In this document: positions 1 to 41,444 of the stretch, one piece after another
Layout of the letters: the number at the start of each line of letters is the position of its first letter
Numbering within the stretch: the stretch's first letter is position 1
Assembly (NCBI GenBank): GCA_016186765.1
Contig: JACPLD010000005.1
Coordinates: 79,785 to 121,228, forward strand
Length of the DNA stretch: 41,444 bases
Origin: Candidatus Kaiserbacteria bacterium
Lineage (GTDB): Bacteria; Patescibacteriota; Minisyncoccia; Phycocordibacterales; UBA2100
Direction: 5' to 3'
Made by a program: the position numbers and the translations under genes
Notes under the pieces: generated by a model
What the model was told of the DNA's origin: nothing
The model's input: the letters and a program-made list of their open reading frames with translations, nothing else
The model's database searches: none

Positions 1-1
1 T

Positions 2-142
2 GGCGGGAGCGGCGTCTTCCTCGGATTGCCGGAAGGGTTCCTCTACACAAACGCGCTCAACCTCCAAATCGTCGCGATTTCCGCAGGCATTTGCACTCTC
101 GTGCGAATGAAGCTCGAGAAAGAAGGATCTTCATATCTCTAA
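2..142 (+). CDS. 3' end of a truncated, probably membrane, protein
   Basis: Open frame from window edge (GGSGVFLGLPEGFLYTNALNLQIVAISAGICTLVRMKLEKEGSSYL) to TAA 140-142, followed by a hairpin. Confidence 0.4.
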   Translation, partial: GGSGVFLGLPEGFLYTNALNLQIVAISAGICTLVRMKLEKEGSSYL

Positions 143-175
143 AACGCACGGCCCCGCCAAATGCGGGGCCGTGCG
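141..175 (-). terminator. Intrinsic terminator, probably bidirectional
   Basis: 13-bp stem CGCACGGCCCCGC/GCGGGGCCGTGCG, 5-nt loop, TTTT on the minus strand, between convergent genes. Confidence 0.75.
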
Positions 176-195
176 GGATTCACCCGATGTTTTCG

Positions 196-1971
196 TTATT
201 GTACTGTGAAGTAGAGCACGTTCGTCGCACCCACTGAGTTCGTTACGTAGACCGGATACACGCCGGGCGTCACCGTTTGTGTCGGAGCTCCGCAGAAATA
301 TCCCGGTTGGATAAGGTCGCACGCCGAAATGTACGTCGGAATGAGATACGCGATCTGCGTGCCACTGTTCGTCGAAGGGACATTGCGTGAGCCGCCGATG
401 CCGAAGTGCACGACGTTGTCGGTCGAGGTGAAGCCTGAGCCGTTAAGCGTCACCGTCGTGCCCACCGCGCCCTGCATCGGCGAGAGCGTGTTGAGCATGA
501 GCGGTCCGCCGCTCGGAGCCGATGTGACAGTCACGGTCCTCGTTGCAGAGGTCGTATTATTTGCACTCGAGACGTTGAAGTTGATCGTGAACGTACCGGC
601 ATTCGCATACACGTGCGTAAGGGTGAGCGTCTGCGTGCCGAAGAGATAAGCCGGAACTACGCTCGACGTCGAGGGAGTGCTGCTATCACCCCAGTTCACG
701 CTTGTCGTGAGGTAGGAACCGTATGGAGCGGTGACGTTAAGCGTCCATGTGCCCACACTCCCTGCTGCAAGCGAGGTCGGCCCCGACACGTTCGAGATCG
801 AAAGCGAGGTTGTTCCTTCGGTGATGGAGAGCGTGAGCGAGTTGCTCTGCGCACCGGTTCCGTTCACGACACGCACAGGGTAGTGGCCCGGCACGATTTG
901 CTGGAGACCATAGGGGCCTTGCAGCTGCTGGGGCACGGTAAAGGTGAGCTCTGTGCCGTTATTGGTCGAAGAAACTGTCGCGACGACACTGCCACCCATA
1001 TACACCGTGTTTCCTGTCGCGGAAAAGCCATTGCCCTTTACGGTGATCGTCGTACCCACCGCCGCCCAGTTAGGCGAGAGAGAGTTCAGCACCACATTGC
1101 TGTAGACGCCGCACTGATATTGGGTCTGACCCCACTGCCACCCCTGGTACCAGGGAAGTGGATTGCAAACCGATTGCACTTGCGTGACCGACAGCGAGAG
1201 GCTGTTTGAGGTTCCACGAGAGTTCGTCACGTACACGCTGTAGGTGCCAGGCGGAAGCGAGGGCACCGTAAATGTGAGCGAGGTGCCGTTGCTTGAGGCG
1301 ACCACTGTCGCACTGCCAACGTGCACTGTGTTCGTGCTGTATGCATCAAAGCCGAATCCATAGATAGTTATCGATGTGCCGATCTGCGCGCTGTAGCTAG
1401 AAAGCGATGTGATAGATACGCTTCCAAACTGATACGGCGGGTATGGGTAGCTTGGTGTCGTGAGCGGATATGTCGGTGTGGTAAATGGATACGTCGGCGT
1501 CGTAGGCGCATACGTTGGAGTCGTAATCGGATATGTCGGCGTCGGAAGCGGGTAGGTTGGAGCAATATTGGCTTGTGGATATGCCGTGCCCAAGATCCCG
1601 CCCTGGCCGGACAGACACGTGCGACTCTGAATTGCAGCGCGAGTCGTAGCATCGACATAGCCAGTCATTGGAATTCCTGCCGATTGCTGAAAATTGCGCA
1701 CAGCCTGCACGGTTGCATTGCCGAAGTAGCCGGTGATCATCCAGCTTCCGCCGCCGGGGTAATTTTGGCTCACGAGAAATTGCTGGAGCTTTGTCACTTC
1801 GGTGCCACGAGAACCAAACGAAAGGTCGGAGGTCAAGATGACGCATGCGGAGCCTGAGATCGGTGTCGTATAGGTTGGAGCAGTGTAGGTCGGCGGGTAG
1901 TACACCTGCGCAGAAGCTACACCTGCGAGAAAGAGAGCGCCCATGGCTGCACTAAGAGCAACGGTCTTCAT
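196..1971 (-). CDS. Secreted surface protein: peptidoglycan-binding domain, Pro/Thr/Tyr linker, IPT/TIG-like Ig repeats, PKD-like domain
   Basis: Signal peptide ending ASA-Q; GSRGTEVTKLQQFL...TGYFGNATVQAVRNFQ; repeated SLSP...GTxxTxxGxGF...N Ig-like units; VNWGD...HVY PKD-like motif. Confidence 0.85.
   Translation of the reverse strand: MKTVALSAAMGALFLAGVASAQVYYPPTYTAPTYTTPISGSACVILTSDLSFGSRGTEVTKLQQFLVSQNYPGGGSWMITGYFGNATVQAVRNFQQSAGIPMTGYVDATTRAAIQSRTCLSGQGGILGTAYPQANIAPTYPLPTPTYPITTPTYAPTTPTYPFTTPTYPLTTPSYPYPPYQFGSVSITSLSSYSAQIGTSITIYGFGFDAYSTNTVHVGSATVVASSNGTSLTFTVPSLPPGTYSVYVTNSRGTSNSLSLSVTQVQSVCNPLPWYQGWQWGQTQYQCGVYSNVVLNSLSPNWAAVGTTITVKGNGFSATGNTVYMGGSVVATVSSTNNGTELTFTVPQQLQGPYGLQQIVPGHYPVRVVNGTGAQSNSLTLSITEGTTSLSISNVSGPTSLAAGSVGTWTLNVTAPYGSYLTTSVNWGDSSTPSTSSVVPAYLFGTQTLTLTHVYANAGTFTINFNVSSANNTTSATRTVTVTSAPSGGPLMLNTLSPMQGAVGTTVTLNGSGFTSTDNVVHFGIGGSRNVPSTNSGTQIAYLIPTYISACDLIQPGYFCGAPTQTVTPGVYPVYVTNSVGATNVLYFTVQ
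1435..1560 (-). repeat. In-frame 21-nt (7-aa TPTYPxT) tandem repeat in linker
   Basis: PTYPLP-TPTYPIT-TPTYAPT-TPTYPFT-TPTYPLT-TPSYPYP. Confidence 0.85.
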
Positions 1972-2025
1972 AAAATATGGCTTAAAATATAGATAATTAT
2001 GCCGATTTGCACTCCTAATGGCGCA

Positions 2026-2055
2026 ACTATGCCTCAGCGAGGCCTACCTTGTCAA
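2026..2055 (-). promoter_or_regulatory. Candidate sigma70 promoter of the surface-protein gene
   Basis: TTGACA-N18-CATAGT on the minus strand. Confidence 0.4.
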
Positions 2056-2084
2056 GCTCGATCGATTATCGTCAAATCACGACT

Positions 2085-3146
2085 TTATCTTCCTCCCTCC
2101 TCTTCTCCTATTTCTAGCGTGGGGAGAAGTTCGCGCTGCTCGAATTTCTCTTGCGCTTCAATGAATACTTTCAAGGTCTTCGCATCTTTAAGGGCCTTCT
2201 CATATACCTCTTTGTCCTTGCCGTGTAGGTTCTTGATGAGTTCGCGTGTCTTCTGGAGCTGCTTCTTCACGCGCTCTGCGGTCGTCGCGTTCAAGTTTTT
2301 TTCAAATGCGTTAAACCGTGCCTCGGCCTCTTCAAGCGTCGAGGAGGCACTCTCACCAATGCGCACTGCGACCGGATCATCATTTGCCTCAAGCACGATG
2401 GAAGCGGTGATCGCGCTTTCGTCGCTCTTTACGAACGTTTGTACCGCAATATCACCCGAGACGCTGCGCTCCGCAGTGATGGAGACCGCACCTCCGCGCG
2501 CGAGGCGCTTGCCACGCTCCTTGAGAGCAGCCGCAAGGCGCACCGACTCGCGACGACTCGTTTCATCCTCCACTTCCTCGCCGAGCCGCTCGATAAGGGC
2601 ACTATGCGCGGCAAGTGCGGATTCGAAGCGGCTCGAAATGTCGGCGGCGGCAACAGGATCTTCTCGCTCGATCACCTCCACCTCACTATCGACTCTCGCG
2701 GCATGATCCTCGAGACGCGTCTCGAGTTCTGTTTTCGCTTCCGTCGTGAGTTCACCGCGCGACGTGAGCACTTCAGCCTCCTTCATGCGCCGCTCGGCAA
2801 GCTTTGTGTGCACTTCTGCTTTTGCTTCGGAGGAGATCGCGAGCACCTCAGCAACCTTCTCGTTCACTTGTACCTTGAAGGTATACAAAAGTTCGCCCGG
2901 TACGGCTGCTTCGGCTGCGTAGGCTGTGCCCCCTCCGATAACGGCAACCACCAATGCAAATGCAAGCGGGCTGACCAATTTCGATGAGATAAAGAGGTAG
3001 GGGCTCCGCGTAAGGCGAATTGGACTTTTTACCAGCGAGCCCGAGCGCATCGCGCTCTCAAGTGCATGGCGCATCACCTCCCGCTCCTTCGACGTGAGCT
3101 GGATTCCGTGTGTCTCTTTTTTCAGTTGTGAGAAAAATTTATTCAT
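2085..3146 (-). CDS. Membrane-anchored anti-sigma-like protein (DUF5667-like), likely start MNKFF
   Basis: Directly downstream of ECF sigma; one TM helix, then AVPGELLYTFKVQVNE motif and helical C-terminus. Confidence 0.7.
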   Translation of the reverse strand: MNKFFSQLKKETHGIQLTSKEREVMRHALESAMRSGSLVKSPIRLTRSPYLFISSKLVSPLAFALVVAVIGGGTAYAAEAAVPGELLYTFKVQVNEKVAEVLAISSEAKAEVHTKLAERRMKEAEVLTSRGELTTEAKTELETRLEDHAARVDSEVEVIEREDPVAAADISSRFESALAAHSALIERLGEEVEDETSRRESVRLAAALKERGKRLARGGAVSITAERSVSGDIAVQTFVKSDESAITASIVLEANDDPVAVRIGESASSTLEEAEARFNAFEKNLNATTAERVKKQLQKTRELIKNLHGKDKEVYEKALKDAKTLKVFIEAQEKFEQRELLPTLEIGEEEGGR

Positions 3147-3153
3147 AGGGTCA

Positions 3154-3699
3154 TCATTCCGATTCGAGCAACGCGTGCAACATCTTGAGGCCGCGGTGCA
3201 GCCGTACCGAAACGACATTCTCGCTTTGTCCGATACACGAAGCGATTTCCCCTATAGAGAAATCGTCGACATATCGCATCGCGAGCACTTCACGATAGAG
3301 ATCAGGAAGTTCCCGGATCGCACGGAGCGCGCGAGAACCATCGAAGCGATTCATCGCCTCCTCGAGCGGGTTGCTGCCGTCGGAGAGAAGCGCGTCCCTC
3401 TGTTCCCCCTCGTCGGTTTCAGTCATCTCGTCGAGCGAGAACGATTTTGCCTTCCGGTATTCGTCGATAATGAGATGCCGAAGCGTTCGAAATAGGAACG
3501 GCCGCATTTCTCGTATCTCCTCACCCCGGCTCGCATAGCCCCACGCTCGCAAAAAACACTCCTGCGTGAGCTCGAGCGCGCGATCCCGATCCGGGAGACG
3601 CAGCGCCGCGTGCCGAAAGAGCTCATCGGCATGTCGTTCGAATGCGTCGCGAAACGATCGTTCGATGTCTCTCATAGAAGACGCGGAGTATGCATCCAT
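3154..3699 (-). CDS. ECF (group 4) RNA polymerase sigma factor
   Basis: Region 2 (LELTQECFLRAW...FLFRTLRHLIIDEYRK) and region 4 (LPDLYREVLAMRY...EIA...VSVRLHRG) only; start at 3699 is inferred. Confidence 0.9.
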   Translation of the reverse strand: MDAYSASSMRDIERSFRDAFERHADELFRHAALRLPDRDRALELTQECFLRAWGYASRGEEIREMRPFLFRTLRHLIIDEYRKAKSFSLDEMTETDEGEQRDALLSDGSNPLEEAMNRFDGSRALRAIRELPDLYREVLAMRYVDDFSIGEIASCIGQSENVVSVRLHRGLKMLHALLESE

Positions 3700-3705
3700 A
3701 TTACC

Positions 3706-3816
3706 AAACGACCCCACGAAAGGGTCGTTTGCGGGCGAGCCCGTCGGTGAAGCGTTGCTGAAGTCGCCCTCATATGCCGGGGAGGCGAGGCTCCTCAAAG
3801 CTCTCGCCTCCCCGGC
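3706..3816 (-). promoter_or_regulatory. Multi-hairpin 5' leader of the ECF sigma gene
   Basis: 14-bp perfect stem 3776-3789/3803-3816; 9-bp stem 3706-3714/3722-3730 ending 6 nt before ATG; GGGCGA/TCGCCC stem between them. Confidence 0.5.
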
Positions 3817-3830
3817 TCATGCGATTACCT

Positions 3831-3857
3831 TTCGCAACCGAAACATGGATTGTTTCC
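3831..3857 (-). promoter_or_regulatory. Candidate ECF-type (autoregulatory) promoter
   Basis: GGAAAC-N17-CGAA, matching the generic AAC...CG ECF layout. Confidence 0.3.
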
Positions 3858-3957
3858 CGTTTCTCCGTGACATGGTGAAAATTGGAACTACCTTGCTAAT
3901 TTTCGAGCACTACCGCCCCGCGCTACAAGCTCGGAGCGGCGCCTCGAAGAAGGAGCG

Positions 3958-4000
3958 ATTCTACGTCCATGCTACGAAGCACCTATGAATCAGGAATGAA
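3958..4000 (-). promoter_or_regulatory. Candidate OmpR-family box and -10 upstream of the sigma gene
   Basis: TTCAT-N6-TTCAT-N6-TTCGT (11-bp period), then TAGAAT at 3963-3958. Confidence 0.45.
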
Positions 4001-4008
4001 GGCTGCTA

Positions 4009-5205
4009 TCAGCCCGCGCGATGAGAAAAATCCACCGTGACCTCGCCAGCACTATCGTCACGTCGCATCTCTCCCAAAAGATCGAGGCTCACGCGGCCCG
4101 CCGGAAGCTGGATCGTGATGATTGTGCCGCGCTTCTCGGCGCTTCGCACGGTCACCTTGCCATTGTGGAGCTTGACGAGCTCGGAAACGATCGTGAGACC
4201 CAAACCCGAGCCCGCTTCGCCGCGGCGACGGGAAGGGTCGGCTCGGTAGTAGGGCTCGAAGATGCGGAAGAGATCTTTCCGCGCAATCCCAATGCCGAAA
4301 TCCTGTACCGTGAACTCGATGTGGTCCGGATGCAATGGCTCGATAGTGACGATGACGCGGCCGCGCTCCGGTGAATAGGTGATGGCGTTTTTGAGGACGT
4401 TCATCGCGATCTGCTCGAGCGCGGCCGCGTTCCCCCACACGACTCGCCGCTCGCTCATGCGCGCCGTAATCTCCACCCGCCTCGAATCCGCAAGATCTTT
4501 CAACTTCCCAATGACGCCACGCACAATCGGACCCAGATCAAGATCCTTGAACTCGATTCGCTCCGGCCGCACCGAGGCGGAGAGCGAAAGGAGGTTGTTG
4601 ATGATCTCGGAGATGCGGTCGAGCTCTTCGACAGTGCTATGGAGCGTCGCTTTTGTGTCGCGCTCAAGACCCTGCGACATGAGTGCAACCTCGGTGTTGG
4701 TCTTGATGATAGAAAGCGGCGTACGGATCTCGTGCGCGACGTTGCCGATGAACTGTTTTTGCGACTCGAGTGCGCTGCGCGTCGGCGAGAGCGCGAGACG
4801 CGCGATGAGGTAACCCAAGATGATCGTGACAAGAACAACCGCGATCGCCGCCCACGCGACCGTTCTCACGCGCATCGAAGAGAGCTCTTCGGCAACCGAC
4901 TCGCTAATCGTTCCTGTGTCGGACGGTCTTATGAGCACCTGCTCAATCCCGTGCAAGAGCGCTGCCGAGGCGTCGTGGTAGAGCACGCTCGCCGCGATGC
5001 CGACGATCAGAAGCAGGAGCGCCGCGAAGCAGACCTGCAGCGCCACCACGCTCACCTCGGTACGGAAGAACGGGTCGAGCCGGTACCTATGCGCGAAGCC
5101 GGTAGCCGATGCCGCGAACTGTTTCGAGTAGGCCCGTGTCTCCTCCGCCAAGTTTTCTGCGAAGGTTCTTAACGTGGACATCAACGACATTGCTAAATCC
5201 GACAT
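4009..5205 (-). CDS. Sensor histidine kinase, two TM helices with short loop; start uncertain
   Basis: H-box AHEIRTPL, N-box NVLKNAITY, DFGIGI, IFEPYYRAD, GSGLGL. Confidence 0.92.
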   Translation of the reverse strand: MSDLAMSLMSTLRTFAENLAEETRAYSKQFAASATGFAHRYRLDPFFRTEVSVVALQVCFAALLLLIVGIAASVLYHDASAALLHGIEQVLIRPSDTGTISESVAEELSSMRVRTVAWAAIAVVLVTIILGYLIARLALSPTRSALESQKQFIGNVAHEIRTPLSIIKTNTEVALMSQGLERDTKATLHSTVEELDRISEIINNLLSLSASVRPERIEFKDLDLGPIVRGVIGKLKDLADSRRVEITARMSERRVVWGNAAALEQIAMNVLKNAITYSPERGRVIVTIEPLHPDHIEFTVQDFGIGIARKDLFRIFEPYYRADPSRRRGEAGSGLGLTIVSELVKLHNGKVTVRSAEKRGTIITIQLPAGRVSLDLLGEMRRDDSAGEVTVDFSHRAG

Positions 5206-5758
5206 AATTGAAATCCCAGAGGTGGCTAAGAAGGTCTTCCCGACTCACGACCTTGTCAGGATTGCGCATGAAGTACTCGAGAAGACCAAACTCTTTCAAG
5301 GTGAGTGGGACACTGTGCCCGTCGCGTGTCACGCGCCGCGTGACAGGGTTCAGCTCGATGTCATCGCTGCGTAACACTTCAGGTACGCTCTCCGTTGGTC
5401 GTCTTGAGAGCGCACGCAGCCTCGCCGAAAGTTCCGCGAAGGAGAATGGCTTCACGAGGTAGTCGTCGGCGCCAGAGAGAAGGAGCTTCACCTTGTTGTC
5501 CGTCTCTGCACGTGCGGTGAGCACGAGGACGGGCACCGTGATGTCCTCAGCCCGCATTTGCTTGCATATCTCGAGCCCATCCATCGAAGGGAGCATGAGG
5601 TCGAGGATGACGATGTCGTAGTCGCTGCGGTGGAGCGATATCCGCGTGAGCGCCTTTTTTCCATCGCCCACGATATCGACGGCGTAGCCCTGGAGTTCAA
5701 GCCCGCGCTTCAAGGCAGTCGCCAATTTTTGCTCGTCTTCGACAAGAAGTATTTTCAT
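5087..5758 (-). CDS. OmpR/PhoB-family response regulator
   Basis: ILLVEDE, ILDLMLP, LTA, VKPF receiver residues; winged-helix end VDVHVKNLRRKL...ETVRGIGY. Confidence 0.95.
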   Translation of the reverse strand: MKILLVEDEQKLATALKRGLELQGYAVDIVGDGKKALTRISLHRSDYDIVILDLMLPSMDGLEICKQMRAEDITVPVLVLTARAETDNKVKLLLSGADDYLVKPFSFAELSARLRALSRRPTESVPEVLRSDDIELNPVTRRVTRDGHSVPLTLKEFGLLEYFMRNPDKVVSREDLLSHLWDFNYVGFSNVVDVHVKNLRRKLGGGDTGLLETVRGIGYRLRA

Positions 5759-5828
5759 AATGATGCTCTACTAGGTTGTTGGCTGCTAAGTGGCCTCGTA
5801 GCCACGGGAATACTCTGAAGTATGCCAG

Positions 5829-5844
5829 ATGAAGTTTTCATGAG
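5829..5844 (-). promoter_or_regulatory. Candidate OmpR-family box upstream of the response regulator
   Basis: CTCAT-N6-TTCAT, same motif and spacing as at 3985-4000. Confidence 0.35.
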
Positions 5845-5935
5845 CATCCTCCTTTTAGGACGTTCCAATACAGTCGTGCTTACTCCGCAGGATTACATCT
5901 ACATCGAGCCTTCGCGCGTATTCGACACACTGTCG

Positions 5936-5962
5936 GTAACGTTCATGACGACTCGTCCGTCA
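5936..5962 (+). promoter_or_regulatory. Candidate ECF-type promoter of the second PG-binding gene
   Basis: GTAAC-N17-CGTCA. Confidence 0.3.
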
Positions 5963-6018
5963 CAAGAGCGGGTCGACCTTGCATTATCAAGAACTAAGAA
6001 ACAAATAACATATAAGGT

Positions 6019-6690
6019 ATGAAAGTAGCATTATCTCGAACACTAGGGCTCGCAGCCGGGCTCGCGCTTGTCCTCCTATGGGCATCCTCTGCTTCTGCAC
6101 AGGTTGTGTTTACCGAGCAAATGAGCATCGGCTCCCGTGGCGCTCACGTGACGGCCCTGCAGTCGTACCTCGCGACAAAGACGACATACTACCCAGAAGG
6201 ATTAGTGACCGGCTACTTCGGTGCGTTGACGCAAGCTGCCGTGCAGCGCTTTCAGTGCGCTGAAGAAATAGTCTGTTCAGGAACTGTCGCGACGACCGGT
6301 TATGGTCGCGCTGGTCCCAAGACCTTGCTGCAGCTGAACCTTCGCGCAGGAGGTAGTGTCGGTGCTGATGTCTCGGCGCCGTTCATCTTCGGCGTGTCTG
6401 CTGCAACGTCTTCAAACAGCGCGACGATCAGCTTCGCGACGAACGAATCGGCACGAGGCCAGGTCTACTACGCTCCCAACGGCCTGACGCTAACGGAAGC
6501 AGCGGGCCCCGGCTTCACGCCGATAGTAGGCGGAACTGCGGTCATGACGGATGCTGCGCTGAAAACATCGCATGCAGTCACCATCACTGGACTTGCATCC
6601 TCGACGACGTACTTCTACACGGTACAGGCAGTGGACGCGAGCGGAAATCTGAGCGTGACATGGCCTGCATGGTTCAGGACAAATCCCTAA
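6019..6690 (+). CDS. Secreted peptidoglycan-binding protein with C-terminal FN3/Ig-like domain
   Basis: Signal peptide ASA-Q; GSRGAHVTALQSYL...TGYFGALTQAAVQRFQ; HAVTITGLASSTTYFYTVQAVD. Confidence 0.85.
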   Translation: MKVALSRTLGLAAGLALVLLWASSASAQVVFTEQMSIGSRGAHVTALQSYLATKTTYYPEGLVTGYFGALTQAAVQRFQCAEEIVCSGTVATTGYGRAGPKTLLQLNLRAGGSVGADVSAPFIFGVSAATSSNSATISFATNESARGQVYYAPNGLTLTEAAGPGFTPIVGGTAVMTDAALKTSHAVTITGLASSTTYFYTVQAVDASGNLSVTWPAWFRTNP

Positions 6691-6701
6691 CAATGTCGAG
6701 C

Positions 6702-6735
6702 AAGAAACCGCCGCCTTAGAAGGCGGCGGTTCTTT
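6702..6735. terminator. Bidirectional intrinsic terminator
   Basis: ACCGCCGCCT-TAGA-AGGCGGCGGT flanked by AAGAA and TCTTT between convergent genes. Confidence 0.8.
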
Positions 6736-6762
6736 ACGTTTCTCTGGACATCTCGTTGAAAA

Positions 6763-7458
6763 TCAATTTGCCCTCGGTTCAGCTTTCACGCGCTCTTCGG
6801 AGATAATGCGGCCATCGTCGAGCTGCACGATGCGCTGCGTTAGCTTTGCGTATTGATCTTCGTGGGTAACCATGATGATAGTCTGCCCCGCTTTGTGAAG
6901 ATCGGTAAATATTTCCATGATGCGCTTAGCAGAGTCGTTGTCGAGGTTTGCGGTTGGCTCATCTGCAAAAAGAATTTTTGGATTGTGCGCAACTGCTCGG
7001 ACGATAGAAACACGCTGCTGCTCGCCGCCCGAAAGTTGGCTCGGAAGATTTCCGGTACGATGACCAAGATCCGCGCGCTCGATCGCTGAAAGTGCCCTGC
7101 CATATGCATCAGCTTTTGGAAGACCCTGCATAAGGAGCGGCAACGCGACGTTTTCGAGCGCAGTTAGCTCCGGCAAAAGCGCATAGTCCTGGAACACAAA
7201 TCCGAACTTCGAGAGCCGAAACTGCATTTTCTCTTTCGCGCTCATTCCGTGCGTATCATGTCCGTCAATGACAACCTCTCCACTTGTCGGGTCGTCGAGA
7301 AGGCTCATCTGATAGAGAAAGGTTGATTTGCCAGCACCCGAGCGGCCCATGATCGCGACCCATTCGCCTTGCGATGCCGCAAAATCAATTCCCTTCAAAA
7401 CAGGTGTTAACACATCACCATTTTTGAACGTCTTTACAAGTTGCTTGGTCCGTACCAT
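6763..7458 (-). CDS. ABC transporter ATP-binding protein (LolD/MacB-type)
   Basis: [33 protein letters not shown]. Confidence 0.93.
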
Positions 7459-7483
7459 AGTTCGACTTCGCTCACTATAAATA

Positions 7484-8734
7484 TCAGTTTCTACCTAAGA
7501 TCGAATCGAGCGTATTTCTCCTGATAATCATCCATGCGGGTATGTAGCCGGCAATGACGGTTGAGACAACAAGAAGTCCAACGCGGAAGAAGGTTTGTTC
7601 ATAGGGTGCAACGAGGATCCCGTCGCTGAAAGGAAAATCTATCGGATTAGCAGCGAAATACGGAACAAGAAATCCATATACTAAGAGGAGTCCCACTGCA
7701 GATCCGATAACGGCATAGAAAATCGACTGGAAGACGTACGAATACTCGATCGCCCTCCCGTTCACACCGATGCCCTTCAAAATGCCGATGTACTTGCGGC
7801 GCGTCAGAGCGTTCACGAAAATCACAATGAAAATGGTCACGGATGCGACGACGAGTCCGATCGAGGAGAACATCGCACCCAACATATTAAAAGTACTGAT
7901 GACATCTTTGAATGCTTGCGGCTGCGCCTCCTCGAAGGTTTGCACTCTCGCATCCTGTTTTGCGCCTCGAAGAACCAAAGCGTCGCGGATTTCTTCCGGA
8001 GTCGTCTCTTCATCTATCTTGATGGCGATCTCGTCAACATTCCCATCGTTGCGTCCGATGATGCTCCTAAACTGCGAGTCGATCATAAAAGCGCGCAGTG
8101 CGATCTCGTCCACCTTACTCTTGAGGATGCCCTTCACGGTAACCTCTCTTGCCACTCCGCCCACATGCAGACGGATCTTTGTGCCGATGCCGACGTTATC
8201 CAGAGTCGCAAGTCCAGGCGTTTCAAACAAGATGTACTGCTTCAAAAGATAGTTGCCGAGCACTATTTTGTCGTAGTCGCCCGCCTCGAGGAATTCCCCT
8301 TCGATAATGTCGTTTGAGATTCCGCTGATCGCGTCTTCTTCTTCCGGATCTATGCCGACGACCAATGCATTTGCGATATCGGGCTTGTCTGATTCCTTCC
8401 GCGTCTGGTAACCCGCCTCGAGTCGCGATGGTTCGATGTAGCGGGCCGTCACACGCTCAACGCCCTGCAGTTCTTTGGCAAGCGCTATGAGGTTCCCGCT
8501 GTTCTCAATGTAGCTTTTATCGCTCAACGTCGAGACAATGACATCGCTCGTGTATTCGGTGCGTAGGGCATCAACCGCTCCCTGCAAGAGCCCAACAAGA
8601 ATTCCCGAGATGACGACGAGATTGAGGAAGGTGAGCACCATCACGAAGACAATGAGCCCTGTGGTCCAAAGCGATGCCCGCTTCAGCGCGCGCAGCGCTA
8701 AGAAAAAACCAACGCGAATATTCAGCGGCACCAT
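7484..8734 (-). CDS. FtsX/MacB-type ABC permease
   Basis: N-terminal TM, large extracytoplasmic domain, three C-terminal TMs; RRKYIGILKGIG. Confidence 0.88.
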   Translation of the reverse strand: MVPLNIRVGFFLALRALKRASLWTTGLIVFVMVLTFLNLVVISGILVGLLQGAVDALRTEYTSDVIVSTLSDKSYIENSGNLIALAKELQGVERVTARYIEPSRLEAGYQTRKESDKPDIANALVVGIDPEEEDAISGISNDIIEGEFLEAGDYDKIVLGNYLLKQYILFETPGLATLDNVGIGTKIRLHVGGVAREVTVKGILKSKVDEIALRAFMIDSQFRSIIGRNDGNVDEIAIKIDEETTPEEIRDALVLRGAKQDARVQTFEEAQPQAFKDVISTFNMLGAMFSSIGLVVASVTIFIVIFVNALTRRKYIGILKGIGVNGRAIEYSYVFQSIFYAVIGSAVGLLLVYGFLVPYFAANPIDFPFSDGILVAPYEQTFFRVGLLVVSTVIAGYIPAWMIIRRNTLDSILGRN

Positions 8735-8739
8735 GCACC

Positions 8740-10287
8740 TTACGGCGAGAGCACAATCTGCTCGCTCTCCGAAAGACCTGAAAGTATCTCCACATTCCCG
8801 AGGCTAGAGAGCGCGCCGGTTTCGACCTCGCGCTCTTCAAGAGAATCTCCGACTTTCACGCGCACGTACTTCTTCCCACCCTGCTCGAACACGATGCCGC
8901 GGGGCACTGAAATGACGCCATCGCGAACATCCGTTGTAATAACAATATTCGCGGTCATGCCCGATTTGATGCGAGTATCGTTTTTGGCAAATTGCAGAAG
9001 AGAGCGATAGGTAGAGACACCGTCGCGCACGGTCTCCGCGGGATCGATCGAGACGACGCGAGCGGCAAACACGACGCCTTCGCCATAGGCATCGAGCGTC
9101 ACCGCAGCCTGATCGCCAAGCTCGATAAGTGCGATATTCACTTCAGGCACGAAACTTTCTATCTGGAACGTGCCGGAAGAGATCATTGAGACCTCCGAAA
9201 CACTTGCTGAAGCGATAGATCCGACCTTGAGATCCATTTTTGTTACGACTCCAGTGAAGGGAGCGCGCATGATCGTCTTACCCAGTTGCGCTCGCGCACT
9301 TGCAAGGTCAGCTTCCGCTGCTTTCACGTCCGCCTCTTGTGCAGCAATGTCACTTATGCGCGTGCCTGCCTCCTTGAGCGTCAAGTTCCGGCGCGACGTC
9401 TCGAGCGCAGAGACTGCGTTCTTCTCCGAGGTTATCGCGGAAACGAGCGCCGTGGCGGCGGCGTTTACGGCGGAGCGCGCCGCGGCGACATCGCTTTCGT
9501 ACCCGTCGATAACCGCTTGCGTATTAGTACCCGTTGGTACTGCCTTATTGAGAACGGTATTGGCATCCGTCAGCAGCAAGGCAACTTGCGAGAGGTTGTA
9601 CTGCGCCTCCGAAACCGCGCTCGGAAGCGCCGCATCGGCCGCAAGTCCCTCCACATTCTTCTGCCAGAGCGACAGCACGCTTTCCATTTCGAGTCGCGCA
9701 CGCTCGACGTTCGTCTCTAGCTGGATATCACTCACGATGAAATCAATTTGAGGATCGATGCGCGGACTATCGATAAATTGATCGAATGTGTTGCGCACAG
9801 CGTCATCGGAGGTGCTGAATGCATCTTTTACCGCTTCGACGAGCGAATTGCGCTTCTGCGCGAGTTCGGTTTCATCACTCGAAACTTCCGAGCGCGCAAC
9901 GTCCACCTCTTCGAGACGCGTTCCCTCCTTGAGGAGAGCAAGCGATGCTTGCTCACGCTCAAGCGCTGCTTGTTTTTGCAAAATACTTGCACGTAGTTCA
10001 CCATTTTCGAGCTCAGCAAGAGTCGCTCCCGCCTGCACGTTTTGCCCCACTTTTGCGTATACACCAGCGACGCGTCCGCCCTGACTAAACCCAAGATCCA
10101 CATCCTGCGCGGCGATAACCTTTCCTGAAACGGAAACTTCTTGAAGAAATTCACCGGGTGCGACAGTAAGGAGCTCTTCCTTCCCATCGCTGTTGCCATA
10201 GATGAGGGAAGCTGCCAGCGCCAGTACAATCGCAGCAGCGCCATAGAGGAGCGCGTAGGTGCGTAGGTGCGTGAGGATCATTTGCAT
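8740..10287 (-). CDS. MacA/HlyD-like membrane fusion (adaptor) protein with a very long coiled coil
   Basis: N-terminal anchor; lipoyl halves GGRVAGVYAKVGQNVQAG and IMRAPFTGVVT; IKSGMTANIVI; start 10287 inferred. Confidence 0.85.
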   Translation of the reverse strand: MQMILTHLRTYALLYGAAAIVLALAASLIYGNSDGKEELLTVAPGEFLQEVSVSGKVIAAQDVDLGFSQGGRVAGVYAKVGQNVQAGATLAELENGELRASILQKQAALEREQASLALLKEGTRLEEVDVARSEVSSDETELAQKRNSLVEAVKDAFSTSDDAVRNTFDQFIDSPRIDPQIDFIVSDIQLETNVERARLEMESVLSLWQKNVEGLAADAALPSAVSEAQYNLSQVALLLTDANTVLNKAVPTGTNTQAVIDGYESDVAAARSAVNAAATALVSAITSEKNAVSALETSRRNLTLKEAGTRISDIAAQEADVKAAEADLASARAQLGKTIMRAPFTGVVTKMDLKVGSIASASVSEVSMISSGTFQIESFVPEVNIALIELGDQAAVTLDAYGEGVVFAARVVSIDPAETVRDGVSTYRSLLQFAKNDTRIKSGMTANIVITTDVRDGVISVPRGIVFEQGGKKYVRVKVGDSLEEREVETGALSSLGNVEILSGLSESEQIVLSP

Positions 10288-10432
10288 CCGCGGCAGCATA
10301 CCCCGTGAGATACACATGAGCAACCGTTCGCTGCACTCTGGCGTTCGTTATCTCACGGGGCATAGCAGAAAGACGAAATCCGAACCAGAATACGTTAGTG
10401 GGCTGACCGTCTGGGACGACATTGGAACCTGT

Positions 10433-10975
10433 CTACGTTAGAAAATATATGAGACCAAACAAGAGTACGAGCAAAGTCAGAGACGGCACGGTATTAAAAT
10501 AAATCCACTTCCTCTCAGTTTTTCTTAACTCTTCGACACTCGCCCAGTTTCCTCTATTCCAGGATAGTCTCTTTGCGTGCCTTAAGAGAAAATACAGCGC
10601 ATAAAAATACGCAATTGTGAACGGGATTGCTACGAAAACGAAATATGTTAAGGCGGCCAAAATCCCAAGCTCGTATTTGTCAGCTATGCTGGATGCAGAG
10701 TTATTAATAAACATGGGCCGCAGGAACTGGTCGTGGACTTCAAAAAATAGATAGGTCACGATAAAGACCGTGACAATGTCATAGAGTTTTCGGCGAGGGC
10801 TTCCGAGGTAAAAGATGTTAGCGATGCCGATGGGAGCCAATGTCCATCCGCGAAGCCATCGTACATCATCAACACTTAAAGAACTCTCGTCTCTTATATT
10901 TTTACGCTCGAACCACGTAAAATCTTTACCAGTCAAAAACCGTTTTGCCTCCTCGATGCCGGATTTCATATTCAA
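10433..10975 (-). CDS. Hypothetical multi-pass membrane protein (AT-richer)
   Basis: 180-aa ORF with 3-4 hydrophobic segments; LSWNRGNWASVEEL. Confidence 0.65.
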   Translation of the reverse strand: MNMKSGIEEAKRFLTGKDFTWFERKNIRDESSLSVDDVRWLRGWTLAPIGIANIFYLGSPRRKLYDIVTVFIVTYLFFEVHDQFLRPMFINNSASSIADKYELGILAALTYFVFVAIPFTIAYFYALYFLLRHAKRLSWNRGNWASVEELRKTERKWIYFNTVPSLTLLVLLFGLIYFLT

Positions 10976-11202
10976 CGGAATTTTCGGAAAATATAAATCA
11001 TCTCAGCCATCTCCAATGCTACAACGAGGCCGATCGTGACCCGAGCATTTCCGAAAAAAATATGGTCGAGGTCGTAGAATAGAGTCAAGATATATAATGC
11101 CCCGAGAACAGCAAAAACGAGCGACTGTATGAGGATATATTGCCGCTTTGTTACTCTCACAAGTCCACCGTAGGCGTTTACTTTATTATTCTCATCTTCC
11201 AT
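10972..11202 (-). CDS. Small two-TM hypothetical protein, likely start MEDENN
   Basis: Two hydrophobic helices; stop overlaps the next start by 4 nt; the longer ORF call runs into the tRNA. Confidence 0.55.
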   Translation of the reverse strand: MEDENNKVNAYGGLVRVTKRQYILIQSLVFAVLGALYILTLFYDLDHIFFGNARVTIGLVVALEMAEMIYIFRKFR

Positions 11203-11238
11203 GCCAAAGACATTAGCACAACGCGATAAATCCTCGTA

Positions 11239-11310
11239 CTGCGGGGCTTGGACTCGAACCAAGATTTTCGCGTCCAGAGCGCGACGTGACTACCATTGCA
11301 CCACCCCGCA
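11239..11310 (-). tRNA. tRNA-Gln(CTG), CCA not encoded
   Basis: Cloverleaf TGCGGGG...CCCCGCA-G; anticodon arm TCGCG-CTCTGGA-CGCGA; T-loop TTCGAGT. Confidence 0.93.
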
Positions 11311-11313
11311 AAA

Positions 11314-11592
11314 TCAATACTCTCTAAATTCCAAAAGCTTGACGGCTCTCACCACCTGTTCCTTCTTTGAAATCTGGACTCTCAAAGAATCGTGATGTGG
11401 AGAAAGTCCTAACATTTTAAGTAATTTCACAACGTTTTTCAACATTGATTGATTCTTGTTTGAAAATGACAATTTGTACGTATACGTAGGTTTGTGAACG
11501 GAGTTCGATCCTTCTGCCTCACATAAGCCGCGCAAATAGCGAATAATGAAAGTTTTGTCCCTTAAGACCCATCTCGGAATGACCGACTCCAC
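11314..11592 (-). CDS. Single-motif or truncated LAGLIDADG-like endonuclease domain, possibly a remnant
   Basis: IPRWV...YLRGLCEAEGS...LSFSNKNQSML..V.KLLKMLG pattern; in-frame TAG 14 codons upstream of the GTG. Confidence 0.65.
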   Translation of the reverse strand: MESVIPRWVLRDKTFIIRYLRGLCEAEGSNSVHKPTYTYKLSFSNKNQSMLKNVVKLLKMLGLSPHHDSLRVQISKKEQVVRAVKLLEFREY

Positions 11593-11688
11593 ATTTTTCC
11601 GCGATCCGATTGGGATAGCATCATCTCTCTACCATTAGATGATTGCGCGTGCACGGTTGCTTGATACAATGTCCGGCAAATCAGCAAT

Positions 11689-12231
11689 ATGGCGCCCCGC
11701 GATCGTCGTGCGCTTATAGAAAAGATCCCCCACTCGGAGATGGTCTATCCTGATTCATTTCTTCACCGCATCAAGTACTATTTCTGGTACTACTACACGC
11801 CATATCATCCGACGGTTCGCGACAGCGTGATCGCGCTCTCTCTTATCAAAAACCGCGGCCGCCAGCCCTTTCTCCTCGGCTCGGTGGCACCCCATCTTTC
11901 CATCGAGGAATTTGTCGCATACCTCATCGAGAACGGCTATGCCTATCATCGCGTCGCGTGGGAAGACGACGGAGAGGTGGTAAGTCTGCGTCTCGTGAAT
12001 GATTTCGTTTTCCAATATCACGTTCGCGTTTTCGAAGATCGGGAAGTCCGCGGACACTATGAATATACGCCGGAGTGCTATCCTCTCTGGCATCTGTGGG
12101 ATGTTGGTCGCGAGGATCGGCGTGAGGAATTCCTAGCCCTCCTTGGCGAGCGGGTCATACCGCACAGCTCCGGCGATCAATCTGATTATCAATGGGAATT
12201 TCTTCCACTGAAGAGACGCCTGTGGGAGTAA
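11689..12231 (+). CDS. Hypothetical protein
   Basis: 180-aa aromatic-rich ORF with TACAAT upstream; 3' end overlaps capA-like gene. Confidence 0.7.
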   Translation: MAPRDRRALIEKIPHSEMVYPDSFLHRIKYYFWYYYTPYHPTVRDSVIALSLIKNRGRQPFLLGSVAPHLSIEEFVAYLIENGYAYHRVAWEDDGEVVSLRLVNDFVFQYHVRVFEDREVRGHYEYTPECYPLWHLWDVGREDRREEFLALLGERVIPHSSGDQSDYQWEFLPLKRRLWE

Positions 12232-13096
12232 ATTCGACGCGCAGCAGAAGTCCTCGGCGCACGCTTTTATTCCAGTACTGATCGAAAATGAAGTTGCCGA
12301 GCGAGTAATAGATGTGTGCGCCTCTGTAGAGTTCCTTCTCTTGCACGATGTGTGGGTGAGAACCAACGACGATATTCGCCCCCGCATCGACAAATTGCCG
12401 CGCGAGAATTTTCACACGTTCCGGCGGAGAGGCATATTCATCGCCCCAATGCGCGTAGACAACGACCACGCGTCCAGCTCCTTGCTCCTCACGAATTGCC
12501 GCGAGAGCTGATGAAGAACTGTGTCCGCCGAATTCGTTGTATCCGATAAACGAGAGAGGCACACTGTGCACTGTGGTGCGGTATATCACATCACTACCAG
12601 AAATATCGCCGAAAGAGTGCACACCCCTTTCGTCGAGCCACGCCAACGTTTGTTGAAGACCCTCGCGCCCGAAATTCAGGATGTGATTGTTGCCGATGTT
12701 TACCAGCCGAATGTTGTGGCGGATGAGCAATGCCGCAGTCGAAGTTGGGAACGTAAACGTGAAATTACCCTCTTCGCCGATCTTTGACACGACGCTCTTT
12801 GATGAATAGGTGGTAATGGGTCCCTCAAGATTCGCCACAACGAGATCCGCACTCTTAAGTAGTTCGCTGATGCACGAAAGGACGTAATCTTCTCCCTGCT
12901 GCTCCATCGTCGTTCGGATTGACCGATCGAACATCATGTCGCCACCAAAAATAATTGATGCCCGCGGCTCCGGCGAGAGCGTTGGCGTGTACGCAATCGA
13001 CCTAACGTACGTTGTTGTGTCCGAGACTGGCAACATCAACAGCCACGAAGCTGCAATGATAGCCACTGCACCTGCTGCGTATTGCAGCTGTTTCAT
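12155..13096 (-). CDS. CapA/PGA_cap-family metallophosphoesterase-like protein
   Basis: FGGDMMFDR, ANLEGP, IGNNH, YAHWGDE, VGSHPH, YSLGNFIFDQ. Confidence 0.9.
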   Translation of the reverse strand: MKQLQYAAGAVAIIAASWLLMLPVSDTTTYVRSIAYTPTLSPEPRASIIFGGDMMFDRSIRTTMEQQGEDYVLSCISELLKSADLVVANLEGPITTYSSKSVVSKIGEEGNFTFTFPTSTAALLIRHNIRLVNIGNNHILNFGREGLQQTLAWLDERGVHSFGDISGSDVIYRTTVHSVPLSFIGYNEFGGHSSSSALAAIREEQGAGRVVVVYAHWGDEYASPPERVKILARQFVDAGANIVVGSHPHIVQEKELYRGAHIYYSLGNFIFDQYWNKSVRRGLLLRVEFTPTGVSSVEEIPIDNQIDRRSCAV

Positions 13097-13111
13097 CCCG
13101 CCACTCTACAT

Positions 13112-14158
13112 TTATTCAGTGATGCCGGAAAGTGAGTGCGGTTTTCCTTCCATGATTGAAGCGTTCGTGATGCGGATGAACTTCGCCCTCGCGTGAAAAC
13201 GCTCAAGCGTGCGTGCGCCGACGTATCCCATCCCCACCTGAACGCCCGAAACAAGGTCCGCGACCACCTCCGCGACAGGGCCCTTGTGCAAAACGAGCGC
13301 TTCGACGCCCTCGGGTACAGCCTTACGCCCGTGCGTAAAGTAGCGCTCCTTCCCCGCGGCGCTTTCGATCACCGATTTCGAACCCATACCGCGATACTCT
13401 TTGAATTTCTTCCCATCTTTTTCAACGATCTTTCCCGGCGTCTCGTCGGTGCCAGCAAAAATATTGCCGAGCATCACCGCGGAGGCTCCTGCGGCGAGCG
13501 CCTTTGCGATGTCTCCCGATGTGCGTATGCCACCATCTGCAATGACGGGTACTTTCTTCTTGTGAGCAACAGAAACGACGTCGAGAACTGCAGAAAGCTG
13601 TGGCACGCCGACACCTGAAATGATTCGCGTCGTGCAAATAGAGCCCGGTCCGACGCCGACCTTGACCGCATCGACAAATGCGCAGGCGGCTTTCGCGGCC
13701 TCTTTCGTTGCGATGTTGCCGAATATCATCTTGGCATACTTCAGACCCTGTTTGATCTTCTTTGCACTCTCGACGACGTTCAAGTTATGGCCGTGCGCGC
13801 AGTCGATCACAATCACGTCCACTCCCGCTTCATCGAGCGCCTTCGCGCGATCGGCTGCAAACGGCCCGCAAGCCGCCGCAATACGCACGCCAGTCTTCTT
13901 CACCTCTTTTACCATCTTTACCTGCTCCTCTATAGAAAGGTTGCGGTGCAAGACGCCGAGGCCCCCGAGTTTCCCGAGCGCGATCGCCATCTCAACCTCG
14001 GTCACGCGATCCATCGCAGCAGAAAGGAACGGGACTTTGAGGTCAATCCCGCACAGTGTCGTTTGGAGAGAAGCTTCCGCAGGTTCCATCCGGCTTTCGT
14101 TCGGGACGATAAGCACGTCGTCGAAGGTGAAACCCCGCTCTAAGATTTTAGCAACCAT
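13112..14158 (-). CDS. guaB: IMP dehydrogenase lacking the CBS subdomain (GMP reductase not excluded)
   Basis: [26 protein letters not shown], catalytic loop [23 protein letters not shown]. Confidence 0.88.
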
Positions 14159-14183
14159 GATTCATGCTACTTGCGCATGAATC
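14159..14183. promoter_or_regulatory. 9-bp inverted repeat abutting the guaB start
   Basis: GATTCATGC-N7-GCATGAATC. Confidence 0.4.
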
Positions 14184-14204
14184 GAAGTCAAGCTGAAAGA
14201 ACGC

Positions 14205-15866
14205 TCACACCTTGCTCTTGTGTCCGAGTGCTGCTTTGACGAATGTACTGAACAAAGGATGCGGCGAGAGAGGACGGGCCTTCATTTCGGGATGAAATTG
14301 CGTGCCCAGCATGAAGGGGTGCTCTTTTTTTGGAAGCTCCGCGATCTCCATCAAGCGTCGATCGGGCGAGACGCCCGAGAATACCATACCCGCTTTTGTG
14401 AGACGCTCGATGTACTCGGGATTCACCTCGTAGCGGTGGCGGTGTCGCTCTGAGATCGATTCCTTTTCGTACACCTCGCGCGCAATCGTCCCCTCCACGA
14501 GATCGCACGGATATGCGCCGAGCCGCATCGAGCCGCCATAATCCTTCTTTTCGAGTTTCTCCACCTGCTCCGGCAAAATCATGATGACGGGATGTGGCGT
14601 CTTCGGATTGATCTCGGTCGTGTGTGCATCTTTTAAATTCGCGACGTTCCTCGCATACTCGACTGTCATCAACTGCATACCATAGCAGAGACCGAAATAT
14701 GGAATCTTGTTTTCGCGCGCGAATTTTATTGCGGCGATCTTCCCCTCGATCCCTGTCTCGCCAAATCCGCCCGGCACAAGAATGCCATCATAGTCGCCAA
14801 GCTCAGACACGGATTCGGGATTTGCTTCATAGTGTTTTGCGTTCAGCCAGTGAATTTCGGCCTTCGCGTCGTTTTGGTAGGCAGAGAATTTAATCGCTTC
14901 GATGACAGAAATGTAGGCATCCGAGAGGACGAAATCGCCTGTGTCGAAGTACTTACCGACAATGCCGATTTTCACCTGTTTTCCTCCATTTCGCGCTTTT
15001 TCGGCAAACTCTTTCCATATCGAGAGATCGGCCTGCGGCTTTTCTTCATATCCGAGCGACTCGAGGAGGATGCTGGAGAGCTTATCGCGCTCGAAATTCA
15101 GGGAAACGTCGTAGATGCTCTCCACGTCTGGTGCCGAGATGATCATGTCGGGACGCACATTGCAGCTGATCGCGAGTTTTTCCTTGCGCTTCCGGTCCAA
15201 TGGATGCGCGGCTCGCGCGATGATGACGTCGGGCTGCACGCCGTAGGAGTTGAGGAGGCGTACGGCATTCTGCGTCGGCTTCGTTTTCATCTCTCCCAAG
15301 GTTCCGGGCACCGGCAAATACGAAACCATGACAAAGAGCACATCGTCGGGGGAAAGGAGGTGTATCACACGCGCCGCGTCCATGTAGAGTGCGTTCTGAA
15401 AATCGCCGACCGTGCCGCCAATCTCGACAACCGAAATGTCAGAGTTGCTCACGTCTGCGGCGCGTCTCAGACGCTCGATCACTTCGTCGCGCACGTGTGG
15501 GATTGTCTCTACACATTTCCCTCCGTAGCCGAGGTTGCGCTCACGCGCTATGACAGATGCGTACACCATGCCACTCGTCATGTAGTCGTCGGGCCCGAGA
15601 TCGCGCCCCAAAAAGCGCTCGTAGTTACCCATATCCTGATCGGTCTCGAGTCCACTGTCCAAAACAAATACTTCCCCATGCTCGATGGGGTTCATGGTTC
15701 CCGCATCCACGTTGAGATACGGGTCGATCTTCACGAGGTTCACCGAGATACCGCGCGCGGTGAGAAGCTTTCCTATCGAGGCTGTGGCAATGCCTTTGCC
15801 GACTCCAGACATTACCCCGCCGACAACAAAAATATACTTATGGCCGCTTAGCGCACGCCGCTTCAT
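14205..15866 (-). CDS. pyrG: CTP synthase
   Basis: GGVMSGVGKG, KIDPYLNVDAGTM, KTKPTQ, GLCYG, ERHRHRYE, QFHPE. Confidence 0.97.
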   Translation of the reverse strand: MKRRALSGHKYIFVVGGVMSGVGKGIATASIGKLLTARGISVNLVKIDPYLNVDAGTMNPIEHGEVFVLDSGLETDQDMGNYERFLGRDLGPDDYMTSGMVYASVIARERNLGYGGKCVETIPHVRDEVIERLRRAADVSNSDISVVEIGGTVGDFQNALYMDAARVIHLLSPDDVLFVMVSYLPVPGTLGEMKTKPTQNAVRLLNSYGVQPDVIIARAAHPLDRKRKEKLAISCNVRPDMIISAPDVESIYDVSLNFERDKLSSILLESLGYEEKPQADLSIWKEFAEKARNGGKQVKIGIVGKYFDTGDFVLSDAYISVIEAIKFSAYQNDAKAEIHWLNAKHYEANPESVSELGDYDGILVPGGFGETGIEGKIAAIKFARENKIPYFGLCYGMQLMTVEYARNVANLKDAHTTEINPKTPHPVIMILPEQVEKLEKKDYGGSMRLGAYPCDLVEGTIAREVYEKESISERHRHRYEVNPEYIERLTKAGMVFSGVSPDRRLMEIAELPKKEHPFMLGTQFHPEMKARPLSPHPLFSTFVKAALGHKSKV

Positions 15867-15936
15867 CGGGCTCCATCATAACATATAATCCGCAGGTGGC
15901 AGCGGGAGCGTTTAATACGACATCTCCAAGCGCACT

Positions 15937-16863
15937 CTACGTATGCAAGTAGCGTCGGACTGCCAAGTACGAAGAGAGGGCACCGAGGCCGATGCCAGAG
16001 CCCATCACGACGAGAAAGATAAGTGGGAACGAGCCGATGAAGTAGCTAAAGACATTGAATGAGCCAAAAAAGCGCTCGCTTCCCGGCCCCAGGGAGAGCG
16101 TGACGGGATAGAGAAGAAGAAGCACCACAAGGCTGCTCACGAGTCCATACAGAATGCCCGTTATCATAAAGGGGCCCCGCACGTACCAGCGCGAGGCGCC
16201 GACGATATTCATGACACCGATCTCGTCGCGAGCGGTATAGATCGCGAGGCGCACGGTGTTGAAGGCGATAAGAACGGTCGCAAGACCAAGAACGAACGAT
16301 ATGGCAATGCCGAGCCGGCGGGATGTTTCGATAATGTTCGTAAGACGATCGATCGCCGTCTTGTTCTGATAGAAATTTACCTTGTCGATCGCGCTTGAGA
16401 GCTCGCTGCCTTCTTGCATAGCTTCGAGCGAGCGTGCGATCGATTCATACTGACTCGTTTCCTTTGCGCGTATCTCGAGCGAAGCCCCCAAGGGATTTTC
16501 GCCGAGCTCGTCGAGAGCTTGGAGGGTGAGCTGATCGTTCTTGTGCCGCTCGCGGAATATCGCTAGCGCCTCCTCGCGACTCACGTAGGTGACGATCGCA
16601 ACTTCGGGGAGCGATTCGAGCGATCGTTGCACTTCGCGAATCTGCTCTTCGCTCGCGGTCGTGGTGAAATAGACGGTTACGTCAACTTTCTCGGTGAGTT
16701 GCTGTAGCGTCGAACTAAGTGCCGCACCCAAAATGAGAAGCCCGGCAACGACAAAGAGTGTGATGGTCATGATAAGAACTGCTGCGAGCGAGACGAACCC
16801 GTTACGCACAAATCCGATGAGGCCATATCGCGCGACCCGCTTCATGTTGACCCATGTGCTCAT
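15937..16863 (-). CDS. ftsX: Cell-division permease FtsX
   Basis: Four-TM layout, FNTVRLAIYTARDEIGVMNIVGA, downstream of ftsE. Confidence 0.92.
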   Translation of the reverse strand: MSTWVNMKRVARYGLIGFVRNGFVSLAAVLIMTITLFVVAGLLILGAALSSTLQQLTEKVDVTVYFTTTASEEQIREVQRSLESLPEVAIVTYVSREEALAIFRERHKNDQLTLQALDELGENPLGASLEIRAKETSQYESIARSLEAMQEGSELSSAIDKVNFYQNKTAIDRLTNIIETSRRLGIAISFVLGLATVLIAFNTVRLAIYTARDEIGVMNIVGASRWYVRGPFMITGILYGLVSSLVVLLLLYPVTLSLGPGSERFFGSFNVFSYFIGSFPLIFLVVMGSGIGLGALSSYLAVRRYLHT

Positions 16864-16867
16864 AGGA

Positions 16868-16972
16868 ACTAGGTATTAGGTGATAGGTATTAGGTGTTAG
16901 ATAAAATCAGAGAATTCCAAGCCTCCCGCTTTGTAGTAACTATAACCTAGAACCTTACACCTAGGACCTATC
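16868..16972. repeat. Inverted pair of heptamer tandem arrays in the ftsE-ftsX spacer
   Basis: 5 x NNTAGGT-like (16868-16902) and 5 x ACCTANN-like (16938-16972). Confidence 0.85.
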
Positions 16973-17651
16973 ATAGAACGTATTTGCCCTGCTTGTCGTC
17001 ACGCACGATACGTCCTTGATCCATCACGACAACACGTCGCCCCACTGAATCGACGACACTCTTGTTATGCGTTGCGAGAAAAACAGTCGTGCCGAGATCA
17101 TTGATCTTCTTCAGGATTTCCACCACGTCGTGCGTATTAATGGGATCGAGGTTGCCTGTCGGCTCGTCGGCAATCAAGACGTCGGGCTGGTTGACGATAG
17201 CACGCGCGATCGCGACCCGCTGCTGCTCGCCACCGGAAAGCTGCGAGGGGAAGCTCCACATCTTCTCGGGAAGCCCCACGAGCTCTAAGACATGCGGCAC
17301 ATCCGCAGCGATATCGTCTTCTGATTTGCCGGCAACCTCGAGCGCGAAAGCAATGTTTTCATACACGGTTTTCGTCGGGAGGAGGCGAAAATCCTGAAAA
17401 ATAGTCCCGATGTTGCGCCGCAGATCGCGCAACTCCTTGCCGCTCATCAACTTGATCTCGCGGGAGCCGAAGTACACGGCGCCCTCCGTGGGCTGTACTT
17501 CGGCGAAGAGCATTTTGAGGAGCGTCGATTTCCCAGCGCCCGAATGACCCACAATGGATACAAACTCCCCCGGATCTATCCCGAGCGTGATGTCTTGGAC
17601 GGCTGCCTGGCCACCGCTGTAGATCTTCGTTACTTTATCGTAGTAAATCAT
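16971..17651 (-). CDS. ftsE: Cell-division ATP-binding protein FtsE
   Basis: [42 protein letters not shown]; start MIYYDKV. Confidence 0.93.
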   Translation of the reverse strand: MIYYDKVTKIYSGGQAAVQDITLGIDPGEFVSIVGHSGAGKSTLLKMLFAEVQPTEGAVYFGSREIKLMSGKELRDLRRNIGTIFQDFRLLPTKTVYENIAFALEVAGKSEDDIAADVPHVLELVGLPEKMWSFPSQLSGGEQQRVAIARAIVNQPDVLIADEPTGNLDPINTHDVVEILKKINDLGTTVFLATHNKSVVDSVGRRVVVMDQGRIVRDDKQGKYVL

Positions 17652-17713
17652 ACAGAAAAGTATCGTGTATGGAGTATCGTGTATGGAGTATAAAAACCGG
17701 AACCTTCGGACAT
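17648..17713 (-). CDS. Putative 21-codon uORF coupled to ftsE
   Basis: TATAAT 7 nt upstream of ATG; MSEGSGFYTPYTILHTRYFSV; TGA overlaps ftsE ATG (ATGA). Confidence 0.35.
   Translation of the reverse strand: MSEGSGFYTPYTILHTRYFSV
17659..17693. repeat. Heptamer array (AGTATCG/TGTATGG alternating)
   Basis: agtatcg tgtatgg agtatcg tgtatgg agtataa. Confidence 0.8.
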
Positions 17714-17740
17714 CCAAAGTATTATATCGCGACGTCCCGA

Positions 17741-18619
17741 CTATCCCAAATTTTTTTCCGCGTCAATGAATGACTGAATGTCGCCATTGAGCACACTCCC
17801 GATATCTCGGCGCTCCTCTCCCGTCCGATGATCCTTCACGAGTTGGTACGGGTGCAGCACGTACGAGCGGATCTGGCTTCCCCACTCGATCTTTGTAGAC
17901 GCGCCAGTCGAAAGTCCGCGCGCTTCACGCTTTTGTGCTTCCTCGCGCATTTGAAATAGCTTCCCCCGCAGCATACGAAGCGCTTTTTCGCGGTTCTGGG
18001 CTTGAGAACGCTCGGAAGTAACATGAACCATGATCCCGGTCGGTCTATGAGTCATTCGCACTGCCGTGTCACGCTTGTTGACATTCTGTCCGCCGGGCCC
18101 GCCAGAGCGCGCGACACTGATCTCCAGCTCACTTTCGGGAACATGCGCTTCTCCCACATCGGGTAGCTCCGGTAAAACCTCGACAAGAGAAAAGCTGGTC
18201 TGCCGCTTTCCTTGCCCAAAGGGCGAGAGGCGTACGAGGCGATGCACTCCCGCCTCATTCTTGAGTGCACCATATACTCCGCTTCCGAGCACCTCGAACG
18301 ATATGCTTCGATAGCCCCCCATCGTGTTCTGATTCGACGACAGCAGTGAAGAGCGCCACCCTTTCGAAGAAACGTATTTCATGTACATTTCGTAGAGCAT
18401 ACGGGAGAAATCCTCCGCATCATCGCCGCCCGCACCCGATACAATGGAAATGATCGCGTTCCCCTTGTCATAACCCGCAGTGCCGCCAAGACGTTGCTTG
18501 AGGTCCTGATACTCTTTGAGCATCGCCTGTGCTTTTTCTTTGTCAGTCCAAAAATCCGCCGCTGCCATTGCGGTCTCGATCTCGCCGATCCGGGCCTCTA
18601 TCGGTTTCTTCGATTGCAT
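17741..18619 (-). CDS. prfB: Peptide chain release factor 2, shortened domain 1, no frameshift site
   Basis: SPF motif (RLVRLSPFG), GGQ (SGGPGGQNVNK), WGSQIRSYVLHPY; about 292 aa from MQSKK. Confidence 0.92.
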   Translation of the reverse strand: MQSKKPIEARIGEIETAMAAADFWTDKEKAQAMLKEYQDLKQRLGGTAGYDKGNAIISIVSGAGGDDAEDFSRMLYEMYMKYVSSKGWRSSLLSSNQNTMGGYRSISFEVLGSGVYGALKNEAGVHRLVRLSPFGQGKRQTSFSLVEVLPELPDVGEAHVPESELEISVARSGGPGGQNVNKRDTAVRMTHRPTGIMVHVTSERSQAQNREKALRMLRGKLFQMREEAQKREARGLSTGASTKIEWGSQIRSYVLHPYQLVKDHRTGEERRDIGSVLNGDIQSFIDAEKNLG

Positions 18620-18623
18620 GTGG

Positions 18624-18700
18624 GGAGTATACCCCGTGAGATAACTCGTGCCAGATAATTTCACTATAGGTTGGAGTTTTTATCTCATGGGGTATACACC
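18624..18700. repeat. 77-bp element with 21-bp terminal inverted repeats over the prfB promoter
   Basis: GGAGTATACCCCGTGAGATAA / TTATCTCATGGGGTATACACC, 19 of 21 complementary. Confidence 0.75.
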
Positions 18701-18714
18701 GGTGCACAAAGTCA

Positions 18715-18745
18715 GCAGGCCGCCGCGTCTGACGCGGCGGCCTGC
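18715..18745. terminator. Perfect GC-rich palindrome, probable terminator
   Basis: GCAGGCCGCCGCGTC-T-GACGCGGCGGCCTGC downstream of the 18774 ORF. Confidence 0.6.
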
Positions 18746-18773
18746 ATTGGTTTCTTCACGGATCACTGACGGA

Positions 18774-19091
18774 TCATTGCATGGGATACACATGCCATGC
18801 CTCATCCGGTATGAGCAAGAACTTCTCCTCGAGCGTGCCATTGGGTAGCGTTCTGCATTCCCAATTCCACAGGAAGTATTTAACTGGATCGCTCTCGTCG
18901 TCTTGCTGATACGTGCAGAAAAGCTCTCCGAGTTCGGGTTTCGTCTCGGCATATCGTTTTGAATCGCCAAATGTTTCCAAGCGATTTTGAGCGATGCCCA
19001 CTAACCCGCTCGGACCCGCAGTCGCAAAGTACAGGTGTGTGACTATCTTTTCCATCGCCTTCATCTCCCGAGGGAACGTCCCGGTTTGCAC
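18774..19091 (-). CDS. Hypothetical protein
   Basis: 105-aa ORF with TATACT 8 nt upstream of GTG; more protein-like than the overlapping 18680-18970 ORF. Confidence 0.5.
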   Translation of the reverse strand: MQTGTFPREMKAMEKIVTHLYFATAGPSGLVGIAQNRLETFGDSKRYAETKPELGELFCTYQQDDESDPVKYFLWNWECRTLPNGTLEEKFLLIPDEAWHVYPMQ

Positions 19092-19158
19092 TGTAATTCA
19101 GTATAGTACAGGGCTTCGCGAGTGTAGGTTGTTATTAACACTGGAGCTGCCCCCATGG

Positions 19159-20385
19159 TCAGACGGCAGTAAGCCGGTGCCCGAGCTTCTTCTTTTTCGT
19201 TTTGAGATAGCGCGAATTTATTGAGTTTGGTTTCACCTCGAGAGGAATGCTCTCGAGGATCGAGATTCCATGCCGTACGAGCTCGCGCTCCTTTTTTGGA
19301 TTGTTCGTAAGAAGTCGCACGGAGGAGATCCCTAGATCCTCAAGAATATGGGCTGCGGCCTCATAGGTGCGCGCATCGGCGAGGAATCCGAGCGCGCGGT
19401 TCGCCTCCACCGTGTCGAGTCCCTCATCCTGTAGCGCGTATGCCTTTATCTTGTTGGCAAACCCGATCCCCCTTCCCTCCTGGCTTAAATAGACGATGGC
19501 CCCCGAGCCGTTTTTCTTTATCCGGCGCATGCTCTCTTCGAGCTGCTCACCGCAGTCGCATCGGAGAGAAAGGAGCGTGTCTCCCGTGATGCACTGCGAG
19601 TGAACGCGCACGAGCGCTCCACTCCGGGGTTTGCCAAGAACGAGAGCAGCGTGTTCTCGATCGTCTGAAATAGATCGGTAGACAACGATATCGAATATTC
19701 CGTACTTCGTCGGCAGCCCCGCTCTCGCGAGGCGAACCACATCGGGCTGATGCGGAAGCGGGGAGAGCGGGTGTGTGTGCAGATACCGGACGAGGTCGCG
19801 TATTGTGATGATCCGTATGTTGAGTTTTCGCGCGAGCCGCACTAGTTCATTGCGCTTCGCCATGCGCCCACTTTTCCCAACGATCTCACAGAGAACGCCA
19901 GCAGGCGCATGGCCCCCAAGCCGTGCGAGATCTGCCGCTGCCTCCGTGTGCCCCGCTCGCTCGAGCAGACCTCCATCTCGCGCAACGAGTCCGAAGACGT
20001 GTCCCGGCCGCACCAAATCTTCTGCTTTCGAGCGAGGATTGGTGAGAACGCGAATCGTTCTCTCGCGATCGTGTGCAGAGACACCTGTCGTGATACCACG
20101 CCTGGCATTAACCGATACGGTGAAATTCACGCTCGTCTTCTCGGTGTTCTCGCTCTTCGGGACCATAAGCGAGAGATCGAGCCGCGCGGCCTGCGCGCGT
20201 GTGATCGCTGTGCACACGATTCCCCCGCCCTCTCTGATCATCGTGGTGATCGCTTTTGGCGTCGCGGCATCGGCAGGAATGTAGAGGTCGGCTTCGTTCT
20301 CGCGACCCGGATCGTCGATGATGAGCATCTTTCCTCTCCGAACGTCGGCGATCGCTTCTTCAACGGTACTGAATGTTTTCCTCAT
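19159..20385 (-). CDS. ribBA: Bifunctional DHBP synthase / GTP cyclohydrolase II
   Basis: DDPGRENEAD, RPGHVF, RAGHTE; RVHSQCITGD...RCDC, QEGRGIG, LLTNNP. Confidence 0.96.
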   Translation of the reverse strand: MRKTFSTVEEAIADVRRGKMLIIDDPGRENEADLYIPADAATPKAITTMIREGGGIVCTAITRAQAARLDLSLMVPKSENTEKTSVNFTVSVNARRGITTGVSAHDRERTIRVLTNPRSKAEDLVRPGHVFGLVARDGGLLERAGHTEAAADLARLGGHAPAGVLCEIVGKSGRMAKRNELVRLARKLNIRIITIRDLVRYLHTHPLSPLPHQPDVVRLARAGLPTKYGIFDIVVYRSISDDREHAALVLGKPRSGALVRVHSQCITGDTLLSLRCDCGEQLEESMRRIKKNGSGAIVYLSQEGRGIGFANKIKAYALQDEGLDTVEANRALGFLADARTYEAAAHILEDLGISSVRLLTNNPKKERELVRHGISILESIPLEVKPNSINSRYLKTKKKKLGHRLTAV

Positions 20386-20825
20386 AGTTCCGACATGAGC
20401 TCGATCATCGAAAGCGCCGATTCTGCCGCCTCGATGCCCTTGTTCTCCTTTTTTCTCGTCGCGCGCTCGAGCGCGTCCTTTAGTCGATAGACCGCGAGCA
20501 CTTCAAAAATGACGGGGATCTCGTACTCGAGGGAGACATCCATGCACCCACGTGCACACTCATTGGCAATTTGTTCAAAGTGATAGGTTTTTCCTTTCAC
20601 GATGGCACCGAATGCTATCAAGGCGTCGTATCTGCGCTTCTTTGCCAACTTCTTCGCGACAAGCGGGATCTCCAGAGAGCCGGGCACCCTGAACACATCG
20701 ATGTTTCCGACCTTCACGCCACGGCGCTTCAGCGCCGCAATGCATCGCTTTTCAAGCTCGCTCGTGACATCTTCGCGAAACGAGCTCCCGATGATGCCGA
20801 TATGTATGTCTTTGATTCTTTTCAT
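20382..20825 (-). CDS. ribH: 6,7-dimethyl-8-ribityllumazine synthase
   Basis: VPGSLEIP, GAIVKGKTYHFE, NKGIEAA. Confidence 0.95.
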   Translation of the reverse strand: MKRIKDIHIGIIGSSFREDVTSELEKRCIAALKRRGVKVGNIDVFRVPGSLEIPLVAKKLAKKRRYDALIAFGAIVKGKTYHFEQIANECARGCMDVSLEYEIPVIFEVLAVYRLKDALERATRKKENKGIEAAESALSMIELMSEL

Positions 20826-21403
20826 GCTCTTCTTGTGAGTTTCTCGATGTACTTCGCAAGTACGTCAACTTCGATATTCGCTTTGTCGCCAACTTTCACA
20901 GTGCGAAACGAGGTGCTCTCCCACGTATGCGGAATGATGCCGACGGTTACATACTTCCTTCCCGCCTTTACGACGGTAAGCGCGACGCCATTGACCGCGA
21001 TCGATCCCTTCTCGACCACATACTTCGAAAGCGTGCGAGGGATAGAAAATTTCAGCATGCGGCTGTTTCCCTTTCGCACGACGCTCACAAGTTTTCCAAC
21101 TCCATCTATATGACCCTGAACGATGTGGCCGGAAAGAAATGATATAGGCGTAGCAGGAAGCTCGAGGTTGACATAAGCGCCTCGCGGGAGATCGGGAAGT
21201 GTTGTTCGATGTGCTGTCTCGGGCATGATATCCGCCGAAAAAGAGCTCCCGTTTTTTGCGACGACCGTGAGACATGCGCCGTCAATCCCGATACTGTCCC
21301 CACGCTTGAGCCGTCGCAGAAACCTTTTGTTTGTGCTGATCGAAATCCCCGATCGTGTGCGGGTCGCAACAGTCCCCATTTCCGTGATAATGCCAGTAAA
21401 CAT
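20822..21403 (-). CDS. ribE: Riboflavin synthase alpha chain (RibE/RibC)
   Basis: MFTGII start, GDSIGIDGACLTV, GHIVQGHIDG, KGSIAVNGVALTV, NIEVD. Confidence 0.96.
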   Translation of the reverse strand: MFTGIITEMGTVATRTRSGISISTNKRFLRRLKRGDSIGIDGACLTVVAKNGSSFSADIMPETAHRTTLPDLPRGAYVNLELPATPISFLSGHIVQGHIDGVGKLVSVVRKGNSRMLKFSIPRTLSKYVVEKGSIAVNGVALTVVKAGRKYVTVGIIPHTWESTSFRTVKVGDKANIEVDVLAKYIEKLTRRA

Positions 21404-21425
21404 AAAACCCCGTTCGTTCGGGGTT
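21398..21425 (-). terminator. Riboswitch terminator hairpin overlapping the ribE start
   Basis: AACCCCG-AACGAA-CGGGGTT then TTATGTTT. Confidence 0.7.
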
Positions 21426-21457
21426 GCATCCATTCACCCAAAAAAAATGGGCGGACT

Positions 21458-21651
21458 TTCCTTCTTTCCCTACTACGCTCGCCTGCGGCGAGCTTCGAAG
21501 GGTCCTGCATAGCTTTATGCGACGCAGGACATCCCGACTATACGGTCGGTCGCGGGATTGAACCGCAGTCGTGTCCCGACATATGCCAGGACTCGCGGAC
21601 TCGCCTTGCGGCTTTACCGCCGATTGGGACTCACACCCAACCCCGAAGGAA
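21458..21651 (-). ncRNA. FMN (RFN) riboswitch with an internal insertion
   Basis: CTTCGGGG-TTGGGTGTGAGTCCCAA-TCGGCGGT...GTCCGCGA...GCGGTTCAATCCCGC-GACCGAC-CGTATAGTCG-GGATG; P1 TTCCTTC/GAAGGAA; upstream of rib operon. Confidence 0.9.
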
Positions 21652-21680
21652 CAGGGGAAGTGTACCACACTTTATTCGTG

Positions 21681-21753
21681 AGCCACCTCGGAGAATCGAA
21701 CTCCGGACCCCGTCTTTACGAAAGACGTGCTCTACCGACTGAGCTAAGGTGGC
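21681..21753 (-). tRNA. tRNA-Thr(CGT)
   Basis: GCCACCT...AGGTGGC-T; CGTCT-TTCGTAA-AGACG; TTCGATT. Confidence 0.95.
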
Positions 21754-21763
21754 AATCGTGCTC

Positions 21764-21792
21764 ATCCTACGCGATTTTTCAGGCGTTTTCAA
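21764..21792 (-). promoter_or_regulatory. Sigma70 promoter of tRNA-Thr(CGT)
   Basis: TTGAAA-N17-TAGGAT ending 10 nt before the tRNA. Confidence 0.6.
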
Positions 21793-21795
21793 TTG

Positions 21796-21867
21796 AGCCG
21801 GAGGCGAGAATCGAACTCGCGGCCTACCCCTTACCATGGGGTTGTTCTACCACTGAACTACTCCGGC
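21796..21867 (-). tRNA. tRNA-Thr(GGT)
   Basis: GCCGGAG...CTCCGGC-T; ACCCC-ATGGTAA-GGGGT; TTCGATT. Confidence 0.93.
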
Positions 21868-21882
21868 TTCGTAGCGATACTA

Positions 21883-22542
21883 TCACGCCAATGGATACGC
21901 CTTCAATCGCTCGATATGCGGCGCAACGGCTTCATCTGTGATATCAGAGGGTATGATGCGAACGAAGGTAAAGAGCTGTTTCTCAAGTTCGTGCGCGGAC
22001 CGTACGCTCGCATCGAACACTTCATCTCTATTCGGTAGTCCTTCCTTTTTCGCTCGTACAGCATAACGCTTCCTTCCTTCTTCAACTCGATCACGAAGCG
22101 GGAGTATGCCGCGGGGACCGACACGCAAATCAGCATACTGTACGATTTTCTGCTCTTTCGAGTCTCCGGCGAGAATTCTTTCTATTTTCGAGAATCCTGT
22201 ACCCCCTATCAGTTCGACAGACCGCTGCGGAAGGCCTATCTCCCGTGCGATCGATAGATTTGCATCGTGGTGATTTTTCGAATACTTCGATATGAATTCC
22301 TCCTTAATATGCTCCCAGTGCCCTCTACCTTTCGGCTCCAAAAAGTCGGGAAAGATGTCGAGGTTTGATTTAATGATGTTGCCCATGTCGTGAAAAAGGC
22401 ATGCGAGCACAACATTTCGCTCATCGAGCGGTTGATCGAAGTTGTCACAAATTAGTTTGGCGACCGCTGCTACCCGCAGCTGGTGGAGCTGCAACGATGG
22501 CATAATCTTGTATTCAGTGTAAACCTTCTGCGATGTTTTCAT
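21883..22542 (-). CDS. HD-domain phosphohydrolase-like protein
   Basis: H..RV, LACLFHDMGNIIK, HH, YADLRV. Confidence 0.8.
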   Translation of the reverse strand: MKTSQKVYTEYKIMPSLQLHQLRVAAVAKLICDNFDQPLDERNVVLACLFHDMGNIIKSNLDIFPDFLEPKGRGHWEHIKEEFISKYSKNHHDANLSIAREIGLPQRSVELIGGTGFSKIERILAGDSKEQKIVQYADLRVGPRGILPLRDRVEEGRKRYAVRAKKEGLPNRDEVFDASVRSAHELEKQLFTFVRIIPSDITDEAVAPHIERLKAYPLA

Positions 22543-22664
22543 CCCGCGATTCTACCATTTTGCTCAATCCTGCCTGATGCTACGAACTACCCATCACAAA
22601 AGAGGAGCCACCAGGTAACTCTGGCGGCTCTTCGCGAGTGGTCCGGACCACAAGGTTCCGGGAT

Positions 22665-22865
22665 TCAGTAGAGGTGCGCGCTGGCGCCGTTGCGCTTGCG
22701 TATTTGCTCCGAGGCAGGGAGTGTCGCGAGCATGCCCTCGACCTTTCTAGGTGAGAGGGTCCCCTTGTCGAAGCAGTGCTGCAAGATGGACTTTACGTCG
22801 ATGACAAGGAAGCTGTCATCAGACCATGGAACGAGCTGTTCCAGTAATTCGGTCGACATCATCAT
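22665..22865 (-). CDS. Small hypothetical protein
   Basis: 66-aa ORF with SD-like AGGAGAG upstream and a hairpin near 22605-22630 downstream. Confidence 0.45.
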   Translation of the reverse strand: MMMSTELLEQLVPWSDDSFLVIDVKSILQHCFDKGTLSPRKVEGMLATLPASEQIRKRNGASAHLY

Positions 22866-23104
22866 AGGTCACTCTCCTATATCTGCCTTCACGATCAGAG
22901 GCGATGCTCATCAGACCTCGACAAGCACTGCCGACTGACCGCGAGGCTATCTCGTGCACTCCGCTACACCCACGGGCACTTTACATCTTGCGGGGCCGTG
23001 GTCAAGAAAGAGCTGTGCATACGTGGTGCCTGCCTTCAGAATGCAGAACCGTATACAAAACGGTGTCCAGCTTTGACGTTTGCGCGCTCGACCGGACGAG
23101 AACC

Positions 23105-23234
23105 TCTGGGAAACCCACGGTTTTCCCATTCCTTCCTCCACGAGAAAACAAATGTTTTCCCGACCCCCCCCTTCCCGTTCAAATCCCGACAGTCACAAAC
23201 GCAAAATCAGATACCGATTCGGTATCTGATTTTG
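23105..23234 (-). other. Structured 3' trailer of tRNA-Asp
   Basis: 15-bp perfect stem 23202-23216/23220-23234; antisense T-arm 23177-23188; stems GGGAAAAC/GTTTTCTC and TGGGAAA/TTTCCCA. Confidence 0.6.
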
Positions 23235-23238
23235 ACGT

Positions 23239-23316
23239 TGGCGGGAGCGACGGGATTTGAACCCGCAACCCCTTCCGTGACAAGGAAGTGCTCTATCCAG
23301 GTTGAGCTACGCCCCC
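23239..23316 (-). tRNA. tRNA-Asp(GTC), CCA encoded
   Basis: GGGGGCG...CGCTCCC-G-CCA; CTTCC-TTGTCAC-GGAAG; TTCAAAT. Confidence 0.95.
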
Positions 23317-23367
23317 AACCGAAGCAGAATATATCAAAACGTTGCTTGATGCTATACTCCGGAACAA

Positions 23368-23441
23368 GTCGGGGTAGCTCAGTTGGTTAGAGCGAGCGTT
23401 TCATAAGCGCTAGGTCGTGGGATCGTAGCCCACCCCCGACA
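23368..23441 (+). tRNA. tRNA(CAT), probably elongator Met (Ile2 not excluded)
   Basis: GTCGGGG/CCCCGAC-A; AGCGT-TTCATAA-GCGCT; atypical T-loop ATCGTAG. Confidence 0.85.
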
Positions 23442-23462
23442 CCGGCAGGCTATAATTCATGT

Positions 23463-23651
23463 ATGTCCGCACGATTCTGGGGAACAATTCTTGCCTTCAA
23501 CTCCGTTCTGTGGTTCGTCGCACTCGGCTTCCTTGCCTACGGCTTCGGCATGCTCATCACCTCACTCGATTGGCGGCTCTTCCTCCTCGCGCTTGCAACC
23601 TTCGTCGCCGTCTCACTCACAGAAATTGTGTTGACAGCTCTCGCGCACTAA
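23463..23651 (+). CDS. Small two-TM membrane protein
   Basis: 62 aa, almost fully hydrophobic; TATAAT just upstream. Confidence 0.65.
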   Translation: MSARFWGTILAFNSVLWFVALGFLAYGFGMLITSLDWRLFLLALATFVAVSLTEIVLTALAH

Positions 23652-23689
23652 AAATTGCGACGAATTCTCCCTTGTAGTACAGTACCCGT

Positions 23690-23761
<72 letters not shown>

Positions 23762-23769
23762 CACGAAAT

Positions 23770-23798
23770 GCAAAATTCCGCGAGAGCGGAATTTTTGC
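23770..23798. terminator. Bidirectional terminator
   Basis: GCAAAATTCCGC-GAGA-GCGGAATTTTTGC. Confidence 0.75.
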
Positions 23799-23824
23799 GT
23801 TGAGTGTGCGGGAACAACAAGAAA

Positions 23825-24508
23825 TTATTCGATATATCTGAACTCTTTGAAAACACGCTCGTAGAGAGCGATAATGCGGTGCACTTCGCGTGGCGTAAGA
23901 TCGGTAGCAGTACCTTCATGAGCAATGCGGTTGCGGACCTTGTGCGCGTCCCATGCCGCATCAATCGAATTGAACTGCGCGCGGTCGACCTGCTTCATTT
24001 TGTCGGCCATCGTCTCACCCTTGTACCCCTGCACGTCGAGAAGTTCGTTGAGCATGATGTCCGCTTCAAGTATCGCGAGACGCCAGCTCTCCGGATTGGA
24101 GCTACTCGCCTGCTCGAGAACTCTCCTCCAGCGCAGCTGCGTGCGCGGAATGTCTTGCGCGGCGACCGTGCGCTGCGCGGCACGCACGATTCGGTATTCC
24201 CTTCGCCGTATCTGGAAAATGCGCGTCCAGCAATAGAGCACGAGGGCGAGAAACGGGATCGACACGGTGAGCGTGATGAACGAAAAGACGAACCATCCCT
24301 TGAGAAGCGACTCATAGCCGCTCGGACCAGAGGCCTGCGCGAGGAGCATCGGCACATCCCATGCGGTGACAGGCTGCTCGAGATTCGCAAAGGGTGAAGA
24401 AGGGCTCGCGTTGAGTGCAGCGATCAACGTCGCCGGTACCCAGCGAAAAATCAGATCACCGAGAAACCTGAACGCCTCAGGGAAAGCCCCGATGAGTGTG
24501 TTCTCCAT
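23825..24508 (-). CDS. Hypothetical membrane-anchored protein with HEPN-like RxxxxH motif
   Basis: TM segments, then WRLAILEADIMLNELL...AWDAHKVRNRIAHEG. Confidence 0.75.
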   Translation of the reverse strand: MENTLIGAFPEAFRFLGDLIFRWVPATLIAALNASPSSPFANLEQPVTAWDVPMLLAQASGPSGYESLLKGWFVFSFITLTVSIPFLALVLYCWTRIFQIRRREYRIVRAAQRTVAAQDIPRTQLRWRRVLEQASSSNPESWRLAILEADIMLNELLDVQGYKGETMADKMKQVDRAQFNSIDAAWDAHKVRNRIAHEGTATDLTPREVHRIIALYERVFKEFRYIE

Positions 24509-24526
24509 CCTCCCAGTATAACAGCG

Positions 24527-25945
24527 CTAGTGCCGCGTCTTCTCAATGTCTTCCCCAATCGAGAACAACCTCTCTTCCCCCCCGTGCGGCGCGATGACCT
24601 GGAATCCGACAGGAAGATCTTTTCCTTCCCGAGCGACACTACCGCACGGTACTGAGATGGCGGGTACGCCTGCGAGATTTACCGGCACTGAAAAAATGTC
24701 CTCCGCATACATAGCAAGTGGATCAGCTGTCTTTTCGCCGAATTTAAAGGCAGGAGCAGGCGTTGTCGGCACAGCAATAATGTCGGTTTCAGTGAAAGCA
24801 CGCGCGAACTCGTCCGTTATCGCCGCGCGCACCGCTCTTGCCTTCCGATAATACGCGTCAGCGTATCCTGCAGAGAGCACGAACGTTCCGACGAGAATAC
24901 GGCGACGAACTTCAGGGCCAAAACCTTGGCCGCGAGTTCTCGCGTACACTTCGCCAATACTGCCAGCAGGAATAGAGAGTCCGTAGCGGATACCGTCGAA
25001 ACGTGCGAGATTGGTCGAAGCTTCTGCCGGCATGACGATGTAATATACGGCGAGCCCATAAGGGAGCGTTGGCATTTCGATATCTTTGACTTCGTAGCCG
25101 TTTGCACGAAGACTCTCGAGCGTACGCTCAAATACATCCAATAGATCCTTGTCGACCCCACTCTCCAGAAATTTTCTTGGCACGCCGATACTGCGCGGCT
25201 TTTTTGCCTCACCTTTCGAATCAGGAAGCGACGTGCTGTCGTTGCCATCATATCCGCGTATCGCCTCAAACAAAATGCGAGCATCCTCAACAATCTTTGT
25301 GAGAGGGCCAACTTGATCGAGTGAAGAGCCCATTGCCATAAGGCCAAAGCGCGAAACAGCGCCGTACGTAGGCTTGAGACCGACCAAGCCGGTGTGCGCT
25401 GCTGGCTGCCTGATAGAACCACCGGTATCGCTCCCAAGGGCTGCCGCCGCCATAGCTCCGGCAACAGCTGCCGCGGATCCGCCCGATGAGCCGCCGGGAA
25501 TGCGAGAGGTGTCGATCGGATTTTTTGTCGGACCAAACGCTGAGTTCTCGGTCGAGCTGCCCATCGCGAATTCGTCCATGTTTGTTCGGCCCAAAAAGAC
25601 GGCTCGTGAACCTTTCAGTTTCGCGATCACGGTTGCATCGTACGAGGCAACATAGTTCTCAAGTATCTTCGAGGCTGAGCTCGCGATGCGTCCTTCAATG
25701 AGAATGTTGTCTTTGATCGCAAGCGGAATGCCGGTGAGGGCCTTTGCTTGGCCTTGCGCGATTGTTTCATCGGCAGCCTTTGCTTCCTCGCGCGCCTGCT
25801 TTTCCCAGACTTCGAGATACGCATGAATCTCAGGATCGCGCGCGGCAATGTTCTTCAGGTAGGCATCCGTAAGCTCGAGGGCGGAATACTCCTTCAAATC
25901 AAGCGCCCGACGTGCTTTTGCAATGGTCAGTTTGGAGAGATCCAT
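24527..25945 (-). CDS. gatA: Asp/Glu-tRNA amidotransferase subunit A
   Basis: AIKDN, TNMDEFAMGSSTENS, PGGSSGGS, DTGGSIRQPA, EVRRRILVGT. Confidence 0.97.
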   Translation of the reverse strand: MDLSKLTIAKARRALDLKEYSALELTDAYLKNIAARDPEIHAYLEVWEKQAREEAKAADETIAQGQAKALTGIPLAIKDNILIEGRIASSASKILENYVASYDATVIAKLKGSRAVFLGRTNMDEFAMGSSTENSAFGPTKNPIDTSRIPGGSSGGSAAAVAGAMAAAALGSDTGGSIRQPAAHTGLVGLKPTYGAVSRFGLMAMGSSLDQVGPLTKIVEDARILFEAIRGYDGNDSTSLPDSKGEAKKPRSIGVPRKFLESGVDKDLLDVFERTLESLRANGYEVKDIEMPTLPYGLAVYYIVMPAEASTNLARFDGIRYGLSIPAGSIGEVYARTRGQGFGPEVRRRILVGTFVLSAGYADAYYRKARAVRAAITDEFARAFTETDIIAVPTTPAPAFKFGEKTADPLAMYAEDIFSVPVNLAGVPAISVPCGSVAREGKDLPVGFQVIAPHGGEERLFSIGEDIEKTRH

Positions 25946-25948
25946 GAA

Positions 25949-28334
<2,386 letters not shown>

Positions 28335-28335
<1 letters not shown>

Positions 28336-28793
28336 CAATACCTCAGGTCGACCGAGCGCTCGAGTGCATGGGAGCTTGTTTCGATGTTTGCGCAGGTCGT
28401 GTTGTAGCCGTCCACGTGAATGATCGTGAATGGGTGCGTGGAGCGCTTTGTGACATTCACCTTCGCGCAGTAGCCATTCGGCTCGTACTCGAATGTAGAG
28501 ACGATTGCGCCCTCGACGCTCTGGGCGCTCGTCGTCTTTTGTTCGTTGTTGCACGTAAGCTGCTTAGAGGTAGGCGTCGTCGTGGGAAAGAGTTCGAATC
28601 GCAAATCCCAGTAGAGCGCGCACTCGGCGCCGCTGTCGGCTGCATAGAAAGCAAACTGCGAATCGCGGCCAACAGAGGAGAGCGTGAGTTCCTTCTGCGC
28701 AAGCGCGAAGATTGCTGTGCCAAGAGAAAGCACAACCGAGGCGATGAGCGCCGCGAGCATGAGCGTAAACCCCCTGGATTCCTTCTTTTTCAT
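28335..28793 (-). CDS. PilX-like minor pilin (no Glu5)
   Basis: MKKKESRG|FTLMLAAL...; AFYAADSGAEC PilX-type motif. Confidence 0.8.
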
Positions 28794-28795
28794 AC

Positions 28796-29452
28796 TTACT
28801 GTATTTCCTCCACCCATCGGTAGAGATTTGCAGAGATCGTGAACGATCGCGTTTGGAACGAGCCCGTCGTCCACTCTATCGCCACGGAAATGCGCACCTC
28901 ATCCTCCCCGCCCGGCAGGAATTCTGCACGAACCGTTCGCGTGAAGCGCGTGTTCTCCCAGCCTTCTCCCGCGCCGCAATCGTTTGTCGGCATCGCGCAT
29001 GCTGGCCGATAGCCGTACAGCCTACCGTCCCATTGAAGCGGCGGACAGCCCTCAAGCGGGCAGAGCGCCGTCGAATCGTCCCTCGTATCAACAATAAACG
29101 GCGAGCCATCGGTTGCGGGGATGCCGTTGAGCAAATCCACAGAATCGCCGAACACGGTGACGAGAATGTTGTTGTCGCGCCCGTGGCGTATTGCCTCTAT
29201 AGCCTCTTGCGCAAGATGGAACGCCGTAATCTGGTCTCGCGCGTAGTAGGCGGTCGCGAGGCTCTTCGCCGTTAGCGCCATTGGCGACACGATTGCAACG
29301 GAAAGAATCGATACCGCGACCAGCGTCTCGACAAGCGTAAAACCGGCATGAAGGTTATAGGTTTTAGGTTTAAGGTTATAGGGAAATGCAAACCAAGAAT
29401 TCGGTCGCTTCCCTGAAACCTGACACCCAAAACCTGATACCTGATCCTTCAT
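28796..29452 (-). CDS. PilV-like minor pilin with a long repeat-derived leader
   Basis: 38-aa leader then G|FTLVETLVAV; AFHLAQEAIE. Confidence 0.82.
   Translation of the reverse strand: MKDQVSGFGCQVSGKRPNSWFAFPYNLKPKTYNLHAGFTLVETLVAVSILSVAIVSPMALTAKSLATAYYARDQITAFHLAQEAIEAIRHGRDNNILVTVFGDSVDLLNGIPATDGSPFIVDTRDDSTALCPLEGCPPLQWDGRLYGYRPACAMPTNDCGAGEGWENTRFTRTVRAEFLPGGEDEVRISVAIEWTTGSFQTRSFTISANLYRWVEEIQ
29349..29445. repeat. Inverted pair of heptamer arrays inside the prepilin leader
   Basis: tgaaggt tataggt tttaggt ttaaggt tataggg (29349-29383); ccctgaa acctgac acccaaa acctgat acctgat (29411-29445). Confidence 0.85.
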
Positions 29453-30054
29453 ATGTCAAGTATCCGCTGCACGGCGGTTGCCTGTATCGAGAAAGAGGTG
29501 GTCGTCTTCACGTTGGTGCCGCCGGCTGTGCCGCTCACCGCAATGACGACCTTCGGTTGGGTGGTATCTCCGCGCGTTGTACCGACGACATAAAACGTGA
29601 AGTCCTCGATTGCAACGTCACCCGCCGTGACAGCATAGTAGTTTCCTCCGTTGTTCTCCGACTTGCAGAGGCGTCCCTGTCCGCAGAACGTGCCGTTCGT
29701 ATCATAGACGTATACCCATCGCTCCAGCGGGTCGCAGTCCCCCTCGCAGAAAGGTTTGAAAGCGAACTTCGTACTCCCTAACTCGCACGACTGCGTCGCG
29801 GTAATGTCGCCCGAACCGCAGTGATACTCGGAACCCATCCGAATTGAGCGCACCATTCCATCGAGAGCAATGCTAAAGTTATTCATGACAGACTGCAGCG
29901 CGTGCGCTTTACGGTTTGCGCCCACGAGCGCAAGAAGTGCCGCTGTCGAGACGAGCATAACGACCGCAAACAAGCCGACAGCGACAATCATCTCGACCAA
30001 CGTAAATCCGCGCTCATTCCGAACTCTTGCCTTTTGCCTTTTGCCTTTTGCCAT
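29449..30054 (-). CDS. PilW-like minor pilin
   Basis: MAKGKRQKARVRNERG|FTLVEMIVAV; ATG 1 nt after the upstream TGA. Confidence 0.82.
   Translation of the reverse strand: MAKGKRQKARVRNERGFTLVEMIVAVGLFAVVMLVSTAALLALVGANRKAHALQSVMNNFSIALDGMVRSIRMGSEYHCGSGDITATQSCELGSTKFAFKPFCEGDCDPLERWVYVYDTNGTFCGQGRLCKSENNGGNYYAVTAGDVAIEDFTFYVVGTTRGDTTQPKVVIAVSGTAGGTNVKTTTSFSIQATAVQRILDI
30024..30051. repeat. (CTTTTGC)x3 plus one variant unit in the prepilin leader
   Basis: ctcttgc cttttgc cttttgc cttttgc directly after the start codon. Confidence 0.85.
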
Positions 30055-30055
30055 A

Positions 30056-30679
30056 TCACTGTGTTGCAATCTGCCCCGCGACCTCAGCAATCACACTCAA
30101 GCGATCGCCCCGTGGAGACTCGAGCATAATGCGTCCGCGCTCCTGCAAGGCACTAGGGTTCGCGACACCAGAAACACCGTTCGCACTGATGAACGCGTCG
30201 GGTTCAGGACGCTTAAAAAGGATGTCGAGCCGCTCCAGCCCGCACACTTCGCCGCCACCAGAACTTGGCGTGGCGCAGAGATCGGCGATGCGAAAACCCC
30301 GATGGATCTCGGTCGATTCGACGAGCTCACAGGAAAACGAATCGGGGCAGCCATCATAGAGGCCGTTTGAGGCAACCGCGTCCGCAAAGAGCACATACGT
30401 CGTCGGGCTCGCTTTGGCAAAATGCATTCCATAGCCGATGTTGAAATTGCTGGTGCCGTATCGCCTCACCGCGATGCCGTAGACTTGCGCCTCCCGAATG
30501 GATAGGGCGACGTCGTACGCAAGATTCTCCAAAAGAATTGCTCCGCCGAAGCGGTTGTTGTTTATCAGGATCAGAGCGCTTATGACGGTGAGGATTCCCG
30601 TCACGACCAAAAGCTCCATCAAGGTGAACCCTCTCACGGAAAGAGGGGAAGCGGTATTCCGTATATTTGCGTGAACCAT
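30056..30679 (-). CDS. FimT/PilE-like minor pilin
   Basis: In the frame of track ORF 30056-31072 from MVHANIRN: RG|FTLMELLVV...ALSIREAQVYG. Confidence 0.8.
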   Translation of the reverse strand: MVHANIRNTASPLSVRGFTLMELLVVTGILTVISALILINNNRFGGAILLENLAYDVALSIREAQVYGIAVRRYGTSNFNIGYGMHFAKASPTTYVLFADAVASNGLYDGCPDSFSCELVESTEIHRGFRIADLCATPSSGGGEVCGLERLDILFKRPEPDAFISANGVSGVANPSALQERGRIMLESPRGDRLSVIAEVAGQIATQ

Positions 30680-31464
30680 ACAAAAATGCAGCTTGCGATG
30701 AGAAATGGCCCGAACGGTATCTCGCTCTTCATTGTATACGACTGCGACGGAGCAATATGCGCTATTCCCCAGTCTGAGAGAAAGCGGGCGATCGCGGGAA
30801 GCGGCAGGAGTATTAAAAGCGACACGACTGCGCCGAGGACGAATGCGAACATGACCGCAATGAATCCGTAGAGGGGACCCAAGAGGTAGCCAATGCCGAG
30901 CGCAAGCTTGACGTCGCCAAGTCCCATCCAGCGCCCTTTTGAAACAAACCACACCAGAAAGAGTAAGACGGCAGCCGCAGGCCCGGAAAGAAGCACTACG
31001 GCGAGGTCGAACTGCGGAAGCGAGGTAAGGAACTGCGATACGAACGCAAGCGCGATACATGCGTAGACCCACGTGTCCGGAATGTACGTCGTTCGAAGGT
31101 CATAGACGGCTATCGCGATCAAAAGAGAGGCGATTGTAAGATAATCAGCAAGCAGAAGAACGCCAATAGGAAATGGAAAATGCTGTGCCGCACTGTACAG
31201 GGGGCTGAAGAAAGCAAAAATAACACCCGTGACACCTTCGACAATCGGATACTGCAGGGAAATGGCACTCCCGCACGCTCTACAGCGACCACGCAAGAGA
31301 ATCCACGAGAAGATCGGTATGTTGTCATACCAAGAGACTAGTTGGCCACAGTGTGGACATGTGCTTCTCCCAGAGAGCGGAGCTCTCCCACGCCGCAGGA
31401 CGAGAACGTTAAGAAAACTTCCAACGATGAGACCGAATACACCGAATACGAAGGCAGTCACCAA
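30634..31464 (-). CDS. pilD: Prepilin peptidase
   Basis: GSFLNV, CPHC...CRAC, AVYD, MGLGDVKL, IPFGPFL. Confidence 0.95.
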   Translation of the reverse strand: MVTAFVFGVFGLIVGSFLNVLVLRRGRAPLSGRSTCPHCGQLVSWYDNIPIFSWILLRGRCRACGSAISLQYPIVEGVTGVIFAFFSPLYSAAQHFPFPIGVLLLADYLTIASLLIAIAVYDLRTTYIPDTWVYACIALAFVSQFLTSLPQFDLAVVLLSGPAAAVLLFLVWFVSKGRWMGLGDVKLALGIGYLLGPLYGFIAVMFAFVLGAVVSLLILLPLPAIARFLSDWGIAHIAPSQSYTMKSEIPFGPFLIASCIFVWFTQIYGIPLPLFP

Positions 31465-31489
31465 GTAAGTATAAGCGCTAGATGCGTGA

Positions 31490-32005
31490 CTAACTCTTTA
31501 CGTCGTAGCAGAGTGTGCCCGTATCACTCGCATTGCACTTGCCGGAATCCGCACCATTAAATCCCCCTGCCGCGGCCGCAGCGCTAAAACAGCCTGCTGC
31601 AGCGGAAGTGCAGTCGGCATCGCTGTTCTTTGCGCTGTTGCCGGAATCTTCGAGCGATGCCCCAAGGTGGTAGTTGGTGCCATTCGTCGCATACGCATAC
31701 GAGTAGTCGCGCTGATCACTCGGGTCATGCGGAATGACAGCGAGAAAGCCGTCGCTCACGAGCGTGGAGGAGTCGAGGTCGGTCACCTGCGGATACGCGT
31801 TGTACTTGTCGTAGTAGAGCTCGAGTGCAAGCTGCAACTGCCGTGTGTCACTGACGCGCCGCGCATCTCTCCCCTTCTTCCTCGCGCTGTTTAAGGAGGC
31901 GAGCACGACAGAAGAAAGAATACCGATGATCGCTATCACGACGAGCAATTCGATCAGTGTGAAACCATTCGATTGACTCAGGGCAAGGCCACGAGAATCC
32001 TTCAT
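31490..32005 (-). CDS. Major type IV pilin / GspG-like pilin
   Basis: G|FTLIELLVVIAIIGILSSVVLASL...ARKKGRDARR...LELYY; C-terminal Cys residues. Confidence 0.9.
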   Translation of the reverse strand: MKDSRGLALSQSNGFTLIELLVVIAIIGILSSVVLASLNSARKKGRDARRVSDTRQLQLALELYYDKYNAYPQVTDLDSSTLVSDGFLAVIPHDPSDQRDYSYAYATNGTNYHLGASLEDSGNSAKNSDADCTSAAAGCFSAAAAAGGFNGADSGKCNASDTGTLCYDVKS

Positions 32006-32055
32006 GCGCTCATTATAGCAGACCAAGCGCCCTTGAAGCGCCCGTGTGGATAGTC

Positions 32056-33264
32056 CTAGAAACCCGACGCGATGTTGTAGATGGGGAGAAGCACAGAGGC
32101 AAGGAGCATCGCGACGCCGACGGCAAGCGTCACGATCATAAAGGGCTCGATCAGACCCACGAGAGTGTCCACCGCATTGTTAACCTCGCGGCGATAGAAC
32201 CGCGCCATCGTCTCAAGCACGTGCGCCATGTTACCGGTCTCTTCCCCGATCTTGACCATAGCGACGACGATACCGGGAATTTCCGGATGCTTGCGAAACG
32301 CTTCAGAGACAGGAAGACCTCCCTTTACGTCGGCTGCGGCGGCTACCAAGACTTTTTCATAGACAGCGTCCCCTACGACAGAGCCGGTTATCTCAAGGCC
32401 GCGAAGAATCTGCACGCCGCTTTTGAGCATCGTCGAGAGGTTATCGGCGACACGCGAAAGAAAGAGTTTCTTGTAGATCTCTCCGATCGCGGGAATTTGC
32501 ATGCGCGCGCGGCTGAACATCTCGCGCCCAACGGGCGTGCGGTAAAAGCGGTAGAGGAAGACGCCCGCGATCAAAAGCAGGATGACGATGAGGAGAATGT
32601 AGCGTGTGAGAAAATTGCTGATGCCGATCACAATCTTCGTGTAGATGGGAATATTCTGCCCGATCTCTTCGAGGAGCGTCGCGAGGTTCGGAATCACGAG
32701 TGTCATCATCAATGCCATAACGACTACGAATGTCGTTGTGATGAATGCAGGATAGATGAGCGCGTTGCGCGCTTTTTGTGTGATCTCGTAGTTGCGATCG
32801 AGGTAATCGGCAAGAAACGAGAAAGTTTCATCAAGTTTTCCAGCCTCCTCGCCCGCGCGAACCATGTTGACGTAAAACGGCGAGAACACTTCGGGATGCC
32901 GGGAGAGTGCTGCCGATATCAAAGAACCACTTTGGATGTCGTTTGCGACCGCGGTAAGCTTCTCGGCAAGCTTCGGCGTTCGTGCCTCGGAGGCGAGGAG
33001 CCGAAAGGCGTGAAGAGCCGATACCTGCGCTTCGAAGAGCGTCGTTATTTGGCGGCTCACCATCACGATGTCCGCGTTGGTGATGCGATCGAAGAGAGAG
33101 ATGCGTGTCCACGCTGTTGTCTTTTCCTGTTGCGGCGCTATCGAGGATACGACCAGCCCTCTTCTCTGGAGGGCAGTGATCGCGACATCAATATTGACCG
33201 CGTCGATCGTGCCTTGCCGCTCGGCGCCCTCCTGGTCGACCGCACGGTATGTAAATAAAGCCAT
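32056..33264 (-). CDS. pilC: Type IV pilus platform protein PilC/GspF
   Basis: Two GspF repeats: MVRAGEEAGKL...ALIYP; MVKIGEETG...IEPFMIV. Confidence 0.93.
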   Translation of the reverse strand: MALFTYRAVDQEGAERQGTIDAVNIDVAITALQRRGLVVSSIAPQQEKTTAWTRISLFDRITNADIVMVSRQITTLFEAQVSALHAFRLLASEARTPKLAEKLTAVANDIQSGSLISAALSRHPEVFSPFYVNMVRAGEEAGKLDETFSFLADYLDRNYEITQKARNALIYPAFITTTFVVVMALMMTLVIPNLATLLEEIGQNIPIYTKIVIGISNFLTRYILLIVILLLIAGVFLYRFYRTPVGREMFSRARMQIPAIGEIYKKLFLSRVADNLSTMLKSGVQILRGLEITGSVVGDAVYEKVLVAAAADVKGGLPVSEAFRKHPEIPGIVVAMVKIGEETGNMAHVLETMARFYRREVNNAVDTLVGLIEPFMIVTLAVGVAMLLASVLLPIYNIASGF

Positions 33265-33267
33265 AGA

Positions 33268-33351
33268 TTAAAGAACAGAGAACAGAGAACAGAGAACAGT
33301 CGATGAATTGGCATTTCTCTGTTTTCTGTTTTCTGTTTTCTGTTTTCTCAT
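33268..33351 (-). CDS. Putative 27-codon bridging mini-ORF between pilT and pilC
   Basis: ATG overlaps pilT TGA; MRKQKTENRKQRNANSSTVLCSLFSVL; TAA 3 nt before pilC ATG. Confidence 0.3.
   Translation of the reverse strand: MRKQKTENRKQRNANSSTVLCSLFSVL
33272..33348. repeat. Inverted pair of heptamer arrays in the pilT-pilC spacer
   Basis: (AGAACAG)x4 at 33272-33299 and (GTTTTCT)x4 at 33321-33348. Confidence 0.9.
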
Positions 33352-34415
33352 AGCAATTTCTGCAGCACGTTCGGGTTGAGTGAGAACTGGTAGGCGCTCT
33401 CGACCGTGATCTCTCCTCGCGCCACCAATTCCGCAAGCGAGCGATTCATGTCTATCATGCCCTCGCTTGAGCCGGTTTCGATAATAGTAGGAAGCTCATG
33501 GGTACGACGCTCGCGGACGAGATTCGCGACCGCCTTGTTGTTGATGAGGAGTTCGTACGCCGGGATAAGACCGCCAGAGACACGCGGGACGAGACGCTGG
33601 GAGAAAATCCCTGCGAGCGAGGCTGCAAGCTGCAGGCGGATCTGGTCCTGCTGCGAGGCAGGAAACGTGTCGATGATTCGATCGACGGTTTGCGCGGCAT
33701 CATTCGTATGCATCGTCGAGAAGACAAGGTGGCCGGTTTCCGCGGCAGTCACGGCAGCAGCCATCGTTTCCGGCCCGCGCATCTCTCCCACCAAGAGCAC
33801 GTCGATGTCTTGCCTGAAGGCGGCTTGGAGTGCCGTCGCAAAATCCTTTGTGTCGATGCGGACTTCCCGCTGATCGATGAGTGACTGCTTCGGCTCGAAC
33901 ACGTACTCAATCGGATCTTCTATCGTTACGATATGCTCCATTCGCTCTGTGTTAATGAGCTCGATGAGAGAGGCGAGCGTCGTCGTCTTTCCCTGCCCCA
34001 CGGGCCCCACGACAAGGAAAAATCCCTGCGTCTTCCTGGCAAAGGTCGTGAGAACATCCGGAAGATTCAACTCCTGCACGGAGCGAATCGTTTTCGGGAT
34101 GAGGCGGAGCGCGATCGAGATCGAACCGCGTTGAAAGAAGACGTTCCCGCGGAACCGATTCCGATCCTCGCTCTCGTAGGCAAAATCGAGCTCTTTTTCC
34201 GCAAGAAATCGCCTCTCCTGCTCGGGCGTGACGAGTGTCTTCAAAAAGCCTAGTGTATCCTCGGGCAAAAGTACCGGTTCTTTGAGCATCGGTGTGAGCA
34301 CTCCCGACGTGCGGATCGTGGGATGCGCACCCGCCGAGAAGTGCAGATCACTCCCGCCCTCGTGCGAAAGCACGTTGATGTATTTTTTCAAAGTCGCACC
34401 ATACTCGATCGCCAT
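33348..34415 (-). CDS. pilT: Type IV pilus retraction ATPase PilT
   Basis: SDLH, GPVGQGKTTT, TIEDPIE, AFRQDIDVLLVGEMR, AETGHLVFSTMHT; start MAIEYG. Confidence 0.93.
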   Translation of the reverse strand: MAIEYGATLKKYINVLSHEGGSDLHFSAGAHPTIRTSGVLTPMLKEPVLLPEDTLGFLKTLVTPEQERRFLAEKELDFAYESEDRNRFRGNVFFQRGSISIALRLIPKTIRSVQELNLPDVLTTFARKTQGFFLVVGPVGQGKTTTLASLIELINTERMEHIVTIEDPIEYVFEPKQSLIDQREVRIDTKDFATALQAAFRQDIDVLLVGEMRGPETMAAAVTAAETGHLVFSTMHTNDAAQTVDRIIDTFPASQQDQIRLQLAASLAGIFSQRLVPRVSGGLIPAYELLINNKAVANLVRERRTHELPTIIETGSSEGMIDMNRSLAELVARGEITVESAYQFSLNPNVLQKLL

Positions 34416-34443
34416 AGGATGTATTGTATCGTACTCTTGGCAC

Positions 34444-34839
34444 TCATTTTTTCCTTTTTGCGATCTCCTCCGCGACTGCTTGAACAACTTCGGAGGGGAT
34501 CATACTTGCCTTCACGATGTAGCGATGCACACCAAGCGATTCTGCTTTCGACCTCTCTGCCGGGTCGCTCATGTTCGTAAGCGCGATGAGGGTAGCTCCG
34601 GGAGCCACGTGGCTCTGTGAGAGCTCATCGAGAAACGAGAAGCCGTCGCGCTCGGGCATCGTGAGATCAAAGACGATAGCATCAGGCGCAAAGCCGGCTT
34701 TAAGTGCGGCAAGTGCTTCAGCGACAGAAAGACACGTCTGTACGGTATAGCCAGCAGAGGTAAACTTCATGCCGTACATATCCGCCAAAAACTTGTCGTC
34801 ATCCACAAAGAGCACATTTCCTTTTGTCGCCTCGTTCAT
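34444..34839 (-). CDS. Single-domain response regulator (CheY-like)
   Basis: VLFVDDD, VFDLTMP, ALTN, IVK all intact; no output domain. Confidence 0.9.
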   Translation of the reverse strand: MNEATKGNVLFVDDDKFLADMYGMKFTSAGYTVQTCLSVAEALAALKAGFAPDAIVFDLTMPERDGFSFLDELSQSHVAPGATLIALTNMSDPAERSKAESLGVHRYIVKASMIPSEVVQAVAEEIAKRKK

Positions 34840-36542
34840 ATAGTTTCGCCTTGTTCCTTCTGCTCTGTCTTCTCCTTCGCGGCGGATTCTTCCGCCTCAT
34901 TTTCTCCCAAGAGAAGCGCGGAGAGCGTGTTGACCTCGGAGTACGGAACGAGCTTATTGAACGCCTTCACCAGCGCATCTTCTCGCATGGTGAGCATGCC
35001 GCCCTCTCGCGCAGTCTCCCAGAGTCTCGACTCCACCGGATTGTCGAGAATGATACGCTCGATATCCCGCGACATCTCCAGCACTTCAAAAACGGCCATG
35101 CGACCCCGCAGACCGGTGGGCGATGTGGCTGTCCGCTTCGGCTCCCAGACTTTCTGCGGTATCTTGAAGCGATACTTCGCGGCAAGCGACGAAAGGTCGG
35201 CTTCAATCGCCTTCCGGTCGCTCGCAGAGAGGTCTACTTCCTCGCCTCCCTCTTCCGCAAGCGTTCGCACGAGACGCTGCGCGATGGAGAGGATCAGCAC
35301 AGGTGAGATGAGGTAGGGCTCTACGCCCATGTCGATGAGGCGCGGGATGGTGCCGACGGCGTCGTTTGTATGAATCGTCGAGAGCACGAGATGGCCTGTT
35401 AGAGCCGCCTGAATCGCTAATTTTGCTGTTTCGCCATCGCGTATCTCGCCGACCATGATGACATCTGGGTCCTGACGCAAGGTTGTGCGCAAGCCATTGG
35501 CGAAACTATAGCCGATCTCGGGACGCACTTGCGATTGCGTGACCCCTTCGATGAAGTATTCGATCGGGTCCTCAAGCGAGAGCACATTTTTGTGTTCGCG
35601 GTCTACCTCCGAGAGCATTGAGTAGAGCGTCGTCGATTTACCGCTCCCCGTGGGACCCGAGATGAGGATGAGCCCGTGGGGCCTTGTGATGCCATTGCGG
35701 ATCAACTGGAGATTGCGCTCCGTGAGGCCTATTCTTTCGAGGGGAATGAAGCCTTGATCGCGATCGAGGATACGGATCTCGACCTTCTCTCCGTAGTACG
35801 AAGGAAAGGTGGAGACGCGGAAGTCGATCGCACGCCCGTCGATTGAAGCCGAGAAGCGCCCATCTTGCGGCTTTCGTTGCTCGTCGAGCCGAATAGAGGC
35901 AAGTACCTTGATACGCGCGATCAAGGGACGGAGCGTCGTAGAAGGCAGGACGACGCTCGTGTGCAGGTCGCCGTCGACGCGGTAGCGTACGCGCACGCCG
36001 TGCGCTTGCGGTTCGATATGGACGTCGGAAGCCTTGCCATCGATCGCATAGCGGAGAATGGTCGATACGATCTTGATGGTCGGCGCATCTTCCTGAATAT
36101 TCTTCTCGAGGCTCGTATCTGTCTGCGCAAGCGTTGTGTCGAGATCTAAGGGTGCAGCTTCTTCGGTGCTGCGCGAGAGCTTCTGCTCGGTCTGCAGATC
36201 TGTGATCGCGCGATCGACCTCTCCGCCGAGCCCTTTATACATTCGCAAGATACTTTCAAAGTCCGCTTGCGATATCTGGTAAACCTTAAACGGCACCCCC
36301 GTGCCGCGCGCGATAAAATTCAAGGCATCGAACCCGCCGATGTCGTCGGGGTCGACCATACCCACCTCCAAGATCCCGTCCACCACCCCAAGCGGCGCAA
36401 GCTTGTAGTGCTCGGCCGACTCCTGCGGAATGTAACGCAGCACTTCATAAGGAACTTTCGAACCCCCGAGGCTCCGCGGCGGAGCTCCGAGCGCTGGGGC
36501 AGGCGCTCCCCCGACCGTGTTCTGTGTTGCGGAGGTGGGCAT
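34836..36542 (-). CDS. pilB: Type IV pilus assembly ATPase PilB/GspE
   Basis: ASDVHIEP, PQDGR, GPTGSGKSTT, LRQDPDVIMVGEIRD, TGHLVLSTIH, QRLVR. Confidence 0.94.
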   Translation of the reverse strand: MPTSATQNTVGGAPAPALGAPPRSLGGSKVPYEVLRYIPQESAEHYKLAPLGVVDGILEVGMVDPDDIGGFDALNFIARGTGVPFKVYQISQADFESILRMYKGLGGEVDRAITDLQTEQKLSRSTEEAAPLDLDTTLAQTDTSLEKNIQEDAPTIKIVSTILRYAIDGKASDVHIEPQAHGVRVRYRVDGDLHTSVVLPSTTLRPLIARIKVLASIRLDEQRKPQDGRFSASIDGRAIDFRVSTFPSYYGEKVEIRILDRDQGFIPLERIGLTERNLQLIRNGITRPHGLILISGPTGSGKSTTLYSMLSEVDREHKNVLSLEDPIEYFIEGVTQSQVRPEIGYSFANGLRTTLRQDPDVIMVGEIRDGETAKLAIQAALTGHLVLSTIHTNDAVGTIPRLIDMGVEPYLISPVLILSIAQRLVRTLAEEGGEEVDLSASDRKAIEADLSSLAAKYRFKIPQKVWEPKRTATSPTGLRGRMAVFEVLEMSRDIERIILDNPVESRLWETAREGGMLTMREDALVKAFNKLVPYSEVNTLSALLLGENEAEESAAKEKTEQKEQGETI

Positions 36543-36545
36543 AGG

Positions 36546-36890
36546 TCAGCGCGTCGGGAAGAGTTCCCTCCCCTGCGACGTACTCGTGGGACGGTACGAG
36601 GTCGGCGCAAACGGATTTGGCCGCCCGACCGGCTCAGGGATGATCTGCGTCCCGAAATCTTGCAGCAGCTGGAAGGCCGGATCGGAGAATACCGTTCCGG
36701 AAAGGGAGACGGCGCGCAGCTGTAGGAGCGTGCCGACGAGCTCTTTGTCGACACTGCCGCCTCCCGCGGCTTCCGTCGTCAGGAGCTCACCTTCTTGCGG
36801 CGCATCGGAGAGAAACCACCATGCGCCTATTGCCACAAGGACCGAAGCGCCAACCAAGAGATACCATTTATATTGTGAGAAAAGCTGCAT
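36546..36890 (-). CDS. Small membrane-anchored pilus accessory protein (PilP position)
   Basis: N-terminal TM, GRPNPFAP motif, downstream of pilO. Confidence 0.65.
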   Translation of the reverse strand: MQLFSQYKWYLLVGASVLVAIGAWWFLSDAPQEGELLTTEAAGGGSVDKELVGTLLQLRAVSLSGTVFSDPAFQLLQDFGTQIIPEPVGRPNPFAPTSYRPTSTSQGRELFPTR

Positions 36891-36894
36891 ACTA

Positions 36895-37464
36895 CTACTT
36901 TAGCCAGTACGTCCTAATGGTGATGTCGTAGCGATATCGGGGCTCCTGCCCCGAGCTATTGTCGCTTCCCCCTTGCAGGCTCAAGCTGACGGGGTCGACG
37001 ATGCGGAGGCTTTGCCCAAGCTCTTCGATGAATCCCCTGAAATTTGCATAGGTGCCATGCGTTGTGAACTTGAGCGTGAGCGAATTGAACTTCTGCCTCC
37101 CGCCTCCGATTGCACCGATCGCTCCTTTTTCCGAGTTCGCCGTTGGGTTCGAGAGCGTGACGTTCTGTAGTGCCATGCCATGCCTGCCTGCGAGGCTGTC
37201 GAGATCGAGGACAAGCCGCACGTTGTCGACATGATCCGGAAGCAGCTTGTGGAGCCGGTCGATGTCGATGGGGTTGAACGCGTTGTAGCGCGAGAGAAGC
37301 GACTGCTTGAGAGCCTGCAGCTCGGCCGCTTTCTTGAGTGCCTGGTCGTATTCCCCAATCTCTGTTTCGAGCGCGAGAACTCTTTCATACGTCGGCTGCG
37401 TATAGAAGAAGAGCACGCTCCCCGCTATCGCTAGTGCCGCTATCGAAAGGACGATCCTTATCAT
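36895..37464 (-). CDS. pilO: PilO-like alignment protein
   Basis: TM, coiled coil, LLPDHVD...GTYANFRGFIEELGQSLRIVD...TYWLK. Confidence 0.8.
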   Translation of the reverse strand: MIRIVLSIAALAIAGSVLFFYTQPTYERVLALETEIGEYDQALKKAAELQALKQSLLSRYNAFNPIDIDRLHKLLPDHVDNVRLVLDLDSLAGRHGMALQNVTLSNPTANSEKGAIGAIGGGRQKFNSLTLKFTTHGTYANFRGFIEELGQSLRIVDPVSLSLQGGSDNSSGQEPRYRYDITIRTYWLK

Positions 37465-38159
37465 AGGTTATTCTCCTCCTCTCCGAGGGATGCCCCTCCT
37501 TCGGGAATCGGAGAGATAGAAGGCGCACCGAAAGGAAATGTTTGTTGGGGCGCCGCGGGAGCGGGGGGAACGACGAGGAGCTGCGCGAAATTTATCGCAA
37601 GAGGATCCACACTCGCAGAAAGGCTGAAGTGCACGCCGTCAATCTCGCGGTTGATGTTCGAAAAAACGGGGCTTGTGAACATGCCATCTTCGGAGAAAAG
37701 GTCGGCCTGTAGCGCGATGCCATTCACGCTTCCCGCGACGCCGTCCATCTGTACCGCCATGTTCTCAGCATCCGCTACCTCAAAGTCGAGCGAGGTGAAG
37801 CCGACAGAGCCTATCGTGTTTCGTTCGAGCATTTCAAAGATCGCCGACGGCGCGATGTGCTTTTGGAGTATCTCGCTCGCCGCCTGCATGCGGTCGTCGA
37901 GGCGCGTCAGCTCCGCAATGAGCGATGGCTCGAATGCCGCCTTCGCACGCTCGAGCTGCTCGATCTTCGAGGCGGCGCTTGCCGCAAGATACTCGCGGTA
38001 GAGAAAGATGCCGATCGCAAGCGCGACCGATGCGACTAAAAGCACGATGGCGATGAGTGCGAAGAGATCAGCAAGACCCTTGCCGCTGCGGCGCACTGGG
38101 CCGGCAGCGACAGGCGCCTCGTGGGGAATGAAACTCTGCGGTACGCTCGATGTGGGCAT
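37461..38159 (-). CDS. pilN: PilN-like alignment protein
   Basis: TM, coiled coil, ferredoxin-like C-terminus; located between pilM and pilO. Confidence 0.7.
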   Translation of the reverse strand: MPTSSVPQSFIPHEAPVAAGPVRRSGKGLADLFALIAIVLLVASVALAIGIFLYREYLAASAASKIEQLERAKAAFEPSLIAELTRLDDRMQAASEILQKHIAPSAIFEMLERNTIGSVGFTSLDFEVADAENMAVQMDGVAGSVNGIALQADLFSEDGMFTSPVFSNINREIDGVHFSLSASVDPLAINFAQLLVVPPAPAAPQQTFPFGAPSISPIPEGGASLGEEENNL

Positions 38160-38166
38160 ACATTGC

Positions 38167-39315
38167 TTAGGTACTCTTCAATTTACGAAGTATGAGGCCT
38201 GCCGAAACTGAAAATCCCGGACCTATCTCTCGCAGCACGTCCGCAAGAAATGCCGGTGCCTCCGTCCGGGCAAAAGGGTCCGCGATGACAACGTCGGCGC
38301 TCAAGGATGACTTCGCCTCCCCTGAAAGGCCGGGGAGCGATGCACCGCCGCCAGTCAAAACGACGCGCGACACATTCTTGTTGTATCGCTGCCCGTAGCT
38401 CAATAGTACCCGATTCACCTCCGAAAAGAGACGCGAGAGTGTTGATAACAGCGCAGATTTGATGCGGTCGTTCTCGTCGGCCGAATAGGCGGGAGAATCC
38501 TCCAAGCCGCGCTCGCGCTTCACGCGCTCCGCTTTCTCAAAGTCCCAGTTGAGCGAGCGCGCTAAGGTCTCCGACATCTGCTGTCCTCCCATTGAGACGA
38601 GATGCGTGAGCCGCACGATGCCGCGCTCAACGATGTACATTTTGGTCGTCGAAGCGCCGATGTCAACGACTAAGACTGGCGCGATGCCACGCGAAAGTGA
38701 GGAGCGTATTGCACCGAAGATCTCGATCTCGTAAAACTCCACATGAATGCCCGCCGTCGAGGCGACCGTCTGGAAACTATTCACGACGTCGTTGTGAATA
38801 GCAACGAGGAGCACCTCTACACCCCTAGGCTTTTGCGCCGGGGCCTGCACACGGTCGAAGGCGCTCTTCTCTTCCTCGTCTTCCGGAATAACGAACCAGT
38901 CGAGCGTCACCTCCGAGACGGGAACTGGAATGTATTTGCGCGCTTCGATCGGGACCATGCGCTTCAAGGTTCCCTCGTCTACCTTCGGGAACTCGAGCAC
39001 GGAGATGAGGCTTGAGGAAAATGGGATAGAAAGGCCGGCCGAACGAGCCGTTACGTTCGCCTCCTTCATCAAATCCATAAGTGCTTCAGCTGTCTTTTCA
39101 GGCGTAAGCTTCACCGCCTTGCCGACCGGTTGTCCGCCGTAGGGGCCGAGCGCGATTTCGCCGTAGGTTTCGAGGATCGCCGCACCATGCGAGGCACGCA
39201 TCTGCACGACTTTCACCGAGCTCGTGCCGATGTCGATGCCTAAGAAACTTCCTTCTGCGCCGCCGCCGAATGCGGAAGAAATTTTTTCCGTGATACTGCC
39301 TAGCGAGAACGCCAT
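38167..39315 (-). CDS. pilM: Type IV pilus assembly protein PilM
   Basis: GIDIGTSSVK, VDIGASTT, VLTGGGASLPG actin-like motifs. Confidence 0.93.
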   Translation of the reverse strand: MAFSLGSITEKISSAFGGGAEGSFLGIDIGTSSVKVVQMRASHGAAILETYGEIALGPYGGQPVGKAVKLTPEKTAEALMDLMKEANVTARSAGLSIPFSSSLISVLEFPKVDEGTLKRMVPIEARKYIPVPVSEVTLDWFVIPEDEEEKSAFDRVQAPAQKPRGVEVLLVAIHNDVVNSFQTVASTAGIHVEFYEIEIFGAIRSSLSRGIAPVLVVDIGASTTKMYIVERGIVRLTHLVSMGGQQMSETLARSLNWDFEKAERVKRERGLEDSPAYSADENDRIKSALLSTLSRLFSEVNRVLLSYGQRYNKNVSRVVLTGGGASLPGLSGEAKSSLSADVVIADPFARTEAPAFLADVLREIGPGFSVSAGLILRKLKST

Positions 39316-39522
39316 CGCGGGTAATTATAGCCTAACGAAGCGAGAGAAGTGTGAGCTTGTTCACACTTCCGAGCGAGTGACGGCTAAACGAGCGAAGCGA
39401 CTATATCACCCCTCTTTCACGCTATTTGGTCAATCTTCGCCACTTGGCGGGTATTGCCGTGCCGTAGCCGCCGCATCGCCAGAAATCTCATCCATCACTA
39501 CATCAAAAACTATATCAAAAAT

Positions 39523-39548
39523 TCGGCTCCGCCGGAGGGCGGAGCCGA
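39523..39548 (-). terminator. Intrinsic terminator of the 40040 gene
   Basis: TCGGCTCCGCC-GGAG-GGCGGAGCCGA followed by ATTTTTG on the minus strand. Confidence 0.7.
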
Positions 39549-39590
39549 GGACAAAGGAATCAAGGACAAGTGCCAAGATTCCAGTGCCAA
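39549..39590. repeat. Degenerate heptamer array between stop codon and terminator
   Basis: Minus strand ttggcac tggaatc ttggcac ttgtcct tgattcc tttgtcc. Confidence 0.45.
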
Positions 39591-39593
39591 GTT

Positions 39594-40040
39594 CTACTTG
39601 CCGAAGCGGAGCGCAGGACTGCGCGCGTCCCAGCCGTAGCCGAGCCAGATCCAGCACAACACCACCTCGCCGCCGCGCTCGATGAGGTAAGGGACGCTGA
39701 GGCCGCCGTAGTTGCGGCTCAGCACGACGGACTTCCAACCGAACACCGCTTTGCCCTTGAAGTGCTTGCGGAAGACTTCGATGCCGAGCTTCTGGATTGC
39801 AAGCAGGTCGCGCAAGTCGTGGTGGTTCTTGAGATCGTCGGCACTCTTGAGGTACTCGTAGATCTCCTTGCCACCCGCGACACCGGTCTTCTGCTTCTCG
39901 TGGAGCCACTGCTCCACGTCGCCGAGGTTGTACTCGGCAGGACCCGTCGCTTCCAGTTCGGGGTGCATCGGCTTTTCCACCCAGTCAGGATAGAAGATTG
40001 GAATCGAGCGGTCGATGCGGATGATCTTGCCATGAGCCAT
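39594..40040 (-). CDS. Hypothetical protein (start MAHGK)
   Basis: GAGGAG SD-like motif upstream; protein-like composition ending VPYL...W.WL...W....PALRF. Confidence 0.75.
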   Translation of the reverse strand: MAHGKIIRIDRSIPIFYPDWVEKPMHPELEATGPAEYNLGDVEQWLHEKQKTGVAGGKEIYEYLKSADDLKNHHDLRDLLAIQKLGIEVFRKHFKGKAVFGWKSVVLSRNYGGLSVPYLIERGGEVVLCWIWLGYGWDARSPALRFGK

Positions 40041-40093
40041 GGCGTCATCTCCTCTCGGGTTGGTTGATGGTGATGCCGTGGTAAGTTCAAGGT

Positions 40094-40152
40094 TTGCCAC
40101 AGCGGGAAAATACCAAGGTCCGACCTTGGTAGAAATCTTTCCGCCATGGCAA
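40094..40152. promoter_or_regulatory. Long hairpin / 21-bp palindrome upstream of the 40040 gene
   Basis: TACCAAGGTC-C-GACCTTGGTA nested in a 12-bp outer stem. Confidence 0.55.
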
Positions 40153-40197
40153 AATTGCACTTTCTCTCAAAGAACAGGGGGGCAAATTAAACTACCT

Positions 40198-40524
40198 TTA
40201 TGTGATTTTGTCAATCTTAGCTGCTAGGATGAAATCATTCTCCGACAGCCCCTTAATCGCATGCGTGGAGAGTTCCACCCCCACTCGTCCCCATCTAATC
40301 GAGAGGTCCGGGTGATGCCCCTCCTCTTCCGCAACCGCCGTGATCTTGTTCCCGAATGCCATCGCCTCAAGAAAGTTCTCAAAGGTGAACTCCTTCGAGA
40401 GGTGCTTCGCATCGGCCGCAAGATGCCAGCCCTTGAGCTGTTGCATGAGCTTTTCCGCTTCCTCTTTGGTGAGCGCTCCCGTGCCCGCTTCACACGGGAC
40501 ACACTTCTTCTTCGTGAGATCCAT
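40198..40524 (-). CDS. phhB: Pterin-4-alpha-carbinolamine dehydratase
   Basis: CVPC, AEEEGHHPDL, THAIKGLSENDFILAAKID. Confidence 0.93.
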   Translation of the reverse strand: MDLTKKKCVPCEAGTGALTKEEAEKLMQQLKGWHLAADAKHLSKEFTFENFLEAMAFGNKITAVAEEEGHHPDLSIRWGRVGVELSTHAIKGLSENDFILAAKIDKIT

Positions 40525-40538
40525 GGGAAAATCCTAGC

Positions 40539-41192
40539 ATGGCTCTCTGGAAAGAGATCATGAATTCCGCTTTGGATGCCATTTTGCCAAGGCGGCAGCG
40601 GCGTGTGAGAACGGAAGCGAGGCAGTTGCATGATATTCCGCTCCTCCCTGTTCCGCACGATATATTGGGCGTGCGGATTACGACATTGATGGAGTATCAG
40701 AATCCAGCAGTCGAAGATTTGATCCGCTCTCTCAAGTACGATGGCTCCTCACACGCCGCAAAGCTCGCGGCCGCCGTGCTCGCAGATTACCTGCAAGAAG
40801 AACTCGCCTCGCAGCACCTCTTTTCTGCACAAAAAACGCTGATCGTCCCCGTTCCGCTACACAAAAGCCGTGCGCGTGAACGCGGTTGGAATCAAATCGA
40901 GCTCGTTTTGCAGGAACTGCCCATTGAGTACCGCAACGGCACGCTTGCAGAGCTCGCGCCTCACGCGCTTACGCGAACACGCGCAACAAAACCGCAGACA
41001 AGGCTTCCGCGTTCTGAGCGACTTTCAAATGTTGCCGGCGCTTTCGCACTCAACGACGAGTCACTGGTCCACAGCGCGCACGTGTTTCTCATCGACGACG
41101 TAACGACAACCGGTGCAACACTTGCGAACGCCGCCACCCCGCTTCGTCGTGCCGGCGCAAACGTCACGCTTCTCGCTCTCGCGCGAGCATAG
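40539..41192 (+). CDS. comF: ComF-family PRTase-like competence protein
   Basis: LIRSLKY, VPVPLHKSRARERGWNQ, Q..L.R.ER..N, LIDDVTTTGATL. Confidence 0.88.
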   Translation: MALWKEIMNSALDAILPRRQRRVRTEARQLHDIPLLPVPHDILGVRITTLMEYQNPAVEDLIRSLKYDGSSHAAKLAAAVLADYLQEELASQHLFSAQKTLIVPVPLHKSRARERGWNQIELVLQELPIEYRNGTLAELAPHALTRTRATKPQTRLPRSERLSNVAGAFALNDESLVHSAHVFLIDDVTTTGATLANAATPLRRAGANVTLLALARA

Positions 41193-41231
41193 AGCGACAG
41201 ACGAAGGTCAATGTGGTATTTTTAGCTCGCC

Positions 41232-41320
41232 GGAGAGGTGGCTGAGTGGACGAAAGCGGCACGGTGCTAACGTGTTAGGCGGGTAAAACTGTCTCGAGGG
41301 TTCGAATCCCTCCCTCTCCG
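41232..41320 (+). tRNA. tRNA-Ser(GCT)
   Basis: GGAGAGG/CCTCTCC-G; GCT anticodon; long variable arm; TTCGAAT. Confidence 0.93.
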
Positions 41321-41322
41321 CA

Positions 41323-41399
41323 TATGCAAAGCGGCTGGCTTTTGCCAGGCCGTTTTGCATACTGATGGAGCAAGCGAGAGCTTGCGAAGGGATTCGAAC
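41323..41399 (+). other. Structured 3' trailer of tRNA-Ser
   Basis: Hairpin 41323-41361, hairpin GCAAGC-GAGA-GCTTGC 41370-41385, antisense T-arm AGGGATTCGAAC 41388-41399. Confidence 0.6.
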
Positions 41400-41444
41400 A
41401 GCGGAGCGATGCCGAGCGAGCACGCGAGGCCGCGAGCTGGTGCC

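Follow-up and report, generated by a model that had tools for sequence, protein, structure and literature searches.

The window, a 41,444-nt stretch of DNA, derives from a CPR bacterium, as the first-pass annotation had supposed, and its closest relatives are Ca. Kaiserbacteria MAGs. Short tandem arrays with a 7-nt period occur next to ftsE, ftsX, ligA, pilT, pilC and pilin genes. Tandem Repeats Finder (TRF) reports eight of them, at 16870-16900, 17659-17691, 28258-28284, 29352-29382, 29412-29444, 30027-30052, 33272-33299 and 33318-33348, against a mean of 0.84 and a maximum of 5 in 100 dinucleotide-preserving shuffles. The claimed specificity for this period is supported. Six of the seven loci initially proposed hold up in this search, and their location was described correctly as gene boundaries or cleaved leaders, specifically co-oriented junctions or prepilin leaders. 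The seventh, 39549-39590, draws no TRF report even at score 30 and was rejected; it is not a significant period-7 array, and an ordinary intrinsic terminator adjoins it. Inverted pairs, proposed for four loci, are present at all four and differ in strength, with gene-strand folds from z -1.4 to z -5.5. The second arms of loci 1 (16936-16970) and 3 (28291-28332) are too degenerate for TRF detection and are still seen by eye and by folding. The features are as follows:

16868-16895, minus strand: locus 1, 3' arm, ACCTAAT ACCTATC ACCTAAT ACCTAGT
16896-16935, minus strand: locus 1, loop of 40 nt with GGGAGG and GAATTC
16936-16970, minus strand: locus 1, 5' arm on the gene strand, TAGGTCC TAGGTGT AAGGTTC TAGGTTA TAGTTAC
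16897-16974, minus strand: 25-codon ORF MIGPRCKVLGYSYYKAGGLEFSDFI, spanning the locus 1 5' arm and loop
17659-17691, minus strand: locus 2, 2.4 copies of ACTCCATACACGAT on the gene strand, without complementary partner
17648-17713, minus strand: 21-codon upstream ORF MSEGSGFYTPYTILHTRYFSV, housing the locus 2 array
28256-28332, minus strand: locus 3 cassette, between a pilin stop (28335-28337) and the ligA ATG (28251)
29342-29452, minus strand: locus 4, 37-codon prepilin leader, MKDQVSGFGCQVSGKRPNSWFAFPYNLKPKTYNLHAG followed by FTLVE
30007-30054, minus strand: locus 5, 16-codon prepilin leader, MAKGKRQKARVRNERG followed by FTLVE
33268-33351, minus strand: locus 6, relay mini-ORF, MRKQKTENRKQRNANSSTVLCSLFSVL followed by a stop
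39523-39548, minus strand: ordinary intrinsic terminator (11-bp GC stem and T run) beside the rejected seventh locus

Arrays at the individual loci

At locus 1 the 5' arm begins directly after the ftsE stop codon (16971-16973), and the 3' arm ends 4 nt upstream of the ftsX ATG (16863). The ATG of ORF MIGPRCKVLGYSYYKAGGLEFSDFI overlaps the ftsE stop (ATGA), and the third unit of the 5' arm has AAG at the position where TAG would be in frame with this ORF, which starts at 16974. It is only a partial relay, because its stop lies 33 nt short of the ftsX ATG. The predicted fold (16855-16985) has an energy of -35.3 kcal/mol (z -2.1). Locus 2, upstream of ftsE, fits better as a 14-mer (2.4 perfect copies, 100% matches) than as a 7-mer (73%), and has no partner arm and no significant structure (z -1.4). 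Its ORF, MSEGSGFYTPYTILHTRYFSV, has a TATAAT box 7 nt upstream of its ATG and ends in a TGA that overlaps the ftsE ATG at 17651 (ATGA).

In locus 3 a loop of 7 nt separates the 5' arm, six AGGnnnn units (28291-28332), from a 3' arm (28256-28283) of ACCTAAA ACCTAAA ACCTGTA ACCTATT, the last unit of which yields TAACCT 7 nt upstream of the ligA ATG. All frames hit stops here, no relay ORF precedes ligA, and the fold (28245-28345) is weak (z -1.4). The leader of locus 4 starts at an ATG overlapping the stop of the upstream pilin and contains both arms (5' arm at about 29411-29445, 3' arm at about 29349-29382). The Pfam N_methyl motif falls at residues 35-55 of this pilin, after a 34-aa extension, an independent gene call of 218 aa agrees, and the fold (29340-29460) reaches -44.7 kcal/mol (z -5.2). 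The (GCAAAAG)x3.7 array of locus 5 (30027-30052) also lies in coding sequence; it lacks a partner arm and a significant fold (z +0.7). Orthologous pilins in two related genomes (L079 and L004) have leaders of just 4-7 aa.

The relay mini-ORF of locus 6 starts at an ATG overlapping the pilT stop (ATGA), spans a 5' arm of (GAAAACA)x4 (33318-33348), a loop and a 3' arm of (CTGTTCT)x4 (33272-33299), and ends in TAA 3 nt upstream of the pilC ATG (33264). The fold (33255-33360) has -32.5 kcal/mol on the gene strand (z -5.5) and -42.6 kcal/mol on the opposite strand (z -7.4).

Reading frames and translation starts

The arrays had been taken as mainly non-coding junction elements with an effect on mRNA processing or stoichiometry. 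Judged by their reading frames, most are no untranslated spacers but pilin leaders or relay mini-ORFs that ribosomes read. On the gene strand 41/57 pairs have a frame that stays open throughout the cassette, and on the opposite strand 14/57 do; a second set, from metagenome contigs, gives 24/37 and 8/37. The pilin frame is open in 41 of the 44 pilin-adjacent cassettes, against 12 and 14 for the other two frames, and contains 8 stop codons against 63 and 77. Equivalent numbers in the second set are 24 of 25, with 4 stops against 34 and 45. An in-frame ATG lies upstream of the arrays in 39/44 pilin-adjacent cassettes. Arrays read in the pilin frame make cleaved leaders of 16-81 aa; the relay mini-ORFs have 15-42 codons and end on or beside the downstream ATG. 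These biases point to clear selection to keep one frame open.

Initiation in the window is consistent with such a constraint. A TAnnnT box lies 5-8 nt upstream of 13/30 starts, most internal genes overlap or abut the preceding stop, and SD-like motifs at a working distance are rare. The host thus appears to rely almost exclusively on leaderless starts and stop-start coupling (termination-reinitiation), and on this view any insert at a stop-start point must stay readable.

The pilT/pilC junction can be compared across relatives. In most genomes 2-10 nt separate the pilT stop from the pilC ATG, and we take this short spacing without a cassette as the ancestral state. About one genome in six has a cassette of 78-133 nt. 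Of these cassettes, 23 of 28 have a relay mini-ORF whose end falls within -4 to +6 nt of the pilC ATG, and an ORF with such an end is found in 9% of shuffled controls. Unit sequences differ even between relatives with 91% identical pilC proteins, and at least eight unit families have been gained at this one junction. In a TAG-type family, from genomes with pilC proteins 70-84% identical to that of the window, the arms, a 5-bp CGTAG/CTACG core and an ATG in the loop are kept across genomes.

Since 7 nt do not divide into whole codons, each unit gained or lost shifts the frame and could switch expression on or off. The arrays might therefore be phase-variable switches, in which a one-unit slip in a leader or relay frame toggles minor pilins or pilC. 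They lie at the 5' ends of surface-filament subunit genes, several of them paralogues, and out-of-frame TAGs are abundant, so that such a slip would end translation at once. Two related genomes (L094 and L095) differ by one unit (5 vs 6 TAG units), and arrays in L033 have expanded to 10-13 units. Neisseria opa genes offer a parallel: their CTCTT SSR, with long and visibly polymorphic tracts, is also a unit that is not a multiple of 3 in the cleaved, signal-peptide leader of paralogous surface proteins, although opa has no complementary second array, unlike the hairpin-pair cassettes. Another is H. influenzae hmw1A/hmw2A, in which an (ATCTTTC)n hairpin in the 5' UTR controls expression and is tied to repeat-number change; this change needs the RNA hairpin and RNase III, cleavage by which is demonstrated (PMC12721329). 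In both cases one arm of a long mRNA hairpin, which precedes a surface gene (an adhesin in hmw), is built from a heptamer SSR. The hmw tract, however, has at least 11 units, an untranslated position and a non-repetitive G-rich partner arm (PMC12721329), whereas the hairpins here are predicted and have 4-5 units on both arms, within translated sequence. We consider switching unlikely, since the arrays are short (4-5 units), often imperfect and nearly constant in copy number; the consensus assemblies show the ON frame in 41/44 and 24/25 cassettes; the window's strain shows no difference over 7.3 kb between two independent samples; and ftsE and ftsX are improbable targets.

Cassette anatomy and a possible role in ribosome hand-over

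The typical cassette (median 88 nt) has the form (YAG-N4)x4-5, loop, (N4-CTR)x4-5. Its 5' edge follows directly on an ATG that shares bases with the upstream stop codon (ATGA); its 3' edge lies directly before the prepilin cleavage site or the ATG of the next gene. Loops range from 6 to 68 nt and are poorly conserved. Chirality is strong, with the YAG arm first and the CTR arm second. In 46/50 5' arms (30/32 in the second set) the unit contains AG with a C or T in front, and its remaining four positions are free. An in-frame TAG was never found in translated arms; its substitutes are CAG (24), AAG (5) and GAG (2). Because TAG gives way to these three, pairing of AG with CT is retained, a pattern that suggests constraint on pairing or recognition.

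In 42/57 pairs the mRNA strand gives the weaker hairpin of the two strands (Wilcoxon p = 3e-4), and maximal mRNA pairing is therefore not the selected property. We interpret the difference as stop-codon avoidance, as CAG in place of TAG leaves the mRNA with a C.A mismatch and the antisense strand with a G.U pair.

Our preferred reading, to which we give a probability of about 0.45, is that heptamer cassettes created by slippage form a fold across the stop/start region and gate the hand-over of ribosomes. Heptamer units would arise and homogenise by slipped-strand duplication, for which 7 nt is the known preferred unit size in prokaryotes, often seeded at a TAG stop codon, and the second arm would be an inverted copy of the first. 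In the mRNA the arms could pair as 5-bp helices interrupted by 2-nt internal loops, so that a single hairpin would hold the upstream stop and the start region of the next gene at its base. Either a ribosome coming from the upstream gene or one that translates the relay ORF would open it, and the cassette would thereby gate or tune the translation passed on to the next cistron (mainly minor pilins, pilC, ftsX and ftsE). We infer both the effect on expression or coupling and the origin by slippage and template switching. The slippage-type generating process suggested by the first-pass annotation fits the way in which units change in concert, such as a G-to-A change common to all four units of the locus 6 5' arm relative to L001, and the one-unit difference between L094 and L095.

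In predicted pilT/pilC folds the pilT stop is paired in 19/26 and the 10 nt upstream of the pilC ATG in 17/26. A precedent for control of expression by such a structure is the hmw hairpin of H. influenzae (PMC12721329). Several observations run against hand-over gating: only 14/26 folds pair the pilC ATG itself and loops vary; the mRNA-strand hairpin is the weaker one; loci 2 and 5 are unpaired; ligA has no relay ORF and that of ftsX stops short; and the cassettes are dispensable, many relatives having none.

The phased YAG triplets with 4-nt spacers could alternatively form a site for an oligomeric RNA-binding protein that binds the 5' arm, blocks the hairpin and so regulates the downstream cistron. 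HutP binds UAG-N4-UAG-N4-UAG, a spacing with a period of 7, and TRAP binds (G/U)AG repeats; their sites, like the cassettes, place NAG triplets at fixed spacing in the 5' part of a regulatory hairpin. The near-constant AG with four free positions, its retention in frame-corrected units and the position of the YAG array, always in the 5' half, fit such a site. HutP and TRAP sites, however, have 3+3 or 11 triplets and lie in untranslated leader RNAs that control transcription termination. Protein binding seems quite improbable to us, as no HutP- or TRAP-like protein is encoded within the window, 4-5 units do not suit a binding surface that is 3- or 6-fold, the 3' arm lacks CT in some families (L041), and conservation of YAG/CTR could reflect the paired core of complementary arms alone.

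Turnover among relatives and known heptamer repeats

Period-7 arrays occur across the lineage, with 263 in 1.31 Mb of Kaiserbacteria pilus loci (110 for the next commonest period) and 148 in 0.61 Mb of metagenome contigs (43). The description of the arrays as genome-wide is not borne out: 41 kb is insufficient for it, and in relatives they are clustered at the type IV pilus genes (50 in the 13 kb pilus operon vs 9 in 8.2 kb of flanks). Cassettes turn over rapidly. Hairpin pairs are patchy, carried by about one third of genomes; the other two thirds or so have none in the pilus region, including L079 (91% pilC identity). Between L002 and L083, with flanks 92% identical, arm families are replaced at three of three orthologous pilin leaders.

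Such patchiness among close relatives and such replacement would be expected if cassettes were functionless by-products or selfish DNA, made by a lineage-specific tendency to heptamer slippage together with snap-back (template-switch) copying and surviving only where harmless, in cleaved leaders and at junctions with a chance bridging frame. Unconserved loops, a hairpin stronger in antisense than in mRNA, and the frequent occurrence in unrelated phage contigs of heptamer arrays whose unit is arbitrary (13-27 contigs per 20-mer) agree with this, and heptamers are the commonest long SSR class in prokaryotes (PMC4679880, PMC4692102). Set against it are the arms, core and loop ATG retained in the TAG-type pilT/pilC family, the persistence of AG where TAG must go, the strong chirality, the repeated gains of unit families at pilT/pilC, and an array length distribution that peaks at 4 units without decay. 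We regard this account as rather doubtful and retain hand-over gating as the working explanation.

Cruciform- or hairpin-prone cassettes could also act as DNA recombination hotspots that promote exchange of leaders or segments between pilin paralogues. The leader cassette QVSG..YNLKP.. is found on a minor pilin in the window and on a major-type pilin in L002, one arm family recurs at different genes, and paralogous pilins within L048 and within L068 have cassettes in common. This would leave relay ORFs, ftsE/ftsX sites and frame conservation unexplained, and the conserved FTLIE-coding segment could equally serve exchange; we judge it very unlikely. Rickettsia palindromic elements, inserted in frame and translated, and REPINs, two inverted arms around a spacer, resemble the present cassettes as palindromic inserts of about 100 nt. 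They differ in lacking internal heptamer periodicity and in forming families of near-identical copies mobilised or spread genome-wide; REPs have a GTAG motif and require a RAYT gene. None of this is seen here.

Translated heptamer arrays at gene junctions add a new twist to a long-noticed, unexplained class of bacterial repeats. The kind is not unknown, since Xanthomonas, Nostoc, Geobacter and Beggiatoaceae are described as having arrays of about four heptamers, in some cases inverted, between genes that are aligned (PMC4692102, PMC2700814, PMC4679880). Xanthomonas and Nostoc have GGGAATC/GGGGA(C/T)T arrays (Rehm 2015, PMC4692102), and Geobacter metallireducens has heptamers in 4-5 copies (PMC2700814). 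Like the present arrays, these SSRs and the cyanobacterial STRRs are tandem 7-nt units, preferably about four, enriched between co-oriented genes near stops and starts, sometimes inverted and stem-loop capable, and strongly variable in sequence and length between close relatives. Those genomes, however, use one or a few units genome-wide, whereas nearly each locus here has its own; their SSRs are under-represented in coding sequence, whereas most here are translated; G-quadruplex potential is invoked for them, whereas most units here have no G tracts; and the present host, a CPR bacterium, appears to use leaderless and coupled initiation. In marine Beggiatoaceae, TAACTGA direct repeats, for which a translational role is proposed, lie upstream of start codons (MacGregor 2015, PMC4679880). 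They share with the present arrays 2-6 heptamer units within a few nucleotides of start codons, but are a single unit, almost never inverted (1 indirect repeat in 170 sets), with stops in two frames, and are not described as translated (PMC4679880).

Period-7 arrays and their gene context

Tandem Repeats Finder detects eight period-7 arrays in the 41.4-kb window, against a mean of 0.84 and a maximum of 5 in 100 dinucleotide-preserving shuffles, and periods other than 7 are near expectation. This bears out the observation of the first-pass annotation as a whole: the period-7 tandem arrays are real and consist, like heptamer SSRs, of head-to-tail 7-nt units in at least three copies, above chance. 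At least four unrelated unit sequences occur among the six loci, and locus 2 is best fitted by a 14-mer in 2.4 perfect copies. A proposed seventh locus (39549-39590) falls away, being undetected by Tandem Repeats Finder even at score 30 and adjoining an ordinary intrinsic terminator with an 11-bp GC stem and a T run (39523-39548). That terminator is the one convincing case in a scan of 26000-40000, and the arrays were rejected as terminators because the scan has no terminator-like site at loci 3-6 (loci 1 and 2 lie outside its range). They were also rejected as promoters, since promoter-like sites are no more numerous than in shuffles. A period-21 repeat (1457-1562; five copies, 70% matches) lies in ORF 196-1971 (minus strand), which encodes a surface-type protein with PG_binding_1 and IPT/TIG domains; it encodes an in-frame repeat of 7 aa and has no relation to the heptamer arrays.

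Period-7 arrays (Tandem Repeats Finder; loci 1-6 on the minus strand), genes (Pfam) and starts in the window
15937-16863, minus: FtsX
16870-16900: array, locus 1 (ftsE/ftsX)
16971-17651, minus: FtsE
17659-17691: array, locus 2 (ORF before ftsE)
17741-18664, minus: RF2
26239-28251, minus: DNA ligase
28258-28284: array, locus 3 (pilin/ligA)
28796-29452: N_methyl pilin
29352-29382: array, locus 4 (prepilin leader)
29412-29444: array, locus 4
29449-30054: N_methyl pilin
30027-30052: array, locus 5 (prepilin leader)
30056-30679: N_methyl pilin
30634-31464: prepilin peptidase (Peptidase_A24)
31490-32005: N_methyl pilin
32056-33264, minus: PilC
33272-33299: array, locus 6 (pilT/pilC)
33318-33348: array, locus 6
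33348-34415, minus: PilT
Elsewhere in the window: receiver-domain protein, PilB, PilO and PilM
13096, 14158, 15866, 17713, 22542, 24508, 32005, 34415, 39315 and 40524, minus: starts with a TAnnnT box and without a Shine-Dalgarno (SD) motif

The assignment of the host to the CPR was right, as the closest PilC relatives are MAGs named Candidatus Kaiserbacteria or Paceibacteria. Nearly all window genes are on the minus strand, and SD-like motifs at working distance are rare. A TAnnnT box lies 5-8 nt upstream of 13 of 30 starts, as expected for leaderless mRNAs; the boxes before the tabulated starts are TATAAT, TAGAAT, TAGAGT, TACAAT and similar. This sequence pattern points to leaderless transcripts for first genes. 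Most internal genes begin next to, or overlap, the stop codon of the gene before them. If internal cistrons rely on termination-reinitiation, any insert at a junction would have to be bridged by translation.

Reading frames through the arrays

The possibility that the arrays are untranslated spacers, with pilin starts at ATGs 29349 and 30017, was rejected because neither start is in frame with G|FTLVE. The pilin ATGs that are in frame are 29452 and 30054, and an independent gene call agrees (218-aa and 201-aa products, respectively). The pilin with motif G|FTLVETLVA starts at ATG 29452, which overlaps the TGA of the preceding pilin, and this locus 4 ORF crosses both arrays in frame as MKDQVSGFGCQVSGKRPNSWFAFPYNLKPKTYNLHAG|FTLVE. 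At locus 5, the (GCAAAAG) array encodes MAKGKRQKARVRNERG|FTLVE from ATG 30054. Pfam places the methylation motifs of the two proteins at residues 35-55 and 12-35, respectively. The G|F(T/S)L(I/V)E motif and the prepilin peptidase mark these proteins as type IV prepilins, and N_methyl domains occur in four window pilins. The arrays cause gene callers to misplace pilin starts.

Considering all loci compared, an array lies within 60 nt upstream at 44 of 299 pilin N-termini. The pilin frame is open in 41 of these 44 cases and the other frames in 12 and 14, with 8 stop codons in the pilin frame versus 63 and 77. The second data set gives the same picture (pilin frame open in 24/25; 4, 34 and 45 stops). 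Likewise, an open frame spans the cassette (5' arm, loop and complementary 3' arm) on the gene strand in 41/57 pairs and on the opposite strand in 14/57. Array-bearing leaders are 16-81 aa long, with a median near 35; orthologous pilin leaders in two close relatives (L079 and L004) have 4-7 aa. Prepilin leaders generally range up to about 30 aa, a length exceeded by leaders of 37 aa and of up to 81 aa in the relative L033, which has arrays of 10-13 units.

Comparable ORFs are found between genes. The distance from the pilT stop to the pilC ATG is 2-10 nt, or the two overlap, in most genomes, and 78-133 nt are inserted there in 28 genomes. At locus 6, ATG 33351 overlaps the pilT TGA and opens an ORF, MRKQKTENRKQRNANSSTVLCSLFSVL, that crosses both arms, with its stop 3 nt ahead of the pilC ATG. 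Such a relay ORF, defined by an ATG start, 10-60 codons and an end between -4 and +6 nt of the pilC ATG, occurs in 23 of the 28 cassettes, compared with 9% of controls with shuffled upstream sequence; from a reading of the sequences, in two of the five exceptions the stop lies 13 nt upstream. There are two designs. In one, the ATGA overlap supplies the start of the relay ORF, which reads through the whole cassette. In the other, a family with (TAGnnCG)n as 5' arm, the first unit is the pilT stop codon itself, the arm is untranslatable and the ORF begins at a conserved loop ATG (..TCATGCA..). The idea that TAG heptamers supply stops in all three frames is valid solely for this untranslated TAG-type subset, as in-frame TAG is removed in translated arms.

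The ftsE loci have related arrangements. The locus 2 array lies inside a 21-codon ORF whose ATG is preceded at 7 nt by a TATAAT box and whose TGA overlaps the ftsE ATG, and at locus 1 a 25-codon ORF runs from the ftsE ATGA and stops 33 nt short of ftsX. No relay ORF was found at the window junction before ligA (locus 3). The last 3' arm unit there (28252-28262, minus strand) places a TAACCT 7 nt ahead of the ligA ATG, a sequence similar to the -10 boxes of leaderless-type starts, so a cassette arm may also serve as a promoter element.

Judged by these frame statistics, one reading frame through the cassettes is under purifying selection, yielding unusually long prepilin leaders and relay mini-ORFs. 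The earlier view of the arrays as genome-wide, mainly non-coding junction elements is partly supported, in that the arrays are real; most are coding, and in the relatives 50 arrays cluster in the 13 kb of the pilT/pilC junction and minor-pilin cluster versus 9 in 8.2 kb of flank, leaving a genome-wide occurrence unsupported. The two ftsE sites show that arrays are not exclusive to pilus genes. Our preferred reading, to which we give a probability of roughly 45%, is that these are translated hairpin cassettes that could gate ribosome hand-over, in which the arriving ribosome would open the hairpin. The cassettes themselves would have originated by slippage and inverted copying.

A stronger version seems to us doubtful. 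It holds that the cassettes are a dedicated, lineage-specific device that would move ribosomes between cistrons without SD-driven internal initiation, with the phased YAG arrays read by a putative oligomeric RNA-binding protein or nuclease. Hairpin, loop ATG and relay ORF would then form a regulated switch setting type IV pilus stoichiometry. The candidate factor for such a device would be a HutP/TRAP-like binder or, alternatively, an endonuclease cleaving the loop immediately 5' of the conserved ATG to give a leaderless downstream mRNA.

Hairpin arms, turnover and distribution

A complementary second arm at four loci had been noted from the sequence and is indeed present, with unequal fold strength: z = -5.2 at locus 4 (29340-29460), -5.5 at locus 6 (33255-33360), -2.1 at locus 1 (16855-16985) and a weak -1.4 at locus 3 (28245-28345). 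The two unpaired arrays (loci 2 and 5) gave no structure on folding. In the predicted pairing, cores of 4-5 bp recur every 7 nt and are separated by 2-nt internal loops. In predicted folds of the pilT/pilC cassettes, the pilT stop is paired in 19 of 26 and the 10-nt stretch ahead of the pilC ATG in 17 of 26.

The arms obey a simple rule. Units of the 5' arm contain AG in 46 of 50 pairs, preceded by C (20) or T (19), and units of the 3' arm contain CT in 42 of 50, followed by A (28) or G (11). The reverse order is rare (CT in just 10/50 5' arms), and the metagenome set agrees (AG in 30/32 5' arms, CT in 27/32 3' arms). This YAG/CTR core is the sole common part of the dozens of units in the window and its relatives; as the element is palindromic, a YAG arm followed by a CTR arm reads identically on either strand. 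In translated arms, TAG occurs out of frame only, and in-frame positions carry CAG (24), AAG (5) or GAG (2), so that AG is preserved in 31 of 36. This retention indicates a constraint on a paired or recognised core, beyond stop avoidance alone. In 42 of 57 pairs the stronger fold is that of the opposite strand (Wilcoxon p = 3e-4), probably because replacement of in-frame TAG leaves C.A mismatches in the mRNA that are G.U pairs in the antisense. A replication- or transcription-linked C-to-T bias was rejected as the cause, as it would act in the wrong direction, the gene strand being the G-rich one.

NAG-repeat operators are characterised by three or more NAG triplets, set at a constant interval, in the 5' half of a hairpin, and the arrays here have this pattern at period 7. 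Binding by a HutP/TRAP-like protein could account for this, and no such RNA-binding protein is encoded in the window; we regard this explanation as very improbable.

Comparison of relatives reveals rapid changes in the arms. Relative to L001, another genome of the comparison, all four units in the 5' arm of the window pilT/pilC cassette carry an identical G-to-A substitution that is not compensated in the 3' arm; by this comparison, the heptamer units evolve in concert. Two other relatives (L094 and L095) are one TAG unit apart, in an untranslated arm. Between L002 and L083, which are 92% identical in the flanks, the arm families differ at all three orthologous pilin leaders and the loop centre is alignable. 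One arm pair, AGTTTAC/CTGTCAA, recurs at the pilT/pilC junction of one genome and in the pilin leaders of two others, enclosing unrelated loops. That the cassettes are recombination hotspots is in our view the least credible of the explanations considered. In the loops at 16908-16913 and 29396-29401 and in the leader loops of L002 and L083, the EcoRI-type palindrome (A)GAATTC precedes ..CATTT(C/T)CC; this shared stretch may mark common ancestry of one cassette family.

A population look-up by exact protein match returned two contigs (L081 and L082; Logan contigs SRR12113422 and SRR12113433), which come from two other samples of the window strain and are identical to the window over 7.3 kb. In both, the sequence breaks off at the very first base of the pilT/pilC 5' array. 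Arrays of this kind interrupt short-read unitigs and will be under-counted wherever fragmented assemblies are surveyed. Near-identical MAG/metagenome pairs were rejected as population variation because they are the same assemblies. Phase variation would fit the gene class and the 7-nt unit: as in a contingency locus, an SSR whose unit is not a multiple of 3 sits in the leaders of type IV pilins. However, the two same-strain samples are identical and nearly all alleles in consensus assemblies are in the ON frame (41/44 and 24/25), and we consider phase variation improbable.

Period-7 arrays dominate in a first set of 1.31 Mb around pilC from 80 reference genomes (263 arrays versus 110 for the next most frequent period) and in a second set of 0.61 Mb of metagenome contigs, about 12 of which duplicate MAG loci (148 versus 43). 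A hairpin-forming pair is present in 27/81 and 25/80 sequences, respectively, and the array load per locus ranges from 0 to 29. Arrays most often have four units, and the medians are 31 nt for the loop and 88 nt for the cassette. The phenomenon is lineage-wide but patchy. This patchiness and the turnover of the arms fit the main rival explanation, a functionless by-product that is tolerated only where a frame bridges the cassette. That the TAG-type family persists, that AG is retained and that the arms are chiral speaks against a by-product, which we think unlikely, if still the most serious competitor of gated hand-over.

Other contigs carry related arrangements. In L041 (=L162; positions 300-6450), cassettes lie at almost all junctions of the pilM-pilN-pilO-pilB-pilT operon and are longer (150-250 nt) and AT-rich, with A/C-rich heptamers in the 5' arms (CCAAGCA, AAGCACC) and G/T-rich heptamers in the 3' arms (TTTGGAA). 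Among IMG/VR viral contigs (37-70% GC), (CAGGTGT)3-4 was found in 27 and (CGTAGnn)4 in 19. Two control heptamers of the same composition without AG or CT were found in 19 and 13, so we discarded a universal preference for CAGGTGT; heptamer arrays are common in themselves. In IMG/VR, 10/46 YAG-type arrays have an inverted partner no more than 110 nt away, versus 1/32 control arrays. Several phage-classified contigs (57-63% GC; e.g. L169, L173, L179, L184 and L189 within L163-L208) encode (CAGGTGT)x4-loop-(ACACCTG)x4 hairpins with the architecture of the Kaiserbacteria cassettes.

Comparison with known elements

Among the long SSRs of prokaryotes, heptanucleotides are the most frequent class, with polymerase slippage as their proposed source (Mrazek 2007, as cited in PMC4679880 and PMC4692102). 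In Xanthomonas and Nostoc, GGGAATC-type arrays show a preference for four units and a position between aligned ORFs; some are inverted, close relatives differ in them, and G-quadruplex formation was proposed for the Xanthomonas arrays (PMC4692102). Families of 4-5 heptamers occur in Geobacter metallireducens (PMC2700814), and in Beggiatoaceae TAACTGA arrays lie just upstream of the start codons of genes without a canonical RBS (PMC4679880). In H. influenzae, (ATCTTTC)n of hmw is one arm of a 5'-UTR hairpin that RNase III cleaves and that is needed for repeat-number change (PMC12721329). An array as one arm of a long mRNA hairpin is likewise found at loci 4 and 6 and in 57 plus 37 hairpin-forming pairs in relatives.

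The Kaiserbacteria cassettes differ from these repeats in that their units are locus-specific, both arms are arrays, the YAG/CTR chirality rule is obeyed and, chiefly, they are translated. One or a few units reused genome-wide, as with STRR1-3, GGGAATC or TAACTGA, are not what the window arrays show, nor is the non-coding location of heptamer SSRs, as most arrays lie in open pilin leaders or relay ORFs. G-quadruplexes (four phased tracts of at least three G) were rejected because GG occurs in just 13 of 50 5'-arm units; GAAAACA, AGTTTAC, AGCGTAT and CAGTTGT, like most units, have no G tract. Mimicry of SD and anti-SD sequences by AGGT/ACCT arms fits one unit family only, most units being unrelated. 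As for REP/REPIN elements, cassettes of one genome differ, their arms are tandem heptamers rather than palindromes and no RAYT was found in the window. A MITE was rejected together with a REPIN: filled versus empty junctions show no target-site duplication, copies are not conserved, loops are unrelated among cassettes sharing arms and no transposase was seen in the window.

The literature searched contains no description of such cassettes in CPR bacteria. They are a variant of a known, unexplained kind of repeat, and what is new is the coding dimension and the precise rules. Arrays of about four heptamer units have been noted in cyanobacteria, Xanthomonas, Geobacter, Beggiatoaceae and Haemophilus, with an accepted function for the hmw system alone, and the Kaiserbacteria cassettes add exact placement at stop-start hand-over, a selected open frame and YAG-then-CTR chirality. 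Should they tune or switch translational coupling, this would reveal how the pilus is regulated in an uncultivated, SD-poor CPR bacterium that relies on it as its chief means of attachment and DNA uptake.

At gathering score, Rfam 15 matches in the window are seven tRNAs and an FMN riboswitch, with none at the arrays. The riboswitch (21517-21654, minus strand; 68.7 bits, just over the gathering score) lies upstream of ribE-ribH-ribBA (19159-21433). Beside the tRNA at 11239-11310, a 92-aa ORF (11314-11592, minus strand) has a LAGLIDADG_3/WhiA-like match and is possibly a remnant homing endonuclease or WhiA fragment. A programmed +1 frameshift is usual in prfB. The RF2 ORF (17741-18664, minus strand) matches the PCRF profile from position 87 onward only, and its N-terminal part may lie in another upstream frame (18680-18970, minus strand).

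Follow-up and report, generated by a model that had tools for sequence, protein, structure and literature searches.

The FMN aptamer (RF00050, RFN), a target of antibiotics, is a textbook case of a six-helix junction, with junctions considered invariant. According to the numbering of F. nucleatum, residue A99 contacts FMN and U100 is flipped out; J6/1 of the model aptamers comprises residues 98-103, among which 101-103 are second-shell 'gate' residues that are stabilised by the ligand and protected upon its binding, and both J1/2 and J6/1 have been described as gates to the pocket (PMC3201879). FMN aligns P1 with P6, and the switching sequence of F. nucleatum corresponds to residues 6-11 (PMC7573352). 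Length variation among known FMN aptamers is located in P3/P4, as for P3a of B. subtilis (PMC3201879). Rare FMN variants were reported by Atilho et al. in 2019 (PMC6298564) and, like the riboswitch described here, they are natural variants lying within the FMN family or at its edge. In those variants, the ligand-contacting positions bear point changes and the six helices are kept, whereas in the present case the contacts are kept and the architecture is changed; no insertion is mentioned in PMC6298564. In a literature search, no article was retrieved that deals with FMN riboswitches of Patescibacteria or of the candidate phyla radiation (CPR).

The riboswitch described here shares the conserved core, P1-P6, with members of RF00050 such as B. 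subtilis ribD and F. nucleatum impX. Genomic contexts of the variant (riboflavin synthesis, EamA/ImpX-type and ECF transporters) are also common to both, as is a switching sequence, made of the P1 5' strand and J1/2, which is predicted to compete with a terminator. The difference lies in a 69-nt J6/1 holding two helices, which leads to an eight-helix junction: length variation in RF00050 concerns the P3/P4 helices, whereas here it concerns a junction, and most insert-bearing variants are below the Rfam gathering threshold, unlike typical members. Because its J6/1 is neither short nor fixed, this riboswitch is not an ordinary RF00050 member; it represents a new architectural variant within a known class, largely missed by Rfam.

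The ribE leader and its J6/1 insert

The whole stretch of DNA analysed (hereafter the window, 41,444 nt) belongs to a Kaiserbacteria-like bacterium of the Patescibacteria (CPR), and the closest RibE proteins (61-77% identity) were found among Kaiserbacteria and Gottesmanbacteria metagenome-assembled genomes. One FMN riboswitch was detected in it by Rfam (minus strand, 21654..21517; 68.7 bits for a gathering score of 66.2, E = 1e-13), upstream of the ribE-ribH-ribBA operon on the same strand (Table 1). In the RF00050 alignment, helices P2-P6 display high posterior probabilities across the whole core, and the conserved junction nucleotides are present (GGGG.. in J1/2 and GGAU in J6/1). As the RF00050 model ends inside the insert, its P1 columns contain non-canonical pairs, and this misalignment of P1 accounts for the small score margin. 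Two assemblies, obtained independently from two SRA runs (L081 and L082), share an identical leader, and the sequence is therefore no assembly artefact.

Table 1. Positions of leader features and operon genes in the window, and of related small elements in other loci (preceded by the locus)
Feature	Position	Strand	Basis or remark
Putative extended -10-like promoter element, TGGTACACT	21659..21667	-	about 8 nt upstream of P1; read directly
P1 5' strand, UUCCUUC	21645..21651	-	pairs with 21464-21458; read directly and from the fold
J1/2, GGGGUU	21644-21639	-	with the P1 5' strand, switching sequence
FMN aptamer core: J1/2, P2-P6, J6/1 through GAU	21531..21644	-	RF00050 alignment and MFE fold
Extra hairpin 1 ('P7'), GUCCUGCGU-C-GC-AUAAA-GC-U-AUGCAGGAC	21502..21530	-	starts with the conserved G of GAUG; folds
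Extra hairpin 2 ('P8'), CCUUC/GAA/GCUCGCC-GCA-GGCGAGC/GUA/GUAGG	21469..21501	-	folds and covariation
J6/1 3' remainder, G + AAA	21465..21468 (AAA = 21467-21465)	-	relatives: GAUG-AAA-GAAGGA
P1 3' strand, GAAGGAA	21458..21464	-	perfect complement of UUCCUUC
Variable platform hairpin, CGCCCA-U7-UGGGUG	21435..21453	-	full-leader fold
Intrinsic terminator, AACCCCG-AACGAA-CGGGGUU + U-tract	21396..21426	-	terminator scan; overlaps ribE start codon
ribE (riboflavin synthase)	20822..21403	-	PF00677, E = 3e-47
ribH (lumazine synthase)	20382..20825	-	PF00885
ribBA (DHBP synthase / GTP cyclohydrolase II)	19159..20385	-	PF00926 and PF00925
Copies of the ~32-nt module	L083:1000-1040; L084:1005-1045, 1075-1115; L105:4100-4140; L111:2450-2490		
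Copy of the ~32-nt module	L093 ~3085-3125	-	
Examples of CCTGAG-N-TCGAAGG	L001:531-605; L018:1652-1760; L091:1477-1502; L008:1603-1619; L017:4943-4981; L018:4540-4557		

On the minus strand, P6 is followed by GGGAUG (last G at 21530), an insert of exactly 62 nt (21529-21468), AAA and GAAGGAA. These boundaries are exact since close relatives devoid of the insert read GGGAUGAAAGAAGGA, their GGGAUG running directly into AAAGAAGGA. The two hairpins fold together at -34.4 kcal/mol (z = -5.4), a value reached by none of 200 dinucleotide shuffles, and the MFE structure of the aptamer alone (202 nt, 21656-21455) consists of P1-P6 and both hairpins. P1, 7 bp long, closes across the insert. A nearer P1 partner was sought and rejected: the sole candidate is a GAAG within hairpin 2, comparative data fix P1 at AAAGAAGGAA, and the enforced local alternative for the P1 3' strand, in which CCUUC of hairpin 2 pairs with GAAGG, is 6 kcal/mol worse than P1. 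Alignment with the F. nucleatum consensus places the insert between the equivalents of residues 101 and 102, and a weakened binding is therefore possible, as residues 101-103 are those protected by the ligand.

J6/1 is fixed at 7 nt (GAUGNNA), directly followed by P1, in 25 of the 25 canonical RF00050 matches (12 from non-Patescibacteria and 13 from Patescibacteria), canonical being defined here as passing the Rfam threshold. The RF00050 model fails to span the insert. These data are in agreement with the initial annotation, which had recognised an FMN riboswitch interrupted right after GGAUG by about 62 nt of two hairpins, closed by P1 across them and adjacent to the ligand pocket, as a departure from a family varying mainly in P3/P4. 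The latter pattern was also seen in the non-Patescibacteria aptamers examined, and the class assignment is borne out by the score, P2-P6 together with P1, the rib genes and the terminator.

Hairpin 2 contains a conserved 3x3 GAA/GUA internal loop. Its interpretation as a sarcin-ricin motif was discarded by hand because the register conflicts with covariation and L084 and L111 favour the 3x3 loop; kink-turns at the hairpin tips were likewise discarded by hand, their registers being incompatible with covariation. Hairpin 1 and P4 both start with GUCCUG, a resemblance which is not kept in L093 and is probably a coincidence rather than the trace of a P4 duplication. No credible match to another RNA family was found in the insert with Rfam (E <= 10).

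The expression platform points to a transcriptional OFF switch. A perfect 10-nt complementarity links the switching sequence UUCGGGGUUG to the 5' arm of the terminator, CAACCCCGAA, and relatives share a terminator consensus, AACCCCGAAG...CGGGGUUUU, that complements the conserved sequence of the P1 5' strand and J1/2. When FMN is bound, P1 and J1/2 would be held and the hairpin AACCCCG...CGGGGUU with its U-tract would terminate transcription, also covering a GGGG before the start codon that may serve as ribosome-binding site. When FMN is absent, the P1 5' strand and J1/2 would pair with the terminator 5' arm and the operon would be read through. This is the scheme known from F. nucleatum (PMC7573352), and neither extra hairpin would be involved in switching. 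In the MFE fold of the full leader, the 5' CCCUGUUC.CUUCGGGGUUG is paired with the terminator region. This 5' end (21638-21655, minus strand) is complementary to both terminator arms (21406-21426), and the resulting long-range helix has 18 bp in the window leader versus 10 bp in relatives and would mask the GGGG directly 5' of the ribE start codon as well.

Other features of the leader are worth noting. In relatives, a hairpin of another sequence takes the place of the platform hairpin. The element TGGTACACT is absent from the consensus-scan listing and may be an extended -10-like promoter element; TGGTATACT occurs at an equal distance from P1 in L003, L008 and L083. The ribE gene starts with the ATG at 21403 (MFTGII...), and its relatives likewise begin with MFTGII. 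An in-frame upstream ATG (21431-21433, minus strand) gives rise to the 203-aa RibE model of public databases (P0001), which reads through the terminator and probably has a mis-called start, judging from the homologues.

Recurrence and detection among Patescibacteria

Insert-bearing riboswitches were gathered from a targeted metagenome scan, in which the conserved P6/GGGAU was followed by 20-80 unspecified bases and by the AAAGARRR of J6/1-P1, and from two genome-derived loci (L015 and L019). Seventeen distinct FMN riboswitches with a J6/1 insert were obtained, apparently all from Patescibacteria. A two-hairpin fold was found in 16 of these 17 inserts, with z values between -3.5 and -7.7 for 15 of them and of -0.8 for L099. 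The hairpins were flush in all 11 lineages tested, hairpin 1 beginning with the G of GAUG and the second one ending immediately 5' of (G)AAA; paired J6/1 hairpins were separated by linkers of 0-2 nt. This flush topology starting from the G of GAUG was displayed by 1-8% of dinucleotide shuffles. Across clades, the inserts have unrelated sequences and share their topology and start base. The insert of the window is no one-off accident; it belongs to a two-hairpin expansion of J6/1 that recurs among Patescibacteria with a constant topology.

Hairpins homologous to those of the window were found in L093, L111 and L112, with freely variable loops. In this clade of four sequences, 93.5% of the cells are paired (93% for the helix cells of hairpin 1) and two compensatory pairs were observed, one of them in hairpin 1 and the other in the inner stem of hairpin 2, where C-G is replaced by U-A in L093 (GCUCGCC/GGCGAGC to GUUCGCC/GGCGAAC); with four sequences, the covariation score was matched or exceeded in 17 of 500 shuffles. 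Among the insert-bearing relatives, covariation is also seen in P1 (CCUUC/GAAGG, CUUUC/GAAAG and GUCUUC/GAAGAC). Genes located downstream of insert-bearing riboswitches were ribE, an EamA-family transporter gene or a sub-threshold match to an ECF S-component, and all gene contexts examined consisted of flavin genes. Within the window clade, L093 controls an EamA transporter gene instead of ribE; L111 and L112 may also control a transporter gene, their downstream ORF starting like that of L093.

The nearest RibE relatives (L083, L084 and L090) have no J6/1 insert, and in a neighbour-joining tree of low resolution, based on 101 core columns, aptamers with and without the insert are intermingled. 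This pattern indicates that gain and loss are dynamic and that the module is dispensable and possibly neutral. One origin shared by all J6/1 inserts was not retained: the two kinds of aptamer alternate in the tree, at a resolution that does not separate an old module with losses from repeated gains.

Only three of the 16 complete insert-bearing riboswitches (those of the window, L094 and L108) reached the gathering score, the remaining 13 being below it. Covariance models thus under-call the FMN riboswitches of Patescibacteria, and inferences on flavin metabolism and its regulation in reduced genomes are distorted.

Additional deviations were observed during this survey. In the FMN riboswitch L020:2792-2908 (69.5 bits), the J6/1 sequence GAUGAAA is replaced by AGUCGG-UGAG-AGAAUGA; lacking GAU and thereby the ligand-pairing adenine, it may be a specificity variant. 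The transporter leaders L097, L100 and L105 lack an expression platform of their own, and the start codon lies 3-5 nt after the P1 3' strand, of which the GAAGGA/GAAAGA probably doubles as a ribosome-binding site.

Role and origin of the hairpins

J6/1 is split between the G of GAUG and AAA by two self-contained helices, P7 and P8, around which P1 closes. Owing to a linker of 0-2 nt, both helices could stack end to end, a possibility suggested by the linker lengths, and the strand would then enter and leave at adjacent positions in a nick-like geometry. The 'gate' to the pocket could in this way keep its path, whereas a single hairpin would hold the two ends a helix width apart, and this may have led to the selection of pairs. 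The sequence of the module would turn over quickly, and its effect would probably be at most modulatory, on P1 stability or folding time. Our best estimate is that the hairpins are a tolerated or stabilising structural expansion and no second sensor. The locus as a whole is predicted to be an FMN-sensing, functional OFF riboswitch of the terminator type with an eight-helix aptamer, controlling ribE-ribH-ribBA and carrying the hairpins as a lineage-specific expansion, a reading to which we assign a probability of about 60%.

Small hairpin elements accompany these riboswitches. Among other FMN riboswitches of Patescibacteria, related hairpin modules occupy loops of P2, P3, P5 and P6; they occur in both orientations and are sometimes nested. 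One of them, conserved and about 32 nt long, reads CCCGUCCUUCG-YUAAARCUA-CGGAGGGC(G)AGG and occupies equivalent P2 and/or P5 loop positions; the P2 inserts of L019 and L097 contain the reverse complement of its loop. The 12-nt tip of hairpin 1 of the window, CGCAUAAAGCUA, is identical to the tip of the P2 insert of L105. Another element, CCTGAG-N(3-10)-TCGAAGG, has 17-20 nt and folds as a tandem-GA mini-hairpin; these short CCUGAG..CGAAGG hairpins resemble a tandem-GA 'k-loop', yet they also occur as reverse complements. Patescibacteria loci (280 kb) contained 22 occurrences versus one in 336 kb of other bacteria; the element lies in intergenic DNA, riboswitch helices and ORFs, in both orientations and sometimes nested, and none was found within the window. 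In L018, a tRNA-like sequence GGCGGCGTAGCTCAA... (~2745-2850), for which Rfam made no tRNA call, is apparently split by two small hairpins and adjoins a normal tRNA (2858-2930).

The description of the window hairpins as REP-like units in the initial annotation was not supported: no further copy of either hairpin was found in the 41-kb window by sequence and regular-expression scans, nor by covariance-model scans for hairpin 2 (best other match E = 6), and covariance-model and sequence scans of about 295 kb of related DNA yielded a single copy of hairpin 2 outside riboswitches. The latter (L084:843-879, 41.9 bits) lies directly 5' of a tRNA-Thr gene and has the same GAA/GUA internal loop, with compensatory changes in both stems. 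Furthermore, neither target-site duplications nor terminal repeats were visible at the junctions GGGAUG|UCCUGC and GUAGGG|AAAGAAGG. The lack of further copies in the window and of such duplications or repeats weighs against a view in which the hairpins are selfish, tiny mobile or recombining palindromes of neutral effect, the regularity of two hairpins merely reflecting which insertions the aptamer survives. Such elements would nevertheless account for the occurrence of related modules at differing sites (P2 in L083, P2 and P5 in L084, P5 and J6/1 in L093), for the presence of the same loop in both orientations (L001 versus L019 and L097), for nested copies (P3 of L019), for the hairpin 2 copy abutting the tRNA gene, for the enrichment of CCTGAG-N-TCGAAGG in Patescibacteria, including intergenic DNA and ORFs, and for the patchy phylogenetic distribution of J6/1 inserts. 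They fit less well with a topology and start base that are common to unrelated sequences from different clades, or with the maintenance of the window-type pair, through compensatory changes, in riboswitches controlling different genes, and we regard a purely selfish nature as unlikely.

A regulatory add-on appears quite improbable, whether as a helix competing for the P1 3' strand or the switching sequence, as a timer delaying P1 closure while transcription proceeds, or as a site for a protein or a second ligand. The 5' arm of hairpin 2, CCUUCGAAG, does look like the 5' strand of P1, and its pairing with GAAGG or CUUCGGGG is conceivable; the inserts of L101 and L113 are complementary to the switching sequence (p ~0.03-0.04), that of L100 being borderline (p ~0.06), and an internal competitor would be useful in the three transporter leaders in which the P1 3' strand is the putative ribosome-binding site. 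The conserved internal loop of hairpin 2 may also be of a type that is often protein-binding. However, RNAduplex energies between insert and switching sequence were no better than those of shuffles (mean z = -0.6 over 16 inserts), which led us to reject competition for the switching sequence as a general rule. In the window, the alternative pairing is energetically disfavoured relative to P1, as given above, and both hairpins remain folded in the modelled bound-like and unbound-like states and are therefore static; between clades, neither loop nor stem sequences are conserved. Least credible of all is that the insertion has inactivated the riboswitch, leaving the operon constitutive or otherwise controlled. 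The insert does lie within a junction involved in stabilisation by the ligand (PMC3201879), and the Rfam score is barely over the threshold, but the core, P1, the terminator and the antiterminator complementarity are all intact, and the architecture is kept in many lineages together with P1 covariation and flavin-gene contexts.

A broader and rather doubtful proposal is that Patescibacteria possess a subclass of eight-helix FMN aptamers, in which a J6/1 'gate' module alters ligand kinetics or affinity or is read by a protein, the hairpins being derived from a family of tiny dispersed elements that colonise riboswitches, tRNA leaders and ORFs of these reduced genomes. Under our main reading, the recurrent and apparently selected two-helix insertion marks a place where the FMN fold tolerates or exploits additions and, being located two nucleotides from a ligand-contacting base, it allows the model of the gate and of P1/P6 stacking to be tested on a natural RNA. 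An undescribed class of mini-repeats may be represented by the small hairpin elements found alongside.

Tiny hairpins inserting into structured RNAs and ORFs are known from other bacteria, namely the short dispersed or STRR repeats of cyanobacteria, found in RNase P RNA, and the palindromic elements of Rickettsia. CCTGAG...TCGAAGG resembles them in being self-folding, in entering RNA helices and coding regions, in either orientation, and in being sometimes nested. Unlike these repeats, the window hairpins have no other copy in the window, and the J6/1 module is defined by its topology. The rRNA of CPR bacteria offers another parallel, with expansion segments and lineage-specific insertions at tolerated sites: in both cases, lineage-specific helices are accommodated at tolerated sites of a conserved fold. 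In contrast to the rRNA insertions, the J6/1 module is hosted by a small ligand-sensing aptamer, two nucleotides away from the base that contacts the ligand.

What the first reader, a model, noticed from the sequence alone, without database searches (positions are those of the whole stretch)
23177..23262. tRNA-Asp trailer carries a perfect antisense copy of its own T-arm
Seen: tRNA GTTCAAATCCCG (23262-23251) is complemented by CGGGATTTGAAC at 23188-23177, after a 15-bp hairpin. The precursor could refold so that the trailer unzips the T-arm. The copy is inverted, so it is not an ordinary att direct repeat. Inference: control of tRNA maturation, or the end of a tRNA-targeting miniature element.
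Basis: partly seen in the sequence, partly recalled or inferred. Interest (0 to 1): 0.7.

Follow-up and report, generated by a model that had tools for sequence, protein, structure and literature searches.

The report
Miniature insertion module behind tRNA genes
The antisense copy of the tRNA-Asp T-arm is real and not chance: it is one arm of a small, gene-less insertion module that recurs behind many tRNA genes in Parcubacteria (candidate phyla radiation) and always carries an inverted copy of its own host tRNA's 3' part.

Summary
Observation confirmed. 23177-23188 is the exact reverse complement of tRNA-Asp positions 53-64 (23251-23262), and a 16-nt-arm palindrome lies between them. It is not chance. 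tRNA-Ser in the same window (41232-41321) has the same feature at 41388-41399. Among 132 non-redundant tRNAs from related Parcubacteria loci, 16 carry a matched antisense T-arm within 150 nt downstream, 0 upstream, against 0.06 expected.

The 12-mer belongs to a ~160-nt module with this layout: tRNA | terminator-like hairpin | inverted copy of the tRNA 3' part | conserved structured core | displaced direct copy of the tRNA 3' end. Two core families occur in the window: "type A" behind tRNA-Asp and "type B" behind tRNA-Ser. Both recur behind Asp, Met, Thr and Ser tRNAs in many genomes, sometimes in tandem arrays. One 1.1-kb insert between a tRNA and its repeated 3' end also carries protein-coding cargo.

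No recombinase gene lies nearby, and there is no Rfam match or literature hit. Best reading: a miniature, ORF-less tRNA-integrating cassette whose inverted arm matches its target. How the arm works (closing stem, folded recombination site or guide) is unresolved.

The parts
23239..23316 (-). tRNA-Asp (GTC), CCA encoded; host gene of the module
   Evidence: ARAGORN; Rfam RF00005 63.8 bits
23251..23262 (-). T-arm segment G53-G64 (GTTCAAATCCCG on the tRNA strand), partner of the antisense arm
   Evidence: (I2)
23202..23234 (.). Perfect palindrome with an A-tract before and a T-tract after (looks like a bidirectional terminator). Only 4 U follow the G+C part of the stem, and the consensus scan did not flag it
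   Evidence: I1; not listed; forms in the MFE structure
23177..23188 (-). Inverted arm: CGGGATTTGAAC on the tRNA strand, exact complement of tRNA positions 53-64 (the finding itself)
   Evidence: recurrent in relatives
23103..23175 (-). 'Type A' conserved core: G-rich lead, hairpin 1 (23141-23162), invariant GGAGGAAGG (23131-23139), hairpin 3 (23107-23128), right end AGAGGTTCT
   Evidence: nhmmer E=5.9e-16 against copies at other tRNAs; alignment A2; covarying pairs and G.U pairs on this strand only
23061..23104 (-). Displaced, decayed direct copy of the tRNA-Asp 3' end plus about 20 nt of trailer (31/44 identical): the att-type direct repeat
   Evidence: D1; local alignment score 36 against shuffles 17.1 +/- 2.3, 0 of 500 reach it
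41232..41321 (+). tRNA-Ser (GCT), second host tRNA in the window; T-arm 12-mer at 41300-41311
41325..41359 (+). Terminator-like hairpin after tRNA-Ser
   Evidence: read directly
41370..41385 (+). Small hairpin ('arm I') just before the inverted arm, as in type B modules elsewhere
   Evidence: compare type B copies
41388..41399 (+). Inverted arm AGGGATTCGAAC, exact complement of tRNA-Ser GTTCGAATCCCT
41400..41444 (+). Start of a 'type B' core (CGGAGCGATG-hairpin-CCGCGAG...), cut off by the window end
   Evidence: nhmmer hit 41383-41444, E=4.5e-11

Best explanation
The antisense 12-mer is a built-in part of a miniature, ORF-less insertion module lodged at the 3' end of tRNA-Asp. On the tRNA strand the module has this layout: intact tRNA, terminator-like hairpin, inverted copy of the tRNA 3' part (here only the T-arm part, positions 53-64), a ~75-nt conserved structured core ('type A'), then a displaced direct copy of the tRNA from the T-loop to its 3' end.

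Shown: this layout recurs behind Asp, initiator-Met, elongator-Met, Thr and Ser tRNAs in many Parcubacteria. The same core families sit at different tRNAs. The inverted arm and the direct repeat always match the local tRNA.

Inferred: the module arrived by recombination within the T-loop, Campbell-type. It brought its own copy of the tRNA 3' part plus a terminator, which keeps the tRNA gene intact, and it pushed the original 3' end downstream. Repeated events build tandem arrays. The enzyme acts in trans and is unknown.

Inferred, less certain: the inverted arm exists to base-pair with the tRNA 3' segment. That pairing could be with the module's own copy, which would close the core in a tRNA-top-half-like stem as RNA or folded single-stranded DNA. 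It could instead be with the target gene. Either would explain why the arm co-varies with the tRNA.
For: 1. The arm recurs and is specific in direction: 16/132 downstream, 0 upstream, 0.06 expected, with 14 different T-arms each matched. A looser screen gives 30 of 108 tRNAs with an exact antisense match of 9 nt or more downstream and 7 upstream.
2. Most of the same tRNAs have a direct repeat of the tRNA 3' end 120-240 nt downstream. It starts in the T-loop and usually ends at the discriminator. The window's copy is significant.
3. The cores form families. Type A has 10 copies and type B about 20. Of 31 core hits, 25 lie 35-250 nt downstream of a detected tRNA on the same strand, and a 26th (L103) lies 43 nt behind an intron-containing tRNA-Met that ARAGORN missed. 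Near-identical type A cores sit behind tRNA-Asp and tRNA-Met in one contig (L141).
4. Type A hairpins covary (4 pairs with double changes), and G.U pairs appear only on the tRNA-sense strand.
5. Tandem arrays: L155, L117, L016, L119, L159, L151.
6. Larger insert with cargo: L008 has a HIT-family-like ORF (judged by eye) and a further ORF (an undetermined gene fragment) between the tRNA and its repeated 3' end. There the inverted arm plus a short core sit at the far end, next to the repeat.
7. The arm is a true Watson-Crick complement of the tRNA 3' strand. It has A opposite T69 where the tRNA's own 5' strand has G, in both L117 units.
8. Orthologous tRNA-Asp sites hold type A, type B, other cores or nothing, which indicates turnover.
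9. Single-sequence folds of type B units pair the two halves of the arm with the displaced tRNA end.
Against: No recombinase, transposase or reverse transcriptase lies in or near any module. No HxxR[HK]-type tyrosine-recombinase ORF was found in about 100 loci, and Pfam gave none for the 30 of 47 window ORFs that were scanned.

No empty and filled sites were seen in near-identical genomes, and no circular junction, so mobility is inferred and not observed.

The left boundary of the direct repeat varies from position 52 to about 60 among core families, which is looser than a single site-specific enzyme would give.

In type B the arm also complements T54/N55, which the displaced copy lacks. The arm therefore fits the intact tRNA better than the module's own closing partner.

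Type A cores also occur inverted, abutting a tRNA 3' end without any arm (L102, L116).

The window's displaced copy is about 30% diverged while arm and core are intact. This needs either selection or turnover of the proximal cassette.
Confidence: 0.62

Rival explanations
1. Cis-acting trailer. Transcripts that read through the hairpin carry the antisense arm, which pairs with the T-arm and unfolds the pre-tRNA, so maturation or decay of tRNA-Asp is tuned by terminator read-through.
For: The MFE structure of tRNA plus trailer locks positions 53-64 to the arm and the acceptor 3' strand to the trailer: -64.5 kcal/mol, z = -4.7. The hairpin has only four U after its G+C part and was not scored as a terminator, so read-through is plausible. 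The arm stays perfect where the displaced copy has decayed.
Against: The cloverleaf folds first during transcription. The arm lies beyond a strong hairpin in most loci. In L008 the arm is about 1 kb from the tRNA. The arm is always accompanied by a conserved core and usually a displaced tRNA end, which a simple attenuator does not need. Only a minority of tRNAs, and differing ones in different genomes, carry it.
Confidence: 0.1
2. Guide reading. The arm plus the conserved core is a guide-plus-scaffold nucleic acid (RNA, or folded single-stranded DNA) that recognises the intact T-loop-to-acceptor segment of the target tRNA gene by base pairing. It directs a trans-acting enzyme to insert, maintain or excise the cassette.
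For: The arm is a variable, target-matched segment embedded in conserved sequence. In type A it sits directly 5' of the core. In type B it is split in two around a conserved hairpin. It complements T54 and N55 (AA for elongator tRNAs, CA for initiator tRNAs). These belong to the intact tRNA and not to the copy displaced by type B modules. It is a Watson-Crick complement, not a copy of the tRNA 5' strand. The same scaffold family carries different arms at different tRNAs.
Against: No effector gene was found. No expression data exist. The displaced tRNA end would sequester the guide in cis. Known guided elements (IS110 bridge RNA, group II introns, OMEGA systems) do not leave a 13-22-nt duplication that ends at the tRNA 3' end.
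Confidence: 0.18
3. Domesticated tRNA-top-half mimic. Arm, core and displaced tRNA end are transcribed together. The arm pairs with the displaced end to give an acceptor/T-stem-like helix, which lets RNase P, RNase Z or the CCA-adding enzyme cut out and stabilise the core as a small RNA.
For: MFE folds of 13 of 15 type B units close the core with exactly this stem, and the extra hairpin emerges at the acceptor/T junction as in a tRNA. The cores have RNA-type covariation on the sense strand.
Against: The displaced end has decayed in several loci where arm and core are intact: the window, L117, L124, L127. A fixed closing stem would serve as well, so matching the neighbouring tRNA would be unexplained without integration. 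In the window the stem would be only 9 of 12 pairs, and the MFE does not form it.
Confidence: 0.07
4. Relic or by-product with no function: a decayed convergent tRNA fragment, outward growth of the terminator palindrome by template switching, or chance.
For: Palindromes next to highly transcribed genes can grow by template switching (general knowledge). In L117 unit 2 the acceptor part, the terminator and the arm form one continuous palindrome.
Against: Chance is excluded. In the window the part next to the hairpin (the acceptor) is not duplicated while the distal T-arm is, which is the wrong order for outward palindrome growth. ARAGORN and Rfam found no tRNA-like fold on the opposite strand. 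The constant association with conserved cores argues against a by-product.
Confidence: 0.03

Closest known systems
tRNA-gene integrative elements and their integrase-less derivatives (genomic islands, CIME-type cis-mobilisable elements, tycheposons)
   Same: Insertion in the 3' part of a tRNA gene, which is regenerated. The insert is flanked by a partial tRNA repeat, and successive insertions stack and leave decayed partial tRNAs. The general principle is as described in the tycheposon preprint, 10.1101/2020.12.28.424599. CIME is cited from memory.
   Different: The modules are only about 130-200 nt with no gene at all. No integrase lies anywhere nearby. Each carries an inverted copy of the att/tRNA segment and a conserved structured core. 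The same core serves several tRNA species.
Integron gene cassettes with folded attC sites, and the folded single-stranded attP of CTX phage used by XerCD (from memory)
   Same: Small promoterless units stacked in tandem at one anchor site. The site is an imperfect palindrome whose two arms must pair, with a variable structured centre that falls into families. The recombinase is not inside the unit.
   Different: No IntI gene and no RYYYAAC/GTTRRRY boxes (only AAC...GTT-like ends). The anchor is a tRNA T-loop. Most units carry a structured non-coding core instead of an ORF. Whether single-stranded DNA is involved is untested.
E. coli tyrT 178-bp tandem repeats / rtT RNA (from memory)
   Same: Tandem units of about 180 nt downstream of a tRNA gene, each containing the last ~19 nt of the tRNA. 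L016 and L151 show the same picture.
   Different: No inverted copy of the tRNA end is described there. That is one locus in one species, not a family spread over many tRNAs and genomes.
Guide-bearing mobile elements (IS110 bridge RNA, group II intron EBS/IBS, IS200/605 guide sequences; from memory)
   Same: An element-borne segment complementary to the insertion target, embedded in a conserved structured scaffold, that changes with the target.
   Different: Those elements encode their enzyme. They leave no long target duplication that ends at a gene boundary. Their guides are shorter or arranged differently.
Retroviral / LTR-retrotransposon primer-binding site
   Same: A stretch complementary to the T-loop-to-3'-end part of a tRNA.
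   Different: The arm here does not complement CCA. Where it reaches the tRNA end it follows the genomic flank instead. No reverse transcriptase is present.

Membership tests
tRNA-gene integrative element (site-specific, att repeats) | Direct repeat of the tRNA 3' segment flanking the insert, with the tRNA gene left intact | tested here: met
   Window 23061-23104 against 23220-23263: score 36, 0 of 500 shuffles reach it. Exact 11-22-nt repeats in relatives.
tRNA-gene integrative element (site-specific, att repeats) | Integrase or recombinase gene carried by the element | tested here: not met
   Modules are 130-200 nt with no ORF. No HxxR[HK]...Y ORF in about 100 Parcubacteria loci. Pfam found none in the 30 of 47 window ORFs scanned.
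tRNA-gene integrative element (site-specific, att repeats) | Presence/absence at the same site in close relatives, or circular junctions | tested here: inconclusive
   Orthologous tRNA-Asp sites hold type A, type B, other cores or nothing, but no near-identical pair differs. Same-species Logan contigs break at the tRNA cluster.
MITE (non-autonomous DDE transposon) | Terminal inverted repeats at both element ends and a short target duplication of fixed length | tested here: not met
   The arm pairs with the tRNA segment, not with the other element end (only GGTTC/GAACC in type A). The duplication is 13-22 nt or more and ends at the tRNA 3' end.
Integron cassette / attC | R''/R' boxes RYYYAAC...GTTRRRY and an intI gene at the array head | tested here: not met
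   The arms read GTTCRAA...TTYGAAC with GTT outermost. No integrase next to the tRNAs.
Integron cassette / attC | Tandem arrays of small units, each ending in an imperfect palindrome | tested here: met
   L155, L117, L016, L119, L159, L151.
Primer-binding site of a retroelement | Complementarity to the mature tRNA 3' end including CCA | tested here: not met
   In L117 unit 2 and L155 unit 1 the arm continues into the complement of the genomic flank, not into TGG. The window arm covers only positions 53-64.
Any curated RNA family (Rfam 15) | Covariance-model match to the core or to the arm-plus-core | tested here: not met
   Only tRNA and the FMN riboswitch at gathering score. Nothing credible at E up to 1-5 on the window region and on 7 loci with modules.
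Intrinsic-terminator-dependent cis regulation of the tRNA | The arm is part of the tRNA transcript in vivo | not testable with these tools
   Only thermodynamics is available. No expression data.

The most novel reading that the evidence does not exclude
Parcubacteria carry an undescribed cassette system. Gene-less or small-cargo units are stacked at tRNA T-loops. Each unit carries a programmable arm complementary to its target tRNA segment, set in a conserved scaffold. The arm works as a nucleic-acid guide or as half of a folded recombination site for a trans-acting enzyme. This would be functionally between integron attC cassettes and bridge-RNA-type guided recombination.
Probability: 0.2. 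Interest if true: 0.9.

Novelty: new variant of a known kind. Interest (0 to 1): 0.62.

Why it matters
tRNA genes are the classic landing sites for mobile DNA, but the known elements carry their own integrase and only a direct copy of the tRNA end. Here a lineage with tiny genomes holds many gene-less modules of ~150 nt. They regenerate the tRNA, stack in arrays, share conserved structured cores across different tRNAs, and always carry an inverted, target-matched copy of the tRNA 3' part.

If the arm is a pairing partner or guide, this is a compact and naturally reprogrammed targeting device, and the enzyme behind it is still to be found. If it is only structural, these modules still matter in three ways. 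They are a new family of structured non-coding RNA or DNA in candidate-phyla-radiation bacteria. They are a plausible cause of assembly breaks at tRNA clusters. They are a caution for tRNA and genomic-island annotation in metagenome-assembled genomes.

Tried and rejected
1. Chance or simple palindrome: rejected by the enrichment test and by the second case in the window.
2. Decayed tRNA on the opposite strand: ARAGORN and Rfam find none. The 5' T-stem is not present next to the copy.
3. Known RNA family for the cores: no Rfam match.
4. Phage or plasmid origin of the cores: three motif scans of IMG/VR gave only chance hits, with no tRNA context and no HMM support.
5. Extending the window past 41444 and finding empty sites in the same species: the ComF-like product is not on record. 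Contigs carrying the pterin dehydratase, HD and p227 proteins are short and end at or before the tRNA clusters.
6. Near-identical locus pairs that differ by a module: none among the fetched loci.
7. Integrase next to modules: none.
8. Small ORF in type A (GGAGG followed by ATG): the frame is not conserved, and the ATG is absent in copies with the extra hairpin.
9. Primer-binding-site idea: no CCA complement.
10. Selection test comparing arm and displaced copy: 20 against 46 mismatches over shared positions in 25 units. This favours the arm but is confounded by the junction position and by possible cassette turnover, so it is not used as proof.
11. Literature: four searches found nothing describing this layout.

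Full report
**1. The observation**

The + strand reads GTTCAAATCCCG at 23177-23188 and CGGGATTTGAAC at 23251-23262. The repeat finder reports them as a 12-nt, 100% complementary pair 62 nt apart (I2). The second arm lies in tRNA-Asp(GTC), minus strand 23239-23316 (ARAGORN; Rfam 63.8 bits). It covers positions 53-64: the last base of the 5' T-stem, the T-loop and four bases of the 3' T-stem. The match does not extend on either side.

Between the arms is a perfect palindrome, 23202-23217/23219-23234, with an A-run before and a T-run after (I1). The simple terminator scan did not list it, because only four T follow the G+C part of the stem. The only amendment is that the hairpin arms are 16 nt, not 15.

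**2. It is not chance**

A scan of all seven tRNAs in the window found a second case. tRNA-Ser(GCT), + strand 41232-41321, has GTTCGAATCCCT at 41300-41311. Its exact complement lies at 41388-41399, again after a terminator-like hairpin, and again covers positions 53-64. The T-arm sequence differs from that of tRNA-Asp, and the copy differs with it.

The window comes from a Parcubacteria (candidate phyla radiation) bacterium. Its GatA is 74% identical to that of a Candidatus Kaiserbacteria genome, and the gatA - tRNA-Met - tRNA-Met - tRNA-Asp neighbourhood is shared with other Parcubacteria.

I aligned the conserved membrane protein next to gatA (alignment A1) and used it to fetch 80 related metagenome loci.
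- 132 non-redundant tRNAs had at least 100 nt on both sides.
- 16 have the reverse complement of their own positions 53-64 (at most one mismatch) within 150 nt downstream.
- None has it upstream.
- Shuffled flanks give 0.06.
- 0 of 14 tRNAs in unrelated bacteria have it.

The 16 cases have 14 different T-arm sequences. A looser screen (exact antisense match of 9 nt or more within 250 nt) gives 30 of 108 downstream and 7 upstream. The downstream matches start at tRNA position 53-55 and lie 47-84 nt after the tRNA end.

**3. What surrounds the 12-mer**

The same tRNAs usually have a direct repeat of the tRNA 3' end 120-240 nt downstream. It begins inside the T-loop and mostly ends at the discriminator. 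The window has one too. 23061-23104 is 31/44 identical to 23220-23263, that is, the tRNA-Asp 3' end plus about 20 nt of trailer (D1). Its local alignment score is 36 against 17.1 +/- 2.3 for shuffles, and none of 500 shuffles reaches it.

Between the inverted arm and the direct repeat lies a conserved core.
- **Window core (23103-23175, minus strand).** It belongs to a family I call type A, with ten copies in the fetched loci (nhmmer, window E = 5.9e-16). They lie behind tRNA-Asp, initiator-type tRNA-Met and tRNA-Thr.
- **Same core at different tRNAs.** In contig L141, nearly identical type A cores follow both tRNA-Asp and tRNA-Met, each with its own matched arm and repeat.
- **Type A structure.** It has two hairpins with compensatory changes (four pairs changed on both sides), an invariant GGAGGAAGG between them, and G.U pairs only on the tRNA-sense strand.
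- **tRNA-Ser core.** The sequence after the tRNA-Ser arm (41400-41444, cut by the window end) belongs to a second family, type B. It has about 20 copies behind Asp, both Met types and Ser.
- **Split arm in type B.** The inverted copy is often complete, running from the T-loop to the discriminator. It is split in two by a small conserved hairpin placed exactly at the junction between the acceptor part and the T-arm part.
- **Position of the cores.** Of 31 core hits, 25 lie 35-250 nt downstream of a detected tRNA on the same strand. A 26th (L103) lies 43 nt behind an intron-containing tRNA-Met that ARAGORN missed.
- **Other cores.** Other cores exist (L035, L129, L159, L117 unit 1, L008), but the arm and the repeat are constant.
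- **Rfam.** Rfam has no match for any of them.

**4. Features that bear on origin**
- **Tandem arrays.** In L155, L117, L119, L159, L016 and L151 each unit starts with a copy of the tRNA 3' end.
- **Larger versions.** In L008 a 1.1-kb insert lies between tRNA-Met and its repeated 3' end. It holds an ORF that looks like a HIT-family protein (judged by eye, not scanned) and a further ORF (an undetermined gene fragment). There the inverted arm and a short core sit at the far end, next to the repeat and about 1 kb from the tRNA. In L118 a 1.45-kb insert holds an ORF with the HPFxxGNGR motif typical of Fic proteins.
- **Dynamic occupancy.** Orthologous tRNA-Asp sites hold type A (window, L141), type B (L098, L117 unit 2), other cores, or nothing (L001, L007, L010, L092, L095, L097).
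- **No enzyme in sight.** No ORF with a tyrosine-recombinase HxxR[HK]...Y signature occurs in about 100 Parcubacteria loci. The 30 of 47 window ORFs scanned with Pfam are housekeeping genes (a two-component system, ABC/FtsEX transporters, IMPDH, CTP synthase, RF2, a riboflavin-pathway gene, ligase, type IV pilus genes, a ComF-like protein). Reading the translations by eye adds gatCA and two further riboflavin genes.
- **True complement.** In both L117 units the arm has A opposite T69, where the tRNA's own 5' strand has G. It is therefore not a copy of the 5' acceptor strand.
- **No CCA complement.** Where the arm reaches the tRNA end it follows the genomic flank and not CCA. That rules out a primer-binding-site analogy.
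- **Coverage of positions 54-55.** In type B the arm also complements T54 and N55 (AA for elongators, CA for initiators). These belong to the intact tRNA but are absent from the displaced copy, which starts at C56.

**5. How it most likely works**

The layout is what a Campbell-type insertion into the T-loop would leave: intact tRNA, terminator, arm, core, displaced tRNA end. The inserted unit would carry its own copy of the tRNA 3' part and a terminator. The gene stays functional, the old 3' end is pushed downstream and decays, and new arrivals stack in front of old ones. This is the logic of tRNA-integrating islands. The tycheposon preprint describes the same partial-tRNA flanks and the stacking of successive integrations.

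Three things are new here. The units are about 130-200 nt and gene-less. The same cores serve several tRNA species. Every unit carries an inverted, target-matched copy of the att segment.

I take the arm to be a pairing partner of the tRNA 3' segment. In a circular or transcribed form, arm - core - tRNA segment are contiguous and fold into a stem that closes the core. Single-sequence folds of 13 of 15 type B units give exactly that, with the small hairpin emerging where the D and anticodon arms leave a real tRNA.

Whether this fold acts as RNA or as single-stranded DNA cannot be decided from sequence. Whether the arm instead pairs with the target gene, as a guide, cannot be decided either. The core hairpins favour RNA on the sense strand. 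The coverage of positions 54-55 favours pairing with the intact tRNA or its gene.

Mobility itself is inferred. I found no empty/filled pair in near-identical genomes. Contigs of the same species in public read assemblies simply end at the tRNA clusters.

**6.

If transcription reads through the hairpin, the most stable fold of tRNA plus trailer does lock positions 53-64 to the arm and most of the acceptor 3' strand to the trailer: -64.5 kcal/mol, z = -4.7. The idea is physically sound and the weak U-run leaves room for read-through.

It does not explain the conserved core, the displaced tRNA end, the arrays, or the L008 arrangement. The cloverleaf would also form first during transcription. 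I keep it as a minor rival.

**7. Comparison with known systems, and novelty**

The closest known kind is the tRNA-gene integrative element and its integrase-less derivatives. The defining direct repeat is present, and the defining integrase is absent. It resembles integron cassettes and the folded attP of CTX phage in being small, stacked and palindromic, but it lacks their sequence boxes and their integrase. It resembles guide-bearing elements in having a target-matched segment in a conserved scaffold, but no effector is known. The E. coli tyrT 178-bp repeats (from memory) share the tandem units that contain the tRNA end, but not the inverted arm.

Four literature searches and Rfam gave nothing that describes this layout. 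I rate it a new variant of a known kind. There is a one-in-five chance that it is a new pairing-guided cassette system.

**8. Limits**
- The loci were sampled around one gene neighbourhood, so genome-wide frequency is unknown.
- The tRNA-Ser module is cut by the window end.
- The comparison of arm and displaced-copy decay (20 against 46 mismatches over shared positions in 25 units) is confounded by junction position and possible cassette turnover.
- There are no expression or population data.

Noticed in passing
window 21517-21654 (-): FMN riboswitch (Rfam 68.7 bits) upstream of the riboflavin genes. ribBA (19162-20385) is Pfam-confirmed. ribE (20822-21433) and ribH (20382-20825) were named by eye from their translations. 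Riboflavin synthesis is not common in candidate-phyla-radiation genomes.
   Followed up: no
window 22545-23060: About 500 nt without a convincing gene between the displaced tRNA-Asp end and the HD-domain gene. It may hold older, decayed cassette remnants: the displaced copy is followed by a trailer and hairpin resembling those after the tRNA. A CTGATGAG motif at about 22906-22913 (minus strand) has no Rfam hammerhead support.
   Followed up: partly
window 23239-23316: This tRNA-Asp encodes CCA and has an acceptor stem GGGGGCG/CGCTCCC. Relatives have GCGGGYG/CRCTCGC and no encoded CCA. The displaced copy at 23061-23104 looks closer to the relatives' version.
   Followed up: partly
L103 6725-7065: The initiator-type tRNA-Met is interrupted in the anticodon loop by an insert of about 270 nt (group I intron-like position). 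ARAGORN misses the gene. A type A module follows it.
   Followed up: no
L102 4797-4883 and L116 7496-7580: Type A cores in inverted orientation, directly abutting a tRNA 3' end or a displaced tRNA end, without an antisense arm. This is unexplained by the cassette model.
   Followed up: partly
L008 4868-5950; L118 6736-8186: Inserts of 1.1 kb and 1.45 kb lie between a tRNA-Met and a repeat of its 3' end. One holds an ORF that looks like a HIT-family protein, the other an ORF with a Fic-type HPFxxGNGR motif (both judged by eye, not scanned). No recombinase ORF was seen in either.
   Followed up: partly
L016 10976-11300: Tandem ~176-nt units, each beginning with the last ~19 nt of tRNA-Asp. The second unit runs into a masked run of N in the stored record.
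   Followed up: no
L035 8420-9100: ORF just upstream of the tRNA-Met/tRNA-Asp pair with a ...AGVALYLAEGTK... motif that looks like a LAGLIDADG-type homing endonuclease. Not tested.
   Followed up: no
window 40537 and 22731-23800 (ends of L081-L086, L167-L173): All public short-read contigs that carry this species' exact proteins end at the tRNA clusters or at the start of the ComF-like gene. This is consistent with repeats or strain variation there.
   Followed up: partly
window 23690-23762 versus related loci: The initiator-type tRNA-Met next to the p227 gene is on the opposite strand to p227 in some relatives and on the same strand in others. This suggests local inversions in the tRNA cluster.
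   Followed up: no

Follow-up and report, generated by a model that had tools for sequence, protein, structure and literature searches.

A 27-codon mini-ORF that runs through a hairpin of heptanucleotide repeats between pilT and pilC probably acts as a ribosome relay to pilC, which we consider the best explanation of this locus. The sequence derives from an uncultivated groundwater Candidatus Kaiserbacteria (GCA_016186765.1, contig JACPLD010000005.1, positions 79,785-121,228 of the forward strand), and the entire 41,444-nucleotide stretch analysed is referred to here as the window. Every gene at the pilT-pilC locus is carried on the minus strand (Table 1). The pilT-like ORF, whose start is likely ATG 34415 with TACAAT-N7 before it, has a C-terminus ending in KLL followed by a TGA stop at 33350-33348, and a spacer of 83 nt separates it from the pilC start codon (ATG 33264-33262). 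As the preliminary description had stated, the mini-ORF opens at an ATG (33351-33349) overlapping the pilT TGA as ATGA (33351-33348), extends for 27 codons (MRKQKTENRKQRNANSSTVLCSLFSVL) and terminates 3 nt before the pilC ATG, its TAA at 33270-33268 being followed by TCT; it shares one reading frame with pilC. A second ATG in the loop region (33314) is out of frame and opens a 58-codon ORF extending into pilC. Reading UGA as a sense codon was considered and dropped, as alignments of PilT run no further than the TGA, and TGA is also the stop codon of pilB and of the response regulator.

Table 1. Coordinates of the pilT-pilC locus and of related repeat modules in the window.
Feature	Position	Strand	Basis or detail
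pilT-like ATPase gene	33348..34415	(-)	Pfam T2SSE 1.4e-42, translation, upstream sequence
27-codon mini-ORF	33268..33351	(-)	pilT stop to pilC start; frame kept in orthologous spacers
5' arm, (GAAAACA) x4.4 on mRNA strand	33318..33348	(-)	TRF 100% matches, score 62
Non-repeat centre between arrays, predicted loop region	33300..33317	(-)	Sequence, fold
3' arm, (CTGTTCT) x4.0 on mRNA strand	33272..33299	(-)	TRF 100% matches, inverted repeat, fold
pilC (platform protein) gene	32056..33264	(-)	Pfam T2SSF 3e-53, two T2SSF stretches
Sister module, single array (GGCAAAA) x3.7	30007..30054	(-)	Leader MAKGKRQKARVRNERG, then FTLVE
Sister module, paired arrays 29412-29444 and 29352-29382	29347..29452	(-)	N_methyl at residues 35-55
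Paired arrays upstream of ligA	28258..28334	(-)	Degenerate AAGGNNN array facing AACCTAA x3.9
Probable leaderless 21-codon uORF	17648..17713	(-)	TATAAT-N7-ATG 17713
ftsE-ftsX spacer module	16864..16974	(-)	Degenerate 5' array (~16940-16970) facing 3' array 16870-16900

Tandem Repeats Finder called two perfect arrays in the spacer, both of period 7, in agreement with the (AGAAAAC)4 and (CTGTTCT)4 arrays of the preliminary description. The arms form inverted repeats of 33 nt that are 82% complementary with 19 nt between them, and their pairing on the mRNA strand, as read from the sequence, leaves one A·C mismatch per unit, the figure first proposed. The mRNA strand was predicted to fold at -32.5 kcal/mol, compared to -16.3±3.0 in 200 dinucleotide shuffles (z -5.5, no shuffle as good), into an AU-rich stem around a centre of 18-19 nt, with GCUAU at the pilT stop pairing with AUGGC at the pilC start at the stem base. 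The opposite strand of the spacer folds better (-42.6) because the A·C mismatches turn into G·U there. None of the Rfam 15 covariance models matched the element, and the window otherwise gave only tRNAs and an FMN riboswitch. We ruled out an intrinsic terminator, given no terminator-like site or U tract at 33264-33351, and a sigma-70 promoter, none being detected at the element.

To place this spacer in context we compared 132 Kaiserbacteria-like pilT-pilC junctions, all of them from metagenome assemblies and with pilC starts assigned by homology. pilT lay directly upstream of pilC in all 131 related loci used, and the gaps were bimodal: 86 measured 1-33 nt, with a modal gap of 3 nt (30 loci), and 45 held inserts of 51-235 nt, chiefly paired 7-nt arrays whose units differ among loci. 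In these inserts 0-10 nt separate the pilT stop from the 5' arm, and 0-30 nt separate the 3' arm from the pilC start. Period 7 dominates lineage-wide, with 86 arrays in 940 kb as opposed to 0-5 for other periods. The 83-nt spacer of the window appears to belong to a class of inserts that form repeat hairpins where cistrons begin, in Kaiserbacteria as well as in related Paceibacteria.

To our knowledge, translation start is nearly unknown in the uncultivated bacteria of the Candidate Phyla Radiation. No SD-like sequence precedes pilC in the window (ctgttctttaatctATG), and an SD-like 4-mer occurs upstream of pilC in one of the 45 long spacers; the SD-less pilC initially described thus extends to the other 44. 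With neither such a 4-mer nor a promoter-like site at the element, pilC appears to have no independent initiation signal. Among window genes, 4 of 33 have an SD-like 4-mer and 12 of 33 a TANNNT at leaderless distance. The lineage seems to use Shine-Dalgarno sites rarely, its first genes look leaderless, and its internal genes appear normally to start 1-6 nt past the preceding stop. Collectively, these sequence patterns indicate that SD sites are scarce in Kaiserbacteria-like genomes, which depend on leaderless starts and stop-start coupling.

If the mini-ORF is a relay, spacers with other repeats should stay open in one frame all the way from the pilT stop to the pilC start, a check that the preliminary description had proposed. 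We found an ATG-initiated ORF of at least 13 codons ending between -6 and +14 of the pilC ATG in 38 of the 45 inserts, compared to 4.3±1.9 (maximum 11) in 500 shuffles, and did not find one in the remaining 7 long spacers. Bridging ORFs, with an ATG no more than 12 nt from the pilT stop and an end at the pilC start, were present in 21 of 45 (shuffles 1.7±1.2). The 45 spacers fall into 28 sequence families that share architecture alone, and an ORF ending at the pilC start holds in 24 of these families. The final stop lies at -3 in 14 loci, forms an ATGA overlap in 12 and lies at -1 in 5. At the other end of the spacer, the pilT stop is part of an ATGA in 18 of 45 long junctions vs 2 of 86 short ones (p 3e-8). 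Together with the SD-less pilC, these counts support the relay reading as first put forward, on comparative rather than experimental grounds.

Scoring each spacer as a chain of first AUGs gave a relay to pilC with a final gap of at most 6 nt in 31 of 45 loci, against a shuffled rate estimated at about 10% (27.8 of 45 shuffled chains succeed, 16% of those with a gap of at most 6 nt). Irrespective of gap, the chain reaches pilC in 37 of 45 loci vs 27.8 shuffled and is a poor discriminator alone; discrimination in this scoring comes only from the final stop-to-start distance. About a quarter of inserts are unbridgeable, since no frame of their 5' units is free of TAG, and an ATG in the hairpin loop is used. 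Approximately 10 long spacers start such an ORF only in the loop, which would call for scanning or de novo initiation, both putative in this lineage.

Stop-free heptamers leave all three frames open over the arrays, so part of the observed openness comes free, and the shuffles destroy repeat structure, which the frame, antisense and end-position controls offset only partly. We therefore weighed whether the frame is open merely since the repeats lack stop codons, and judge this scarcely credible. In 10 of 12 ATGA loci the frame set by the ATG spans the spacer, whereas the +2 frame does so in none, and a mirrored antisense control gave, out of 26, 6 ORFs that end at the site and 1 that bridges. 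These results reject chance on comparative grounds, along with the shuffles, the ATGA association and the family-level count.

What is conserved is the frame and not the sequence of the peptide. Across loci the mini-ORF varies from 13 to 60 codons and its product tracks the local heptamer, differing wholly between families. An open conserved frame together with basic N-termini (MRKQK..., MSEQR...) could point to a functional micropeptide, which we consider very improbable given this divergence and given that the same kind of sequence also turns up in prepilin leaders, segments that cleavage normally removes. The initial suggestion that the peptide itself is probably irrelevant agrees with this.

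Neighboring pilin genes carry paired heptamer arrays in frame inside prepilin leaders of about 35 residues, with some 20 of 25 pilin modules in frame, and at least 13 pilin genes offer no possible start other than one upstream of the arrays, which must therefore be translated there. In the window, the complementary arrays of the paired sister module lie in frame within a 37-residue leader ending HAG/FTLVE, whose sole in-frame start, ATG 29452, overlaps the TGA of the upstream pilin; ATG 30054 of the single-array module sits 1 nt past the upstream TGA. Upstream of ftsE, the 21-codon uORF crosses an array (17659-17691) and its TGA overlaps the ftsE ATG at 17651 as ATGA. The window also holds two counterexamples to a relay: the ligA spacer has arrays, with no ATG-ORF found in it, and in the ftsE-ftsX spacer a 25-codon ORF whose ATG (16974) overlaps the ftsE TGA ends at 16897, 31 nt short of the ftsX ATG (16863).

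The alternative that the hairpin is the functional part, with the mini-ORF incidental or secondary, strikes us as quite unlikely. Such a hairpin might be an RNase III or stability determinant that splits the pilT and pilC messages, a translation-sensitive attenuator, or a structure that holds the pilT stop beside the pilC start for direct transfer of the terminating ribosome; the pairing of the pilT-stop region with the pilC AUG at the stem base and the consistent arm placement close to stop and start are in keeping with it. Complementarity is also kept despite differing units: stems reach about 28 bp, matched arms fold at -25.1 vs -11.4 kcal/mol for mismatched ones, and in 59% of cases the true partner arm is among the 3 best of 37. 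However, a functional hairpin does not predict a conserved frame, the 5' ATGA or a stop no more than 3 nt from the pilC ATG, and the element shows no terminator-like U tract and belongs to no Rfam family. The mRNA strand is, moreover, the weaker folder in 28 of 37 arm pairs (p 0.003), with 83 G·U pairs counted in sense vs 121 in antisense, a strand bias that argues, though not decisively, against a strongly selected mRNA hairpin.

The history of the spacer further supports this view. The spacers of the window and of loci L001 and L024 are homologous, and their arms become less complementary with no loss of the frame, L024 reaching a fold of only -19.8. L024 lost 4 nt, which moved the ORF stop from -3 to ATGA and so kept the relay. 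This drift of the arms under a constant ORF suggests that the ORF may compensate for an inserted repeat and that the hairpin is not a designed gate. Genomes whose PilC proteins are 90-91% identical differ in the insert: one module is common to the window and L001, L002 carries another, and L079 and L081 lack one altogether. The heptamer units of the window were sought in the other fetched loci and were common to L001 only; in the source metagenome, array words are 13-18x deeper than their flanks, so some units recur elsewhere. A search for target-site duplication gave a longest string common to both junctions of 4.27 nt vs 4.13 in mismatched loci, and cut-and-paste insertion is thus unsupported. 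Each of the three homologous spacers (window, L001, L024) repeats a single 5' unit, AGAAAAC, AGAGAAC or AGAGACC, uniformly over four copies, a pattern of concerted evolution. We infer that the arrays arise and are homogenized through 7-nt slippage.

If homogenization proceeds by unit gain and loss, 7-nt events must have recurred, with passage through shifted states. One-unit slippage would shift the mini-ORF frame by one, since 7 mod 3 is 1, raising the possibility of a contingency (phase-variation) switch that toggles pilus genes on and off, the shifted frame making the relay miss the pilC start or putting a prepilin leader out of frame. We regard this as unlikely but worth entertaining; it is compatible with the relay reading and would add a purpose for the arrays. 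Units whose length is not divisible by 3 sit in the translated 5' parts of genes for surface structures, loci carry anywhere from 3 to 14 copies, L091 appears one unit off the canonical arrangement, and Neisseria opa offers a precedent (PMC3745409). Conversely, none of 68 same-array comparisons with identical 30-nt flanks differed in length, although many of these may be one assembly deposited twice. An exact-anchor scan of metagenome contigs for variants of ±7 or 14 nt found none, and in the source runs, inspected as contigs, the sequences break at the arrays and show no indels. Arrays of about 4 units are short, so slippage rates would be low; the pilin modules are mostly in frame, whereas opa-like loci are mostly off; and the inverted pairing of arrays is left unexplained. 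With similarly slender odds, the paired arrays could be a lineage-specific, slippage-driven control module, in which the relay is reversibly disconnected or the leader frameshifted and the complementary arm templates or stabilizes the array. Were this true, it would constitute a stochastic switch over pilus composition in tiny episymbiotic bacteria and phase variation of translational coupling, a mode not known to have been described.

Under the relay model, a structured insert of 83 nt would break stop-start coupling and the mini-ORF would restore it. A ribosome finishing pilT at the UGA would restart at the overlapping AUG of AUGA, translate 27 codons while melting the hairpin on its way, terminate at the UAA 3 nt upstream of the pilC AUG, a distance that is the commonest native spacing in insert-free junctions, and restart at pilC, leaving the peptide as a by-product. 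We infer that the mini-ORF is translated and that pilC depends on its translation; a search for RNA or ribosome-profiling runs containing the sequence returned none. The hairpin may be useful, for example by blocking uncoupled pilC initiation, or merely tolerated.

Collectively, these comparisons indicate that selection repeatedly rebuilds the relay frame when a repeat hairpin lands between coupled genes, and would provide natural comparative evidence for the idea that a uORF delivers the ribosome, which has hitherto rested mainly on mycobacteria and synthetic constructs. The modules appear to represent a previously undescribed class of hairpins, built from translated heptamer arrays and concentrated in operons for type IV pili, with tuning, switching or selfish spread as candidate roles of the arrays. 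For annotation, spacer ORFs and repeat-encoded prepilin leaders of about 35 residues could be mis-called by standard gene finders.

Several known systems resemble parts of this arrangement. In Neisseria opa, CTCTT repeats lie in the leader-peptide coding region and copy-number switching is demonstrated (PMC3745409). In both cases the tandem unit has a length not divisible by 3 and lies where a surface-structure gene encodes its cleaved N-terminal leader; here the arrays are shorter and paired, and the 68 same-flank comparisons yielded no copy-number difference.

Cyanobacteria are also known to carry STRR heptamers. TAACTGA direct repeats occur in marine Beggiatoaceae and cyanobacteria (PMC4679880), and long heptanucleotide simple-sequence repeats in general were treated by Mrazek 2007, as cited in PMC4679880. 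Like the arrays described here, TAACTGA repeats are tandem 7-nt units, in 2-6 copies, a few nt upstream of a start codon in SD-poor contexts, where a ribosome-binding site would be expected, and period 7 is favored (PMC4679880). In those genomes one heptamer dominates genome-wide, carries forward stop codons and is hardly ever inverted, with one indirect repeat in 170 sets (PMC4679880), whereas the units here are diverse, both among the arrays of the window and among loci, usually form complementary pairs and are often translated.

Mycobacterial interspersed repetitive units (MIRUs) are units of 40-100 bp, in a few conserved sequence families and often in tandem. MIRUs, like the inserts described here, are short, repetitive, gene-oriented intercistronic insertions in operons, and their small ORF is coupled to the stop codon before it and the start codon after it, including the -4 ATGA spacing; coupling of the MIRU ORF is thought to let the insert sit with little downstream effect (Supply et al. 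1997, as summarized in PMC12548453). Both host lineages appear to be heavy users of leaderless and coupled translation. The modules here differ in that each stands singly, spans ~80-110 nt and has two inverted, hairpin-forming arrays of ~4 heptamers, unit sequence varies by locus in place of a dispersed conserved element sequence, no target-site duplication was detected, and prepilin leaders contain such modules in frame as well.

Ribosome delivery has already been proposed for uORFs and MIRUs (PMC12548453). Ribosome-delivering uORFs of mycobacteria (Shell et al. 2015) and synthetic bicistronic designs, as cited in PMC12548453, begin either at a 5' end or at a ribosome-binding site of their own, and the ftsE uORF of the window (17713-17648) resembles the mycobacterial type more closely. 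The mini-ORF before pilC, in contrast, would itself be started by coupling to pilT, making it a two-step relay inside an operon.

On the mRNA strand, the 83-nt spacer between pilT and pilC reads gctATGA-(GAAAACA)x4.4-gagaaatgccaattcatcga-(CTGTTCT)x4-ttaatctATG, and the TAA of the mini-ORF that crosses it lies one codon ahead of the pilC ATG, in the same frame as pilC. Tandem Repeats Finder returned both arrays as perfect period-7 repeats, the arms are complementary at 82% across 33 nt, and the mRNA strand is predicted to fold at -32.5 kcal/mol (z -5.5 against shuffles), with the pilT-stop region paired with the pilC AUG at the stem base. All descriptive claims of the preliminary description were correct: the sequence bears out a 27-codon ORF that starts on the pilT TGA and ends 3 nt before the pilC ATG, and the repeat search, arm complementarity and fold bear out two paired heptamer arrays, (AGAAAAC)4 and (CTGTTCT)4.

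Coordinates of the pilT-pilC element, other array-bearing or leaderless-type loci and further features (window positions)
Feature	Position	Strand	Remarks
PilT-type ATPase gene	end ...KLL-TGA 33350-33348	-	Pfam T2SSE
PilC platform gene	start ATG 33264	-	two T2SSF stretches
Mini-ORF MRKQKTENRKQRNANSSTVLCSLFSVL	stop TAA 33270-33268	-	27 codons; ATG overlapping pilT TGA
Open frame antisense to nearly all of pilC	32044-33258	+	404 codons; probably a mirror ORF without function
Stand-alone response-regulator receiver gene	34444-34839	-	between pilB and pilT; ATGA overlaps at either end
Short ORF crossing pilT start	ATG 34447	-	ATG on response-regulator gene's stop
Prepilin, two complementary heptamer arrays	29347-29452	-	ATG 29452 on upstream pilin TGA; leader MKDQVSGFGCQVSGKRPNSWFAFPYNLKPKTYNLHAG before FTLVE
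Prepilin, single (GGCAAAA)x3.7 array	30007-30054	-	ATG 30054; basic 16-residue leader MAKGKRQKARVRNERG before FTLVE
21-codon uORF through 14-nt-period array	17648-17713	-	TATAAT-N7-ATG; TGA overlaps ftsE ATG (ATGA)
ftsE-ftsX spacer, degenerate array pair	16864-16974	-	ATG on ftsE TGA; 25-codon ORF
Array pair, degenerate AAGGNNN facing AACCTAA	28258-28334	-	directly 5' of ligA; spacer without ATG-ORF
Major pilin, leaderless-type start	ATG 32005	-	TANNNT box; TATAAT-N6-ATG
pilT, leaderless-type start	ATG 34415	-	TANNNT box; TACAAT-N7-ATG
pilM, leaderless-type start		-	TANNNT box
Further TANNNT-preceded starts	39315, 22542, 24508	-	
21-nt-period repeat	1457-1562		5 copies, 70% matches; within long ORF 196-1971 (-); possibly a 7-residue protein repeat
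FMN riboswitch	21517-21654	-	upstream of riboflavin-type genes
tRNA gene cluster	21681-21867, 23242-23761		adjoining FMN riboswitch

PilC relatives were taken from genome and metagenome collections and, with duplicates dropped, gave 132 junctions including the window, in all of which pilT lies immediately 5' of pilC. All relatives fetched were Patescibacteria, the nearest (91% identity) being labelled Candidatus Kaiserbacteria. Gap lengths proved bimodal, with 86 junctions of 1-33 nt (mode 3 nt, 30 loci; next 2, 6 and 1 nt), 45 of 51-235 nt and one with a 2-kb insertion; in the latter, L078 on a Minisyncoccia contig, 1963 nt part the two genes. Inserts vary even among genomes with 90-91% identical PilC: the window and the related locus L001 share a homologous 83 nt, that of L002 is unrelated, and L079 and L081 have none. 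Most inserts comprise about four heptamers, a 20-40 nt centre, about four roughly complementary heptamers and the ATG, with units that differ by locus (CCGGTAG/AGCTACA, TTTACAG/CTGTCAA, NNCGTAG/CTACGNN, CAGGTGT/ACCTGGA, GCAGAAG/CTGCCTT). Some inserts at this junction belong to other families, which lack heptamer arrays (L027, L041, L044, L098, L155; L026/L031; L085/L145); their ends include, for example, TATGAGCG.AGCGAAT ... CTAACATG, with internal palindromes, and most carry an ATGA-started ORF finishing TAAcATG on pilC.

The preliminary description had named an open stop-to-start frame in orthologous spacers with other repeats as the check on a ribosome relay, and such a frame is what we observed. 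Scoring ORF ends within -6 to +14 of the pilC ATG against dinucleotide shuffles, we found a bridging ORF (ATG no more than 12 nt from the pilT stop, ending at the pilC start) in 21 of the 45 long spacers compared to 1.7±1.2 in shuffles, and an ATG-ORF of at least 13 codons ending at the pilC start in 38 of 45 (shuffles 4.3±1.9, maximum 11 in 500). Since such ORFs occur in 24 of 28 sequence families, shared descent does not explain their conservation. In a set of 12 ATGA loci, 10 are bridged in the ATG frame but none in the +2 frame, and in mirrored antisense controls (n=26) six ORFs end at the site and one bridges. The ORF stop lies 3 nt before the pilC ATG (14 loci), in an ATGA overlap (12) or 1 nt before (5), which, the overlap excepted, are the commonest spacings of uninterrupted junctions. 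An ATGA on the pilT stop, which is possible only where the last leucine is encoded by CTA or TTA, the rarer codons, is found at 18/45 long versus 2/86 short junctions (p 3e-8). Three of the spacers, in the window, L001 and L024, are homologous; the L024 spacer has a 4-nt deletion in its centre, and its ORF stop has shifted from -3 to ATGA, so that the relay is preserved. Bridging is impossible in about 10 spacers, whose 5' units contain TAG and so place it in every frame; nearly all of them have their first ATG past the pilT stop in the centre of the hairpin, where it starts an ORF of 15-20 codons ending on the pilC start.

The claim that pilC lacks a Shine-Dalgarno (SD) sequence also held, with an SD-like 4-mer ahead of pilC in just 1 of the 45 long spacers. 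Such 4-mers precede only 4 of 33 curated window starts, and at 12 of the 33 a TANNNT box lies 5-9 nt ahead of the ATG, spaced as in leaderless transcripts. This suggests that leaderless mRNAs are widespread in this Kaiserbacteria lineage and that its genome is SD-poor. With starts that look SD-poor and often leaderless, an internal cistron behind these 83 structured nt would have no obvious way to initiate but hand-over from upstream translation. According to reviews of translational coupling, its efficiency is highest at -4 to +3 nt and 3-10-fold lower by about +40 nt; they also put forward the idea of short ORFs that can "deliver" a ribosome, naturally in MIRUs and by engineering in bicistronic design (PMC12548453). 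Collectively, our results, which are based on metagenome assemblies, gene starts set by homology and sequence statistics, provide comparative support, through a frame conserved across spacer families, for the proposed reading of the spacer ORF as a relay from pilT to pilC.

The element belongs to a larger class. In 940 kb (the window and the first 80 loci), a census of arrays with at least 4 copies, at least 85% identity and periods 4-15 returned 86 of period 7 and 0-5 of each other period. In paired arrays the first starts 0-10 nt past a stop codon and the second ends 0-30 nt ahead of a start, and pairing is locus-specific (matched arms -25.1 versus mismatched -11.4 kcal/mol). Assembler word depth over the window arrays (33272-33348) was between several and about 18 times the flank value in four source metagenome runs (X1-X4), and contigs break there; the heptamer arrays must therefore recur at many other places in the groundwater communities. 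In pilin genes 3' of pilC, an ATG at or adjoining the upstream stop opens a frame through both arrays into the prepilin, giving leaders of about 35 residues that end in RG before FTL(V/I)E; of 38 array-containing prepilin N-termini, at least 13 have no other in-frame ATG, GTG or TTG. ATG 29452 is the sole possible in-frame start of its prepilin and lies 5' of both arrays, which must thus code most of its 37-residue leader, ending HAG before FTLVE; this layout recurs in about 20 pilin genes of related loci, and the L001 orthologue of the 30054 prepilin has an additional, complementary second array. The arrays must thus be translated in a place where a longer N-terminus probably does no harm, as prepilin leaders are normally cleaved off. 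The pilC modules are of the same kind, closed by a stop just ahead of the ATG. Ahead of ftsE, the 17713-17648 uORF is probably leaderless and looks like a leaderless ribosome-delivering uORF; the ftsE-ftsX spacer ORF ends 31 nt short of the ftsX start. A TAACCT 7 nt ahead of the ligA ATG could serve as the -10 box of a leaderless transcript.

Among array pairs of the window and L001-L080, the antisense strand folds more stably in 28 of 37 (p 0.003), in the window because every mismatch is an A·C pair on the mRNA strand, and the 3' arm is poor in G (13%) and enriched in A. The element looks less like a tuned RNA switch than like a repeat that the message tolerates in softened form, and its locus-specific pairing could be explained by selection or by a templating mechanism. 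Within the family of the window, L001 and L024, each array is uniform for its own variant (AGAAAAC, AGAGAAC, AGAGACC) through homogenisation, and arm-to-arm complementarity decays. If arrays that evolve in concert at constant length do so by gaining and losing units, 7-nt slippage must have occurred repeatedly, and every such event would shift the frame of the relay; phase variation is therefore conceivable, with a precedent in opa leader repeats (PMC3745409), but we found no copy-number variation of the arrays in data that could hardly have shown any.

A literature search found no paper on such an element in Patescibacteria. Among the closest known systems, the element shares with MIRUs intercistronic position and a coupled ORF, with ribosome-delivering uORFs and bicistronic design the mechanism of the proposed relay, and with the heptamer repeats that Beggiatoaceae and cyanobacteria carry 5' of start codons its period and position (PMC4679880). 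Unlike all of these, it combines paired, inverted, sequence-variable heptamer arrays with apparent coupling at both ends, and the same module recurs in frame in prepilin leaders.

Follow-up and report, generated by a model that had tools for sequence, protein, structure and literature searches.

What is a short inverted copy of a T-arm doing behind a tRNA gene? The DNA analyzed here, a stretch of 41,444 nucleotides from a Candidatus Kaiserbacteria bacterium (the window), encodes seven tRNAs according to ARAGORN and Rfam, and two of them, tRNA-Ser(GCU) and tRNA-Asp(GUC), are followed by a 12-nt reverse complement of part of their own sequence. A preliminary description, made from the letters of the sequence, took the trailer to be a recurrent tRNA-linked element or a processing switch. 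Our analysis indicates that the trailer is probably the target-complementary segment of a small mobile element that lacks an ORF, inserts site-specifically at the ends of highly conserved genes and keeps those genes intact. The 12-nt match is merely the most visible part of an element of 150-250 bp.

Two T-arm trailers in the window

The features of the two loci are given below. The term guide is used for the inverted copy, module for the structured segment behind it, and copy 1 and copy 2 for the functional and the displaced gene end, respectively.

41232-41320/1, plus strand: tRNA-Ser(GCU), the intact target gene (ARAGORN; Rfam tRNA, 53.4 bits)
41300-41311, plus strand: tRNA-Ser target segment GTTCGAATCCCT, comprising G53, the T-loop and positions 61-64 (sequence)
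41323-41361, plus strand: hairpin T1, terminator-like, directly behind copy 1 of tRNA-Ser (sequence)
41366-41384, plus strand: TGGAG, partly complementary to the acceptor 3' strand, and hairpin Ha (comparison with family B of L012, L017, L021, L027, L028 and L047)
41388-41399, plus strand: tRNA-Ser guide AGGGATTCGAAC, reverse complement of T-arm positions 53-64 (exact match)
41400-41444, plus strand: family B module, 5' part, with the AGC-GGAGCGAT box (41403-41410), hairpin Hb (41411-41430) and CGCGAGCTGGTGCC
23239-23316, minus strand: tRNA-Asp(GUC), the intact target gene, copy 1 (ARAGORN, Rfam)
23262-23251, minus strand: tRNA-Asp target segment GTTCAAATCCCG (sequence)
23203-23233, minus strand: hairpin T1 of the Asp element, an A-run, a 14-bp stem and a T-run (sequence)
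23188-23177, minus strand: tRNA-Asp guide CGGGATTTGAAC, reverse complement of T-arm positions 53-64 (exact match)
23170-23106, minus strand: family A module, with GGGGTC, hairpin 1, GTGGAGGAAGG and hairpin 3 (TGGGAAAACCGTGGGTTTCCCA) (covariance model R1, covariation)
23103-23082, minus strand: Asp copy 2, GTTC-tc-GTCCGGTCGAGCGCGC, an older tRNA-Asp 3' end that has been displaced (sequence)

The observations of the preliminary description hold at both loci. The tRNA-Ser segment at 41300-41311 is the exact reverse complement of 41388-41399, with two hairpins between them; at tRNA-Asp a single hairpin separates target segment and complement. Both 12-nt matches start at G53 and cover positions 53-64 in the same register, and each trailer follows its own tRNA at both positions where tRNA-Ser and tRNA-Asp differ. 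The sequences beyond the motif were said to differ between the loci, and they do, since the two modules are of different families. The remaining five tRNAs of the window had been described as free of a trailer, and their inverted matches are indeed no longer than 7 nt.

The Ser element is of family B and ends at the window edge inside its module, which agrees with that family at every base up to the window end. TGGAG together with hairpin Ha (CAAGC-GAGA-GCTTG, 41371-41384) forms a 5' extension of the guide region that is typical of family B. Its closest relative, the tRNA-Met element of L047, has a near-identical module (AGCGGAGCGAT-hairpin-CGCGAGCTGGTGCC) and runs ~70 nt further into ...GAGAG-CCCCACCCCCGACAC, its copy 2. 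Beyond 41444 we would predict ~60-70 nt more of the module, then a centre-mutated tRNA-Ser copy 2 (GTTCGA...CCCTCCCTCTCCG-like). Under the integration model, the 3' part of tRNA-Ser from the T-loop onward would be supplied by the element as copy 1, and the crossover site would lie after T-loop positions 57-58. The G53 boundary is common to every T-loop-type instance.

When 41296-41444 is folded, the T-arm pairs with the trailer at -78.8 kcal/mol (z = -6.7), and none of 200 shuffles folds as well. Hairpin T1 forms the tip of this long predicted hairpin, and a terminator scan flags its inner part only (41336-41352). An exact search of the metagenome contigs with the Ser trailer gave no match, and no tRNA-Ser stands behind comF in the comF loci of relatives that were examined. 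Homologues of the window's ComF at 65-82% identity are from Kaiserbacteria or Parcubacteria. Logan unitigs of the same organism are identical to the window and end at 40537 or 40736.

The Asp element is a complete family A copy. Searched against the window, covariance model R1 gives a single match, the Asp module, at 86.7 bits (E = 1.4e-18). Hairpin T1 is nearly identical to the T1 behind the tRNA-Asp of L012; a strict terminator scan did not flag it, and the single-sequence fold of the Asp element is no better than that of shuffles (z = -0.98). The acceptor strand of its copy 2 (...CCGGTCGAGCGCGC, then AAA) matches the tRNA-Asp of relatives with an empty site (e.g. L011), not the tRNA-Asp now present in the window.

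The inverted match recurs at many conserved gene ends

Forty-five loci of related species were fetched via the HD-domain gene beside tRNA-Asp, a choice blind to the trailer. For the 92 tRNAs of the window and these loci, the last 40 nt were compared with 250 nt on either side, and the longest inverted exact match was recorded. Downstream, 22 of the 92 have an inverted match of 10-19 nt; upstream the longest is 9 nt (0/92 at 10 nt or more). The chance expectation for a given 12-mer within ~120 nt is ~7e-6. A chance origin of the 12-nt matches is excluded. The matched sequence varies with the tRNA, being GACGGGACTCGAA for tRNA-Asp with a TTCGAGT loop, GAGGGACTTGCA for tRNA-Met and CGGATTTGAACCGG for tRNA-Thr.

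A census of family A was made by scanning metagenome contigs with a 23-nt family A pattern, which yielded 128 instances at 120 or more loci; as this sample was gathered by module pattern, its target spectrum may be biased. The instances that lie 71-315 nt behind a same-strand tRNA number 78 of the 128 and involve ~32 anticodon types, over which the trailer tracks its own tRNA, as the covariation test between T-arm and trailer suggested in the preliminary description was meant to reveal. Among the instances without a called tRNA, some are at the 3' end of rpmG (...CKWC...KEAKK-stop) or of rpsI (...PQWSKR-stop), and a further target is a glycosyltransferase gene, with family A at its 5' end and antisense to it. 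Further targets are intron-split tRNAs or tRNAs split by insertions, which ARAGORN missed. More than 35 different target sequences are found with one module family, and the layout is identical in every instance examined: a functional gene end, a hairpin, the inverted copy, the module and a displaced second gene end.

The element is common in Patescibacteria. The recurrence claimed in the preliminary description stands, and so does its point that the element could not be assigned to a described family, for the families searched. The link to tRNAs in particular does not, since the same module and architecture are present at the rpmG and rpsI 3' ends and at the glycosyltransferase gene 5' end; nor is the proposed processing switch likely, as orthologous tRNA-Asp genes lack the element and the displaced second gene end is a signature of DNA insertion.

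Parts of the element and the guide

The element is 150-250 bp in size and without an ORF. Read in the sense of the target gene, its parts are copy 1, hairpin T1, the guide, the structured module, a left arm (L) with an altered centre, and copy 2. Copy 1 consists of a left arm L, 1-3 central nucleotides and a right arm R that reaches the gene end, and the guide is a reverse-complement copy of R-centre-L. Copy 2 consists of the right arm that the host had originally, along with the sequence downstream of it. For the T-loop class, positions 53-56 (GTTC) make up L and positions 57-58 the centre; both matches in the window therefore start at G53.

The guide adjoins the 5' side of the module via a linker of 1-6 nt that ends in GGAA(A), as seen in 105 family A instances. 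On the 3' side of the module, 2 nt behind it, is an L arm of 4-6 nt that is identical to the target. The register of guide and module is fixed; the distance from guide to T1 varies. The L arms include GTTC, CTGC, GTCC, CTAC, GCAA, CCACA, TCCAGG and others, so that the arm of copy 2 to the left of the crossover also follows the target. The 1-3 central nucleotides differ from the target and are mostly T (AA to TT, GA to T, C to T, the last giving G-U); one subfamily has a 9-nt bulge as its centre, with GCGAAGC in it.

The guide always matches its own target, and copy 1 stays a perfect match to it. The longest exact match of the guide has a median of 11 nt with copy 1 (up to 22), 5 nt with copy 2 and 6 nt with an unrelated control, and it is longer with copy 1 than with copy 2 in 98 of 105 instances. 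The guide would thus pair perfectly with the target, whereas its pairing with the junction of the element itself would be imperfect and leave an internal loop in the centre. The helix of guide and copy 2 has a central U-U, G-U or bulge, and its arms are 70-150 nt apart; these stems have no common sequence.

Two families of structured module

The modules fall into two families. In family A, (A)GGGGTC is followed by hairpin 1, GTGGAGGAAGG, a hairpin that is optional and TGGGAAAACCG(T/A)GGGTTTCCCAG. In family B, a complement of the acceptor strand is followed by hairpin Ha, the inverted T-arm copy, RGCSGGAGCGAT, hairpin Hb, CGCGAGSY, another hairpin whose loop is of CGACGG type and, last, copy 2. 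Covariance model R1, which describes family A, does not detect family B.

The fold of family A was examined in an alignment of 43 diverse modules. Helix 1 has compensatory changes at 6 of its 9 pairs, with 93.8% of cells paired, and helix 3 has either G-C or U-A (30:13). The covariation score of 0.185, against 0.084 when shuffled, was reached by none of 500 shuffles and drops when the partners are slid. G-U pairs (17 cells) are on the strand that reads in the same direction as the target gene. From this pattern of covariation, the module appears to be a folded single strand, either RNA or ssDNA. The absence of an assignable family, as stated in the preliminary description, is borne out by Rfam 15, in which nothing relevant was found: searches with both window modules and those of seven related loci gave chance-level matches only, even at E<=10, and the Rfam 15 matches in the window are to tRNA and the FMN riboswitch only.

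Evidence for DNA insertion

The two gene ends that flank each element speak to its origin. In rpmG and rpsI, 61 codons are not the same in copy 1 as in copy 2; 54 of the changes are synonymous and 7 non-synonymous. As the differences are mostly synonymous, both ends evolved as working genes in separate lineages before they were joined. The codon comparison therefore shows that the element carries its own gene end and arrived horizontally. DGR-like A-to-N mutagenesis was considered as a source of the differences between copy 1 and copy 2 and was rejected, as G, C and T positions are affected as well and the changes are mostly synonymous.

Empty sites are also found. The tRNA-Asp of L011, L020, L027 and L050 runs straight into the HD gene, with neither hairpin nor element. 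No empty/filled polymorphism within one population, and no excised form, came to light. In addition, elements occur in tandem: B then A at L043, A then B at L069, and two R1 matches (A modules) at L079. The tandem arrays indicate that insertion regenerates the target site.

Search for an associated enzyme and for earlier descriptions

No integrase, transposase or other recombinase gene is located within the elements, and clustering the 1,828 ORFs of element-bearing loci brought up no recurrent recombinase. The clusters were of housekeeping genes, LAGLIDADG genes and an HTH family upstream of tRNAs, and are unrelated to the element. A Y1_Tnp domain (PF01797) is encoded in L079 (E = 3.5e-10), a Y1-type ORF with an HUH motif was found in L091 by regex only, and L154 has a 40-aa Y1_Tnp fragment beside a degenerate element. 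Y1_Tnp is very widespread in CPR, and four Y1 loci from other CPR lineages had no family A module within 10 kb; thus nothing links Y1_Tnp to the element.

Scanning IMG/VR with two module patterns gave chance matches only, and neither INPHARED phages nor PLSDB plasmids matched in blastn. A limited search of the full-text literature found no description of the element, and it may have been described earlier under another name.

How the element may insert

Given the above, the element is most likely a non-autonomous integrative element that is guided by base pairing. It is best described as a site-specific integrative or homing element of miniature size, without an ORF, that replaces gene ends and contains an internal complement of its own target. 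Since one module is found with more than 35 unrelated targets, protein-DNA contacts alone cannot read the targets, and base pairing is the economical explanation.

Under this scenario, the target would be recognized by pairing of the guide with the target's sense strand, and a trans-acting enzyme would bind the conserved module, with strand exchange immediately 3' of the central nucleotides. Upon excision, L and its altered centre would be joined to R', and the guide would then pair with the element's own junction, which mimics the target. The intermediate may be single-stranded. A circular or end-juxtaposed intermediate (R', T1, guide, module, L with altered centre) would account for the order of the parts; it could be pictured as a rod capped by T1 and the module, with the guide lying on the junction of the altered centre and R'. 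By analogy, we favor an IS200/IS605-like 'peel and paste' process with a lengthened guide, the alternative analogy being an RNA-guided recombinase of the IS110 type. A new target must require a joint change of guide, arm and carried gene end.

A more far-reaching reading is that these are non-autonomous members of an undescribed programmable system of nucleic acid-guided DNA insertion, in which a module of ~65-150 nt and a guide of 10-22 nt direct a trans-acting enzyme to any sequence, swap gene ends seamlessly and have been retargeted dozens of times (to almost every tRNA T-loop, to acceptor ends, rpmG, rpsI and further sites). We put this forward tentatively, as a substantial possibility that is nevertheless less likely than not.

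Relation to known systems

There are parallels in topology with the IS200/IS605 family, including PATEs and REP/BIME-RAYT. Like the elements described here, these have no terminal inverted repeats, form miniature versions without an ORF and carry hairpins near their ends. Their guide, at the 5' foot of a hairpin, pairs with the cleavage site 3' of the hairpin and with the target, the same topology as that of guide, module and L arm here (4-6 bp). The right end of IS200/IS605 is the one whose topology is matched, with a guide of ~4 nt there and of 10-22 nt here. Folding is strand-specific, insertion is 3' of the recognized sequence and the donor site can be exactly resealed, and miniature forms of IS200/IS605 and REP-RAYT are mobilized in trans. 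However, IS200/IS605 elements use one fixed tetra- or pentanucleotide target, whereas the stretch here is target-specific and the L arms vary. Moreover, the element here comes with a gene end that replaces that of the host, whose own end is left behind displaced, and no Y1 transposase is linked to the element.

The IS110/IS1111 elements also resemble it in that a structured non-coding module specifies a programmable, orientation-specific insertion by base pairing and that small modules can be mobilized in trans. Bridge (seek) RNA elements of these families include modules with the RNA gene only, such as ssr9 of ISPpu9 (PMC11208160, PMC12288879). In the bridge RNA, the guides for target and donor are split and lie in two internal loops, and target and donor share a core dinucleotide; here there is one contiguous guide. 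The donor differs from the target in IS110/IS1111, whereas the donor junction here is near-identical to the target and differs in the centre (e.g. AA vs TT), and no DEDD/Ser recombinase ORF is in or beside the elements. To our knowledge, gene-end replacement has no precedent among IS110 elements.

Integrase islands and prophages at tRNA or tmRNA 3' ends share the target from the T-loop to the 3' end, the restoration of the gene by an element-borne end, the direct repeats (attL/attR) and the tandem arrays. Yet such islands span kilobases, encode an integrase and have one att core per integrase, whereas the inserts here are 150-250 bp without an ORF. Nor do the islands contain an inverted copy of their target, or a conserved structured module common to dozens of targets.

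Group II introns (EBS/IBS) and homing elements likewise home to highly conserved sites, and an internal pairing sequence covaries with the insertion site. Unlike group II introns, the element here has no ribozyme domains (there is no Rfam group II match) and no RT ORF at ~100 nt, and it is not spliced out; the gene is kept intact by replacement of its end.

In folded ssDNA sites such as CTX attP(+) and integron attC, inverted copies ~70-150 nt apart also form a target-like stem with an unpaired or mismatched centre at the crossover. Once integrated, the parts stand in the order site, short genome, inverted copy, loop and hybrid site, which is what an intermediate of this kind should give. XerCD, which is sequence-specific, or IntI with a fixed partner site reads the known sites, whereas the stem here changes with each target, and no XerCD/dif-like or IntI R/L-box motifs are present in the element stems. 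The element thus fails at least one defining feature of each system compared, be it integrase islands, IS200/IS605/REP-RAYT, IS110, group II introns or folded ssDNA att sites.

Alternative explanations

The elements could be scars or miniatures of tyrosine-integrase islands, with the direct repeats as attL and attR and the inverted copy as a by-product without a role in targeting, for instance from a terminator palindrome extended by template switching. Direct repeats of a gene end with an element-borne replacement are classic for such islands, tandem arrays are typical of them too, and the spacers flanking T1 of the Asp element are partly palindromic (7 of 13 positions). A protein-read att core cannot explain how one module comes with more than 35 unrelated targets, however, and the copy 2 arm to the left of the crossover tracks the target as well. 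The guide always adjoins the module in a fixed register, and its distance to T1 varies. With no integrase nearby and a covarying fold of RNA or ssDNA type that includes G-U pairs, we regard this explanation as unlikely.

Equally, the module and guide could be a guide RNA for a nuclease encoded in trans that cuts empty sites, the element spreading by homologous repair (homing), not by direct strand transfer, in Patescibacteria that are naturally competent. A guide on the 5' side and a scaffold on the 3' side would suit this, as would targets that, like those of homing elements, are ultra-conserved motifs; the displaced copy 2 would be protected by its central mismatches, and the window encodes type IV pilus and ComF competence genes. 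Copy 1, however, is a perfect target in the upstream context of an empty site and would be cut too. The search turned up no nuclease, and cutting and repair leave the origin of the carried gene end and of guides for new targets unexplained. Homing of this kind therefore seems improbable, and insertion guided by base pairing remains our preferred explanation.

As for the processing or folding switch, the trailer would be part of the tRNA transcript, and its pairing with the T-arm would mark read-through or control 3' maturation. The hairpin of T-arm and trailer is very stable, the element is co-oriented with the tRNA and the complementarity to the tRNA is maintained, all as a switch would have it. 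The same module and layout at protein-gene ends, and antisense at a gene 5' end, are difficult to reconcile with such a role, as are orthologous tRNAs without the element and the terminator-like hairpin that stands between tRNA and trailer. Copy 2 and the mostly synonymous differences show DNA insertion instead, making a switch very improbable.

Finally, the match might be what is left of a convergent tRNA gene, or it might belong to the 5' end of a tmRNA or another tRNA-like RNA, but this can be dismissed almost outright: GGATTCGA is tmRNA-like, with what we take to be a resemblance to the conserved tmRNA 5' region, and the T-arm sequence is nearly palindromic, but neither ARAGORN nor Rfam calls a tRNA or tmRNA there on either strand, even at E<=10, the bases flanking the match cannot form a T-stem, and the match also occurs with non-palindromic T-loops and non-tRNA targets. 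By locus, no convergent tRNA is present on the minus strand at 41380-41444 or on the plus strand at 23100-23200. For tmRNA there is no match at E<=10 at either locus, which refutes it for the complete Asp locus; the Ser locus ends at the window edge.

Implications

If targeting by base pairing is true, these ultra-small genomes harbor a natural, very compact and retargetable system of site-specific insertion, which would matter for the biology of mobile elements and might serve as a scaffold for genome engineering. Whatever the mechanism, the two module families provide a new conserved motif of structured RNA or ssDNA for curation. Many tRNA 3' ends and other gene ends in these genomes are chimeric and horizontally acquired, and annotation should be alert to pseudo gene ends and false small ORFs at these sites. 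The elements also account for a large share of the "non-coding" DNA beside tRNA and ribosomal-protein genes in Patescibacteria, and for contig and unitig breaks at element sites. At the Asp locus, a Logan unitig of the same organism stops at 23134, inside the family A module, as expected at a multi-copy repeat.

tRNA genes as insertion sites

In these genomes, mobile DNA of several kinds has hot spots at tRNA genes. Around the module matches of four loci compared with the window (L083, L089, L098 and L104), tRNA genes are seemingly split by insertion, with a conserved 'gatgatatagtcc...' stretch ahead of the T-arm and 3' end. ARAGORN did not call these tRNAs; their T-loops are still targeted by elements.

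LAGLIDADG_3 ORFs and, separately, members of a 231-aa HTH protein family also lie close upstream of tRNA genes, and HTH-family ORFs directly abut one. Loci with such ORFs of either type are:
L066, 504-1193
L087, 804-1544
L107, 3834-4559
L117, 1405-2130
L081, L104, L112, L118, L144 and L147, further loci

Transposase traces and the displaced gene end

At L154, an N-terminal piece (40 aa; 1206-1328) of a Y1 (IS200/RAYT-like) transposase is directly followed downstream by a degenerate rpsI-type family A element, without rpsI nearby. L189 encodes two Y1_Tnp genes with 8 kb between them. One subfamily of family A, with members in L068, L070, L084, L108, L109, L137 and L142, has a 9-nt bulge, AGCGAAGCG, as the centre of its displaced gene end (copy 2). 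The bulge contains GCGAAGC, an unusually stable DNA mini-hairpin that would hint at a single-stranded DNA form.

Variation within the family A module

The family A module carries GGAGG, a 5-nt spacer and ATG, TTG or CTG (window 23139-23106; L122, L114, L173 and L102). At rpmG and rpsI targets, this reading frame continues in phase into the displaced gene end, as in MGKPWVSQSCLWCRKQTVHKEAKK*. As only two independent targets are involved, this in-frame run may be due to chance.

A facultative domain of ~55 nt (CGACC...GGTAATC...GAAGTACCC) is nested within a module hairpin, either hairpin 3 or hairpin 1:
L023, ~11340-11400
L036, ~11240-11300
L150

Surroundings of the window elements

The displaced tRNA-Asp end is separated from a 66-aa ORF by ~215 nt of non-coding DNA, with a sigma-70-like promoter match (23005-22978) and the string CTGATGAG; this stretch may be what is left of an older element. 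The 66-aa ORF has no Pfam match, and an identical protein is present in one Logan sample.
22866-23081 (-), non-coding stretch
22665-22865, 66-aa ORF

The tRNA-Ser side shows a synteny break (40539-41321). Two relatives, with ComF proteins 82% and 77% identical, have a purT-like or lycopene-cyclase gene directly behind comF, whereas only the window has tRNA-Ser there. In L008, tRNA-Ser(GCU) is on the opposite strand at a distance of 4 kb, and the stretch downstream of it containing GGGATTCG/GCGACGGC is possibly a family B element in degraded form.

The window also encodes competence-type machinery, which bears on the horizontal spread of the element:
33300-40160, type IV pilus cluster (PilM, PilO-like, two T2SSE ATPases, response regulator), together with pterin-4a-carbinolamine dehydratase and ComF genes

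Elsewhere in the window, an FMN riboswitch precedes a riboflavin operon:
21517-21654 (-), FMN riboswitch (68.7 bits)
20822-21433, lumazine-binding RibE-like gene
20382-20825, DMRL synthase gene
19159-20385, RibBA gene
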